A DNA stretch of 64,000 nt. Source: Pavona decussata (taxonomy: Eukaryota). Every line of letters begins with the position of its first letter. The first letter of the stretch is position 1. The DNA lies in NCBI GenBank assembly GCA_977016875.1, contig CDRNST010000093.1, positions 7,440,001 through 7,504,000 on the forward strand, written 5' to 3'. The position numbers and the translations under genes were made by a program. Below are positions 1 to 64,000 of the stretch, piece after piece. The notes beneath the pieces are model-generated. The model saw nothing but the letters and a program-made list of their open reading frames with translations. It was not told the DNA's origin and made no database searches.

Positions 1-422
1 GCCTTACTTGGAAAAAAAATGCCAGAAACGTGCTGTTAAAAGAGCCCGTCCCTGTCCACGACTAGACAAAAATTTTTTGTCAGCCGTGCCTCCTGTAATT
101 CCGGTAATAGAAATATTTACTATATTTACTGGCGCGCAATTTTTACGCCGTAAAGTTTTCAGTAACTGCTTTTTCTAGTAAATCTAAGTTTGTTTATACC
201 GTAAAAGGTTTACGTCTCTCTCCTCTTGGCGATAGCAACTTTGGATCGTCACGTCGGCGTTTACCTCAACGTTTGTGGTCGCGAAATGCTTTTTGTTACG
301 GATGATACTTTGCGTGCACACCCTCGAAAAACAAAACAAATTATGCAACTTGTTGACGTCACGTTATCAAACTATTTTCCAAATGTCTTAGCAACATTAA
401 GGTCGGTTGCTATGGTAAAATG

Positions 423-430
423 ATATAAAA
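423..430 (+). promoter_or_regulatory. Candidate TATA box of TIMP
   Basis: ATATAAAA about 85 bp upstream of the ATG at 512. Confidence 0.45.
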
Positions 431-511
431 ATGACACAAAAGGAAGCTGCTTTACTGAAGTGCCGAAGAGGACAAGGAGTGCTCATGAAAACACAACACT
501 GTCGAAGAAAC

Positions 512-2211
512 ATGGGGAATATACAACTGTTGTTTATCGTTGTTTGTGCGGTGGCGTCGTCCTTGGCGTGTTCCTGCATGAAAGAGCATCCACAGAAACT
601 ATTTTGCAACGCGGACTTCGGTAAGTCTTGCAATTTGTCAGATTTAATGTTGTAAGGTCGAGAGATGGCACTTCCTCGGCCAGCTGTTATTTATAGCGCG
701 GAGCGATGGCTTCAAGTATGAAACCATTTTAACCCAATTTCAAACACAACGATTTAGAAAAATTTTGATCTACGATTGAAACAAATCTCTCATTGTAAAC
801 CATGAATTTTGGCAGTTCTTTAGTTTAAGTTAACATTGTTTTTTTTTCTTGTTCAACAAATGAAGTGTAAGACATTAACATCACGCTTGAGGAAGCTATT
901 TTTTGCCAGCCCTAAAAGCAAATTTTTGCGACAGATGATTTCACTCTACACGTAAAAAAATATCACCAAACTAACTAGATCTCATATATCGTAGCCTTCA
1001 TCTCTGTTGACAGAGCTGTTGATAACAATATTTCTTTTAAAAACAAATCAGGTTGTAGGTTAAGTATTCTATGACGCTTATATTGCACAAACCGTAAAAC
1101 GCTATGAATTTTGATTCATTTTTAAGCAACGAGGCTGGTTCATCTATTTTCTATCTTAGTGGGAAAAAAACACAAAAGTACAAAAGCTTTGCTCTTATAT
1201 ACTTCTCACAAACCACCGTAAATGGTATTAGTTTAACCTTTTCCTGTCCGAAGTCGAACACTACCAAACCTTGTATCAAGCTAATTGTCACTCTTAATTT
1301 GAGTCTTAAAATTAACCGGATGCCATTTAGTAAGGAGTGCCGTAGTTTTGCTCTCTAGAGAGTTTAAGGGTTAACGAAAAATAATCCCATCCTCTGCGCT
1401 CAAAATATCCAGATAAAGGAAATGTCTTTTAGCGACGAGGCCACAGGTCGAGTTTAAGTGTGGGAAGTTCCGGAATAACATCTTAGCATCTATTTTGTTC
1501 GGTAACTTTTGAAGTTTGATTCTTGAAAGGCTTGGTGCTGTTTATTATGCGCCGATGTACAGCTCAAGAAGCCCTCACTTGCAAAATGAAATGACGAATA
1601 TTTTAGTTGCCCACCTTGGGCGCGTAAGTCCCACCCGTGCATCCCAGGATAATCAAAAGGTGAATTATACAATGCGGTTCTGATTTTCGCCTGCCGTACA
1701 AAAACGTGCTCACCAAATCGACATTTTGCAATTTTTTTTTGTGTGTGGTCTTAATTTGGATAAGAATTATTGATATACACGTACAAGTAAATTAGGCTCA
1801 AACCTCGCTTAAATGAATGATCACATGACATCCAGAGCTCTTCTGANNNNNNNNNNNNNNNNNNNNNNNNNNNNNNNNNNNNNNNNNNNNNNNNNNNNNN
1901 NNNNNNNNNNNNNNNNNNNNNNNNNNNNNNNNNNNNNNNNNNNNNNNNNNNNNNNNNNNNNNNNNNNNNNNNNNNNNNNNNNNNNNNNNNNNNNNNNNNN
2001 NNNNNNNNNNNNNNNNNNNNNNNNNNNNNNNNNNNNNNNNNNNNNNNNNNNNNNNNNNNNNNNNNNNNNNNNNNNNNNNNNNNNNNNNNNNNNNNNNNNN
2101 NNNNTGCTTAAAAATATTATCTTTTTTTTAATCGAAAAGAAATGTGAATAGGTTTTTTAATAGCTCTTTTTTTTATATACTTTTAACTTGTAAATAGCAA
2201 ATTGTGTGGAA

Positions 2212-2294
<83 letters not shown>

Positions 2295-2914
2295 GGTTGC
2301 AAATCTCTGCGAATGCTGAGTATCAATAGTTCAAGTATTCCCCGGTGATGGCATAACGTTGGTTTCTTGTTTCCACAGCTGTACTTGCTTATGTCGAGTC
2401 ACCACCTAAAGATGAGTTCATGCCAAACAATCCTTATCCAATGCCATGGAAAGAGCAAGTTTACACAGTGAGAATTAGAGGAATTTTTAAAGGTCAAGAA
2501 GCCGTCAAAGAAACCTTTTTTGGCTCCTTTCACGCGAAGCTCTACACTCCAAAAGCGATGTCTTGCAAAGTGACCCTCACACAAGGGACATACTACGCTC
2601 TGTTTGGCAAGATCCGCGGCGGAAATCTGTACACCAGTGCCTGCGATTGGCGGGAAAAGTGGTCGCGCTTGACGTCACAGCAGCGACTTGGCCTGCGCAC
2701 GCAGTACAACCAAGGGTGTGAGTGTCCGATAAAGGTTTGCTTCACTCCAAACTGTCGACGTCTTTTCCGTGGCTGCAGTAGTGGATACGATGTCAATACC
2801 AACGATTGCAGGGCGAAATACCAACGCTGTGAAAAGCAAGTTGGCTTTAGAGGCAACAGCAAGTGTGCATGGGTCGGCAGCAAGTCTTGTGACCGAATTG
2901 CTAATTACCCGTAA
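512..2914 (+). CDS. TIMP: Tissue inhibitor of metalloproteinases, 2 coding exons join(512..620,2379..2914), ~214 aa
   Basis: Signal peptide MGNIQLLFIVVCAVASSLA, then mature N-terminus CSCMKEHPQKLFCNADF (CxC...HPQ..FC TIMP signature). GT donor at 621 and ttccacAG acceptor at 2378 join in frame to AVLAYV...YTVRIRGIFKG...LYTPKAMSC...YALFG...SACDW...W..LT..Q..GL...YNQGCEC plus a Cys-rich C-domain. Confidence 0.95.
1847..2104. other. Assembly gap (N run) in the TIMP intron
   Basis: Run of N. Confidence 1.
2213..2294. repeat. (ATT)n microsatellite
   Basis: Near-perfect TTA/ATT repeat about 80 bp long. Confidence 0.95.
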
Positions 2915-3026
2915 CAAAACTTCTTGATAAAGATGAACCTTATCATGGCATAACAAATTTATATCAAATAGCAGTAGTTGTAGTACGAGGGGCCCTTGGT
3001 TTGACCGTTTTTCTGTAGTCCGATAA

Positions 3027-3032
3027 AATAAA
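3027..3032 (+). terminator. Candidate polyadenylation signal of TIMP
   Basis: AATAAA about 110 bp after the stop, followed by T/GT-rich sequence. Confidence 0.4.
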
Positions 3033-4556
3033 CTTGATGTTGAATTTATTAGTTTAAGATGTGCTTTATCTCTTATCTTCCAAGATCCACCGACAGTGGT
3101 TGGCCGGAACAGTGCTGTTTTGTTTGAAAATACGAAAATTCTTGATTTGCAAGTGACTTCCCCTATATAACATGTAGACTTCACAAGATAGAATATATCT
3201 TTTTACGGCTAAAGTAAAATTTTCATTTTGTAAAGAAAACGCTACGTTTAATCGAATTTTTTTGTTAAATAAACTATGCTCACATCTTTATAATCCTGGC
3301 TCACATCTTTCCCTTTTTCACCATGCTGAACAGCCAGGGAGCAACTCTCTGGTGGGGAGGGGAGGGGGTAGGGGAGGCTGCTAATATCAACATAATACAC
3401 AACATGACCTAGTTGGCTGACGAACCCTCCTCGTAACTCAATGGTTGCAGCATTAGACCAGTTTTGCAGGAAGTCGTGGTTTATCTACAGTCTCAATATT
3501 TAGGCTGTTTCAAGATACATTATCGAAAAAAGCACCCTGTTGTGTTTAGGGATAAAAATCGATTCTTCGGCTTCGGTTGCCTGTCTATTGTTCTCTCGAA
3601 GAATACCGAATCTATATACAGTGTGAGATGCCTCAAGGACTACTGCACGTCCCCTTAATTTTTTTTTACTCACACTTTGGTAGCTCCTGTTGATAGCCTT
3701 TGCTTTTTGTTTTGTTTGTTTTTTTTTTTTTTGTACTTCTTATCTGCCCTTTGTTAATTCTGAAGACTTTTGACTCTTAAGCCTTTTAGAATTTTAACCT
3801 AGTTTGCACTCCTTTATCATTTCTAGTAAGAAACATCGAGACACGAGGTAGATTCGTTTTTAGAATCTTTATTATTATTCTCATTATCAGTGTCATTACC
3901 GTTATTCATTATCATTATCGTTATCATTATCAATATTAAACTTTCTGGCGTTGTGTTTCTCAACAAAGCGTATGCATGGCTCAAAAACTTAATCTGTTTC
4001 AATTCCCTGGTCTATGTTGATGTTATTAAGCTTAAATCCTTCATTTTATGACAAAAGGACTTTACATTTCTGGAAATGCAATAAAAAATTTCAAGTTTTT
4101 TTCCTCGGAAAACATGGAGATAATTCTGTCGTTGTGGTAGACCGTAGTTCAAATTTGGTTTCCCGTACGGTGTCCTACCATTTTGAATTTGACGTCATCA
4201 TATGGCTGTCTTAGGCCTATTATTACAACAAAAGAGTATGCGCTTCCTGAAAACAGACTTACTCAGTCTTGACAGTTTTATTTTTACCCGCTGTTAAAGG
4301 CTGATATGGCCAGCGAAAATTTTCATTTATTTGTGTAATGAGCTCTAGTCACATCGACTTCACATAAGATTACCCATCTTCACTAGGATTCCAGGGAGGT
4401 TTCTTCGTCCAGAGCTTTTGGTTGCTGATCAAGTCCCTTTAATGCACATAACATCAGTTAAACTAGTATGATCGTGGCCCCTTTGAACTGATGATTTGAT
4501 CAAGTGTTGTTCATTTACAAATCTGTAGACGGGAGTCTGTGAAGCTCGTCTAGGGC

Positions 4557-5114
4557 TCATTTGACTTCTTCTATTTCTAAAAACAAAAAGAGAGGAAAAC
4601 AATAACGAACGATGAAAATACAAACAGTAACAAGTGACTGTCTCGTCACCAGTCCTCGCATGCTCAGATTTAAATGAATGTCTTCCCATTAGCCTCTGCT
4701 TATACGTTACGTTCGTTTCTAAGTTCCTGTTGCACTGCTCGAACACACTTTTAAGATCAATTTAAGCGCCAGCGGAAGAAACAAATGTAATCCACAGTGT
4801 ATTGTTTAGGTACGACAGAATAAGTTGACATAAGTATAACTAATAATCAGCATTTATGCAAACATTGTTCATCTTTCCTGGATAAAAGGACGCTTTAGAA
4901 TCGGAATTTTTATAATTCCTTGAATATGAAACCATAGACAACCATTTCAGTAGTAAAACGGACTGAGTGGTCACTTCCCTAAAAGCTCAACGTTCCGCAA
5001 CTATCGAGCGGCCATGTTTAATTTCTAACTGATGTTCTAGTTTAAAATTCTAGGCTAACTTGCTATCTAGGATCCCATCGTCTCCGTCGCTTCAGGCTCG
5101 ATCATGCATCAGCT

Positions 5115-5160
<46 letters not shown>

Positions 5161-8100
5161 ATTAATAAATGATGGTTTATTAAATATCACGCAGTCACAC
5201 CTGAAAGTAAAAGCATAAATCTAGGTAAATTTGACCGCTCTTTATTACACGAAGCCTCCATGGCCCAGTGAATAAGCTCGCGCTTCTTGACTTAAACACA
5301 TGACGGAAAAAGATCAAGTTAGAGGGCATGATTATTTTTACTAGAAAACAAACCTTGATCTCGCTGGCTGTGACTCGGCGTTTCTTCAGCCTCGGGATCT
5401 GAAAGAACAGCCGTCGATGCAGAACCTATAGGGAATCACAGATTTTGGAACCGGATTAAAAATTCTTCCCCGATAACATCTTCCAGTCATCGTCATCATC
5501 ATCATCATCTTCGTCGTGTTCTTCATGATCATTATCATAAGGTTCAGTGTTTACCCTTTTCAAATCTCTTGGGAATCGTATTCATATCAGTGTGTCCCGA
5601 GACACATAAAGAATACCAAAAGAAACAATGCTCGAGAGCCTCAGTCAATTCATCCTTCACGAGCCATTGTATGGGTAAACTGGCCTGCACATTCCTGTTC
5701 CGTCTCCTTGCCTGGCTGTGCTGTTGTCTACAGCTCTCGCCGCCCAAACCTTCTTCTAATCCCCTTATTAAGCCATAGCTAATAGCGGTTTCGTTTCAAT
5801 GAACTCAACATTCAAGCCAGTGCTATTATATAGTGATAAGGTTTCTAGGCTGCAAACCTTGATCTCGTTGGCTACGAGCACGCGTGTCTTCCGGTTCAAT
5901 ATCCGAAGGGACAGCCCTCGATGTGGACCCTGGTGACGCAGAAATTTCACATGCATAAGTGGGTTAAATTCCTCATGATCAGATCGTACATATAATTGTC
6001 CCCCCCCCCCCCCCCAAGAAGAAAACAGAAGGTACTCGGAGGAAAACTGTATTAAGTAGTTATAAGCAGTGTGGCTGGAGTCACTTCACTAAACCCAGTT
6101 TAGGCAGCAAGGTTTTTTTTTTTAAAGAATTCCGTCCTTTAAACCATCGTAGTAAGTAAGCGCGTTTGGCGATATCTTTCAGTCGAATCCAATTTGGAAA
6201 TTTTTATTAGTCTGCTTACGTACTATCGATACAATATAGACCTAATTGTAAGTGTTTTCCATTTCTTTGTCTATGCAATTCTATTGATACTTAACCCTCT
6301 TTTATGTCTTGCAAGTGGTTATGGATGAAACAAACGAATGGTTAAACCTTGCAATTCAACGCAATCGCTGTCGGTTCTCCTTTCGTTCTGTTCGATGTCC
6401 ACTGGAGGAGTTGATAATTCTGATGAAACTGAAATTAAAATACTGTCAATATATTTCATTTTTATCTTTCAGTTTATCGATTTCCATTAAAAAATAATTA
6501 TATATAAATAAGTATAACAAATCAAAGCCAAAGATATTGGGGGATATGAGTTTGTAAGACCTACCAAGACGGTCAACATCATTTATCAATGGTAGACTCG
6601 TATGCACAGGTCCATTATCCTCTCGAGGGCTTGCCGCGGTTATGGTTAACACCGGACCTAAAAAAAATAGGCATTTAAGTGTAATTTTATCCGAAGGTTT
6701 GGCTGGTTACCTTCATTGGACTCAACTGAAGAAAGGACAGTCCATCACACTTGCATTTAAACAAAGTCATTTTTTTATGCCAAGGTTAAGTCCGTTACCT
6801 TCATTGGAGTCACTTGAGCTCATAAATGCGGTGGCAATAAGCAATGGAACTACAATACAGGTTCCAAAGGCTGCTGGGAAGGCAGCACGTAAAAAATCGC
6901 CGACTGATCTGTTGAAGACAAAAAATGATTCAAAAATAGAGTTTGGGACCGGCTGAACTGGTCCCTAATGAAAAGGGACATTCTACTTTGTCCATTGAGC
7001 TGATTAAAGAGGCATTATAATTGGTCCCTTGTGCTACCTGAGTGTTGCCATAAAGCCTGCGCTGCGCAACTGGCAGGATTGTTTAAGCTGTGACAAAATT
7101 TGTTCGGGGGAACTTGGGCTCAAATGTTCGTGAGCCACGAATTATCGTGGATATCTTTACTATGGAAAAAAGTACCCTGGATCTGTAGTAACCTGTCAGA
7201 AAGAAAAGAAAAACAAACACAACAAACCCAATAATTCTTACCCGTGGTCGTCGGGATAAAACATTTGGATTGCCAGAACTATTCCGCCAAGTAAAACTCT
7301 TTCCGTGCATTCAAATACTCCGGAAATAAAACAGCTGGCTTCCTGAAATGAAATGTCAAAAATATTAAGATCATGTTGTACGAGAAACAAGACGATATTA
7401 ATGTTCTCTATGAAAGCTCGAAGAGCGTCGAAAAGTGGGAAGTTAGTCTGCTTTGAGGGATAAAACGTGTCACGTTCTCGTCTGAACAGGGCAAGGAGTT
7501 TGAGCTTCTAGCTGGTAGATACAGCAATCACATGTCATATTAGTGACATCTTTTACTATCGCTGATGGGTCCCTTACCTTTTGGTTTCCAGTTACCTCCT
7601 GATACAGGGTTGGCGTTACCATGGTGAGAAGCGAGGACATGCAGGCAAATATGACCGTGGGTGCATAAACAAGAGGGGTTCGCTCTGCTGACTGTAGAAA
7701 GAACCACATTGAAGTCCCAAAAATGGCGGAGGTTGTACATAAGACAACGATCTATAAAAAAGAATGAATTAATTAACATACTTGCTACAATAAACGTGAG
7801 AGAATATAACACCAATTAAAATGAAATAGTGACAGTCAGACAGCTAAGAATGACTATAACAATGACATAAACAACTTTAGTGTCAATGGAAATAGTATTG
7901 CAGTGAGGTTAACTGGCAATGGCAATTACAATGACAATCAGGACAATGGCACTCAGAGTAACAATGGTAATGCCAGTGACAATTTCAATGGCATTGTCAA
8001 TGACAATGGCAGTGGCAATGGCAACAACAATGATAACAACCATGAAAATGGTAGCTACAATGACTTCGATGACAATATCAATGCGATATCAATAACAATT

Positions 8101-10384
8101 ACTACGGCAATGGCAGTGACAATGAGTGGTGATGGCAATGACACTGATAATCACAGAGTAATGGCAGTAGCAAAGACAATGGCAGAGGCACTATTTCCTG
8201 TTTCTTTTATGCTCGAAAGCTAGTCAGATACCCGATCACAAGCAAAATTGCCATAGAAAAAGATTTCGTTGAAGGAATGCCCATTAATCCGCATTTCGCA
8301 AAACAAAACGACCAGACAACATTTTATGAAACAAATTATTACCCTAAGTTTCAGCTTAAAAATGAAGTTTCTTGATATTATTTCTGTCACGATACGAGTT
8401 ATCACAATTATCAATGGAAAGAAGGCGACTGACTCCTGAAAAGAAAGAACAAAATAGGTTAAATTACTTGTATTATTATTACTGTAAATAATTATGAATA
8501 AGTTTCTAAATCAATAGAGCAGTAGACTTAATCAGTGATAATTACACCAAAACTACTGGGAAAACGAAACCTAAAAAAACAATTTTTATATACTTACTTT
8601 TCGTAATCGAAGAGTTTCGATGAGGTAGAGTGGGAGGAAACATTGCACAATCCGAAAAGCAATCTTTGTGAACAGGACAACAAATCCAACCTGAAGGCAA
8701 AAAAAAATTCACAAAACTGGTCTGGATTATCAAATAGAAACGGAGAAAGAAGAGATAAGAGTAAGATATATCACATATCACAAAAGTAAAGTGCTTTCCA
8801 TTAAGCTAAAATGTTCCGTTGGAAAATCTAGAAGTTTCGGTGTTAAATGGAAAGGCTTTTTCATCTGGGCGAAGAACCTTTCAGTTTCAGTTCCAATATT
8901 GCAATCTTATTGGTAGATCACGGTACTTACGTGACAAAATGGAATTCGAAATCGTGTGCAAATGGACGGGTAATTTTTGGTTACAACCGACTGGAGAGAA
9001 AAGGCACGTGGAGTACCTCCTTAGATTGTCCGTGTGTTCTGGAAAATTAAATTGTTAATGAGTGTGAGAAGACAGAAGTTGTGATAATTACTGAAATGGT
9101 TTAAGTCGCTAACCTTGTATAGTAGGGGTTCTTTGAGCCATTCGTACCACGTCAATTTTGGTCTGCGATCTAATCTTATCATCTCTTGATTCACTATCGT
9201 ACTTGGTGATGAAATGTCTGCGGTTGACCTACCACAGTTTTTGTCTTGAAAAGAAAGTAAAATATGACACCATTGTATCGATATCACTATACATTTTCCG
9301 TATCGTACTTGAAGACACCCATCGACTCATCCTTATAAATGTTATGAGGAATCAAACGGATCTGATGTGATATTATACCTTCTTCCGTCTTTCCCTCTCC
9401 ATGTTCGCCAGGCCGATCACACTGGGGTCTGGGCTCCAAGACTGTCAAATGGAACGCAAATACGAAAACGAAACCAACCGGAAGTAGAATGAGGACCAGA
9501 TACTGAAAAATAAAACAATGTAGTATTATAAGCCAATCACATGTCAGACAAAAAATTACTGGAAAGGTTAATGATGCGCGGAAAGGTTGGGTATCAAAGA
9601 CAAGCACCAGCAAGGAAAAACGACGTTCTCTGCTTCCAGGAACTTTTGACAAGTAGTTTTCGTCCCATTTCATATCCAGATCTCCCATGGTCAGCACAAA
9701 ATCGAGTGTGATCTGGGAACAAGATTAGGCTCAACCCTCCTTAAAGAGAAGGGACTCGCTCCTAGTTAGGACTTCATAGTGTAACTGAGTTGGTTAAAGT
9801 GAAACTGTTGGAAGGTACAAGTTCAATGCTAGTGCAGTTATCAAAAGGAAAGCCTCAGGATAACAGTTGATTTTAAATAAACGCAGATGCCGTTTTCGTG
9901 ACTACCACTTTCGGCTTCATTTATGAGTCACGTTATGTAACCAACTCGACAACTGTTTCAGTGCAGACCTTTTCCTTTTGGGTTTTGATGTCGGGTAACT
10001 GGCAATCATAAGTAAATTTGCACACAATCAAGGTATTATCAATAGCACTAACCGCAAATTGCTCGCTGATCTTTGAATTCACTCTGTTTTCTGTACTGTC
10101 TTGCAACAAGAACCACAGCACTATATAAAGGCATACTTTGGATAAACGTACAATGGACCTGCAACAGAAGTCGTTAGAAACAAATGTAGTTATTCGTCTG
10201 TTGTGCTCGACCAGGGCACACAAGGGTAGTCGAAAATTCAGTGGTGCACCTTTGAATCACGTCAAAAGAAAACTTTAAATTTATGTCCGTTATTCAACCG
10301 TTACCAAGATTTTGATAAACTTTTAACATCAGGGCCCAGTTGCTCGAAGCATGGTTAGCGCTAACCCGGGTTAAATACCATGAC

Positions 10385-10421
<37 letters not shown>

Positions 10422-10447
10422 CGCTAACCCGGGTTAAATGCCATAAC

Positions 10448-10481
<34 letters not shown>

Positions 10482-11931
10482 CAGCGCTAACCATGCTTCA
10501 AGCAACTCAGCCCAGAACAATAATACACATCATACACACTTTAACCAACTCATTCGCAATCCAAAACAGTTTGTCAGTGAATTTGCTATGCAAGCAATGT
10601 TATGCGACATAATTAATATAGAAAAACGAACGGGGGGGGGGGGGGGGGGGGAAGCCAAAACAAAATTTCAAAAGGAAAAATTTCGCACCAAAATAAGTAT
10701 GGGGCGTTCACGTCACATGTCTAAAATTAATTCCACGTTTAATGCTTCCTTATCAAAACCTTGCAAATCATTTTTTTCACATTACCGACTGAATAGGATT
10801 AAAAAAAAAATAAAATAAAAATAAGATACAGTATAAAAATATTATGACGGATTCATTCATAAATTGTGTAATGTGAAGTGTCTTGTTAAGGATGACTGAT
10901 CACTTTATAAATATATAAAAAATGCTTTTCTATTTCTTTTTGTATCTTGTTTTGTAGTTATGTGGGCGTGCAGTCCTTAAATTCTCATTGACGATTTTAA
11001 TTTAGTCTCACCAAGAGATCAAACAACCTGCTACGTTCTAGTGTAATATCAAGACATAATCAATCAAAAGTTAACGGTGATCTTTCTTTGCAACACATTT
11101 TATTTCTTTTCAATAACATGTAAGATATTATTTTGTCAAAACACGAAAACCAAACCGAGAATCAATCGAGAGAGGCTCAATTCAAGAGAATTATTTATTC
11201 AAATAACAAAGCAAATTGTTTGGTATTTCTTCGCGTTATTAAAACAGATTTGCGACAATGACCACAGTCTTACACAAATCGTTTTCATTCGTTTCAAATT
11301 TGTGGTAGAATAGTTGACAAAAAAATTTTGATTTTGTGTTTGAAAATATTGTTCGTAACTACGCGTTGTGGCAGTAAACTCACCTGGATGTTTCATAGTC
11401 TTTGTGGTTTTCTTTCTGTAGTTCTTTCATCAAGGAAGAGTAGCCCATTTCCGCGAGAGGCCAGCATGTTGACAGTAGGACCACGGGCATAAGATAATAC
11501 ACACCTAATGCTAAATTTGAACTACCAGCCCCGCAAAACAAACACGGTGTGAAGGTAAGTGGCCAAGCAAAGAGTATACCAGCTGAACCGATAACATGTC
11601 TGGCCTTCTGGATTCCGTACGCAGAAAACGGCTTCCATATTCGTCCGTCACAACCAAAGTTTATCACAAGTAAAGTTACCGCCGTAAGAATTTGAGAAAT
11701 GAAGAACAAGATTCCAACACTGAGGGGAAATAACCCGATAACATTCTGAAAATAAAGCAAGGCATAACTGTACCACACATTCGAAGTCAGGTTGTTCAGT
11801 ATATGACCTGTCTTGCATGCAATACGCTTCCTTATCGACGGTTTCGTTTCCTCAGTGATGTCATCGACGCCATTGTTGCTGGACACAGCTGTAATATCAC
11901 GAGAACTGGCCATTCTTGTCAGACTCGTCAT
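4557..11931 (-). CDS. Divergent MFSD12-like MFS (GPH family) transporter, paralog A. Core exons 11384-11931, 10053-10158, 9379-9502, 9114-9244, 8598-8690, 8343-8435, 7578-7751, 7242-7342, 6799-6908. Putative tail exons 6711-6725, 6565-6657, 6348-6428, 5858-5929, 5354-5425, 4557-4576. ~610 aa if all are used.
   Basis: GT-AG exons with consistent phase, colinear with paralog B (93/93/174-nt exons identical in size). Motifs GHILNNLTSNVWYSYALLYF, WPLTFTPC, TWYEWLKEPLLYK, FLPLYLIETL, ESVAFFPLI, VYAPTVI. Tail exons are lower confidence. AATAAA on the minus strand at ~4326-4331. Confidence 0.85.
5117..5170. repeat. (TAAA)n microsatellite
   Basis: Tandem TAAA units. Confidence 0.9.
7830..8190. repeat. 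Degenerate AAT-GGC/AAT-GAC hexamer-like minisatellite, intronic
   Basis: Recurrent aatggc/aatgac/acaatg units in the intron between exons 8343 and 7751; gives a spurious N/D/G-rich ORF. Confidence 0.75.
10332..10512. mobile_element. MITE with internal ~58-bp tandem duplication
   Basis: GGGCCCAGTTGCTCGAAGCATGGTTAGCGCT ... AGCGCTAACCATGCTTCAAGCAACTCAGCCC terminal inverted repeats; internal unit present twice. Confidence 0.8.
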
Positions 11932-13369
11932 TCTTCATGTTGGCTTTCCCGCTTTGGCGGCAAAATGGAGATTCGCGATTCCAGTGAGCAAAAATTGTTC
12001 TTCTCTCGTCTTAAGCAGCAACTCGAAAGCTCTATTAACCCCGACTGATTTAAATTTTAAGATGCTTGTTATCCATCGATCAATCTTCATTCATCAATTC
12101 AAGATATTACAATTCGAAATAAACAATGTGACAGGAGTCTCCTCACACCATGATTTTACTGACTCACTTCATTACTCTTGACCGGAATAAAACTTATACG
12201 AGTTTTGTCCCAACACACAGACAGCTTTTTTGTCATGAATCTTTTAGACGCAAAAAATCGAGTACTTCTAAGTGAAGTAAAGATTTTTTGGTGGTCGGAA
12301 AAAGTGTTCAATCAACGCAAAACTCTATGTGGTTAATAAAATATTTATTTTACACAAGGTACTCTGATAATTTCAATTTTTCTTATTTTAAATATTTCGC
12401 GTCAGTTTTCAGGTTTGGTTTTGTGGTTTTCGTATTCACTATATTTTGGTCAAAATAAAAAACAAAAAAGTTTTCAGAAATTTACTAAAAACTAATAACT
12501 GTTCTTGTGATAATGGACAGTAACCATTAAGTAAGAAAAGTAAACAAGGAAATGGAATTCAAGGATAACAAGCTACTCAAGCTTTAATGATATTTGCCAC
12601 ACTATAACTATAACTGAAATATCATATCGTAAAACTGATTACTTAAATATTACTTATTTGCAGGGACAACTATCGGAGAAAAATAAGCTCCTTTTAGACC
12701 GATCTTCCTAAAAGGTTTAAATATTTAATTTACAAAACAACCATCTTAAACATAAATCTGTTTTCATACGTCATAATTGAGGTTGTTTTTACTGTGATTT
12801 TTACCAAGCCCACTACTGAAACAGAAACATTAGTCATAACAATACTTCGGAAAATATTATCCGTCTTCCGTGAAATAACAGCTCCCACTCTCTGTGCTTT
12901 TAAAAAACAAATAAATAGCCTCGCTGTCATTGGAATACTGTATATAATCCATAACACCATTTTAACTGATGAATACTTTGTATTACTTTGCACACGGCTT
13001 TTCTATAACGAAGGAGTCTTTTACTGATGTAAATTCCTTGGTTAAATAAACTTTATTCACTCATTCATTCGTTAACCAATCATAGTTAAACGGAGGGAGT
13101 TCTCAACAAAAACAATATCTAAATGGTGTTCAGAGATACTAAGTAAAATATTGATATATATTTCTGCCTCCAAAACACAAATTCACTGCCGGACAAAGAG
13201 TCACGCAAAGTACCGTGACGTTGGCAACTAATCTCGTACCCAGATCTCACTCGGTTTGGGAATGTCAAAATGGGTACGAGATTAGCTGGAAACTAAATTT
13301 TCAAACTTACCCCTCTCTCATCCGCAGAGGCTCCTTCATAAAAAAGGAGCGAAAAGTCGCAACCCGCTG

Positions 13370-14065
13370 GTTTATATGGCATGAAGCAACCTACAGGAGG
13401 GTCATGGGCTCCTGGCAACTAGGAGTATTTGTGAGGATACTCCCCACTGGATGGGATGCTAGTCCATCGCAGGATTACCCCCAGCAGTACATTGCGGGTA
13501 CACATTTACGTACTTACGTACCTGGGAGAAGACAGACAGTGTGGAGTACAGTTTCTTGTCGAAGGAACATTTTACAATATCTGTCCAAATTCCCGCGCGC
13601 TGATTGGCTCGTAGCTATTGTCTATAAGAGTTTAGCATACCTCAGTGACCGACTATCGCGTAACGCGCAATCTGACTGGCTACACAGGAGCCGTCTATCG
13701 ATCGATAGACGGCAGTTTGTCAGAGCGCGCGCGATTTAGGATGCATCATTGCACAAATATATCATAAACCTCGAGCTCCCCGTCTAATTGTTAAACAGAC
13801 AATAAAAATGACGTCAGACGTCAGATGTAACGCGCACGGCGCTTTCTCAGAACGAAAAAAATAGCCAATTCCGCTCGTACTGGTTCCATTTGAGTTTTGA
13901 ACATTTTTTGACGTCATTTTATGGTCTATAAGAGTAAAGATCATAGAAAACTGCTGTCGATTTGTTAAACACAGTAACAAAGAGACCAACCTAACCTCGA
14001 ACCACCGATCTTCCGACCGACAGACTGGAAGTCCGACACGCTAATCACTACACCACCGCGCCTCT
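13370..14065 (-). mobile_element. tRNA-derived SINE (antisense) split by a nested ~400-bp insertion (~13570-13975)
   Basis: GGAGTATT..ACTCCCC..GGATGGGATGCTAGTCCATCGCAGG core, and a CTCGAACCACCGA...CTAATCACTACACCACCGCGCCTC head; same family as 31705-32020 and 49590-50100. Confidence 0.7.
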
Positions 14066-14430
14066 ACCTTAGACATAAGCGTATCGACGGATACCAAGCA
14101 CATAGGAAGTAGAGGTTGTTAGTTAAGTATGCAATCTTGCATGGACATGTTCGCCCTATTGTTAAACGTCATCCACAAAAATGGGTGAGTTTTGCATGAA
14201 TAAACGCATGCGCGTCCAAGAAATCGCCTTCCTTTTTGCTTCATAATAGCAGCTTAGTTGCTGTTATGAAGCAGGAAAAGTTTCAGTACCACAAAGAGGC
14301 GGAGTTGTCAAACTTATAACTAAAAAGGATGCAAAGTCTTCCTTTTTAAAAAAAAACTGGCGTCTGTTAGCACTATGAAGATGTGATTTTAAGATTGCGA
14401 CTAAAGCTCAGCAGCACTTCGTCGAATTAA

Positions 14431-14839
14431 GGCGGGGGTACACCTGAAAGCCGTTTTCACGCCGCTTAAAATCGGTTCAACGGAAATATCTCGTTCGCGT
14501 TTCAAGCAATACAAAAACCCTATGCTCATTACACAAATCAATATTTTGGGGTGTTTTGTAAATTTTGGGGTGATTTTTAGGTATATTTGGAAGGAGATAG
14601 TTTTTCTCAAAAGAGTAGTAAAATTAACAGAAATAAGAAATATTGAAGGTTTAGTGAAGTTTTAAAATTAGAATTTGTGGTTAATAATTAATAGACGGAT
14701 ACCAAGTTAGTCCACTTGAAACCCGGGGTGCTCTTGCGTGGGTATCAACTGTCTGTTAGTGTTCCAAAAATCATTTTCTTTCTTCTATCCATTCTTAAAA
14801 CCTCTTCAAATTTCACTCAAATTCGGGTATACCCCCGCC
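14431..14839. mobile_element. Kolobok-like MITE with TTAA TSD (copy 1)
   Basis: TTAA|GGCGGGGGTACACCTGAA ... TTCGGGTATACCCCCGCC|TTAA; body closely similar to 40238-40648. Confidence 0.85.
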
Positions 14840-16122
14840 TTAATCTTACACAGAGAACCTGATATACACACGACACCCACCCTAGACTGAAATTACGGCT
14901 CAGACCGGAGTGATTCTCATCATGCCGCTCTCCATCATTGCCGTTAGTAAGGACACTATAGTGTTTTTCTTTTGGAATTGAGGACACTAGAGGACAAGTA
15001 ACTCATGGTAAGGTACCATATAGTCACCCACATAACCCTAACGCTCCATATAGTCACCCAACCCTCCATACAGCGAGTGCATGCTTTCCATTTTATAGCC
15101 CAAATTTTCGTTTGGAAATTCCGAAAACTTTCGGCGTCAAATGGAAAGGCTTTTTTTTCCATCCTGGAGCTGGCTTTGTTTTGAAACATACCTCAGTGCT
15201 TTTCAAATATAAATGTTGGCATAAGAACGATACGATTTTCATACGAAAAGCAGTGAGGTTTGTATCACAACGGAGTCAACTCCAGCCTCGCTTTCACACA
15301 AAGACCAGGTCACTAAGCACTGAACTGGGCTATTTTGGATGAGTTATTTGCAACAACAGTTAAATTAAGGCCACTGCAGTTTGTCTAAACCCTTTTTATT
15401 GCGTTTACCAACATAACGACCTTTGATAGAAACCATTGATACGAAACGTATACAAAGGTACCATAAATTTGAGATAGGTAAAGCTGTTTATGTCGTGAAC
15501 GTTTGAAAATCGTTGTAATAAATTAATATAGCAAAAAAAAATTCTCCAGTTAAGGAGTGTTTTGCTTATTTTATCAAGTATAAAATTATTGTATGATCAA
15601 TTAAAATACCGTACATTTATTTAAATCCACTGACATCAGTGAATTTGATCTTGCTGTGACAATAAACAAATTTGAGATATTTGTGTAAATAAGACAAGAA
15701 CGGTTATAAATAACAAAAAACCCCGAACAAGTAACGCTTAAAAATTCCCCATGATATATTATAAATCATCATTGTGATTGCTATTAATAAACCACATCCC
15801 TGAAAAATAGGAACGCGGTGCTTTTGTTTCAAGGTAAGCTATAAATAATTCTTCTAAATTTTTTAAAATATTTTTGTCGTAATTTAAAGATAGCTCAACA
15901 TTACTCTTTGAAAACTACAACTGTCACCATTTTAAGCTTTAATTTGACGAAATGTCGCTACAGCCCCACAAAGGATCTTTCTTAGAGGCATCTGCCTTGA
16001 CCTATCAGTATATCACGTGCAATCACTCGACTGCTATGCACTTTTTGTTTATCCTGTCCTTGCCTTGCCACGCGCTGATCACGTGAACCGGAAGAGTATA
16101 AGTGTAAAGCGTTGCTGCTGCG

Positions 16123-19100
16123 TTAGACTTCTGTTGACTTCAGATAAGGCAGTTGGTCAAAGTCAATATCTTCTCCGTAGTCGTCTTTAGCTACAACTGA
16201 AAAATAAACAAAACAAACGAAGTCAGAGACATATTACTTTCTCGGATGGGATTGGCGACTGTTTCGTGCTTTCTTTGATTTGAAGCTGCCTGTGTTTAAA
16301 GCTCTGATTTATGAAGCTAACGCAGGGTGCTCTACGGTTTGCTACAAGCAGGCATGCTCATTTTGAGCTAATCGAGATCAAAACCGTGAATATGCGAATA
16401 CTTTTTATATTTATGCCCCACCCTCTAAAGGGTACCATTCAATCTTTCTCGAGCTTTCCGACTGACAAACATCACAGCTTTTTAACGTATTTAAAGCCAC
16501 TGACCTGTCATTCGTCGTTTTGTGTTGTTCGACTGATTTGGACGATACAACAAGGCCACAATGAGGAAAGCAATCAAAGCCTCTACACCAGGAAATACAG
16601 AGAAAGCACCTCTGAGGTACTGGGCACACGGTTCACCACAAGGTCTGAAATTAGAATACAGATTGATAAGATACGACAGTAATTACTGACATAAGAGGTT
16701 TGAATAAATAGCGGGAACGAGGACAGTTGGAAAAACATCTGGGTTTTCGGAAGTAGCTTACGAGCAATCCATATTTTCTCTAAATATGCGAGTGCGCAAA
16801 AAAAAAGTTGCCTTTCGCGCGGAAACACGACGGACGAGGATGGAGCAGGTGGACAAGTGGTCATGAGAATTAAGGATATTAATAACTTCTCCCCAGTACT
16901 TTCATAAGAAAAGTATGGAGACAAGATGGGAGAATTTGTTTTTTGATATTACGGTTTAAAGATGACTCACCCTGTCGACGTATCCTGCTGAGGATAGTTT
17001 TCTTGCAACGCTAAAACAATGAATCCAAGAGACAGTTTATCCATCAAAGCACACGCGCCATACACGAAACCACTAGATTTCTGTTGGGGAAAAGCAAGAT
17101 AGATAAGTGAAATTTATATATTTTACGCCACAGCAGGGAAGAAAAGAGGCTCTCCTCTGAGCAAAACCGACTTCTAACTTTTGGCTTTTGAATCTTTGTA
17201 TCTCGGGCACTGCAAGAAGCCTTTAGGCAGAAGAACTGAGTTTCGTTGTTTGTAAGCGTTACCTGTAACTGATCACTTCATTTAAGAGTTGTATTTAGCG
17301 CAGAGCAGTAATTGGGGACACTTTCCAGATCGAATTGGAATTTAGGAATGTTTTTTTTTTGTCTTCCCCCTTGAAGCAACCTTTACTCGTGTAATGTGCG
17401 AGTTTGTTAATGAAGTTGCTAAGGGGGTATATTCGAATGAAAGCCAGTGAGCTTTAAATTGCTGTGGTTCTGTATCACGTAACCTACAGTGCATTTTTCT
17501 CTTGAATCCAACTTTTGTGCAGCAAAACCTGTGGGTACTCAAATAAAAGCTATTGGGAAGTATTTTCCGTCGATGCTGTTCCGCCTTTGATCTAACGTTA
17601 CGTGAACACTATTTAGACAATGGAGACTTACTTTATCATCACCAATAATTTCTGCTACCATAGCCAGTGACGTCACTAACATTATAGAGTTTCCGCAACC
17701 CATTATGATCGTTGGCGCATAAATCATATTTCTGTGTGAAACGGGCGTGAAGTAAAACCACGTGGCACAACCAATGACGATCACTGTTCCGGCACAGAAC
17801 AATACCTAGAGAAAAAATTGAGGCAGCCGTGAGTGAGTATAGATAACAAGGCACAAGTGAAGGCAGGAGGTCTGCCTCAGGCTCAAAGATAGCGAACGGA
17901 AAAATGAAAATTGGCGTGCACTGAATTAGGCAGCCGTTCTTCCTACTTGCTAGTCCCCCCCCCCCCCCCCCCACCCAATCCGCTTTCATCTCTTCTCCAC
18001 TGCAAGTGGTCTCCAAAAACTGTTTTGTCTTTCGGTATTTTTGTATTTACTTGTTACGTTAGATAACTGGCAAGATAATTTACTAAGTCGCTCAATAAGC
18101 TCAACGACCCGCAACCTCGTACAATAACCAAACATGAGCGCTATGCAGAGACCAGTAGTATCTATTCTGACAGCAAATATGTTTGTTTGTTTATTTATTT
18201 ATCTGATGCTTTTTAAAACTCACCCTGTTTGAAAAGAATCTGTTTAGTCTTTTTATTCCCGAACTCATCAGAATACCACTGACTAAAATCATAAGAGGGA
18301 AGTACGCAATGGCTTCCTGTTGAAAAACAATACAAGGGAGCTTAGCACATTTCTTTGACGGCCTCTAGGTGATATTTTCGTGGGTGTTGCCGTCGTGCTT
18401 ACGTAAAGTCCGTCTGTAGTCCAGTCTGCAAAGTATGCCACGTACACGCGCGAGTATCGTCCGCGCGCGTTTTGTGTGCACGCCAAACTTTCCAGGATGA
18501 ACGCCAAATTTAGTTTACTGAAGGAAGCTGCTGGAAAATAGCCCTTACGACATAAGGTTCAGAATGTCAAATTTCCACTTAAAATATATTAAAAAATAAA
18601 TTTGTCCTACCATTGATAAATTTTACAAGAATAGCACGAGGGGAGTACCCGTAGGCCAATCATTTACTATCCTTTTCCTTAGCCAATCAAAGCTAAGCAT
18701 GACTTATTAGACAATGCCTTTGTACAAAGGCCAATCAGAGACGAGCTCTCAGATCCTGGTACGTTGTTAGGGGTCTAGAACAAGGCTTTTGGCGCTAATT
18801 CGCAGACGGTTATTATCGGGGGTTATCGTCCGTCTGCGACGCAGGCTATGCACACGGAGGTAACTTCGAAGATCATACCGCACGCGGTGCATGCTAGTAA
18901 AATGACTTTACACGCGCGAGATCTCGTGGAATTCTACCATACGCTGCAGACTGGTCTGTAGTGCGGTATCATGACGAGAAAACCAAAGAAGCTGGCAAGT
19001 GCAATAGAAAGGACTACCTTTTGAAAGTGGAGCGTGTCTGTCAGGTACATGGGGAAATACGACTGATTAAGATTCACTACATTTTGCGTTGTCATGTAGA

Positions 19101-22100
19101 TCACAACAATCTAAAATAAAACAAGCAGAATGCAGTCATCAGTTCATTTGTAATCGCAATAACATCGCAGCGGTTAGTGATATCAATATGTATATTCCCC
19201 TCACCGTCCGCCGCATATTCCCTATGGTACAAGGTGGGAGAAAGTAAACAATGATAATCATCCTCTTTATTCTCATAACCTGACTGTTCAGACAGTGATA
19301 TTAACGAGAGGAGAAATTAGACTTTGGTCAAAATTCGGGATTAAAGAATTCAAAGCTCCAGAAACCATATTCATATCCCGCCCCCACGGCCCCGTTTAAA
19401 AAAGCTCAGAAATTTAAAAGAAAGTATGAAACTAAATTGGGATTTCCATAGGAGTAGGGAGGTCTCTAAAAAAATCTCTTCCGTGGGGGAAGTATGGATA
19501 TATTCTGGATCTACATATTGGTAATCTTCTGGAACGAAACTGTTCGTTTGCAATATACCGATAAGTGTAATCTGTTACTTTTCTTTAATTTTAAATTTTA
19601 TCGAACCCAAGGACAAACGTTGTCAGTTTCGTAGGCATTGCTTCAATACAAAGGGGGAAGAAAGTTACCCTTACCTTGTAGAAGTCCGGACATTTAAACC
19701 ACTCTTTCCACGTCCTTTTTGGCTCGTCATCTTGTGCGTGCGATTCTTGTTTTTGAAGCTCGATTTCAAGTGCTTGTTTTTCTAAATCCTTACATTCTGG
19801 TACATTAGCTGCAGGTTTCGACTTCGAAGGCTTACGTTGATTTTGTTCTAAAATAAATCGAACAATTTGCCAGTCAATAGATTAATCAGTCAAAGTGACT
19901 TAACATGTTTCACAAGGGGCACTCGGATTCACATGACTCGACGTCATATGTGGGTAGAGTTTGTTGTTGGTTCTCTTCCTTGCTCTGATAGGTTTTTCTC
20001 CGGGTACTCCGGTTTTCCCCTCTCCTCCAAAAACCAACATTTCCAAATTCCAATTCGATCTGAAAGTGTCCCCAATTAGTGCTCTGCGCTAACTACATTG
20101 ACACTTGAACAAAGCGATTTATTTTTTTATTTATTATATTAATCCTTGACAACGGCGACCTGGGTCTTCCAGATTATGTTATGAAACGTTAAGGAACTGC
20201 AGTCAGAACAAATTCATCGACTGACTACTCCCAAGCACTGAGAGCCTCGAAACAAGATTAGCGTGATACGCGGTTATCTAAACCAGGCAAACCAGCTTTG
20301 AAAAGTCGTACTCAATCTGGTACTCTTACTCAAATCTTAAGTTCCGTAATATTTTACCTACATCTTCCAATAAAGGGCACCTCTGTGTCAGTGGCAGATC
20401 TTAAAACTGTCCTAATGATCTAGCTCACAGGCGCCGACAGATGCCACCGTGAGGCCAGATAGGGGAGTAAATTGTACCACTGGTTCCATTTATGGCAGAG
20501 CACTTGTACTTAATCTTGTTCATACCTTCAGAGGGATATACTTCTTCAACTCCCCAGTGAAAAATGAAGGCGAAAAATGATCCGGTCAACATTACGATAA
20601 TAGACTGATACTGAAAAGAAAAAAATACACGCCATGCAGTTAGCGCTGGAATTCATGGGAGAAATACAAGGGCGTATTAGCCTGTGAACAACGGGGTTGG
20701 GGGAGGGGGTGCACAGGCTAACCATTCAAGGAGTAGTTCTGTGACGGAATTTAGAAAAAAAAAAGAGAGAAGGTCAAGCAGTGTCTAAAACTCGATACAT
20801 CGAGGGTTAAAGACAACACAAAACCGTAGATTTTGATAATCGTTCGCTGAAGTCTTATTACCGTAAATTGTTTCTGAGCTGATTCGTCAACACTTTCTTC
20901 ACTGTTCTGTCCTAAAAGAATCCAAGTTACTAAGAAGACAAAAACGCCACAACCTAATTTCAGCGCGGATCTGAAAAACAAAATCACAAGATCAGCATTA
21001 GTCTTGGTATTAAATTAGGAATATAAAAATTACAACAACGACGACGACAACAACAACCATGAACAGTTTTTGTTGACATTGAGAATCGTTAGCAAAACTA
21101 GTGCCATTTTCTCAGCCAATGAGAAGCAAAACCGAAAGCAATCGGCCAATCGCGTTGCTTGCACGCGTTTTCCCGCGCTTGGCGCCGGTTACATAAAATC
21201 GCTTCGAGTTCTGATCGGTTCATTGCGCTGTTTACTGCTCATTCAACTCCTGAGGTCATGAGAATTAAAGATCAAGGTGAATTTTCTTGATATTTTAATA
21301 ACTTCTCCCAAGTACTTTTATAAGAAAAGTATGGGGACAAGACAGGAGAATTTGTTCTTTGATATTTGGCGTTAAGGGGTTAATAGTCTCAGGGTCTTTC
21401 TTCTTGCCCACGGAAAGAGCTAGAAAAGAGAGGAACTAATCCTAAATCAGTGAACATCGGTAACCGCGTAATTACAGTGCGACACGCCTTACCTTGGCCA
21501 CCCAACAAACTCTTTTTTTTTTATAAGTTAGCCAATCAGGATACGCGAATTTGATTAACGGTCACGCCTCCTTGCAAAGTCCAACAGGCAAGTGACGCAA
21601 CAGCGAATTATTGAAAACATGTCGTTTTGTATTTTATGAACAAGGAGGAAGATATCCTGATTGGCTAACTTGTAAAAAAAAGTTTGTAGGGTGGCCACGG
21701 TAAAGCGCGTCGCACTGTAACACTAATAAACAAATTTGGGTTAGCTAGTGTTTCACTTCTGCTCCTGGGATGGGGGGAGTGGGAAAAGAAGATACTTTGG
21801 AAAGGTTATTGGCTGTACTCCAAGGTTACCATTTCCGTTTTGGTCACAATTTTATACCTTCTACATGTACAAATTCCATGCCTGTCAGTTTTAATGGAGC
21901 CGGATATGGAGGTTTATTTTACCTCTCCATAAGCATGTCACAAGATCGCATTTTGTTTTTTCTGCCCGCCAGAGACACGTACTGATGATTTGCCATGACC
22001 AAGGGTTAACACGCGAAATGTCAGCTCTCGAAGCTCTTTACAGTGGCCAAATTACATAACCAAATATTCGTCTTCACTATCCCCACCGGCGCAACACCAC

Positions 22101-25100
22101 AGTTTGTTTAGAAACTAACCGCCTTATCTATTCGTTCTAATGATGGACTGGAACTGGAAAGATGATCGGATTTGAATTGTCCTATTTTCATTCCAAACGA
22201 ACTGCACGAAAAGAATGTATAATTTTCAACAGCTTTGAGTGTGGTCACACTTACGAATTTTATCAGTCCGACACAGGCTCAAAAATTTAAACCACATTTA
22301 TTACTTTAACCCTTAGTGATCAGCATCAAATTTTTCCTTGCAGTATCATATGATCACCCAAGGTGATCCCCAGTACTTTTATAAGAAAAGTATGCGGACA
22401 AGATAGGAGAATTTGTTCTTTGATATTAGGGGTTAAACTTTGTCTCGGATAATAAAATGGTCAATAGCTGTTTCGTCGCAAATGCGAGCAATTTCTATGG
22501 TGAGGAAAATTATTTGACCGAGAGTTACTACTATTTCATGAAATCAGCTTTGTAGAATAAATCTGATAGAATTTCGCTTTCCTTGAGATGAGATATTCGT
22601 CTATGAAAACAATTAAGATCACACCAATTAATGATCATTTTTATCTCATTTTACAAATGTTTTCGTGATGTCCCCTTGTGGATTTTCGTTCATTTTCTTG
22701 TAATTTGATAGATTTCCTGTGAGCATCACCGGCTCACCTGCCGACCCGTTGGGGCGGAAAGGGGGCGTGGTGGGGTTAAAACAAGTGACGCCTGAGTAAA
22801 GCAAGCCAGGCCTTCCTCTTCGCACTACTGTGGACCCAACTAAACACGGTTCAACGAATGCAATTATTCTGCTTAATCTTGCGGAATTGCGCCTGATTTT
22901 AGCTCACTCGGCCGCTAAGCGTCAGGCGATGTACCGCGCGCGAGACTTCGCAGGATAATTATTGAATGAAACAAACGTTCAACACTTGTTGCTAAAAATA
23001 GTCTCTGAATTGTAGGTTTATAGCTGTTTTAGTCAAACCATGGGAACATAAATCAGGGAGGGGAGGGGGTCGGAATATAGCTCTGGACAAAAGCATTGGT
23101 ACATATGAACGAATAGTACGATTTTGTTTTTGTCTGCTTGTCTTTTATGCTTACAGCATTTCATTTTATGTACTAAAAGGAAAACGAACGTTTGCGTTAA
23201 CATTGTCAACTTTCTCGTGACTCGAAGCTCAAAAAAAGATTAATAAGGATTTAAAATTTGAACAAGAAAATGAAATAAATGAGGTTTTCAAGAAGCGCAA
23301 AGCAAGGATGTACTAGATAAGAAGGAATTCGGCGGAAATAGCTGTCGGCATAAGCTTTAACGTTATGTAACTGTTGCAGTGATTATACGAATCCCGCCGA
23401 GCTAGCGGCCTAACTTAGAATCCCTTGACATGCTGCATCATCACAGGATGTGACGCTAGCAATATTGCAAAATTTTGCTAATACCCCGAGGCTGGAGACT
23501 AAAAAAAATAGATCCATATTTACCAAAGGAATTGATGAACTTGAAAAAACAGAAATTCTGTAATGATAGTAGTAATGAACACTCTTTTTATGCCTGTTTC
23601 GGATATGCGATAAAAAACTAGGATTTACAGAATTAAAAGGCGCGGAATATTTCAATCAACAAGATTACCCCAAACCTATTTTGTTCAGTTTATAAACGCA
23701 GACCGAAATATTTTTCGTGTCACGGAATAGGATAAATATAAATAAACAAAGATTACACAATTTGTTGAGGCTATATAACATAGTAACAAATGTAGAACAG
23801 GTCGATTACACAAATTTGGTAATAAAAAGTTGTTTTTAAAATTCTCAACAACCAACTTGACTTCTCGAGATTCAAGAAATACGTGCGTCCCACAATATAA
23901 GCTGAGAAAATATTGCCATTTCCGTCCGGTAGGAAGTCTTTCAGCTACCTTCTCTAGCCGGCAATGTTAAGCTGACTTTCTCCTATTCAATAAATAACTA
24001 CAGTTTAAAAGCTATTTTAATCCAAATACATAGCGCGATATTGAAAATGGTCATTCCGGCGTACGCCTCCGGGGCAAGCTGGATCATGTACCGCCGCTAA
24101 GTTTTTGTTCGCGAAACAAGTTTTTTCTTTTAATCAAAAGAAAAGTAATACGTAAGACAAAGTGACTGTAAAGTTGTTTTCATATGTAAAAAACATTACA
24201 ATATCTAGGCAAACAATACTGCAATTAAGAATTTTTTAATAAATACCTGTGCACGAAAATTTTCTCTTCAAAGTTAGATGTGATTTTCATTATTTTTTGT
24301 TTTACTTATCTTATTTAACCTCTGGGTTTTTCGCGATCCAATGAAACACATTACAGTCGCGTATTAAACCAAGTTGAAGGTGTAAAATATTTAACAATAA
24401 AGGGAATTAAGGATTTGCATTTTAACCGGATATTTTTCGAAGGTTTGTATTCCGGAATAAGAATAAGCGGACTAGCTGTTAGATTTCTCTCTTTCAGTAA
24501 ATTTGGGAAGACATTTATGCAAACTTTTGTTGAAATATGAGCGATTTCTTGTAATCACTTAATGTATATTTATTCCTGAATAGGGTCAATCGAACGCACC
24601 CTTAAAAGTGCATAATTTCCATTCGAGCTGTCGATAACCATACCGAATAGTTAGAGGATGCTAGAATTCACCACTTGAGCTCCGTATAATGCATTTTGCG
24701 TGTATGCAGGATAACGAATTTTTGAAAGCGCGATAAACATTTTGTTGTCAGTTGGAAATCGAAATTTGCTTTTCATTAGTTGCATGCAATAATAGGTGCA
24801 ACATTATTTTCAGTATATTGGCTTCATAACCGAGAGTCCAAGGGTCGCGGATGTATTGTACGTTTCTAGTAAACAACAAGCTTGCCACAAATCGGTTATT
24901 GTGCTTCTTGTACATGCTGATTTTCAGCGAAGCCTGCCCTTGAAAAGCTTCTTTATTCAAATCTCTTGTTATTCAAATCTTATTTTTCTGGGCTTCGTTT
25001 GAGTCACGAGACATCTGTACCGATCATCTGATAACAATGACTCGTTGTTTTCCGGTCGCTTTCGAATGCCGTCAAAAGGAAAACCCAGCTTATCAATAAA

Positions 25101-25962
25101 TGATGCAACGCAAATAATTTTTTTTCGTCAAGCTTACCGGTACGATGGATCAAAACACGAACATTATGGGATTTAAATAACGCTTACACAATTATATTTC
25201 GTCGGCTGGTTGAGATTGCGGGATGAATATTGTTTTGAAATCAAGCAGCTATTGAAAATGAAAAAAATCACCGCGGCAAATATGGGAAAACCTTTCAGTT
25301 TGCAAGCAACGCTTGGAAGAAAGCCAATACAATGCTGTACCGCATGATATTTCACCGCCAACGATGAAAATATCGGAAATTATCGAATCGGGTTTTTTTT
25401 TTAAGCATGATTTTATAATTCTTAAAATTTCTCACCTTATTGCGCTCAGCTCCACAGCATCCTTGGGCCGTTTAGCAATATGCGGCATCAGCGATAGATG
25501 ACTGATTTCGACCATGGGCCAAAAAACGCTAAAGAAAGCCGCCAAAGCTCCATAATACGCTACCGGGACCCAACTGGGACTGTCCTTGTTGCAAACTAAA
25601 CACGGGCTGAACACGAACGGCCAAATTAACGCAATTCCAACGCTACCAAAGAAATGCCATATTTTTCTGTTGCCGTACTTTCTGCTAATTGTCTTGGAGA
25701 TGGATTTGTCGCATCCATACCCAATAAACGGGGTGGAAATAGCATCGGCGACTTGCGAGGAAAGGAAGATGTAACCGGTGCCCGTTGCGCTGATTTTGAT
25801 AATTTTGTTGAAGAAGATTATGAGATAGGTGAACCATGCCTGAATGCAGAGGTCGTTAAATACATGGCCGACTCCATAACAGATCTTTTGTTTCAATGAT
25901 GTCCTTTCTTCTTTGTGAACAAGCGGTCCGTTCTTTTTACCGCGTCCGCAAATCCAGACCAT
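16123..25962 (-). CDS. MFSD12: MFSD12-like MFS transporter, paralog B (canonical). Exons 25436-25962, 20862-20970, 20526-20610, 19675-19847, 19018-19110, 18224-18316, 17632-17805, 16971-17080, 16505-16644, 16123-16196. ~525 aa.
   Basis: YGVGHVFNDLCIQAWFTYL, SQVADAISTPFIGY, EISHLSLMP, TWKEWFKCPDFYK, NLNQSYFPMYLTDTL, IAYFPL, GCGNSIMLVTSLAMVAEIIG, SSGFVYGACALMDKLSLG resemble MFSD12. All introns are GT-AG and phases sum to an open 1578-nt CDS. Several MFSD12-like paralogs may exist, so the symbol is family-level. Confidence 0.9.
16860..16960. repeat. Short dispersed repeat (MITE-like family), also at ~21245-21382 and ~22305-22436
   Basis: Shared CCCAGTACTTT(T/C)ATAAGAAAAGTATG..GACAAGA..GGAGAATTTGTT.TTTGATATT core in three introns of paralog B; copies 2 and 3 end GGGGTTAA. 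Confidence 0.75.
19925..20125 (+). mobile_element. tRNA-derived SINE (5'-truncated)
   Basis: ATGTGGGT.GAGTTTGTTGTTGGTTCT...GGGTACTCCGGTTTTCCCCTCTCC...AACATTTCCAAATTCCAATTC body, shared with 48165-48430. Confidence 0.8.
21475..21717. mobile_element. TA-flanked palindromic MITE (Tc1/mariner-like)
   Basis: TA|CAGTGCGACACGCCTTACCTTGGCCACCC ... GGGTGGCCACGGTAAAGCGCGTCGCACTG|TA; internal AAGTTAGCCAATCAGGAT is also inverted. Confidence 0.85.
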
Positions 25963-27399
25963 TTTGAGCTAAGCCTGAGTTCTTCTTGTCGTAGAAGCTA
26001 GAAGATCGCTGTGGGCTAAGCTTTCACCCTGGTCGGCTGCTGGAAAAGACCCTTCACAGAGTGACATAATAATCTTGGGGTAAGGAAAGCCCTGGATGTC
26101 GACTCGCTATATTTGGAAACATTCGTCACAGGCCATTGTTCTCATGACGTATGATTGACAGTTGTCAAGTGCACGCGCTGGGTTCGGCAACTGGGGTGAA
26201 ATAAACATCAGATGTTCGTTTCAGTCAAATGAAAATGCAAAGGAGAATGACCGGAAATTTTACTTTCTATCCTCAACAAAACCTCCCCGTAGAAGCCGTA
26301 AGCTTTCGAATTAATTTAAGTTACGTCTATTGTCGTTGCCTTGCCTTTCGGTTGTTTACTTTGATCTAAAAACGTCGAACAACGAAAATTATCATATTCA
26401 TATACTGTTGCATGAGACGCGAACGAGTTCGATTATCAAACAATGGGATTCACGAGCTGTGAAAATGGTTCCTTTGTTTGGCGTTCAAGCAAATCATATT
26501 TCATCACCCAATAGTTCATGCTGCGATTTCTCTAATAAACTTCACATTTGAAAATTGTGCACAGAAACTTCAATCAATTTCTGGCCCGCGGCATTTAAAA
26601 GTCACGCGCTTTGAAAAGGTCAATTTTGGGATTCCTGTGATCCTCTACTAGCACCGGATGTCGAAGAAACAAAAATATTTTTTAGCTCACATGATCTTAA
26701 ATGGCATCTATTAAATGATCACGTGAACTTGTTTTTGAAGGGTGGAAGGGGGTGTGATTAGATCAGCCCACTGAAATTAGAAACTACCCAAGGTCAGTCA
26801 CGTGGGAACGAGGTTGCTGCTTGCATGAGTGTGGGATGAAAAAAAAACCGCAATAAATTATATCTTGATATCCAATAAAAAGGAACGAAACTAAACACTT
26901 TATTTTCATGGCCGTTCATTTCAGCAGACAACTTTATTTTTCTATAAAATTACATTAGTAGAGATTGATAATGATTTTATAGGCAGGAAGCAATGAACTT
27001 GTTCAGTTACAGTATTTCACTGGAGTTCCGATTACTGACTTAGCTTGGTTGTTCGTGTCTGGAAAGCTGCGCGGTGAGTGGAATACTACTGAGTGACGTA
27101 AGCGGAAATGGCGCATGGTGTCATAAATAGCCCGCGCGCGAATTAGCCCGCCAGAGCAAACGCCTTTCGCGCGCGGGTCTTGTTTCATCATCGATTGGGT
27201 GAAACAAGACCTGCAAAAGGCGTTTGCTCTCGCAGGCGACCCGCGAATACAAGCTAGCGCATCTCATTGCTCTCGGCCGCTAAAATTCATACTCGTTTTT
27301 AGACTTGATGTCTACGTATGTGAAGCCTAGATCATACATATAGAATTTTGGCCAGTAAAGGCCACCTATCTTTCTCTCTAAATTTTTTATCTGAACTAA

Positions 27400-28335
27400 T
27401 GTATCAGTCAATTCCAAGCGCGATCATCCCCCCCCCGGGCAACCCCCGGGCATTTGACCCCTGTTCGGCTCCACATAGTGGGGCATTTGACGCGAATAGA
27501 AACCCGGCCCATCGGGCATTTGACCCGTCGAAAAAATGCTGGTCAGCGGTCGCGTTTAAAAATAATTTGTACTCCATGTAACATGTCACAACTCCTCGTA
27601 GTTTTCGACAAAATTTATGTTGATATATGCGAGCTCCAGCGTATTAAAATATTCGGAAATATGCCATTATACAAGGTTTGGAATTTTCAGAAGGACGTGA
27701 GGAAAGCTGGTTTAGTGTCAACATTCGAAGAATTTGTATCAAAAGGTAAGCTGTGAAGCTTTTCTTTAGCTAATCTTTAGTAATCTAAAGCGTAATCTTA
27801 AAATTATCGCGGCGTAAAATTATCGGGAGCAAGCACACCACTAATGAAGCGTTCAGCGCAAAAAAGCGTTAGCCATGCACTGAGAGTCTACTCGAATCCT
27901 TCGAAACTATAAAATCGCTAGCACAAATACATAACGATTTTGGATGATGATGCATTGAAGCGTAATTTTTGTTCGGGCTTCGGTTTTAATCCTTGTGCCG
28001 TACTTTATGAGAATATTTCGTTAATAATTCTGTCGTCAATACCAGATATAATTATATAAAATTGCGGAAGTTATCAATCAGAAGTGCTACCTTTCTTATC
28101 AAACTAAATATTTGATGTGTACTATTTCTAAAAATTTCGTTGATTTTTATATAAATAGAGCTAGCGAATACAAAAAAAAAACCAACACGATGACTTTTCA
28201 GCCCCAACCAGTGGGGCATTTGACCTAGAAATCGGCCCATATAGCGGGGAATTTGATCAGGCATTTTTAAAAAAGTCAAATGCCCGGGGGTTTGCCCGGG
28301 GGGGGGGATGATCGCTTTTGGAATTGACCCTGACA
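27400..28335. mobile_element. Non-autonomous TIR element with TAA TSD (PIF/Harbinger-like)
   Basis: TAA|TGTATCAGTCAATTCCAAGCGCGATCATCCCCCC ... GGGGGATGATCGCTTTTGGAATTGACCCTGACA|TAA; subterminal GGGCATTTGAC repeats. Confidence 0.85.
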
Positions 28336-29236
28336 TAAACAATTCAACACCCAGTTTGGGACCAGTGTAAAAAGTTCCTCATGGATGAGATCATCGTCGT
28401 CTTCCCTGGATCCTGGAAATAAATTACTGATACAAATTCTTACATCCGGCCGAGATGAAACTGATCTCCGCAGCTCTCCTTTAAAACGGGCTCTTGAGCT
28501 CCAGAGCAAACATGAGCACAGAATCATAACGTGCAAATATTTCTTTTAGAACGAGGCACATCAATTTCTGAGTCTCGTGTCCTTAATTAAGACTATCAAC
28601 AGTTCTGTGAATCGGGAGTGTAGTCGAAAAACGTGAGTGCGCATGACTTTTTCCGTCGGTGCCGCCAGAATCGACAGCGGCCGAGCAGCGGCCGGTTTCC
28701 GCGGAGGCAATTTCCGATACGGTACACCGGCTTCAACGCATTTCGATCTGACTCGGGTTGACGGACTGTCTTCACCTCCGGTGAGAAGACAAAGAGTCAC
28801 AGAAAAGGAAATCACAGGAAGCCGTCCAATAACAGGAGCGAGCACACAGTACAGGACGCATGCGTAAAGCCACGTGTGGTTCAGTGCCTTTTTATGTTAC
28901 CTTTCTCGCGTTCTCAGTACTAGCAATGCTCTCTTAGCCTGCGTACCTGGCGGTATTGTAGGCGCAAAATAAAGTTTTGGCGGCGAAGTTGCGAGAATAT
29001 GTGTTTCAAAGTCCCCCACCCCATTCAGAATTACTGGAATGTGCCAGGAGCCCAATAGGATCTATACAGCTGTACTGACCCGATGTAAGAGTTGTCAATT
29101 TCTCCTCAAGGTCGTAAACTTCTCCTTCGTCACTGACGCCAATTAACGCCGGTTTCTTCTACTGTGACGAAGTTTTCGATTGTCGTCTGTTCAAAGGTCA
29201 AGGGAATTCTGAAGCTAAGATGTATCCAACAAGGTT

Positions 29237-30090
29237 CAGGCCCGTAGCAAGGCTAAAACAACTGAGGGGGCTCAGCAAAATGGTTAAACCAAACTACCCA
29301 CCCCCCTGTCATCCCCCCCCCCCCCAAAAGAAAAAATAAATAAATAAATAAATAAACAGACTGATTAGGGAGTTTAAAATGCAACGAGAACATTAAAAAA
29401 AAAAAAAAGAAAACAGAAAAAAAAAGTAGATTTAGTAAGTAAAACAATAACTTTTCACCTGCTTCACACTTTTCGGTACATCTTTTTTGCCGTTTTTTTT
29501 TTTTACGTGGACTACCATGTGAAGTTTCCCAATTTCACGTTTGAAGGAGGACGTAAAGAGACGACGGCAAATGTTTCTTTCTCTTTTAAAATTTGGCTTT
29601 AACCGGGCAATAAGAATCCGACTGTGGAAGAATTTTTTTCCTGGCTCTTGAGAGGACATATTTGTGTGTCTTTCGACAACGCGCGAAAACTAAATTGTTA
29701 TACACTAAGGAGGTCTAAGGACATTTGTATTGCTATAAATGAGCGGATGCCTTAGAAAACAAGTAGTTTATTTCAACAGCTCTTAGGGCAAGATTGGTTG
29801 ATTTCGATCCATTTTGGTTCTTATTTCCGATTCACAAGGTAGGAGTACCTTTGTAGTTGTTGTTGTTGTTGTTGTATATAAAAACAAACTGTTAGCAAAG
29901 GAAACTGAAAGGTAGTAAACACATTTTTAAAGGGCTGTGAAAAGGCATTTGCAGCGTCAGAGTTTAAGACTGATTGCTGCACATTAATTTGGTTTAATTA
30001 TTATTTTTTTTTTTTGGCAAACTGTTTTTTAACTTTCAAAAATTCTGGGGGGGCTCAAGCCCCCCTGCCCCTCCCCCTGCTACGGGCCTG
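29237..30090. mobile_element. hAT-like non-autonomous element with 5-bp TSD (AGGTT)
   Basis: AGGTT|CAGGCCCGTAGCA ... TGCTACGGGCCTG|AGGTT. Confidence 0.85.
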
Positions 30091-31704
30091 AGGTTGAAGT
30101 GTTTTTGCATGCTATTGGAATATCAGTGCACACCACATCCATTCTAAAAACCCAAAGTGAAGTTAAGCGTCAATTGATTCCTCTTTGAAAAAATCAACAC
30201 AGATTTCACTGAGATAGTTGGTAACAAGCTTGTCGTTCTGAAATTTTTTGTTGATTTTGTATTTGAAATTGTGCAATGTCCCAGAAACAGGGCAAATTGC
30301 AGGGGGGGGGGGGGGGTGCTTATAACCCGGAGTAATTTTTTGTTGATAGGTAGATGGACCTATAACCGGCGTGGGAGGAGAGGGTGTTTATAAGCGAGGA
30401 TGGTGACCAATAAGCGGCAGGTTACGGTATTTCGAAACTACAATTACAAACGGTCACACAGTTTGTGTGGGCTTCCTGCGATCTGGCAATCTTCGCCACT
30501 GAAACCAAAGGTGCGTAAAACAGGCTGAACAATGTCAGCAAATGTATGAGATCCCTAAAGCATTGCACAACTCTGGCCAGTACAGAATGTAACTCCAGTA
30601 ACAATTAAGTTCAGTTTAAATTTACTTTGGATGTTTGTTTTGGGCATAAAAATTCTCATTTCTTTTTTAATTGTTTACTTAGTCATAAATCTTTTTAATG
30701 TAAACCACAATCATTTTGCTAGTGGGCGTGACGAATAAATAACTCGTCAAGGATTTTTCCAACCTTAATTGTTCGATTGTTTGACTGACTCCACGGTGAC
30801 ACGGTGAATTTGTGAACAAGTTTTGATTTTAGGAACAAACGCTAATGCCAACAGAAGCATTACGTAAGATAAATACGTCATTGATATGAGGTGTAAAATT
30901 ATTCGGTTGTTATTGCGTTCGACGTAGAAAAATACGCTCTCCTAATACGGATTGGAGTTGAGAATGTATGGGACAGCGTTGATTGCAGCGAATGAATGGA
31001 TCTTGGGACGCGTATCTGGCATCCCCCACAGACAACTGACCTAGTTGTATAATACCGTTTTGTTATTCCTTTCCTTCCCACCCTATTTCATGTTTTCCTT
31101 GTCTTTTCTCCCGTGTTGCCTTTAAAGAAGCTCAAAAAAGTTCTTCATTATTTATTTATTTTATTCTTGTATCTTATTCTTGTATCTTTGATCTTATAGA
31201 TCAGCCTGCCTTCATACTCAGCAGTTAAAGTCATTCTTTCTTTTTGTCACCCTGGCCCGCCTAGATTAGCTTTGCTACCTGCGGCACCAAGAAATTGTAA
31301 ATGTAATAAAAAAAAAACGCTTAATAAAGTTGAATAAATAAAGTTGAATTTTGCAGGGCCGGATAACATTACCACTAACTTGGCAAAGGAGAGAGAGCCT
31401 GGAATCGAGATCATTGAACGCACTCCCTAATCTTTGATTACTGGTATTATTACCCTGATTGTTGTATCTGGTTTAACCTGCGTCGCAAGAGGTTCAATGT
31501 GGTTTTGTGCCTTTTCACTGTTTGAACGCGCGGGAAATTGTAGCCCTGTTTATCAAGCTGCACGTGTGCGATGCTCCTGAGAAGGCCCTGACAACCAGCC
31601 GTGCACGTGACCTCTATCCTCATACACAAACAATAATTGGAGTCTCGTGACCTGCTGTTGGTAGCTACCGTCTTGAACTTGGTAAAAACCCTGGGACGAC
31701 ACTA

Positions 31705-32020
31705 CGAGCCTAAGTGGCCCACACGGCCGGAGCTTAGCCCGGTTTCTGTAGCATAACAATAAGATGAAGCAACTGGGAGTATTGCTACTCCCCCTGGATG
31801 TGATGCTAGTTCATCGTTGGGTTACCCAACGCAGTAAATCGCCAGTACCCATTTTTACACCTGGGTGAAGAGAAAGAAGGTCGAGTATAGTTTCTTGACT
31901 AAAGAAACAACACAAAGGCAGAGACCAACCCAGTCTCGAACCACCGACCCTCTGGTCTTCCGAGCAAAACGACGATTGAAAGTCCGAAGCGCTAAGACCC
32001 GCTAACCACTACACCTCCGC
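31705..32020 (-). mobile_element. tRNA-derived SINE (antisense), near full length
   Basis: Same family as 13370-14065; GGAGTATTGCTACTCCCCCTGGATG core and antisense box A/B-like head. Confidence 0.75.
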
Positions 32021-33531
32021 ACCTCCGTTTTCTTTCTACATTGCATTATTTTAAAAGCAACATGCTCAAATAAGCGAAACAGATGCTCTAAATTTATTTT
32101 TTTTCTTTGCAAGAAATAACACTTCTGTGTGGGACTAAACATCTGATCAACTTTTTCCCAAAACGAAATCATTACAAATATGATCGGGTACCATCTCCTC
32201 CTCCAATTTTCTCTTTTTTTCTTGCACAAGGAGTTCTTTGATTCCTCGTGGACAACAAAGAAACGTACAATCCTGTCTGAAAGGAAAACTTGAAACCTAA
32301 TGTTATGCCGCTGAATAACAAGTTTTTATTTGCTTTTTAATCTCAGTTTTTAACCAAAATATTACTTTAAAATATTGCCGACAATGAATAACTCTTTTAG
32401 TTATAACTCTTTTAGTTAATACTCATAAGTGGCAAGGTTGGAAGATAGAACACTTTCACGTTATACGGAACATCCTCTCTGAGTGCAAAGCGTTAGTTAC
32501 GCATTATTCAACAAACTTTCCCCAACATCTACACCATTACAAATGCGATCAAAAACCACTTTTTTCTTCCTACTTTGCGCATGGAGTTTCTTCGACTCCT
32601 CGAACACAAAACGTAGCTTGAAACCTCATAATAAGTTGTTGGCTTTCAAGTTTTGCCTTGTAGTTGATTACGCGAAACCGGCAAGGGTACATTAAAGAGT
32701 AGACTGTGTTGGGTGTTCCAAACTGGACAGCAAAGAAGTGCATTAACAAAAACATTGTGCCAACTGAACGGAAGCAAAGGTTCTAACATCGCTTGCTCTC
32801 TTTCGCACTGATAGTAAGGATGGCTGAGCCAGTTTTGTTTGACAACTTTGCATTTGACAAGTTTTATATTCTAGCGTGAAAGTCAAAACTTTTCAAGTTC
32901 TTCCTTGACAAGTCGCTTTGAACAAAAACTGGAAAAAACAGAAGCTCGGAAAGGAAAATCTTGTCAACGACGATTGCTAGTCGTTTGTACGAGCGAATTT
33001 AACTTGTCAAGGATAACACATCGCAGAAATCTTGTTCACGTTTAAACACGAACATGTAAGATTTGTCAGAAAACTTGACAAGGAGAACTTGTTCGTGTAC
33101 ACTGCCTTGCGTTTACAGAGGAAACCTTCTCGAAGAAGCTTGTTGATCTTTTACAGAGGCAAGTACAAGTTGGCAAGAATAAACAGCCATAAATTATCAC
33201 CACAACCTTTACACAAGAACAAGTAACACGAGTCAAAACACTTGTTCAGGAAAACTTGCTCGTGTGAAAATAGCCTAAACCTTTATCAATGATGACAAAC
33301 AGTTTTCATAGCGGCGCCTGTGCTCTGCTCTCCACCATCTTTACACTAACACTGGCTGGCAAATGGCCTGATATGGTTTAATCCTGTCAGGTAAGGTTAA
33401 GTCAAGGAGAACGCATACATGGTTTACAGTAACCACGTCCATAACCATGCTGGTATCTCATCGCCGAAATAAATATCAAGCACGTATCGCAATGATTAGC
33501 TTAACTTTGTCCACTTTAAACTGACTTCCTC

Positions 33532-36500
33532 TCAGCGCTCAACATCAGCATACACGAATGACCCATTCTCTTCTTTCTGTTCTTTGGTGCCATGGAGGTC
33601 TACGTAGAGTTTCAAGAGCTCGTTCGTCAGGTTTGCCAAACGAATCTTGCTGTTGGTTTCTCTAATTTTTTGCTCAGTTTCAAGCTGTAAAAAAAGATAA
33701 AAAATATAAACGTGAGGGAAATACATGACAGCTTACACCGATGAACCAGAGGTCCTGTAACCGTAAACATTACACAAATATTTAACAAATCGACCGTAGT
33801 TTTCTATCATTTTCTATACTCTTACAGGCCATAAAATGACGTCATGGTTTCACTGCCAAGTTTTAAACATTTCAAGGCGTCATTTTATAGTCTGTAAGCC
33901 GAATTTTTGCATATGGGCTCATTTTTTCATGATACATCTTGATCCGGTTTTTTTACTTTGTAGCTGGAAGGCTTACACCTGTCATTTTTAATCCCCCTCT
34001 TAGTTATCAACTCTCATACCAACCTCTTTCATTAATTGCTGATCAAAGGCTGCTTCTAGTTTTTCTCGTTCATACAGAAGTTCTTGTTCAGCTTTTCTAA
34101 AATGTCAATGAAAGATGCAAATGCATAAGTGATACTGTGCTTTTAATTGGCGATCAATACTGAAGAAAAGTGATGTACTTCGTCCAACAGCACACCAACC
34201 TGTCTCCCTTCCCTCCGAAGGAAACTTGTCAAAACTACTGCCCTAAACCAGACTAAGCTTCACNNNNNNNNNNNNNNNNNNNNNNNNNNNNNNNNNNNNN
34301 NNNNNNNNNNNNNNNNNNNNNNNNNNNNNNNNNNNNNNNNNNNNNNNNNNNNNNNNNNNNNNNNNNNNNNNNNNNNNNNNNNNNNNNNNNNNNNNNNNNN
34401 NNNNACATGTCACTATTAAAACTTCTATTAACAGACTCAAACATTACCATTACACAGACTTATTCAAAGTTTGACGCTGAGAACCTAAGAGGTAATAAGT
34501 ACAGTAGAACAAAACTGATTTTTGTCAAACCTGGCCATGATCATCTCTTTCTCTTTCTGCAGCTGTACTTCTTTTAAGTGGATCTGGGCCTTCAAAGCTT
34601 CCCTAAAGAACATGATAAGGAAAAGTTAGAAAATAAACATACAGAGAATTAGAATTTCGTTTACGGTTAAAGGTTGAAATGACCACGTGATCATGTTTAT
34701 CGTACATCTGCCGCTCGTTTTCAGTTTCTCTGTAAAGTTGAGTAGTTTTGCGTTAGCATCAAAGGTCAGAATTATTTGGCACTATTCTCATCTGTGTACT
34801 AATTTTTCAAGAAAACAAAACCGCGAATCTCACGTTTGCCGTTTGCCGTAAACGCAAGTCTAAACCTCTCTGTTGACAACAGTGAAATACAGTAGCTATT
34901 TTGGTAACAAAATAAACACATGTGAAATCTTTAGGTGAAAGGTTCAAAAATCAGATATTGTCACTGTGATCTGAGCAACTTCCTGAAGCAGTTACAAAGA
35001 AGAACTGAAAAACTTATATTCACGCGTGAATGAGATTTCAGCCCATCACTTTGGGGCACTGGTACCGGTGACAGATATTTCAACATCTCTCTGCATCCGC
35101 AAGAAAAATGGAATGACACTGAAGGAGCAACAATAGACTACGAGCAGTCCATCGCGCGCTACAGAACTTAGGAGAAGGAAGAGACTGCGCACAGTCTAAA
35201 GGAGCAAATACCTCGGAATGCAATAATTGACAAAAAGTTTACCAAGAAAAGTGTAGAAAAAAGGGGAGGTGTGCAGTAATACCTTTTGTCTTTGGATAAA
35301 TCTCCATCGATTATTCCTCCTGATCTCTTCCAGTCTATGCATTGGCGCAGTCTGTCATTTTCACGTTGAATTCTTTTCAATTCTGCCTTCTCTGGACTTG
35401 GAGTTGCAGAAGGCTTTGTGCTGAGTTCCCTCAAGTTACTAGGTGAAACGCTTTGGACCCACAACGCTTCTGCGCTCACAGAGTCTTGAACAGGTTCCTC
35501 AGGTGCAGATGGCATCATCTTGTTGTTTTCTACACTTCCAGGAGAACAGCTTTTCACTGGTTCTGGTTCTCTGGTTGCTTTGGTTTCCATATCAGATTTA
35601 ATTAGAACTAGGGAACGAACAAATTATAATTTAAGATCATCGTCACAGCTTCTATTACAACCTTATAATGCTACAAAAACAAAAACGACATCGGGAGACA
35701 AAGCATTTCAAGTTGCGTCTCTGGGACTGTGGAACGGTCTCCCAAATGACATTAGAAATGCTAAGACAATGGACGTTTTTAAGTCCTTAGTGAAAACTCA
35801 TCTTTTTAGGAAAGCGTATGCTTGTTATTTTTGGAATTTTACAATTTTGACTCTGTGTAATTTTTAGCTTATATATTAGATATGGATTGGATAGTTTTTT
35901 TATATTAGTTTTATTATTTTATTATTATTTTAATGTAACTTGTAAGGCGCATTTGAATATATTCATATAGATATTTGCGCCGAATAAGTAATAAATTATT
36001 ATTATAGTACTCTTAGATGCAGTTGTGGGTGGTTTTGCATTATTTTGCAGTGAACCATTGCCTGCATTTTGCTGCTCTTTATCACTCATCCCTAAACTGT
36101 CAGCAGACGACACCCGCGGGAACAAATGTTTTTGAATCACCTTCAGTTCTGATATTCTGAGATCCAAGGCCAGGAAATCTTGGTGCAAATGTCCGTCCCC
36201 TTCTAAAGGGTTCCTGAGCTCGTCCAAGTGGTACTCTACACCCTCGTCCTGGGTGTGGCACTGTACCCCTTGCTCCTAAGCCAATCCCAGACCACGGTTG
36301 ATTTCCAGCTTGGAATGGAGGCCTAAATGGCGGTCTTGATGCTAGAAGCTGTTGTAGCAGTAAAGGATTTTGATTCCATCCTTGAAAAAAGGGGGTAAAG
36401 GGGGGAAAAATTGGCTGCCTCGGATAACCAGTTTGTTGCAAGCTTAAGGCCATCATGTTCGCAAGCATTGCCTGGGGATGTTGGGCATGTCCCAGGAAAC

Positions 36501-39500
36501 TATGTGGGTCATTCATTAGGCCCTGTTGGGCAAAGGCTTGATTTGCTTGATTTGCGACACGATTGGTGCACTGAGTTGACTGGAATGGTTCCTTCAGATG
36601 AGGATTTTCTGATGGATGTTGTGTCTTTTTCTGCAAAGTAGTTTTCGTTTGGATTGGAGGATCATTTAATGGTCCCTGTTGGGCAGAGAATCTGTTTCCT
36701 TGATTTGAAGAATTCTGACTTGGCTGCAACTGGTCTTTTATCTGAGGATTTCCTAACGAATGCTGAATTTCATTCTGTACTTCCTTGGGTAAATCAGTGT
36801 TTTTATAGATAGCAGTACAATCCTGCTCACCAAAGGATCTGTTTCCTTGATTTATGGGGGCATACTTTGATTCCTGACTGTTGTACTGACTTGGCTGCGA
36901 CTGGTCTGTCATCTGAGGATTTCGTAATGAATACTCACTTTCCTTCTGTACTTCCCTGGGTAAATCGGTGTGCTTGTGAGTATCACCCAACAGCCTTTGC
37001 TGACCAAAGGATCTGTTTCCTTGATCAGGAAAATACTTTGCTTCCTGACTATTGTACTGGCTTGGTGGTGAGTGCCCTATCGGCTGAGGACTTTCTGATG
37101 GGTGTTGTGTTTGGGTCTGTACTTCCTTGGGTAAATCAGTGTTATTATGTAAAGGAGGATGATTCAATAGCCCTTGCTGACCAAAGGATCTGTTTCCTTG
37201 ATTAGAAAAATACTTTGGTTCCTGACTATTGTACTGCCTTGGTGGTGAGTGCCCAATCAGCTGAGGACTTTCTGATGGGTGTTGTGTTTGGGTCTGTACT
37301 TCCTTGGGTAAATCAGTGTTATTATATAAAAGAGGGTGACCCAATAGCCCTTGCTGACCAAAGGATCTGTTTCCTTGATCAGGGAAATACTTTGGTTCCT
37401 GGCTGTTATTCTGGGTTGGCTGCACCTGCTCCAACACCTGAGGATTAAGCGATGGACATTGTGTTTGCTTCTCTACTTCCTTGGGTGAACCAGCATTCTT
37501 ATGGAAAGGACGATCACCTAATGGCCCCTGTTGGACAGAGTGTCTGTTTCCTTGATTAGAAATAAACTTGGGCTCCTGATTGTTGTACTGACTTGGTATG
37601 GGTTGCTGTTTCGGCTCAACAATTTCTGATGGATACTGGACGTGTTTTTGAACTTCCTTGGGTGAATCAGTGTTCTTACTATGAGATGGGGCACTCAATA
37701 ATGCCTGTTGGGTGGAGGATCTATCATCTTGACTTGAGAAATACGTTGGATCTTGATTGTTGTATACTGATCTCAGCTGAGTATTTTCTGATGAATATGA
37801 TGTTTTCTTCTGGCCTTCCTGGGAGAAATGAGTGTTCTTAGTACAAGATGAGTCATTCAACCCCTGCTGGGCAAAGGATCTGTTTTGACTAGCATCATGA
37901 GGCTGTTCTTGATAGATGTATTGGGTTGGCATTGATGATCGTTTTGCCTGAGGAAATTCTGGTGAATACTGTTCGCGGATCTGATCTTTTTTGAGTCCAT
38001 CATTGTTCTTAGTAAAATAATCATCACCATTGCCAAAGGAACATAGACCCATATCGCTGAGATGTTGACGTTCCGACGGCAGTCCACTGCTTGCACCATC
38101 TCTATTCTTGACATTTTCAGCTTTGTGCCCATACTGACTACTTCCTTCGTCTGTTTCATCCAGTGTGTAGACATCAGTTTTCCCACCCTCCGTTTCTTTC
38201 CCTGTGTGGCAAAACATGCAAGGAGAAGGTGGTGAATGCTGTGAGTATAAGGAACCTGCGCCTTCTGACTGACTTGATTCTGATGCTTGTCCTCGTGTAG
38301 GGCTGCCCTCATGACAAAACTGACAATGTTGCTGGATCGGCCTTTCAGGGGAGAGTGAACCAAGGCTGAATGAGTCACTAGCTGTAGTTTCCAATTCACT
38401 TTGCGAGCTTTCCTCTCTTCCTGGAGATGACAGACCACCAGAAGAAAAGCTGGCCTCACATGGGCTGTGTTCAATCCTCTGGGCGCTAGGAGGTGAAGAA
38501 AATGTCACAACATTTGCTTTCGGGGTTTCTACCTGACCTTTTACTTGTACAAAATTTCTGTGATTTCTTGATAAAGCTAAAGCAGGTGAGTGATTTCCTG
38601 CAGATGGTTTTGCTGGCGTACCGTCCACTTGAACTGCACTGCTGATTGGTTTGTCTTTGTCTTCCACCTGACATTTGTCCAGACATTGTGCTGAGCTTGA
38701 CTGCCTTAAATCTTCAGAAACATAATTCCTAGAAATTAAAGGTAAACAGAACAGAATCCTTGTAAATCTTGAGCTTCAAAGTCCCCCCTTTCATTCTGGA
38801 AGTAAGGCAATGTGATAGAGGATGTAAAACTCCAGTAGGTCTAATGGGGGTCTGATGAAACTGGAGAGCCAAAAACCTTTCCCTGAATTTATATTTTCCG
38901 TTCACGTACATGCATGGTTACAGAAACGTCAGCTCTTTATTTATTTATCTATATTATTTTCTCCGCCCACGTGATGTGGTCCACTTCATACCAGTTCTTG
39001 GTTCATCACTTAAACAGAGAAAATGGTAGCCCAAGTGAACAGACATTGTTTCAGGGGTTGCTTTCACAAGAGACCAGTGGTGGCACTACAAAATGCCATC
39101 TATTTATTTGGGCTAGAGAAAGGTCCTATAAAACTTGTAACGATCTATACTTGGTGGAAAACCTGGACCTTACTTCTGCTTGTGAGGTATTGCATTTTGG
39201 ACTTGCTTTGAATTTTTATTACTTTAGTGTTTTGTTTCCCTTGGTTTATAGAATTTGTGTTCCGTTGCTCACAGAATAAACTGAAATCTTTATAAAATGG
39301 AACAGTAATATAAAACTTGTTACTCCAGTCTATCCATACATTGATATGTATAGCAACAATCAACTTCCATACCCATTTATCTCTTTGAGCATCCAAGATG
39401 AGCACGGAGAACCCTCTGATCCAGATGGGAAAGCAAACGTGTTAGCAGGAAGACTGGCTACTTTCTTGACTATTTCCTGAATCTTACTCATGAGCAATTC

Positions 39501-42500
39501 TTTGTTGCTTTCTAAAAAACAAACAACAATGCCTTAGAGAATGGACCTAGTTAAATAATGACCTTGATTGTCATGCCACAAGTCTCGAGTCTAAGCCCAT
39601 CCAACCAAAACTAAATTTTGGTGGTTTTTCACTGGAGGACACATTATATGTCTGGATGAAGCTGGGCAAACATTTGTTGTTCGTCTGGTTGTGCGTCTAA
39701 AAAAAGGTAGACAAACTATCTTTCGTTGTTCATCTTGAACGACACACAATGGAAAACAGTTCATCCAGATGAATAATAGTCTTGTGCTGTCTTTACACTA
39801 GAGACACATAACCAGATGAACAACGTTTGCCCAAGTTCGTCTAGACAGATAATGCATCCTCTAGTGTAAAAACTGCCATTGCTGCACCAAAATAAGGCAC
39901 AAATTTTCAACTATTAATTTCAAGGCTGACCTAGTTTCCAGTGCATTCTTTTTTAAAATGTCTACAATATGTCTCAAAAGTGCTCCTCGAGTTTTCATTT
40001 ATATCATTTGTACGAGTACCTTGTCCACTTGCATCGCCATTTAATATTATTCCTCCAGGAGATGACATCTGTCTTGATGCAGAGCATCGAAGCTTCCACA
40101 GAATCATTCTCTCCTGGCTTTCTGCATCAGACATTTGGCGATGAGCCCGATCCACCTTCGGGTAGTCTCTTCGTAAGAGTCTGTCCTTCTCTGTAAAAGA
40201 AGTTACACATAACATTCAAATGTTTGATGGAACTTAAGGGGGCAATTCACCTAAACGCCATTTTTCTGCAACTTGACATAGCTTTAATGGCAATTTCTCG
40301 TTCACGTTTCAAGCAATCCAAAAACCCTATCATTATCCTGTGAATCTGTGTTGTGGGGTATTTTGTAAATTTTTGGGTGATTTTTGGATATATTTGGAAG
40401 GAGTAGTTTTTTTTAGAAGGATTTGTTAAATTAAGAGAAATAAGAAATATTGAAGATTTAGTGAAGTTTTAATATAAGAATTTGTATTTAATAATATTAA
40501 TAGACGGATACCAAGTTAGTCCACTAACAACCTGGGGTGCTCTTGCGTGGGTATCAACTGTCTGTTGGTGTTCCAAAAATCATTTTCTTTCTTCTATCCC
40601 TTCTTAAAACCTCTTTAAATTTCATTCAAATTTAGGTAAATTGCCCCCTTAAGGTGGCTCACAATTAACAGTTTTCAGAGCTTTCTAGCACTTACATGTA
40701 CTCTTTGACAGATCAATACTATCATTTTTTATCAGTTGATACTACAATAATGGTATCAAACAATGCCTTGTTGTTGGTGAGCAAGTCCTGGTCAATTTCT
40801 TGACATAACAGGTTACCAGAGCAAAAGTATAACCTCTTGAAGGCACCCCTTATTTTGGTTGTAATTTGTTATAACCCAAAAACACATTTGGTGACCTCCA
40901 TTATTTAATTATGGAACTGTGATCAGCATGATAAGATACAAAGTTTTGCAAAGTTTGAAAAAAAATTGTTGGGAGTGGTTCAGAGCCAACTGAAAGCTCT
41001 TTGAGTTAAGACGCCACCTATACACCCTGCCATCAAACAAAAATCTGATTTTATTGTACTCAAATTTATTTTTTATAATTCATGCCAAAGCCTAAACCCA
41101 GGCACCAGCACTAGCCTCCACCCTCCACAAAAAAAAAGAAGCAAAAAGCCTGGTCTGATAGAATAAGCCTTGCAGTAGTGAACCATTCACAATCAGGCAA
41201 TCATCAAATAGTGGATATTGTCTGATGTAACACCAAACTCTCAGACCTAAAAATAATAGATTCTTCTCCAAAATGGCGGCCGAAAATTCAAATAAGTTAA
41301 AATTAAAAACGTATACCAGCACTAGAAAGAGCACTTTTACTTTCGTAACCCTGCAAAGTTTCAGCATATCAGGTGTAATATCAGCTGAGAAAATGTTCGT
41401 TGAAAAATGAAAAATTTACAGACGTTTGTATGACTGGGGGTACGATGTACACCCCAAGTCATACAAACGTCTGTAAATTTGTCAAATTTCATCTTACATT
41501 TCCTACACTGATATAACACCTAATATGCTGAAAGTTTGCAAGGTTAATAAAGTAAAGGTGCTCTTTCCAGTGCTGGTATCAGTTTTTCATTCAGTTCAAT
41601 TTTAACTCATTCAAATCTGTTACCGCCATTTCTGAGAAGGGTCTATTGGAATGCATGGCGGTCAGTAAGGAGAATTAACAATAAAAATCTTGGGAGTGAG
41701 AGGGTTAATCATGCTGGAAAATTTTCAGATAAATAAAGTCAAATATATTTGAAGCATCCTTTAGAAAACAAGTGTTTTTATAAATGTCAAGTACACTACT
41801 TACTGTCGAGAGGCAAATCACTTGGATCCTCCCCTTGTAATCTTTCTTTAGTCTCTGCTGCATATTCCACAGTAATTGTCCGATTACCTATCAAACGTCC
41901 ATGCAGAATCGACACTGCGTCACGGCATTCGTTTAGGGTACAAAATCTTATGAACCTACAACAGCAACATTACATGTAAAATTACTAATAATATATGTAG
42001 CAGCACAACCAACAAAAGTTGACTTATTGATTGCCAGCGAGCCTCAGTAAGCCAGCACACTACAGTCAAACCTGTATTAAGCGGCACCCTCTCTTAAGCG
42101 GTCAGTTGTCAAAGTCCCGAAAATTGCTTCCCTTAATTACTGTAATCCTGGTCGTGGTCACCCTATACTAACTCCCAATGAGCTGTTTCTATTGTCTTGA
42201 CCTGTTTTAAACGGTCACTTTGTAAAAGGGTACCACTTAAATATGGTTACAAATAGCGTGCCAGGCAATTGTATTTCTAATAAGCTGCACAATCGTGGCG
42301 TTAATGTTTTACTAGTCTGTTTCAATACCACGCTCTCATTTGTCATACCATTTTATTGCCAAACTTTCTTAACCAAGTAAGTGATGTATTCTGTGCAACC
42401 TGTATTAAGCGGTCAACCTGTATTAAGTGGTCACTTGGCCATTCCCGGAGAGTGAAAGCTTAATACAGGTTCGACTCTGGCTCGGGAGATTGTGCAAGCA

Positions 42501-45500
42501 CTCCACCTGTTATTGATGTTAATTAAATTTCTTCACTTTACTTTACTGGGGGTATGTTTGTCTTACGTCAGATTGATTTGAAGGTTTGCATGGAAGATTA
42601 AGATTAGATTTTAAAGAGGTTATTTGATATGAGCCTTGTCCTTGTGCTGCTTTTCCAGCTTGGATCAGGCGCAAGTCCTGCCTGCAGTTGACAGCGTTGA
42701 AAGATTATATGCTGTATTTCTCTGCTTGGATCAGGAAGGAAACTGTAGTACTTATATAAATTTATCAAAACAGGACTGGATGACAGTAACGTCATGTTTA
42801 TATCCGCGTGCAACTGTGTGAAGTCATGTTTATTCTGTTTACAATATGTAACATCACATGTATCTGCATTTCGAAAAAAGTCATGTCAGTTCAATGCTTC
42901 AATAGCATCTGTATATCCAGCTGAGGAAGGAGAGGATGGACGTGCACTGATGAGGTACAAGGATCTCAGGTTCTGTTTCCCAACAGGAACATTGATCGCA
43001 GGCTTAATTTCTTGTCATAAAAACTCAACTATAAACTACACGGACATATAAAATATGCAGATACAGCACGTGGGTTGTGTCAAGTCCACAATGGTTATGT
43101 GCTTTGTCACACTGTCATGCCATCTATAACGACCATTGGTAATGTCCCAGACAAACAGGACAAAAAAAAATTTATCTCAATGGACAAAGTACTGATTGAT
43201 ACTCCTGTAGTCAAACCAATTCTTTACAAGAGCATTGCAAACTTAAAAAAATATCATACAATGAGACTATCACTGTTGAAATTGTGAATTTCAGGTTGCC
43301 AAACAGTTCAGCCCATGCAAACATCCAAATATCAGAGTTTAAGGATTCAATAAGTAAACGGAAGCCTACTCAAAGCCAAGGGACAATTCTGATTGGTTAT
43401 AAGCAATAGCCCTTTTCACGGTTAACTCTGCTCATTTGAATTACAATGAAATCTAGCATGTATGTTAGGCAATTTCGGGCTATTTTGTAGTTTTAGCCCG
43501 AAATTGCCTCGCATCCATGTTGGATAACATTGTAATGCAAATGAGAAAAATCAACCGTGAAAAGGGCTATTGCATACAAACGCATGTAAAAGCTGCTGAG
43601 CTCTCAAGCCTCACATATTCAATGTGAGACTTGTGTAATTTGGATGACACATCATGCTGTCATGTTGAAATGTGCAGTTCCAGAAAATATCCATACCCAC
43701 CATATGGAAGGTCATTGCAAATTCCAAGGGGGAGGGGTGTCTTAAATGTCAACATTTTAGAAGCGAAGTATGAAGCTTAACTGGAATTTTCTGGGGGGAG
43801 GTGGGTGCAAAACAAAAAAAACCTTCCATGGGGGGGGGGGGGGATATGGATATTTTCTGGAACTACACATCAAGTCTGAGTTTCTCATGCATAGGCATTA
43901 ATTTTTGTAATTCAAATGGTTTATTGGAAGAAATGTGATGGTATATTTTAAGCATGTTGAATAAATGAGAATGATGTATTATTTATATTAAATGAGTGAC
44001 ACAGGCATAGTCAGAATAAAGAAAGGAAATCTCAGTGCCTCTATCAGGAGTCGAACCCAAGACCTTCTGATTACTAGTTCGGATGCATGCTCAAGAGAAG
44101 AGCAACTACTTACTACATCCTCATCTGAAAGGAATTTTAAATGCTGTTTATAACTTACATCTTTTCTTTTTTTCCTGCAGTCTGAGTTTGGCTTAGAAAA
44201 CGATGACAGTACCTTACACTTCTCATCCACAAACAACCCAACTATCATATTATGTGCAACTCAAAGTTTAATCAGTAAAAATAATTTCAGAAATTAAATT
44301 TTGTGGAAATTATATGACATTAGACTCATGAGAAAAAAGAGAAGCAAATTTTATGTTTGTGGAAATTTTCTGAATTTTTGTTCATCTTAGTTTCAATAAA
44401 TTCTTATGGAAAGTGAAAGCTATCAAAAATGTTAAAATAATATATATATATTTTTTTGAATTTTTGTTCATCTTAGTTTCAATTCTTATGGAAAGTGAAA
44501 GCTATCAAAAATGTTAAAATAATATTTTTTTTTCACAAAGTCCAAAATTCTACTATTAATATATTTTAATAATCAACACCACCCCATTCTTTAAAAAAAA
44601 ATTCATATTTTTGTGAGGCTGTTTCACGTGACAGCAGATTAGTTCCACCCTCGTTTGCGCGCGTACCACGTGAGACGCGCGGTACCTAAGCAGAGAGTCA
44701 CGCGGGTTTACTCGCGATTCTCTTTCGTGGACGCCATTTTACTCGCGCTTCAGAGAAGGCAACAACTCCCAAATACTTTTAACTTGACACAAATATTACT
44801 TTTGAACTTTTCAACGGAAGGGAATAATTGAACGAGCAGCTTGAGAGGGCAACAGCGAAAAGAAACATGGCTATGGATCCCAATGACTCGATAAATCCGG
44901 ATCGTTTTTCCGCCATCTTGGAAAACCAACGCGCCATCATGGTCAACCAAGCGACCATCCTTCACAATCAAAACAAGATCATGCGAGGCATGGAGCAGCT
45001 ATTTTCCTTCTTCCCATCTCTGCAAGCTTCCCTCCCAGCCCAAAGCACCGCGGCTACACCTGTAAACGTCGCTCCAATTCCTGCCATTCTTGGTAGCAAT
45101 GAAAACTCGCGAGTCGAGCAGCCACCCTCCGCCGCCGTACAACTTCCAGCTGATCAGGCATCTTCCGTCTCACCTTCCCCGCGCGTGGAAAACACAACAC
45201 CCATCAACACCCCGACAAGGCCTCAAGCCCCGCTGAATACGAGCACGCCGCAGATGGTTTCGAACACAGCGAAAGCGGATTCTTCGCCAGGTTCTGACAA
45301 CGAAACCGATGTTCCGCCGCCAGCGATCGGGCGAAAAGTACTTCCCGAGTACATATCTCAAGAGGAGCTTGCCCAGATCAAGTGCAAGAGCTGTTCGATT
45401 GGTAACTTCGCCGTGCAGTTGTTGAGGCATATTTTCGACCACACTGAATTGGAAAACAAGAATTGCACAGGGACGCGAGGGAAAGAACCTGTGGATCCCG

Positions 45501-48500
45501 ACCGACTTCGCTTCGTGAAAGAGACGGTGTATGATGTGTACGCCATCACGTCCGATGACAAAATTAACACTTGGAAGCACTGTATCAGGGCAATCGATGA
45601 ATATTTACGGCGACCGAAGCGAATGGCCAAGACAGGACTCAGCAAAACTGCGATGTTTTAGACTGAATGTTTTATATCTTCAGTAATTGTTAATTGTGGA
45701 TTATATCCTTGAAAATATTTCATCTTGCCTTTCAATCATTTTGCAAATCCACAAGAAAGGGGAAGGGGGAAGGGGGGGGGGGGGGAGGGGGAAGTTTGTC
45801 ATGTGCATTTTAAATTCATACGGTGCAACCCAGATGTAACGAAACCCTTTACAACGAAATTTGCAGTGTAGTATGTATGTGACGAACGATATTCTTCACC
45901 TGCTGTAACAAAATCCCATTTATTTCCAGCCGGCTAAATGTGATTTGTTCACTGTGTCTACCCACTTTTGTCTCATCCATTCTGCGAAGTTCTCAAAACT
46001 TCAAATTAATTACTAAACAAACCTTGACATAACAAAGACTTTGGTCATTTCCCCCACAAACTCGTTCTAACAGGTTTTTGTTCATACCAGATGCAATTAC
46101 AATGTAAAGATTTATTTTTTCAGTCTGTCAGCACTTTGTTATATCAGGGTTGCACTTGTTTTGTAATCAGTTTTGTCTGGTCAGCTGCCTGGTTGTAAAA
46201 ATTTGAAACCTAATGTAGTTTAGCCACAACAAACTTAAATCGCTGACACCAGAAATTCCTCAGTTCTCTAATATATTACTTCAGTGAGAAATATCCCAAG
46301 CTGAATGCTAATAAATTATCTTCGGGAAGATCTTAAATGAGAACGCCATTGTGCCAAGCTGTATTAAAAAATTAATGAATTGTTAATTTATTACCTGCAG
46401 AAACTGGATTAATTTGTCAAACTTTTTAGAAAATAATGAGCAGGGCTGGTTGTTTAATACAAAATAAAAAATATACTGAAGATTTTCATTCCATTTTACT
46501 GCTAAATGTCCCTAGCAGTCTATAGTAACAAAAGAATAGTATTTCCAGGCTTAAAACTGAAGTAGGAAGTCAAAGCAACTTCACTGAATTCTTCATTGAA
46601 AAGGTTTGATTCAAACTTTTAATCATGGCACTAATCTCATGTTAGCTAAATCTTCTTTGCAACTGTTATTTCCATCATCAAGCAAGAAATCAAACTAAAA
46701 CAACTGGGCCCTGTTCAAAATCAATTTTTAAAACATTCAAAATAATATTCACAAAGTTATGCATTACAGTACATCCGGTATAGGAAATGATGGAGACGCT
46801 TGCCGTGGACATAGTTTTTGAAAACTACTGTATACCTTCTAACAAACAAAGGCTTTGACTAATTCTGAGGGAAATCATGCCTGTTACAGACCTTTGCCAG
46901 TCGATTGTCCTTCAGTGTGGGATTCACCTGGAATACACCCAGTTCTTGCTCATACAGAGAGAGATTTTATCAATAATATTGACTGACTCGTCAAAAAAGT
47001 GTAATTTTATAACCTTTTCTCTCCTAAATATTTTACACCATTTAGGGTGCCAGGAATATTTTGTAATTAATTTGATAATGATTTTTAGCTGATTAAATAA
47101 AACCAGAATGGAAAATGAAATTTGAATATTGACTTCACTGTGTTTTGATAATGATTAATCTGCTCTTTAAAAATAAATTACCTGTATTCAACATAAAACT
47201 TAGTCTGATAGCCCAGTTAATTGTCTTTTGATTGAAGGGCTTGGCAGCATAACCAACCAATGGTACATTTTAGATTACTTTTGACAAACAACTTTGCATC
47301 TTTTCCTATGACTCTTACTAGAAAAATTGGGTTAGTTTTTGGAATAAACCCTGTTATTCAATTTTGAATCTGGTGTCTTGTATTACTGGAGGATATGAGA
47401 TTTTGGGGCAAATTTTTTCATTTGGCACGAGTCAACAGCATGCCACCACTCAATGGCGTCTAAATTTGCATATCACACTCTGGTGTGAAAGGAAGGACGG
47501 GCTTGCCCTTTTAGAGCAGAACTTCTTGTTTTCCATGTTTGAATAAATTCTTTCAACGAGTATCACGAGTATCACAAGTATCTGGACAGTGGTGAGGAGA
47601 ATATACCAGGGTCATTAAGAGGCGGAGGCCGGGGATTTCCCCCAGTTACTAAGAACGTGGCCCCCGGCTATTTTCATAGGAAAATAGAAGAAAAATAGAA
47701 CCAAAAGAAATTCCTAGCTGTTTGATTCCCCACCTACTTGTTGTATTTATCCAGCAACTTGAAATCTTAGTGACAGCCTGCATACAAGTTAATAATGAGG
47801 ATTTGAGGGTAGCTGCAATTTGGAGAATAAGTACTTGAGTGAGTGGAATAAATGAAGAGTGCAGTATTATAAAAATTATTAATAGAACCCTTGGGGAGTT
47901 TTATGCTTTATCAATACCACTGCATTTTCCTACAAAGCAACTGTTAATTTTGTGATGTTCCTTCTATTCTTACTTAAAAATTATTTTCAAAAAAATAAAA
48001 TGTTGCAGCTATGTGTATGTGTGAATTCCCAAAACATTTGGACGATTCAAGAATCTTGTTTTCTACAAACAATTTATTTACCATTTAACTTGCGATACAC
48101 GACGTTGATTTTTCTTGTGCATAACGGTCTTCTTGTTCCTCTAGTTGAGTCTTCCTTTGTATACACTGTACTCACCTTGCACCAATGTGGCCCAGGTTCG
48201 ATTCCCAGACTCGGAGTCACATACATGTATGTGGGTTCAGTTTGTTGTTGGTTCTTGTCCTTGCTACGAGAGGTTTTTCTCTGGGTACTCTGGTTTCCCC
48301 CTCTCCTTAAATACCAACATTTCCAAATTCCAATTCAATCTGGATTATTGTCAAGCACTTTATCATGAGCCTCTGGCTTGGGAGATTATGCACTCTCCTT
48401 GTTGTTGACATTAAATAAATTACTTAACTTTACTTTATTTAGGTTAAAAAAGTAAGATTTTACAAAAATAGAAATATGATACATGATTTTAAGTGAAGCC

Positions 48501-51500
48501 AATGAAACTCCTTAAGGATGACAGTAGTTTACTAGATTTGTTCCTACAATTGGTTCTGAGCTGCAGTGTTTTGAATTTGTTGTAGTTGTTCGCACATGAT
48601 CTTTGGAAGGCCATATTGAAGGTTACACATTAGTCAAACTGTGACACAACTATTTTGAGATGGCTAGTATTTCAACCAACCCACTGCCCTTAACGCCACT
48701 TGAGATAGTCATTGTACAGTTGCTTGGGCACACAAGGTTACCACCATTTGCCTGGAGAAGAACTAATTAGTGATAATGTTTCAGGGACAGCTTTTGTTGA
48801 TAACTGCTTGGGGGATAGCTATAGTGTAATGGACTGACACACAACATGTTCTAAAGCCATAGTGATAAAACTACATTTTACAATCAGTTACATATACTAG
48901 ACCAACATACATTCTCAATCAACAGATTGCAAGAGATACACTTTAATAAAATTGTTGTTTGTTTGATTGTTCGATTGATCAAGATTTCAATTTTTGTTTT
49001 CTTCGGCATTGCTCTGATAATACCTTGAAGTTAGCTTTCTTAATGAAGCAGTGCAATCAGGCAGTCATCAAAAGATTGAAAGAACTTGTAACTGAGGGAA
49101 ATTAATAATATTATTGATCACCAATACACAAACTAATACTAACCCATACGTATAACTGCCGTCTCTTTGTGGTTGTAAGTGAACATCTTGTACACTACCA
49201 ACTTCACTGAATAAATGCACAAGCTCTTTCTAGGAAAAAAACCCACAAACCTCAAAAATGAGAATTTGACATACGTTAACAGAATTTTCATTCCACTTGA
49301 TACCTAACTCCCAAGATAAAAAGCCACGAATATGAAAAGTTACAACAATATACTACAATGCTGGCTAGCAACAACATGTATCCGAGTAACATGCATTCAA
49401 GGCAACCAATGTTGACTTTTTGGCAGCTGTCAATCAAAAGGTAAAGCCACAACCATGACATGGGTGACCCACACAGCTGGATCTCCAGCACTAACTGTGT
49501 TTCCACAGCATGAAGCCACCGACAGTATGCCATTAGACTCCATTTGTGTGAAATATAAAACTACAGCTAGACGTCAGGCAATCCGGTGGACTGGAAGAAT
49601 ACACTGTATATGACTGGACTCTATTTGTGTGTATTGAACAACCCTCAAAGCAACTAGGAGAACTGCTACCCCTCCCAGTACAGCATGCTAGTCCATCAAA
49701 GGGCTCTTCCCAGGTTGATGATAGATAAATAATGTGGAGCAAAGTTTCTTTCCTAAAGAAACAGCACCACAGTAGAGGCCAGGGGCCTATTTCTTGAAAG
49801 TCCCGGTAACTTACCGGGACTGATAAGTATATTTTTAAATCTTTTTTCGCCGATTACACAATGATTACAGACATGGTACTCGCCCAATGTTTTCACAGAA
49901 TTATAAGATTTTAAAATTTAGCATTCACAGCTAACAAAAATTGACCTCTGTCAAGAAACATTTATAAATCATCACAGACACTTACCGGGCCCAATAAGTT
50001 ACCAGGACTTTCGAGAAGTGGGCCCCAGGCCTCAAACCACTGAACTTCACAAATGAATCTGATATCCAGCATACTAACTATGTGTACTACACCACAGCAC
50101 CTCAACAATCAACCAACCAATCAAATAAGAGAGTAAAAGTTACCTTGGTGATGTCATTAGGTAAATGTCCAACATAAATGGAGAAAAGCTTTCGGCGCCA
50201 CCTGCAAAGTTCCCGAGGTGACATGTTTCTTGTAGTAGAAGTCCATGCAGAGTCTATACCGTCATCTAGAAAATAAATTGATTTACGATTATTTAACAAT
50301 TATCCTGCAAAATGGCGTAGAATATCACCCGATACATTGCCGACGAGACTGAGGCCAAGTTGGCTAAAATCAGGCAATATTCCGCGATATAAGCTTCAGA
50401 GAGTAATAATTGCTTTGTACTCCCTATTATATTTTTGCCTACCAGAGAGAGGAAATTTCTTGAGGCACTTTGCTAGCTCGGTTTTCTCAGGTAGTTTTCT
50501 CCATCTCTTCAAGACAAGTCGAGAACTCTGTTTGCGAGAACCAATTGAAGAAAATACTGTTTGTTCACCCCAGCAAAACAGACACACATGTCGCGCTAAC
50601 TAAAGTCTGTCAATTGTTGCTGATAATTAAGGTTTTTTCTTGAAATCCCATCAGCACATCACAATTCTTGTTTTCACAAACACTCAACAAAAGAAAGCTG
50701 TGTGTGACTTGACACTTCAAATTTTCAAGTTTTGAGGATCAAGTGGCATTGATTGGGTTACAAGTGACTGCAGTCAACTTACATTTGACAACAGCACTGT
50801 AGTTTGGTAGTCTGAAACTCCTCTTCCTCTTATTTTACCTGATGTGGATGGACATAAGGCAATGTTTGCCCATCGCACATTTCCTAAAGTAATTTTCAAC
50901 TATCAGCTGTATAAAACAAAAGAATTCTCACCGCTGTCTGATAACTGCCACTCGTAACTTTTCCTCTGCTTTTGATTCAGGCTGTTTTCAAGCTCAGGGT
51001 AGGATGCTGTTGGACTTTTTTTCCTATCATCTTCACTGCCACTTCTTGTTGGCTACAAAGAATATTATTCCGATGCAATGCATTGACTACACTGTAAATG
51101 CAAGCTGTTCAATTTTATAACACTGTTAAATAAGGTTAAAGCTGTAATAATTACACTATCAAACTTGAACATGTATTGACGTTTGTGTTGCTTAATTCAG
51201 CCACCACAATGATGGTTGATACTAAACACTGAACAGACAACAATCATGTGCTGTGTCCTAGGAGAAAATATTGAAGTTTGCTTTGATTACACTTTGTACA
51301 TTTTAACTAAATATTGAAGTTTTCTGATTCCAAGAAAACTGATTCCATTCAGTACAAAACAACCCCATCTAGCAAAGTCAGCCTGAATGCACCTCCAGTA
51401 TGACTGTAAAAGTCTGCATTTTTCAGGCCAGCAAGGGCAAGGGTGAGGAGAGTGCAGTGTGTGAGTCATGCCCCTCCCGTTGTGCATGACTCGCCTCACG

Positions 51501-51877
51501 CTTGCCCCCAGTCACCTGAAAAATGCAAAAGGCTAATGCCTCTTTTGCAGGCTACTCATACCGAATACCATAAACATTCCTAAAATAATTCTCCTGCTCA
51601 TAGTTTTTGCAGTTGCACTGTAAATGTATTACCTGTACCTATGCAGTACCAAGAAAACATATTTGGTTGATTATGAATTTATTGAATGATCACATGTATT
51701 TCCTCTCCAACAATATAATCATGCACTTACAACTTCATTCCTGTTTGTAGCCTGTCTTGTTGCAACTGAATTCAAAATGTCAGGACTTCCTTTAAGCAGT
51801 TCTAGCAAGGCTTGTTGGAGCTCTTCCTTGCCTTTGCCTGATGACCCAGCAGTAACTAGGTCATCAAGGGTCGGCAT
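33532..51877 (-). CDS. RRM RNA-binding protein with a giant low-complexity repeat exon. Exons 51731-51877, 50932-51052, 50144-50265, 49144-49229, 41804-41955, 40020-40190, 39373-39511, then 38728 to a premature TGA at 36100 (~1188 aa). Ancestral frame continues through 35283, 34531-34602 and ~33532-33684.
   Basis: Phase-consistent GT-AG exons give RNP2 SIYVGHL and RNP1 SYTYGFIRF...AVSILHGRLIGNRTITVEYA, in frame with the 855-aa ORF. Downstream exons encode coiled-coil-like segments. A frameshift and a LINE insertion interrupt the large exon, so this may be a truncated or pseudogenising allele. The phase of the last exon is unresolved (N gap). Confidence 0.75.
34264..34404. other. Assembly gap (N run)
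   Basis: Run of N. Confidence 1.
35592..36003 (+). mobile_element. 5'-truncated L2/CR1-clade LINE inserted in the coding exon of the RRM gene
   Basis: Translates YNLRSS...KTTSGDKAFQVASLGLWNGLPNDIR...FKSLVKTHLFRKAY (typical L2 ORF2 C-terminus), then a 3' UTR and a (TAA/ATT) tail; flanked by ATA repeats at 35589-35591 and 36004-36006. Confidence 0.88.
36520..37960 (-). repeat. Coding tandem repeat, ~177 bp (59 aa) unit, ~8-9 copies
   Basis: TGTTTCCTTGAT motif recurs at ~36693, 36840, 37014, 37191, 37368, 37545, with degenerate copies flanking. Consensus peptide QYNSQEPKYFxxQGNRSFGQQGLLxxPxxxxNTDLPKEVQxQTQHPSExPQ. Confidence 0.92.
39622..39878. mobile_element. Palindromic MITE
   Basis: GGTTTTTCACTGGAGGACACATTAT.TGTCTGGATGAA..TGGGCAAAC is mirrored by GTTTGCCCAAGTTCGTCTAGACAGATAATGCATCCTCTAGTGTAAAAAC. 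Confidence 0.75.
40238..40648. mobile_element. Kolobok-like MITE with TTAA TSD (copy 2)
   Basis: TTAA|GGGGGCAATTCACCTAAA ... TTTAGGTAAATTGCCCCC|TTAA; body shared with 14431-14839. Confidence 0.85.
41258..41644. mobile_element. Fold-back MITE with AT TSD (ISL2EU-type ends)
   Basis: AT|AGATTCTTCTCCAAAATGGCGG ... CCGCCATTTCTGAGAAGGGTCT|AT; near-complete palindrome centred at ~41445. Confidence 0.85.
42063..42479. mobile_element. pogo/Tigger-like MITE
   Basis: TA|CAGTCAAACCTGTATTAAGCGG ... GCTTAATACAGGTTCGACT; repeated CCTGTATTAAGCGGTCA subterminal motifs. Confidence 0.8.
43408..43568. mobile_element. Hairpin MITE with AT TSD (ISL2EU-type ends)
   Basis: AT|AGCCCTTTTCACGGTT ... AACCGTGAAAAGGGCT|AT, with internal AGGCAATTTCGGGCTA / TAGCCCGAAATTGCCT. 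Confidence 0.85.
43671..43869. mobile_element. MITE; degenerate relative at ~19355-19518
   Basis: TGTGCAGTTCCAGAAAATATCCATA ... TATGGATATTTTCTGGAACTACACA TIRs. Confidence 0.85.
44371..44527. repeat. Direct tandem duplication (~85 bp x2) upstream of the BEN gene
   Basis: TGAATTTTTGTTCATCTTAGTTTCAAT...GGAAAGTGAAAGCTATCAAAAATGTTAAAATAATAT present twice. Confidence 0.9.
44620..44760 (+). promoter_or_regulatory. CpG-rich putative promoter of the BEN gene
   Basis: Abrupt CpG enrichment, two CACGTG E-boxes (~44625, ~44668), GCCATTTT YY1-like motif at ~44733, several CGCG motifs. Confidence 0.5.
44867..45661 (+). CDS. Intronless BEN-domain protein (N-terminal coiled coil, P/S/T-rich linker, C-terminal BEN), ~264 aa, nested antisense in an RRM-gene intron
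   Basis: ILENQRAIMVNQATILHNQNKIM heptads; C-terminal GNFAVQLLRHIFDHTEL..KNCTGTRGKEPVDPDRL...WKHCIRAIDEYLRR fits the BEN domain pattern; uninterrupted GC-rich ORF with ATG in good context (aacATGG). Confidence 0.85.
   Translation: MAMDPNDSINPDRFSAILENQRAIMVNQATILHNQNKIMRGMEQLFSFFPSLQASLPAQSTAATPVNVAPIPAILGSNENSRVEQPPSAAVQLPADQASSVSPSPRVENTTPINTPTRPQAPLNTSTPQMVSNTAKADSSPGSDNETDVPPPAIGRKVLPEYISQEELAQIKCKSCSIGNFAVQLLRHIFDHTELENKNCTGTRGKEPVDPDRLRFVKETVYDVYAITSDDKINTWKHCIRAIDEYLRRPKRMAKTGLSKTAMF
48165..48430 (+). mobile_element. tRNA-derived SINE
   Basis: Box B-like GGTTCGATTCCC, the same body as 19925-20125, and an A/T-rich tail. Confidence 0.8.
49590..50100 (-). mobile_element. SINE (antisense) with nested PIF/Harbinger-like MITE at ~49783-50026
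   Basis: SINE core ATGCTAGTCCATC and head CTCAAACCAC...CTACACCAC are separated by GGGGCCTATTTCTTGAAAGTCCCGGTAACTTA ... TAAGTTACCAGGACTTTCGAGAAGTGGGCCCC. Confidence 0.75.
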
Positions 51878-52559
51878 TTTGGTCACAGTGCTTTGTTTGA
51901 ACAGTAGATCATGATCACCTAAAATTTGGAATTAATCAACACAACTTGTCACTGACATTCACTACACAGCTTACGGAAGAGTATTTGGCATATTTACATG
52001 GAATGCCTGCAGGGCATGACGTGTCTAGGTTTCGCAGATTGATAAAACTACCCTTGCTTATTATAATGGAATAGTTTGGACAGATCGCGTTATGTTGTTT
52101 CCCTTGTGTTACGTTACTTATGGTTTTACCAGAAATTTCGGAAATTCCATTACAATAACGTAAGCGTATCAATGACCTCTTTTCGGTCTCACATCGTGGT
52201 TCTAAAACTGTCAAACAAAGAATGATTCAGGAACTCTCCAATTTCCACCATTTTAAATGTCGAGTGCCTCTTAGAAGTTATTCTTTCGATTTACTGCTTC
52301 AAAATGGTTAATTTTCCGTTTGAAAACGGCACACTTGAGTCCACAACATATTAACAATATGGCCGCCACAAATTTATCAGGACAATAGAATTTGATACAT
52401 GTAAAAAGAGTTAATAATAATATTGAAGGTGCAGATTTCGGGCTACCAAGAAGAAAAAAAAATAGACAAATTCGGCTAATGCGTGGTAATTTGTCACGCG
52501 ACCTGAATTGGGTATAACATGTAAACAACTTCCAAGTATTGATGAAGAAATTAATCGCC

Positions 52560-54102
52560 ATGCCTTACTACTGTTGCGCTGGAGAGTGCTATAATAGTTC
52601 TGTTCGAAAGGATATTTCCTGGCATAATTTACCACTTGATTCACCAACCATGCTTTCTGTTTGGATTAAGAAAATGAGACATGATCCTCAATATTTCAAG
52701 GTGAATCGGCATGCTAAGATATGCGGTGAACACTTTGTGACTGAGGACTTCGTGAATCCATACCCTGTAAAAAAGCGACTTAAAGATGGTGTAGTACCTT
52801 CTATCTGTGCATGGAACAAAGATAACGTTGTTCAAAAACGTTGTTCTGTTACGGAAAAGCTGGAGGCAATCAGGGCCAAGGAAGAGGAAGAAACCGACAC
52901 CGCATCCAAAGGAGAAGGAGACGTTGTCACTAACACAAACAGTGACATAACTTTAGTTTCCAGGAAAACACAGACGTTTGAGGATGACATGTGCACTACC
53001 TCTGATGACTATGAGCGAATCCCCTGCTCACATAAGTTTTCTGTAGCTCATTTGCTTTCAAAGTGCATCACACCTAAGATAGAGGAAAAATTGTTTACGC
53101 ACTTTACTGGATTCAGTTCTCATGGTGAGTTTATGAACACGCTGCAGTTTGTACTACCGAACCTAGATAGAAAACTGTTAATCTACTGGGATAGTGAAGC
53201 TAGAAAAAACAGTGTCATTGATACAGAAAGATTGTTTGATGGTGATCTTGATGACCCAGATGATATTAACGATCAAGAAGAACAAAACGAGTCTACTTTC
53301 ACACGTCCTACAGCACTTAAACTGGCAGTAGAGGATGAGTACCTTCTTGTTTTAATGAGACTTCGAATGGGTTTGACTATCATTGATCTAGGAAAAAGAT
53401 TTGGTATCAGTGAAAGTATGGTTAATAATATATTCCTTACCTGGATTAACTACCTGTATGTGACACTTGGAAGCCTCAAAATATGGCCACACAGGGATAA
53501 TATTTTGCAAAACGCACCTGTGGAATTCTTGGAAAAGTATCCGAATAACATTTGCATTATTGATGCAACTGAACTTAAGATCGAAGTTCCAAGTGCACTT
53601 AAGAAGCACAGTGAGAGTTACAGTACATACAAATCTCACACAACATTGAAATGCCTTCTTGGCGTTGATCCCAAAGGTAGAATCATGTTTGTATCTCAGC
53701 TTTATGAGGGATCCATCAGTGATAAACAAATAGTCGAGAGATCTGGTTTCTTAGATATTCTTCGTAAGAAACTAACAGTTAGTGAAATAAAGAAGGGGGA
53801 TTCTTTAATGACTGACAAAGGTTTTGATATGGATCCAGGATGAATTAAAAAAGCTTGACTTACATTTGAACATTCCCCCCTTTTTAAAAGATAAAGTTGG
53901 ATTTGAAGAAGATGATGTTGTCAAAACTCAAACAATAATTATTATTGCAAGGCATCGCATACATGTGGAGAGGGCAATCTGCAAGGTCTGTAGATTTCAA
54001 ATATTTCACTCAGTCATTCCTGTATCTATGTTTGGATGCATTAACCAAATATGGACTGTGGCTTGCTTACTTTCAAATTTTCAGAACCCGGTTCTTGCTT
54101 GA
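52560..54102 (+). pseudogene. THAP + HTH + DDE_Tnp_4 (Harbinger-type) transposase, frameshifted
   Basis: THAP finger (YCCAGEC...W...ICGEHF...VVPSI), HTH (LLVLMRLRMGL..DLGKRFGIS), catalytic motifs IIDATE / TDKGF / HVERAI; a 4-bp GGAT insertion near 53831 shifts frame between D2 and E. Confidence 0.92.
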
Positions 54103-54571
54103 TAACACAACAATTGCAATTCAATTTTAAAACTTTTTTCTTAAGGTGCAGAAAATAAAGACAGCACTCCTTTTCTATGTAACACATTTTCACTAGTGTG
54201 TAATTGACTACCTTTTTTTAGACACTAGTCATTATTATTTTATGTAGAGGAGGGAGGGAAAAAAGACAAGTAGGCAAAAGTATTTTTAGAAGAATGGTTA
54301 GAGTAGGGACCCTATTATTCTAATAAAGAAATAGGGGTCATCTTTTTTTGGCTCTGCCACGGGACTTGGGCTTGCAGTTTTTTTATCTTCCAAAAAAGAG
54401 AACCTCCTTTCCCCTGTTCATAAGTAATGACCAGTTCCTTACCGACAGAGAAACAGTTCTTGTCATAATAATATTACTAGTTTTGTGAGTTATAACCACT
54501 TTCAGCAAATACTGTTACTATTTACTTCTTGCATTAATCAAAGTGTACTTAAGAATAAGAGTCAGGTGTGG

Positions 54572-55958
54572 TTAACTAAAAAAGTAATGGTAATCATCGT
54601 TTCGTGAACAGCTTTCAACTGTCTTTGCTTGCACAGCAATAAAAGGAAGGGCATAATTGAAAAAGAACTTCTTGAATTTAGGAAGAAGCTTGTTTTCCCA
54701 GTAGTCAGGATCAAAATGGATTCTGTCTACACACATTTCATTCGAGTCAGACAAGTAAACACAAAAGTCACACCATGGTAAACCAGTAAGGGCCAACTGT
54801 CCTTGTACTTGGGTAAAATAGGAGTGACTTTTCTTAAGGTAAAAATTAGCCCCACTTTTTTCAATATAAAAGGCTGGGTCTTCTGCTGCTTGATCAATAG
54901 TATCTCCTTGTTTGGAAAAAGGACACTTGACCTCCAGCAATCCGTATTTACTGCTTGATGATGGATCAAACACTTTCCCATCTGGGGTGGCACCAAGGAA
55001 AGGAAATTTTGGATGTTCAGAAATCCCAGCATCAAATACTGCAAAACCTGGCACTTTTTGTTTCATGTTTTTGGAATATATTGTTAGTGCAATCTTCTCC
55101 TTTCCCTTGCCATGTGTAACAGCCCTCACATTAATATTTTGACAAATCTTTCGCACAAAAAATACTTTTCAACATTGAATCTGAGGGCCTGTGGATTCTT
55201 GAATATACTTTCCCAAAATTGAATGCAGTGAGCCTGGTCTTATGCTGATTCAGCTATTCAGATGATTCTCCTTGTAGGACTGTTCCCCTCTCTAAGACAT
55301 GAGATTCTCTTTCATTTATGATTAGATTGTCAACAAAAAAAGCAGACAGTTCAGCTTGATTCAGCACATCCAGGTCAGACAAATCAAACACAGTATTATC
55401 TGTGATACAATTTTCCCTTGTGTGGTTACAAGCAAAGGTTATGTTTGGTAGACCAAAGTCTTGTAATATTGGTATGTCAGGCAAGCACCAAGGGTAACAT
55501 TGGACCAAATATTGTATTCATTAATAAACCTGATTCTTGATCGCTCAATAGATAAGAAAATGGAGGGGTGTTTCCTTTCCTTTTAAAAAGCTAACTTGGT
55601 CCATCAAATGGTGCATTAGAAGTCCTTTCCTTAGAGCAGGACCTCTTGCATCATCCTTTAACATCAATACTAAATAGTGCGGGTCTTCACTCTTTTGTAG
55701 CGATCGATAGCAGCGAGCTTTTACGTAAAAAACACCAGATCCCTCACACGTGTAGATATCATAGGCATATCCTTCACGAAAGAACTTGTAGCTTTTTTCT
55801 CCTGCATTTTTCTTTCCTCCCTGACCAAGCCAGTCAGAACAAGTCAAAAGACTAATTTTCGGGAAATTTGTCAAAGTTTTTGACCTATTTCTAGTCTCAT
55901 AATACAAACACGAACAACACTGAACATGGCTGCGACAACAAATGCATGGGGCCGCCAT
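54572..55958 (-). pseudogene. YqaJ-like (lambda exonuclease-fold) nuclease ORF of the transposon, fragmented
   Basis: FLGATPDG...GLLEVKCP...YFTQVQGQLALTGLPWCDF; N-terminal YKFFREGY...VKARCYRS. In-frame stop at 55254 and frame breaks split it into three ORFs. Confidence 0.9.
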
Positions 55959-56277
55959 CTTGATGTAAACACCCAATTCAAATCACGTGACTTTTTAGCT
56001 GAATGGGTCTATGACAAAGATGTTGAGCCCATTTGAAGACAGTACACCTGCTGCCCTCAGGGCATCACGCGTAACTAGTAGCGTATGACATTTGAGTCAA
56101 TGGTTTGTAGAATGTCATGTCAAATTATAAGTACAGTATTGAGAAAACAAGAGAATTTATGGGATTTGAAAATCAAAAGCAACACAGTACAGCAACTAAT
56201 CATCTCAACACCATCACTCTCTTGGGATGATGGAGACACTGTAGTGCACACGAAGAATTGGTTAACTGATAGACAAT

Positions 56278-57068
56278 AGGCCTTATCACAGTTTTCGATG
56301 CCATTCTGACTAGTAAGCAAACAGGCTTGAAATAACAGTGTTTGTATGGAAATCCGATGTCAAATAACCTTCATAAAACATCGCTTCTGAAAAATTCATG
56401 AATTGGAAACTTTTGGCTCTTGGAAAAGGATTTTAAGAAAAAAAATTGGAGGCATGTAGCTGTGACAGAAAGCGTCCAGTCGTGTTTTGAACTTTCTATA
56501 AATTTCCCTGTATTTTTTCCTGTGAACTATTTTTAGTAGCAGTTCACAGCTGGTTCCCTATACGAAACGTAGTCTCTTTTTGTTAATTTTTATTTTAATT
56601 TGTTGCAAACTAATGTTGCCGACAAATCCGACTAAAGACACCCCCAATCTACCTAGCCGCGGAAATATACACTCAACATACTCAACGCACAAGTAAAACA
56701 CGTTAATTTAAAACTTTCTGTTTAATTTTGTATTACTATTGTTATGGTCTTAATTATTTCTATTATTATTGTAATTTTTTAGCATTTATATTCCACTGTA
56801 ATTTGTTATAAGTTCATTTCACACTGAAGATGGCAGAGGCAAAATGCATGGAAAGTTCAAAACACGGCTGGACGCTTTCTGTCATAGCTACATCCCTCCA
56901 ATTTTGTTCTTAGAATCCTTTTCCTAGTGCCAAAAGTTTCCAATTCATGAATTTTTCAGAAGCTATGTTTTATGAAAATTATTTGACATAGGATTTCCAT
57001 ACAAACACTGTTATTTCAAGCCTGTTTGCCTACCCGTCAAAACGGCGTCGAAAACCGTGATAAGGCCT
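56278..57068. mobile_element. Non-autonomous element with ~220-bp TIRs and AT TSD (ISL2EU-type ends)
   Basis: AT|AGGCCTTATCACAGTTTTCGATGCC...GAACTTTC is mirrored by GAAAGTTC...GGCGTCGAAAACCGTGATAAGGCCT|AT. Confidence 0.9.
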
Positions 57069-57289
57069 ATTAACTGTCTGCCTTACAAGGTCATTTACAA
57101 TGAACTGCGTCAAATATCTCGATTGGGTCCTCTGTACGCGCTAGACTATAAATAGCAAAACTGCTCCGCTTACAAGCTTGCTTTTGACACAAAATGTGTT
57201 TTTCTCTGGAAAGTAATCTTGTGCTGGAATTCAAGCTTATATGAAGCAAATACAGAATTCAGCACGATTCAGCACCCAAATGAAGCTCG

Positions 57290-57660
57290 CGCACATCCGC
57301 GCACATGGCAAAAAATACCGAGAACTGAGCTTACCGCACGCACCAAATTTGAGCATAGCCAGATAAACGATTTAAACATTTTTACAAAAAGATTCCGCTG
57401 CTTATTTAGTACTTTACCTACAAAGTAATTTACTAGTTATATTTACCGGGATATGGAAAGCTCTGTACAGCTCCGGAAAGGCCAAATTCAACGAGTCGAA
57501 ACTGTCACGCTGTCAACCGAACTGAGCAAAGCAACCAAGCGTTTCACAGGAAGTGACGTAACGACTATGCGCTATGCTATCCCCAAAAAGCGCTGGACAA
57601 AGAGCGGGAAGGTACTCAATGGTTTCCATTGAAATGATCGACCTTTCAGGTAAGTTTTAA
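57290..57660. promoter_or_regulatory. Putative bidirectional promoter between the RRM gene (-) and synapsin (+)
   Basis: CpG-rich island with ETS+CRE composite CAGGAAGTGACGT (~57547-57559) and CCGGAA. Divergent splice donors: minus-strand GCG|GTAAGC at ~57334 and plus-strand CAG|GTAAGT at 57650. Confidence 0.55.
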
Positions 57661-58926
57661 ACGATATTTTGGCCGTCATGGCCTTTAGCGATAAAGCAAC
57701 CCTTAAGTTTTGGCCTTTATAAATAATGAAGCAATGACTGTCCCCAAACTGAACGGGATCATGCTTAATATTGGCGGGCAAACTGTCATGTATGAGGCTG
57801 CCGTGAAATGCTATAAAGTCTATCGAATTCATTTTCAAGTTTTTGTTTAACACATTAATGTTAAATACTGGATGAAGTTCACTTTAGGCAGAAATGTGGT
57901 CGCAGAGGAAAAGCAACACTTGTGTCTTTGAAATGGCCAGGATCAGCCGATCAGGCGAAGTCAGCCTAATTTTTACAAGTGTTTATTTCGGTTGAAAAAT
58001 TTACTTTTTCTCTGCTAGTCTTTCTGGAAATAAAACACCTAATTCAATTTTCTCCTAGATAAGGAAAGTTTTGTAATCTTCACCGTCTAGGATGGTCGAA
58101 TCACGGGCAAACAAATATTTTGGCGTGACAGAATGCAGACAAACTGATTTTGGCGTGACAGAATGGCAGACAAATATTTTGGCGTGACAGAAATTTTAAC
58201 GCACTGTACTTTCTCAACAACAACAACAACAACAACTTAATTGGGTTAAAACACAATTACTGGTAATTTGGTATATCCAGTATAGTTTACATTGCGGCCA
58301 TTTTGAAGCTGACAGTCGATGAAATACATTTTGTACTTGATTGGGAAGTAGTAACCTGAGTAAAGACCAGTAAACAGACATTGTTTTATGGTGCCATCGC
58401 TGGATGTCTGTTTACTCAGGCCAGAACTTGGGTGCCTCGCTTGGAGTGTTGAGCTATCCAAATTTTGCCGTCTACAGATATTTGGATGAATGCGAAAAAA
58501 AAAATATAGACTGGATTTGATTGGTAAAAATTGGATTTGTAAAACATGGAGTGGATTTGAAAAACATGGATTTGTAAAATATGGATTTCTAAAACATAGC
58601 TGGTAAAATTTTATAAGTTAAGAACGGCTCACTTTTTTTATTTGATTTTTATTTTATAATTTTTTTATTTTATAATCATGCTAAACACATAGAGAAAACA
58701 TTATGTAAGTACACCATAACTGCCCATGTGTAGTCTGTATCAAAACATTTTGTATGCCGGATTCAACACAGGTTTTATTGACAATGTAAAAACTGGTAAG
58801 AAATAAAATAATTTTTGTTACTAATGATGAAGGGAAAGCATCCTTGAGGAGTGCCTTCCTTCCAGATTTCATGATAAACATGGGACAAATAAAGAAATAA
58901 TTTATTAATATGACTGTTTCTTACTT

Positions 58927-59108
58927 CAGTGGAACCTCTCCTTACGGACACCTCTTTAATACGGACACCTCTCTATTACGGACAGTTCACTTGGTCCCTG
59001 AGAGACCGAAATCCATATACTTAAAGCCTACTTCTCTAAAACGGACACCTTTATAATGCGGACACTTATCCCTGTCCCCGTGGTGTCCGTAATAAAGAGG
59101 TTCGACTG
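58927..59108. mobile_element. pogo/Tc1-like MITE
   Basis: CAGTGGAACCTCTCCTTACGGACACC ... GGTGTCCGTAATAAAGAGGTTCGACTG|TA with repeated ACGGACAC motifs. Confidence 0.82.
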
Positions 59109-60813
59109 TATTTGTTTGTTTACGTACCAATTCATGTTTTAGAAATCCCTATTTTACAAATTCACTCCATGTTTTGCCAATCCACTCCTTGTTTTACAAA
59201 TCCATCGTTTACAAATCCAATCCTTGTTGTACAAATCCGATCCAGTTCCTTTGTTTAGAATACGCCGAACACCTCTACTCCCCTAGTACCCTATCCGCTA
59301 AAAATTACGATCAGGTTATTTCATTAAACACAACGAAGGCAGTAAAACGGATGGAACGAGACTAGAGACGCTTCTTTGGTATGCAACCCAAGTGAAGATT
59401 AAGGTTATCTTCATGTCGAAAATGATTTCAGTTTTCTTTCATGAATGTGTGAAATAAAATAACTGTCAACAGCCGATGGCGCAAAGAAACAATAGCGACT
59501 TCGAATATCTTTCTTGCTGTTGTTGTTTTCAATGCTCGTATCGTGTCTCCAGGATTGTTGTTGTTTATTTTTTGTTTTCTTTTTTTTTTTTATTTTTAAA
59601 TCTTCTAATTGCCTTTTTTTTAATATGAGGAATAGGGCAAATTGAGATTTTGAGCCGGTCATCATAAATCTAGCCTATAATTATTTTAAACCCAACGAAA
59701 AAAAAAACCTGAAAGTTTGTAAAAAAAAAAGTTCAAAAAAAGTTTTAAGCTGGGAAAAAATTCCTGAATTTGTGCCGGTCGGGAAACCAAGAATATTCGT
59801 GTGATTGTTTGGTTTTTAAGACCCCATCTGTAGAAAATTGGCAGATCTTTGTTTAAAACATCACTTTTTGAATAATTATCAGCGTCGTTATATTGTCTTG
59901 AACATGATGAACCCAGCGGCTTGTTTTGAAACCGCTGCAGGATTATTTTGCCAGTTAAAGCTCAAATGAAGTTATTTTTGAGGTTAAAATAATTGAGCTG
60001 TCTATAAACTGACCAATGACGGACCCGCATATTAGGCTTGAGAAATGTCGTGATCCGTATTCCGCTGTATTCACGCAGTTTTCAAAATGTTTTGTTGTTC
60101 AAAACGAGTTCTACTTCCTGCCAGACATTGTACAAAGACCAGCTTAAAAATTACTGTGATATATAAACAAATACAATACAAAATTATAATAACCATGTTA
60201 AGTGGCGAAAACCTACTACATGCATAGTTTAAAAAGTCTTTTTGTGTTCGTCTAAATGAAGCGGATACCTTTTAAAATAATCCATACTTCGCAAAAGAAT
60301 CAGAAATCGTTTTTGCCTGACTTCGCCATTAACCTAACAAAAGCCAGCAAAATAGGCTTGTTTTGATTGAAGCCGAAAACAAAAATGTTCAATCTTGTTC
60401 GGTATTAGAATATGCAATGAATTGAACGCCATGGTCAATTGGTCGGTAAACAATGCAATTGTCCTTGGGCGATTTTTTTGACGAACAGGTGTCTCGGAAG
60501 TGTTCCTTGAATATTTTAAAAATATACAAGAAGGTTTGTCATTCCGCGTCGCTGAAGAAATCTCTTGGGTAATCCATTGACCTAAAAACCAACTTTCGCG
60601 AGTTTAGTGGTTATAGTAATTCTGCGCTGACAACAGCCTTCAGATTTTCAACTCAATCGGCGCATAGAACCAATAGGAGAAATCCCTGATTGTTACAAGA
60701 AGAAAAATACGGCCTATTTATCAGCTCGAACCGTATGTTTCGAGGAATTCTTGGAGTGATCTTAAACCTTCAAGCATTTCAAGCAAACTTCAAGAGTTTG
60801 GAGCCGTGAAAAC

Positions 60814-63566
60814 ATGGAGTTTTTGCAGAAGTTGAAGATTTCCGGTGGTGTAAATCTAAGCAACCTACGCCCTTCAAGTTCACGCGACAATGAACGAACA
60901 ACAAGCACTGCTTCCCCAACGAGCTCGCGACCCGATTCAAAAGAGGATGTTAGTTTGCCTCCCAGAGGATCGCCTGCCGCCAAAAAGATGAAAATACTGT
61001 TAGTTATTGATTCACCTGATACAGATTGGTAAGCGAAACAAATATAAATTTTACCCGAGTATAAACTATAACATATAAAGGTTCCGTTGTTAGCATATAT
61101 ACTTTATCACCTTATTTTTCCTTGGTATAAATTAAAAAATAGCAGCATGATCGAATCAGTGGAAGATCAAAGATTGCAAAATCTTCCTGCACTATAATAC
61201 CACCCGTTTGTCAATTAACAAGCTAAGCCTTCAAATCGAATGAAGGTTTGCCCGAAGAACTAAACTTTTGATCACTAGAATTCTCCTCGAGTTAATTTAT
61301 GATTTCTACAATAGGAGATTTTCCCGCGCGCGAACGTTACAAGAAAGTCACAATTTTATTCAAACGGTTCTTGTCATAAACACGGTCTCAACAACAAAAT
61401 AATTAATACACAATACGAGCAAGCTTATAAATCAAGCCACTCGTTTATCATGACCATTATTCGTGAAGAATTTCACAATTCTTTTTAACCGCGTTCATCG
61501 TCGCTAGCTCACCTTCGAAATTTACTGAGGTAGCTATTTAACTAATAGCTTCATTGTTTTCCAACAGGGCTAAGATTTTCAAGGGACGGAAACTTCATGG
61601 CGGTGTTTATGACATACGGGTAGAGCAGGTATTTTAGTCGCTTATTGTCACATTATTTTTGCTCTGAATGCCCAGTACCTTAATGCAGAAATCCATATCA
61701 AGATTACACGCAGAGAAATGAGTGTCCCCAGACAAAACCGTTTTGTTTATCTTTTATATTGAAATCTCGCCTTGAGAAAATTTGCATTTTATTTATGAAT
61801 GAAGACAGGAAACATGGCATCCTCGGGTTCAACTGCGGAACGTTCAAACACAGGAAGGGTCGTTTCAAAGTGGCAATTCCCCACGTCGGTTTTACACCCA
61901 TGATTTTCGCAGCCAGCGGTTTTCGCTCGTCCATTATGTGGTTGTGATGGTAAAGCAAATAGAAAATGCCCTCAAGAAATTATCGCAATATGGTTAGATC
62001 AGTATGCGAGTTTAATAAGTGTTTGCATCGACAAGCATCAAAAATTTGCATTTACAAAACGCCGCGTTAATTGCAATCCTTGCTAAAATGTTTAACATTT
62101 CAGCTCTTTTTTCGCCATCTCAGCGTAATGTGCTTGTTCAGAGGAAAATAATGTTATTGGAATTTAGATATTAAGTTTTTAATCGGTTTAAACGGCTAGA
62201 ATTTGAGCTGAAGGAAAAAGTACATTTTTAGTCCCGTGAAAAATTTATTAGACGCAAAGCATTCGCGCGTATTTGCATGTTTTAAGGAACAACAGTGGAG
62301 AAATTACGAGAGCAAGATACGAGGACATACAACTATGGTTTTGAATTACTTTTGTGTTCATTACGCGAGGAAAAACAACAAAAAATGGTCCTTGCCGAGG
62401 TTTATCGTTTTGTCGACCTTTTTGATAGTATACGCCCTCGAACTTTTCGTCTTCTTGTGGTTTCGCCAAAATATTGAATTATTTTGAAGCTGTTTTTATG
62501 TCTGCTGGTCAATTTTCTGTGTATTTTAATTTTAATTTTAATTTATATTTAATTGCTCTACTCGTTTTCATCATTAATTTATTTCACGGTCGGATAAAAC
62601 ATTATCTTTGATCTTACGCATTAACAAAATATTTCTTGTATATCGTTTTGGAATTCGAAAATCAAAACTTCTGTTTTAATACTTTATAAGAGTAAACTTA
62701 AATTTATATAGTTTTGGCTTTGGCTATAAAATCCAACCAATTTGAGAAATAATGCTAATAAAGAGCGCTTTTATCAATTTTGTTGGGGTGTTCCTTCCAA
62801 ACACATTCACTGGTTTTTACCAATTAGAGAAAGTCAGTTTTCAGTATGACGTTTTCCCGCCATAATGACCAGCCAGCCGTCACTTTTCCCGCCAAAATGT
62901 GCGGAGTCGTCAAAGATCCTACAGTGGAGCACAAAGGACCCTTGGCGAGATATTCTTGAATTTCGTCTCAAGTGCAGTTTAGTTTTAATAAAAACACAAG
63001 TAGCGATTTTCGCAAAGTAGTTACAAATCCCCTCGTGTAGGTTCTTGTTCGGCTTTATTTTATTATTTGAAAAAAAAAGAGATTCTAAGAAATCCGTTTT
63101 TAAATACACAGTAATCCATCTGCAGTTGCCTTCGTTCTCTATGTACTTGCCCTCATGTAAAGGCGTATGTTTCGAAAACCTACGCTTTCTGTCCGTTGTA
63201 ATTGTCGACGTTTTTTTTTCTGTTTTTGCGTTTACAGTTGGAGACACTGTATAAAACATGCTCGTTTTGTCTTGTACACATAAGCTGTAATCTTCTGTTT
63301 CAAAAACATCGCTTTGTGGCGGCATCGTGCGTTTTCAATTTCTAGACTGAAGTCCAAACCGGTTTTGGTCGGGGGAACCGAAAATCCCGTTTTATTCGTG
63401 TATGTGTTGGTAATCCTCCGAAAATTTATTACTGTTATAACCGTGTGTATGACTTTCGTTTTCTTTGCGTACAGGCCGAGTTTGGAGACTTGAATCTCGC
63501 CTCGTATTCAGACAGTGGTACGATGGTTGACATTCAGGTCTATCGTGAGGGAACCGTCGTAGTCAG
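60814..63566 (+). CDS. Syn: Synapsin, 5' partial: exons 60814-61028, 61568-61628, 63475-63566; continues beyond the window
   Basis: Spliced translation ...KILLVIDSPDTDW|AKIFKGRKLHGGVYDIRVEQ|AEFGDLNLASYSDSGTMVDIQVYREGTVVVR matches the start of synapsin domain C (vertebrate [39 protein letters not shown]). Canonical GT-AG sites with consistent phases. Confidence 0.95.
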
Positions 63567-64000
63567 GTGAGACCCTCTTGAAATGCCCCAGCTCTCATGC
63601 ATGTCACGAGCTTTACGATGTCAAAAAATAAAATAAAATAACGAAAGCGGTAGCTCGGTTGCTTTATTTATCAGAGACTATAGAGCCTTTGTAAAGGGCC
63701 GTTGGCATTTTCGCTGTGGTTAAAACAGAGTGCACTGAAAACTTCGAGAAAAGGAAGAAAACGTGAAGATTTTTCTGTTTCTCTCAGCTTCAGCTTCATT
63801 TTAAGTGGGGTGGAGTGGTGGTATTTGAGGGGGCGGGGAGTGCAGACTAAATTAGCGTACCTAAAAGATAAACGAGTTTGATGACTGACTTCCATGTCTT
63901 TTCAACAACAACAACAACAAAAATAATGCCAAAGAGAGGAGGGAGGAAGGCAAATAAAATAATTCTGGATGTTTGAAATTTCATTGGCTCCTCTCGCTCC

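Follow-up and report, generated by a model that had tools for sequence, protein, structure and literature searches.

In the classic arrangement, TIMP genes lie antisense within a synapsin intron. In the window analyzed here (the whole 64-kb stretch, C93:7440001-7504000, from Pavona decussata), a TIMP gene, hereafter W, lies upstream of a synapsin gene and outside it. Such a locus might preserve a state that preceded nesting, it might hold a copy that has left the nest, or W might have come to lie near synapsin by some other route. The original prediction described the two genes as linked but not nested, entertained the first two of these possibilities, and regarded the DNA as probably cnidarian, an attribution borne out by its closest named relatives, which are scleractinian corals.

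Table 1. Features of the synapsin-TIMP locus (positions are those of the window unless preceded by C93)
Feature	Position	Strand	Remarks
TIMP W exon 1	512..620	+	ATG, signal peptide, Cys-X-Cys; ends ..FCNADF + 1 base (phase 1); donor gtaagt at 621
TIMP W sole intron	621..2378	+	Holds assembly gap 1847-2104 and (ATT)n microsatellite, ~2215-2295
TIMP W exon 2	2379..2914	+	Remainder of N-domain, C-domain; 11 Cys; stop TAA 2912-2914
MFSD12-like transporter copy 1, first coding exon	11380..11931	-	Weak MFS_2 match; 32% identical to copy 2
MFSD12-like transporter copy 2, first coding exon	25432..25962	-	MFS_2 3.6e-14; Atlas clusters named MFSD12, score 0.99
Second assembly gap	34264..34404		Outside every detected coding exon
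Q/P/S-rich repetitive ORF, 855 aa	36100..38667	-	Matches no Pfam family
BEN-domain ORF	44828..45661	+	PF10523 2e-08
Harbinger-type transposase, two adjoining ORFs	52539..54102	+	THAP + HTH_Tnp_4 + DDE_Tnp_4
YqaJ-like exonuclease domain ORF, mobile-element remnant	54572..55156	-	Domain match
Synapsin exon 1	60814..61028	+	MEFLQK...LLVIDSPDTD + 2 bases
Synapsin exon 2	61568..61628	+	AKIFKGRKLHGGVYDIRVEQ
Synapsin exon 3	63475..63566	+	AEFGDLNLASYSDSGTMVDIQVYREGTVVV + 2 bases; PF02078 2.3e-07
Synapsin exon 4	about C93:7504053	+	Past base 64000 of the window
Synapsin exon 5	about C93:7504945-7505046	+	Past base 64000 of the window
Nested TIMP matches	C93:7506488-7506985, 7513900-7514406, 7528654-7529205	-	TIMP family search of the genome

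The upstream TIMP gene and its surroundings

The first exon of W reads CSCMKEHPQKLFCNADF and is followed by a gtaagt donor, and a cag acceptor precedes the second exon, with the intron in phase 1. Pfam searches were run exon by exon. Exon 1 covers positions 2-19 of the TIMP profile (PF00965), and exon 2 matches positions 37-183 with 75.9 bits (cut-off 23.1; E 4.5e-21) and can be aligned to TIMP-2 and TIMP-1 chains. A signal peptide stands directly before the N-terminal Cys-X-Cys, with the cleavage site placed by eye between MGNIQLLFIVVCAVASSLA and CSCMKEHPQKLFC; Cys1 of a TIMP is the ligand of the protease zinc. The two exons together encode 14 cysteines (3 + 11), which line up with those of the nested copies A and C described below and with those of other coral TIMPs. 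Furthermore, a 1.1-kb Logan contig encodes an intronless 214-aa W-type protein that is joined at the modeled splice site of W. Judged from these sequence features, W is a real, intact two-exon TIMP gene, its product is predicted to be secreted, and it may act as a secreted metalloproteinase inhibitor.

Several genes and mobile elements separate W from synapsin (Table 1). An MFSD12-like gene, an RRM gene, and a BEN gene had been noted there, and the first and last are represented by two first exons and an ORF, respectively, but the RRM gene was not recovered by Pfam and motif scans. No Pfam RRM match was obtained among exon-sized ORFs at 38.7-44.3 kb, including ten minus-strand ORFs at 39.4-44.3 kb, and the motif scans for an RRM gene returned no RNP-1 motif. 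The name had probably been given to the 855-aa ORF. An RRM-tail-like stretch near 41.8-41.97 kb on the minus strand was observed by eye only.

Synapsin and the TIMP genes in its fifth intron

From the W stop codon to the synapsin ATG (60814) the distance is 57.9 kb and both genes are on the plus strand, in agreement with the predicted spacing of ~58 kb and the shared orientation. PF02078 matches synapsin exons at C93:7503460 and 7503975, and PF02750 (Synapsin_C) matches five collinear plus-strand exons from C93:7504945 to 7543267, including 7538878 onward; exon 1 is without a clear A domain. All real matches are on C93, which fits a single synapsin gene here. Another PF02078 match, at C169:1827131-1827364 (E = 7e-4), was considered as a second synapsin and rejected, given that it has no BLAST similarity to real synapsin exons.

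Exon mapping places synapsin intron 5, which is N-free, 33.9 kb long and in phase 0, at C93:7505047-7538919. The intron begins 1,047 bases beyond the end of the window, and the nested TIMPs follow from 2.4 kb beyond it. This intron houses a LINE element and three TIMP genes of two exons each, all antisense to synapsin (A, B, and C, in the minus-strand order C-B-A). Thus, the arrangement appeared not to be nested because the window ends before intron 5. What had been said of the linkage and of the non-nested position of W holds, but the later synapsin introns, where a search for TIMP had been suggested, do contain a nest just past the window. Copies A, B, and C all lie within the synapsin intron and antisense to synapsin, whereas W lies outside it and on synapsin's own strand. 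Exon 1 of each nested copy ends ..F/G with a gtaagt donor, as in W, and the phase-1 intron position is common to all of them. At least six TIMP genes are present in the genome, of which three are nested and three, including W, are not.

Five synapsin coding exons precede the host intron, which splits the coding sequence between ...AYYPNYKEM and LITPKFPVVVKVGH. Judged by exon count and published statements, this location is consistent with the conserved C-domain position.

Linkage in other corals and the origin of the upstream copy

The same neighborhood can be followed in other corals. In Porites harrisoni, three opposite-strand TIMP genes lie inside the annotated synapsin gene. Stylophora pistillata carries four opposite-strand TIMPs within synapsin (LSMT01000005.1), and its W-type TIMP, which has an MFS neighbor, is found upstream on synapsin's strand, at a distance of about 95 kb at most. 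On the 1.87-Mb contig ctg14905 of ENA ERZ26692694, a W orthologue is followed by C/B/A and synapsin exon 5, ~80 kb apart, and both order and orientation match the Pavona locus. The microsynteny comparison that had been proposed has therefore recovered the W-synapsin linkage in Stylophora pistillata and in the ENA contig. The place of W (upstream, on synapsin's strand, and beside an MFS transporter gene) is kept in at least three species, and the TIMP-synapsin linkage reaches beyond the nest.

Sequence comparisons bear on the age of these genes. W shares 28-38% identity with the nested A, B, and C and 45-79% with its orthologues in other coral families, and the W clade, with an SH-aLRT support of 96%, includes proteins of Acropora, Pocillopora/Stylophora, and Desmophyllum. 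Because of the low identity to the nested copies and the scleractinian-wide orthogroup, W is regarded as an old linked paralogue; it neither represents a stage before nesting nor escaped recently. When compared with the ERZ26692694 orthologues, dN/dS amounts to 0.45 in W, 0.21 in A, 0.30 in B, and 0.11 in C. These ratios point to purifying selection on W. The A/B/C triplet is also old, with orthologues across coral families. W, the nested group (C plus A/B), and the unlinked TIMPs U1 and U2 connect to one another through branches that are weakly supported or unresolved, and the position of the species within Scleractinia differs weakly between the W tree and the C tree. A TIMP tree of the kind originally proposed thus yields a supported W clade but not its deeper connections. 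The tree leaves W outside the nested clades, and it is therefore the linkage that argues for an origin of W from the nest.

Overall, this is very probably a conserved scleractinian locus composed of a nest of three TIMP genes and a linked paralogue, W, whose derivation from the nest by local duplication with inversion is the best explanation. An ancestral nested TIMP would have been duplicated in this manner before the scleractinian radiation. Of this conserved neighborhood of synapsin and TIMP genes, the window covers the upstream two thirds. The earlier suggestion that a copy left the nest by duplication or inversion is favored by the nested antisense TIMPs downstream, but the event would be ancient, and the tree cannot show a nest origin.

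A different and unlikely origin for W is that of an unrelated paralogue, independent in the manner of vertebrate TIMP2, which translocation or chance brought close to synapsin and which was then kept there, with no local duplication of the nested gene involved. Trees separate W from A, B, and C and place it weakly on the side of U1 and U2, and in Nematostella, whose assembly was fragmented, five independent, non-nested TIMPs are located on other scaffolds (PMC2825198). However, the chance that one of three non-nested TIMPs in 602 Mb would land within 100 kb of synapsin is about 0.001, and both the linkage and the neighbors are conserved in three species. W also shares its intron position and phase with the nested copies, although all TIMPs may have inherited this intron from their common ancestor.

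Assembly gaps can present another type of problem, as two of them (1847-2104 and 34264-34404) fall between the start of the TIMP gene and synapsin. That a misjoin at one of these placed an unrelated TIMP contig beside synapsin is very unlikely because the layout recurs in other species and in an independent assembly: in both the ENA assembly and Stylophora pistillata, a W-type TIMP and the synapsin nest share one contig or scaffold with the same order and orientation. Furthermore, the first gap falls within the only intron of W, whose flanking exons splice in frame (g + ct = Ala), and both of its flanks are collinear, with similar spacing, with a contig of a related species (L007).

Two further explanations have almost nothing left to commend them. 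If TIMP and synapsin were merely neighbors here and nesting came later, in bilaterians, the locus would represent the ancestral state of a nested gene pair that ranks among the best-known conserved ones. The portion of synapsin inside the 64-kb window does hold no TIMP, but this proposal fails in the face of the three TIMPs that lie antisense in the synapsin intron where they would be expected, of the nest in Porites and Stylophora, and of cnidarian nesting already known from Nematostella (Candiani 2010, PMC2825198). Equally hard to credit is that W is a young nested copy moved upstream by duplication or inversion in this species, an idea with which its two-exon structure and linkage would both agree but which is refuted by its divergence from A, B, and C and by its supported clade of orthologues in other coral families.

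Known synapsin-TIMP loci and the constrained feature

Vertebrates have the nested pairs SYN1/TIMP1, SYN2/TIMP4, and SYN3/TIMP3, and their TIMP2 is un-nested. The coral locus is similar in having antisense TIMPs in a synapsin intron, and W, like TIMP2, is outside the nest. However, the coral genes have two coding exons and 14 cysteines, in contrast to five exons and 12 cysteines in vertebrate TIMPs, and W is linked to synapsin, at about 60-95 kb upstream, which TIMP2 is not. Mouse Timp4 is placed in Syn2 intron 5 by the title of a paper that PMC2599898 cites (Rahkonen 2002), and the coral host intron also comes after the fifth coding exon.

In Nematostella vectensis (NvSyn/NvTIMPI), one TIMP is nested antisense in a C-domain-region intron, and the intron position of the nested TIMP is stated to be conserved (Candiani 2010, PMC2825198). 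The Pavona locus shares with it a cnidarian synapsin with no clear A domain, antisense nesting in a C-domain-region intron, and further TIMPs elsewhere. A single nested TIMP was reported there, in contrast to three here and four in Stylophora, and no linked same-strand upstream TIMP corresponding to W was reported from the fragmented assembly (PMC2825198). One synapsin intron holds ten TIMPs in sea urchin and two in Ciona (PMC2825198), which also exemplify several tandem TIMPs in a single intron. These nests were reported without an independent TIMP, whereas the corals combine a multi-copy nest with non-nested copies, one of which is linked. The Pavona locus is an ordinary, slightly expanded case of the known nested synapsin-TIMP arrangement, in three copies.

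What scleractinians add is an old, orthologous nest of three to four TIMP copies in intron 5 along with a conserved linked upstream TIMP, which would refine the view of how this locus evolved, with local duplications recurring about a host intron that stays fixed. The locus also lends itself, as a natural test, to the question of which is under constraint, nesting or simply linkage. The occurrence of W 60-95 kb upstream, with the same MFS neighbor, in at least three corals (Stylophora, of the Pocilloporidae, belongs to a different family) would suggest that a shared regulatory block, not intron residence, is what has been conserved. It can be proposed, though only tentatively and with considerable doubt, that selection maintains TIMPs in cis with synapsin even outside the nest and that nested clade B has a TIMP-fold, non-inhibitory role. 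Among the remaining points of modest interest is clade B itself: its members have lost the zinc-binding Cys1 as well as Cys3 and the partner cysteines of both, from which the doubtful suggestion of a non-inhibitory role derives.

Nested TIMP genes in synapsin intron 5

Three TIMP genes (A, B and C) lie antisense within synapsin intron 5 of this coral. The original prediction, that TIMP and synapsin are linked but not nested, holds for the TIMP copy in the window (W) but fails for the locus. Because the nested genes lie past the window end, with the host intron starting 1,047 bases beyond it, the apparent lack of nesting is an effect of the window cut. A Pfam TIMP profile search of the genome's own 602 Mb assembly, whose count is a lower bound, yielded at least six matches: the window copy, three minus-strand matches on the same contig (C93, CDRNST010000093.1), and two copies unlinked to synapsin, U1 and U2, on contigs C148 and C233. 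The window itself occupies positions 7440001-7504000 of C93, plus strand. In a profile search of the genome, Synapsin_C exons were found at 7504945-7505052 and next from 7538878 on, all on the plus strand of C93. By exon mapping, the host intron follows five coding exons and spans 7505047-7538919 (33,873 bases, phase 0, no N), between ...AYYPNYKEM and LITPKFPVVVKVGH.... Each nested gene has two exons, and exon 1 ends at ..F/G followed by gtaagt, as it also does in W.

The upstream TIMP and the intervening genes

W is a complete plus-strand gene, as established from ORF listing, Pfam and direct reading. Profile and similarity searches used individual exons as queries, one at a time, and exon 2 of W scored 75.9 bits with the Pfam TIMP profile versus a cut-off of 23.1. 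Its product of 214 amino acids, with 14 cysteines, can be aligned with the TIMP-2 and TIMP-1 chains across both domains. The coordinates predicted for TIMP and synapsin proved accurate by ORF listing, Pfam and exon reading; the two genes share one strand, with 57.9 kb from the TIMP stop to the synapsin ATG. Between them, the predicted MFSD12-like and BEN genes were confirmed, but an RRM domain was not confirmed by motif scans and Pfam searches of the ORFs. The two MFSD12-like first exons, which share 32% identity, belong to diverged tandem genes. No Pfam family matched a long Q/P/S-rich ORF. The transposase and YqaJ-like ORFs, located between BEN and synapsin, are remnants of mobile elements.

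Features of the synapsin-TIMP locus and unlinked TIMP copies (window positions unless a contig or a stretch of the same genome, L002 to L012, is named)
Feature	Position	Strand	Remarks
TIMP W exon 1	512-620	+	from ATG; hydrophobic leader, then CSCMKEHPQKLFCNADF; phase 1 end; gtaagt donor
(ATT)n microsatellite, long	2215-2295		in TIMP W intron, directly after assembly gap
TIMP W exon 2	2379-2914	+	preceded by cag acceptor; split codon g+ct = Ala
MFSD12-like first exons	11380-11931, 25432-25962	both -	
Q/P/S-rich ORF	36100-38667	-	855 aa; ~45-residue repeats (...NSQEPKYF.DQGNRSFGQQGLL...TDLPKEVQ...)
THAP + HTH_Tnp_4 + DDE_Tnp_4 transposase	within 52539-55156	+	two adjoining ORFs
YqaJ-like exonuclease ORF	within 52539-55156	-	Pfam
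Synapsin exons	60814-61028, 61568-61628, 63475-63566	+	gene start 60814
Nested TIMP matches	C93:7506488-7506985, 7513900-7514406, 7528654-7529205	-	Pfam TIMP
TIMP B	C93:7513855-7516200	-	outside window; exon 2 = L012:3855-4400:-
LINE ORF2	L002:4685-8485 = C93:7518685-7522485	-	in synapsin intron 5
U1	L010:4503-5402 (C148)		unlinked; ~120-residue insert near N-domain start
U2	L011:5198-5593 (C233)		unlinked; ends after N-domain within its ORF

Conservation of the locus

The genome had been called probably cnidarian, rightly so, since its TIMP proteins have their closest named relatives in scleractinian corals. The nearest, for copy C, are from Orbicella faveolata (81%) and Porites harrisoni (77%), with further close relatives in Oculina, Stylophora, Montipora, Desmophyllum, Acropora and Pocillopora. 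Three opposite-strand TIMP genes lie within the annotated synapsin span of P. harrisoni (GCA_040938025.2), the first two being C- and B-type by tBLASTn. In Stylophora pistillata (LSMT01000005.1), four such opposite-strand genes lie within synapsin: C, B and A, followed by an additional A-like copy. Linkage of a W-type TIMP upstream of the nest was likewise found in related cnidarians. In S. pistillata, this gene (XP_022788034.1) is on the same strand as synapsin and no more than about 95 kb upstream of it; an MFS gene on the opposite strand comes next, the very layout seen in the window. On the 1.87 Mb ENA contig ERZ26692694:ctg14905, orthologues of W (79% identity), synapsin exon 5 (94%), A (85%), B (87%) and C (93%) are arranged and oriented as in this genome, with ~80 kb from W to synapsin exon 5. 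A second ENA contig has the same C-B-A triplet.

Nested SYN-TIMP organization has been shown in Nematostella vectensis, where NvSyn, on scaffold 99, contains NvTIMPI, and other scaffolds carry five independent TIMPs; a synapsin intron holds two TIMPs in Ciona and ten in sea urchin, and the nest position is conserved (Candiani et al. 2010, PMC2825198). Mouse Timp4 is placed in intron 5 of Syn2 by the title of Rahkonen 2002 (cited in PMC2599898), and the coral host intron is also the fifth, a match by count. No description of the coral locus was found in open-access papers. The locus is a coral case of an arrangement already known, to which it makes two modest additions: the multi-copy nest and the linked paralogue upstream, both of them conserved.

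How old W is and how it probably arose

The proposal that the linkage represents a pre-nesting ancestral state is refuted by the three antisense TIMPs in synapsin intron 5. A misjoin across the two assembly gaps could also have created the linkage, but this is very unlikely because independent assemblies show the same overall linkage. The gap at 1847-2104 falls within the sole W intron, and the coding sequence on either side splices in frame. A related species' contig (L007, 72-90% identical at the DNA level) matches window positions 1-8540 collinearly on either side of this gap, at similar spacing, and another relative's 1.1 kb contig encodes an intronless 214-aa W-type protein joined exactly at the modelled W junction. 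Gap 34264-34404 overlaps no detected coding exon.

The favored reading is the other one proposed, a copy of the nested locus by duplication, and the event is old. W shares 28-38% identity with A, B and C. In maximum-likelihood trees, the W, C, B, A-like and U1 proteins each formed a well-supported clade, and the branches that connect W with the unlinked copies and the nested clades were weak or unresolved. The W clade (SH-aLRT 96%) has members from Acropora, Pocillopora/Stylophora and Desmophyllum, and thus W predates the split of those families. By our own arithmetic, one of three non-nested copies would lie within 100 kb of synapsin by chance with a probability of ~0.001 in a genome of 602 Mb. 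This low figure and the conserved position, rather than the tree, suggest that the most economical origin of W would be ancient local duplication and inversion of a nested TIMP. Relative to the ERZ26692694 orthologues, W has a dN/dS of 0.45, compared with 0.30 for B, 0.21 for A and 0.11 for C; all four genes are under constraint, which is weakest on W.

U1 has orthologues in many corals, Desmophyllum among them. Between nested TIMPs B and C is a LINE ORF2 uninterrupted for 1,266 aa (AP endonuclease, reverse transcriptase and zf-RVT). TIMP B lacks the Cys-X-Cys at the N terminus and the two cysteines that would pair with it (TIMP-1 pairs C1-C70 and C3-C99); its other cysteines are retained. The same loss occurs throughout the B clade in other corals (e.g., the Oculina patagonica model P0031 and coral TIMP proteins P0036, P0009 and P0034). 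Because canonical TIMP inhibition requires Cys1, TIMP B is, judging from its sequence, probably a non-inhibitory TIMP-fold protein.

Follow-up and report, generated by a model that had tools for sequence, protein, structure and literature searches.

Within the window, a 64,000 nt stretch of Pavona decussata DNA, two MFS_2/GPH-type genes, called A and B here, lie in tandem on the minus strand, with A about 4.5 kb downstream of B. The comparisons below indicate that A is very probably a live, constrained and diverged duplicate of a B-type gene. The preferred explanation, which is favoured somewhat beyond an even chance, is that A would encode a functional and maintained 12-helix protein with the MFS_2/GPH fold, arising from a B-type tandem duplication and remodelled to have an altered coupling or substrate. 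Taken separately, the proposal that A may still act as a carrier, with its coupling or substrate altered, has roughly even odds, where the functional reading of the Asp positions is an analogy with MelB and is not drawn from MFSD12 itself.

The adjacency, strand, intron positions and intron phases of A and B, and their joint clade (support of 100/99), are those of a tandem duplication. In particular, the exon sizes are 548/106/124/131/93/93/174/101/110 in A and 527/109/130/98/93/93/174/101/154 in B; every junction common to the two genes has the same phase and four exon sizes are identical, as described in an earlier note on this DNA, which reported same-strand paralogs with matching exon phases and sizes. 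The motifs quoted in that note are all present (GHVFNDL, QVADA, EISHLSL and MDKLS in B; GHILNNL, QILTA, EMGYSSL and TERVL in A). At full length, A and B are 31% identical across 456 aligned pairs, and A is collinear with B over residues 24 to 492 of the alignment. Moreover, the order of B followed by A is also present in two other assemblies, for a total of three including the present one. An Rfam scan of positions 4000-26500 yielded no match.

Table 1. Coordinates of genes A and B, their exons and the codons at functional positions, numbered from the first letter of the window.
Feature	Position	Strand	Description
Gene B CDS span	16491..25962	-	B-type MFSD12-like transporter, 492 aa, 9 coding exons; homology model
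B exons 1-5	25436-25962, 20862-20970, 20481-20610, 19675-19772 (acceptor uncertain), 19018-19110	-	Homology model
B exons 6-9	18224-18316, 17632-17805, 16980-17080, 16491-16644	-	Homology model
B Asp37 codon GAC	25852..25854	-	Helix I, MelB Asp19, ungapped alignment
B Asp73 codon GAT	25744..25746	-	Helix II, MelB Asp55
B Thr77 codon	25732-25734	-	MelB Asp59 position
Gene A CDS span	4557..11931	-	A-type divergent paralog, about 581-605 aa; RNA-set exons and predicted tail
A exons 1-4	11384-11931, 10053-10158, 9379-9502, 9114-9244	-	RNA-supported; spliced contigs X3/X1
A exons 5-8	8598-8690, 8343-8435, 7578-7751, 7242-7342	-	RNA-supported; spliced contigs X3/X1
A exons 9-11	6799-6908, 6565-6657, 6348-6428	-	RNA-supported; spliced contigs X3/X1
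A predicted tail exons	5858-5929, 5354-5425 (possibly optional), 4557-4576 (including stop)	-	Conservation with L041 and splice sites only
A Asn47 codon AAC	11791..11793	-	Helix I, MelB Asp19 / B Asp37 position
A Thr83 codon ACG	11683..11685	-	Helix II, MelB Asp55 / B Asp73 position
A Leu87 codon	11671-11673	-	MelB Asp59 position
A Glu161 codon	11449..11451	-	Helix IV, MelB Asp124 position; carboxylate kept
A Arg316 codon	8652..8654	-	Helix VII; in place of an Asn that is 89% conserved across the family
A Glu437-Arg438	7298..7303	-	Helix XI; in place of the family Asp-Lys pair
63-bp tandem repeat, 2.3 copies	10351..10492	.	A intron 1; dispersed repeat, outside the gene product

The exon borders of A were set by a spliced contig of 2365 nt from run X3, which spans 10 joints, and partly by an 868-nt contig in run X1; both runs were labelled as RNA by guess only, and their RNA origin is evident from the splicing itself. 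All of these borders are canonical GT-AG sites, allowing for shifts in the alignment cuts and two boundary SNPs. The earlier note had called the frame of A fully open and had made its expression a deciding point; the frame runs for 551 codons across the 11 RNA-verified exons without a stop, and the X3 contig is correctly spliced. In the metatranscriptome runs X8 and X9, coverage is found at A's intronic repeat only. Downstream of the verified exons, the predicted tail reaches a TGA at 4557-4559, which is the start coordinate given in the earlier note. The added C-terminal tail of A is about 100 residues long, acidic and Ser/Pro-rich, and is built of extra mini-exons. All 11 exons are conserved in another coral (L041), including the tail exons E10-E11 at 73-77%, and the last A exon in the window ends 14 codons before its L041 counterpart. 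The encoded protein has hydrophobic segments at all 12 helix positions, collinear with those of B; helix VI is followed by a loop of about 60 residues, which connects two halves of six helices each.

The model of gene B was built by homology to the spliced B-type protein P0056 and by using frame-keeping GT-AG sites picked junction by junction, which leaves the acceptor of exon 4 uncertain. Its first exon alone scores 52.6 bits against Pfam MFS_2 (PF13347), and the B-type protein P0056 scores 120.6 bits. The A-type proteins are barely recognised by the same profile, whose gathering score is 27 bits: exon 1 of A alone scores 19.3 bits, P0008 (exons 1-3) scores 28.2 bits and P0026 has no match.

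The Pavona decussata genome contains at least 31 copies of the MFSD12-like family, including A and B. The A-type clade has a support of 100/100 and a very long stem of 1.09 changes per site in the quick tree; it is a narrow clade that groups with the B-type genes and is probably nested inside them. According to the phylogeny, neither A nor B is a canonical MFSD12 ortholog. In the careful tree, the canonical clade (100/98) joins mammalian MFSD12 (P0065) with two other genes from the same genome, L002 and L004 on contig C196, and A and B fall in a different clade of 47 rows, supported at 99* by the quick tree. The earlier framing of the two genes as an MFSD12-like pair is accurate to the extent that A lies in the wider MFSD12-like family; it does not extend to canonical orthology, a position held by L002 and L004 in a family far larger than a pair. 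MFSD12 is a lysosomal and melanosomal cysteine importer whose transport is established for mammals only, and the placement of A and B outside of its clade means that cysteine transport is not transferable to either gene. No study of MFSD12 in cnidarians turned up in the literature searched, nor any description of the coral expansion or of the acid-less A-type clade; in the sole coral paper found to name MFSD12, it is handled as a gene of the melanin pathway and its paralogs are not told apart. No MFSD12 structure was found in the PDB or in literature searches.

The GPH family is modelled structurally on MelB; as MelB is a bacterial sugar/cation symporter, it permits no inference of substrate. 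Residues were mapped by HMMER alignment to MelB (4m64_A), and their codons were checked in the window. Exon 1 of B aligns to MelB with an E-value of 5e-6, placing Asp37, Asp73 and Glu152 on MelB Asp19, Asp55 and Asp124. B shares its fold and its helix I-IV register with MelB (PDB 4M64, 7L16 and 8T60), differing in that B-type proteins already have Thr at Asp59 and Ser at Asn58; A departs further, with no carboxylate at Asp19, Asp55 or Asp59. Vertebrate MFSD12 is of the same Pfam family and fold and shares the helix I GH..ND and the helix II QVAD with B, whereas A lacks both Asp residues.

The earlier note had singled out a D>N change in helix I and a D>T change in helix II of A, and both positions align without gaps to the functional residues Asp19 and Asp55 of MelB. 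Only the helix-I change sets A apart. The helix-I Asp is present in all 28 of the other own-genome paralogs that were aligned, making its loss unique to A there, and in 98% of 47 non-A family proteins and 18/18 B-type ortholog clusters; from these sequence counts, its loss in A exceeds chance. Within the A-type, 24 clusters carry N at this site, P0001 carries S, and P0025 and P0051 carry E. The Glu kept by these last two, which are basal A-type genes, shows that the acid was lost stepwise and that the acid-free state does not define the A-type clade. In contrast, the helix-II Asp is absent from 17 of 29 aligned own-genome paralogs, so that A is not set apart by this second change, and some function of the fold can evidently do without the residue. 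A carries neither helix-II cation-site carboxylate, and in its A-type orthologs the Asp55 site holds T, M, V or R, never an acid, and the Asp59 site holds L, F or M. The roughly 20 MFSD12-like genes clustered on contig C80 of the same genome, a cnidarian expansion like the A-type, also lack the helix-II Asp (replaced by H, Q, V, A, M or T); unlike A, they all retain the helix-I Asp, GRRKSWH and HLS..P, and they form a clade apart from A and B.

Further changes affect the remainder of the protein. The three A orthologs that were compared also have Arg at the helix-VII position of Arg316. In helix XI, the family Lys can be equated with MelB Lys377 only tentatively, through a weak alignment (second domain, i-Evalue 15), as the C-terminal half of MelB aligns weakly to the family. 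The loop 2-3 motif GRRKxWH is partly eroded in A (GIQKARH) and mostly kept in B (GNRKIWH). Overall, A keeps 33 of 60 family-conserved positions (55%) and B keeps 51 of 60, and most of the replacements in A are conserved among its orthologs. The B-type, represented by the upstream neighbour and coral orthologs such as P0056, is the sister or parent clade of A and matches it in strand, locus, intron phases, four exon sizes and 12 collinear helices; it retains Asp37, Asp73, the STP motif, HLS..P, the helix-VII Asn and the Asp-Lys pair, all of which are altered in A, and it lacks the long C-terminal tail.

Selection on A was quantified using a close relative (L046), where dS is not saturated. Across 303 codons, dS is 0.238 and dN is 0.030, for an omega of 0.127; the differences comprise 41.5 synonymous and 20.5 nonsynonymous changes, where neutrality predicts roughly 14 and 48. 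Comparisons to the more distant corals L041, L042 and L045 yield omegas of about 0.11-0.15, which are rough values as dS is saturated (pS of 0.59-0.76). These values are far from the omega near 1 by which the earlier note proposed to recognise a decaying copy. B evolves more slowly, with an omega of 0.08-0.10. There are at least 24 A ortholog clusters, 61-93% identical, with a conserved signature of their own. The annotated A-type protein P0026 (Acropora cervicornis, 354 aa) skips exons 4-6, and L044 has A-type exon 1 alone within 10 kb, reflecting either a long intron or a truncation.

These observations weigh differently on the possible fates of A. A state of decay or recent pseudogenisation, in which the frame of the duplicate stays open by accident, would account for A being the most divergent of about 31 own-genome family members, for the 55% of family-conserved positions it keeps, for an exon 1 that scores under the MFS_2 gathering threshold and for a last exon that stops 14 codons short of its L041 counterpart; it is nonetheless highly improbable, given the open frame across RNA-verified exons, the omega of 0.127 at unsaturated dS, the conserved signature proper to its ortholog clusters (24 or more), the mostly synonymous differences between A and its transcript (19 synonymous and 7 nonsynonymous) and the synteny and complete exon conservation in another coral. 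The earlier claim that A is neofunctionalised is supported in that the gene is maintained, diverged and not decaying, as judged by its splicing, its omega and the 19:7 ratio; its framing as one of an MFSD12-like pair is the part that calls for correction.

A maintained gene could also have ceased to transport. A might act as a sensor (transceptor), or as a regulatory or chaperone partner of, for instance, B or a further member of the family, with its C-terminal tail conveying signalling or trafficking, and this reading, though unlikely, is the strongest of the competitors. The loss of both N-domain carboxylates, the eroded loop 2-3 motif, the addition and conservation of the tail and the tight linkage to B in three assemblies are consistent with it, and the poor recognition of A-types by Pfam MFS_2 would likewise be expected of a protein that has stopped cycling as a transporter. 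Set against it are the conserved 12 helices, helix-IV Glu and helix-XI acid-base pair, together with a new and conserved helix-VII Arg, by which the cavity looks rebuilt more than abandoned. A third reading, in which A imports cysteine as MFSD12 does, with changed coupling, into the symbiosome or a lysosome-related organelle, draws on its membership in the wider MFSD12-like family and on the lysosome-like nature of the symbiosome, which is established knowledge. It is very doubtful, as A and B lie outside the canonical MFSD12 clade, inside which two other genes from the same genome are found, and as the changes fall on the very residues expected to bind a proton or the amino group of a substrate.

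The preferred reading, a remodelled and maintained protein with altered coupling or substrate, would proceed as follows. A cnidarian B-type MFSD12-like transporter would have been duplicated in tandem to yield A, which would then have undergone rapid remodelling, followed by purifying selection (omega about 0.13). In the sequence of A, the helix-I carboxylate at the MelB Asp19 position is removed and both positions of the helix-II cation site (Thr83 and Leu87) are left without a polar ligand, Arg316 in helix VII and the tail of roughly 100 residues are added, and Glu161 in helix IV and an acid-base pair (Glu437-Arg438) in helix XI are kept. With the helix-II cation/proton site gone and the cavity's charge shifted positive, A most likely remains a transporter. 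It would be either a facilitator or exchanger without H+ or Na+ coupling through the canonical site, or a carrier whose substrate is less cationic than that of its B-type parent, perhaps even anionic or neutral. A more elaborate and rather improbable version holds that the A-type is a subfamily restricted to stony corals, in which an MFSD12-like importer belonging to lysosome-related organelles became, step by step, a cation-uncoupled carrier, a carrier of anionic or neutral substrates or a transceptor, regulated by its tail and serving some compartment peculiar to corals, for example the symbiosome or the calcifying vesicle pathway; in this version, the helix-II Asp would have been lost first, Glu and later Asn would have replaced the helix-I Asp, and the helix-VII Arg would have been gained.

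Humans have one MFSD12, compared to at least 31 relatives in Pavona decussata. A bearing on the supply of sulfur or cysteine from the coral to its symbionts is only hypothetical. The A-type is a natural experiment, where the canonical ion or substrate carboxylates are gone from a gene that is under strong constraint. Moreover, its unmodified parent B adjoins it and intermediates with a helix-I Glu survive in other lineages, making the role of these residues in coupling and substrate choice testable through residue swaps between A and B.

Gene A, the downstream of two minus-strand MFSD12-like paralogs, is transcribed and spliced, and purifying selection maintains it. A 2365-nt contig in sequencing run X3 lies on the gene in eleven blocks separated by ten skips, and a contig in run X1 represents part of the same spliced form; because these contigs are spliced, both runs are of RNA origin, the RNA label of the runs itself being a guess. 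All gene A introns are GT-AG when cut shifts are applied and two exon-edge SNPs are recognised, and the eleven RNA-supported exons carry an open frame of 551 codons, in agreement with the earlier note's description of a fully open frame. About 610 nt of the X3 contig fall below the aligned stretch. The predicted tail comprises two mini-exons and a last exon ending EIEEVK-TGA, whose stop is the start coordinate of the earlier note, and would bring the protein to about 581-605 aa.

Features of the two paralogs and of related genes in the same genome (window positions unless a contig is named)
Feature	Position	Strand	Basis
Gene A exon 1	11384-11931	-	RNA-supported; open frame
Gene A exon 2	10053-10158	-	RNA-supported
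Gene A exon 3	9379-9502	-	RNA-supported
Gene A exon 4	9114-9244	-	RNA-supported
Gene A exon 5	8598-8690	-	RNA-supported
Gene A exon 6	8343-8435	-	RNA-supported
Gene A exon 7	7578-7751	-	RNA-supported
Gene A exon 8	7242-7342	-	RNA-supported
Gene A exon 9	6799-6908	-	RNA-supported
Gene A exon 10	6565-6657	-	RNA-supported
Gene A exon 11	6348-6428	-	RNA-supported
Gene A predicted tail mini-exon (72 nt)	5858-5929	-	Conservation with L041, splice-site enumeration
Gene A predicted tail mini-exon (72 nt)	5354-5425	-	Conservation with L041, splice-site enumeration
Gene A predicted last exon	stop 4557-4559	-	Conservation with L041, splice-site enumeration
Gene A intron 1 repeat	10351-10492		63-bp tandem repeat, 2.3 copies
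Gene B exon 1	25436-25962	-	Open frame
MFSD12-like cluster (L007-L010, L021-L027, L033-L040)	G000:C80:2497642-2803471		Six-frame searches
L002, L004	G000:C196:2321747-2341796		Grouping with mammalian MFSD12

The two mini-exons are phase 1 and duplicates of each other; the ortholog in L041, a locus from another coral assembly, has a single copy (18139-18216). At the 3′ end (window 4509-4593 against L041:18996-19081), L041 continues 14 codons beyond the gene A stop (EIEEVKRALDELHRLPSTDL-stop), and the gene A C-terminus thus shows a lineage-specific shortening relative to that ortholog. The intron 1 repeat reaches very high depth among the contigs of each of the four runs and is therefore a dispersed, probably transcribed repeat family; Rfam gives no match to it. 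An unspliced X1 contig (record 2, window 11168-11763) spans the exon 1/intron 1 border and is either pre-mRNA or library-carried DNA.

The gene B model, built from homology to P0056, a spliced B-type protein, together with frame-keeping GT-AG sites, has nine exons, 492 aa and a stop at 16491, with an uncertain exon 4 acceptor. Comparison of stop-to-stop frames gives seven collinear exon matches between the halves of the region. Further, the genes share intron phases at every common junction and have equally sized exons 5-8 (93, 93, 174 and 101), which bears out the earlier note's same-strand paralogs with matching phases and sizes. At the protein level, identity is 31% across 456 aligned pairs, and collinearity extends through helix XII; Pfam MFS_2 (cut-off 27 bits) scores B exon 1 at 52.6 bits and A exon 1 at 19.3 bits.

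Against the close relative L046 (~7-10% intron divergence), gene A shows 41.5 synonymous versus 20.5 nonsynonymous differences over 303 codons (dS 0.238, dN 0.030, omega 0.127); against three distant corals, where dS is saturated, omega is 0.11-0.15. For B, omega is 0.08-0.10, and nonsynonymous evolution of A is about 1.6 times faster than that of B. The listed differences between the window and the transcript contigs are 19 synonymous and 7 nonsynonymous. A decaying copy is excluded by transcription, splicing and an omega not near 1; the diverged but non-decaying copy of the earlier note stands.

The alignment of B exon 1 with Salmonella MelB (E 5e-6; 4M64 and related entries) has no gaps through helices I and II and places B Asp37 on MelB Asp19, Gln70 on Arg52, Asp73 on Asp55, Ser76 on Asn58, Thr77 on Asp59 and Glu152 on Asp124. 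In gene A, Asn47 stands in place of Asp19, Thr83 in place of Asp55 and Leu87 in place of Asp59, and an acid is retained, as Glu161, at the position of Asp124. In MelB, Asp19 and Asp124 bind the sugar, while Asp55, Asn58 and Asp59 bind the cation. The helix I and II substitutions thus map to functional MelB residues, as had been proposed, and equivalent roles in MFSD12 would be by analogy; no MFSD12 structure was found in the PDB or the literature searched. In a second, weak alignment, the Asp-Lys pair of the family's helix XI, which is Glu437-Arg438 in gene A, falls on MelB Val376-Lys377.

The remodelling extends beyond these sites. Sixty positions are conserved in 80% or more of 47 non-A family proteins; B has the conserved residue at 51 of them and A at 33. 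Most of the A replacements are common to its orthologs (including Cys39, Ser79, Arg111, Cys156, Arg316, Ala401, Thr419, Glu437 and Arg438) and form a new constrained signature rather than drift. Both N-domain carboxylates are lost, Arg replaces a conserved Asn in helix VII, the motif in loop 2-3 has partly eroded (GIQKARH versus GRRKxWH), and a long, acidic, Ser/Pro-rich tail, partly predicted, is gained; Glu in helix IV and the acid-base pair in helix XI are kept.

Word searching with exon 1 of A identified 24 A-type protein clusters (61-93% identity); P0025 and one named protein, from Acropora cervicornis, came in addition from a search restricted by region. Their helix-II site holds T, M, V or R, with no acid in any; the helix-I site is Asn in 24, Ser in one and Glu in two (P0025 and P0051, both early-branching). 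When 1.84 billion representatives were searched exhaustively without a profile, only six clusters fell below E 1e-30, every one A-type, after which identity falls to 34%; the A-type is therefore a narrow clade. L041 carries all eleven RNA-supported A exons in order (68-78% identity) with B exons 2-9 immediately upstream, and in a third assembly the first exon of an A-type gene and that of a B-type gene share a contig and strand at a distance of 23 kb. The annotated A. cervicornis protein P0026 (354 aa) joins exon 3 directly to exon 7; since an Acropora-like contig (L045:13625-15063) contains exons 5 and 6 with open frames, this public model is probably incomplete. A frame change in exon 7 of that 4x-coverage contig (L045:15501-15675) is most likely an assembly error, because P0026 reads through the exon. 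In assembly ERZ25067868 (L044:10001-20558), exon 1 is the sole A-type exon found within 10 kb downstream, indicating either a very long first intron or a truncated copy.

Careful maximum-likelihood analysis of the exon-1 region (70 rows, 166 columns) recovers the A-type genes as a clade (100/100), and likewise A-type plus B-type (100/99). B-type without A forms a clade in only 7% of the bootstrap trees, which makes an origin of A inside B-type probable, with long-branch effects possible; in a quick tree, the A-type stem measures ~1.1 changes per site versus 0.03-0.16 on internal B-type branches. Mammalian MFSD12 (P0065) forms a clade (100/98) with two other genes of this genome, L002 and L004, which are probably the coral's canonical MFSD12 orthologs. 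Both A and B lie outside it and are ruled out as MFSD12 orthologs.

Searching all six frames of the complete 602-Mb assembly gave 31 homologues for exon 1 of B and 30 for exon 1 of A. Some 20 of these MFSD12-like genes form a ~310-kb cluster on contig C80, an expansion that appears undescribed in the literature searched; the helix-I Asp is kept there and the helix-II Asp is missing in most copies. One cluster copy carries two TAA stops (C80:2720062-2720448), and another is a fragment (C80:2657550-2657768). Of 29 aligned own-genome copies, A is the only one without the helix-I Asp. The helix-II Asp occurs in just 11; 17 others carry H, Q, V, A, M or T at this site, and A carries T. Within this genome, the helix-I change is therefore found in A alone, and the change in helix II is recurrent across the family.

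No result of this analysis supports the link between A and cysteine supply to the symbiosome drawn in the earlier note, and the link is weakened because neither A nor B is the MFSD12 ortholog. A serious rival to a transport role is that gene A encodes a transporter-derived sensor or partner protein. Overall, the best-supported reading is that gene A is a tandem duplicate that underwent rapid change and is today a conserved protein whose cavity has been rebuilt. By analogy with MelB, we think that this protein is still a carrier, one whose canonical cation/proton site has been lost or whose substrate has changed in charge.
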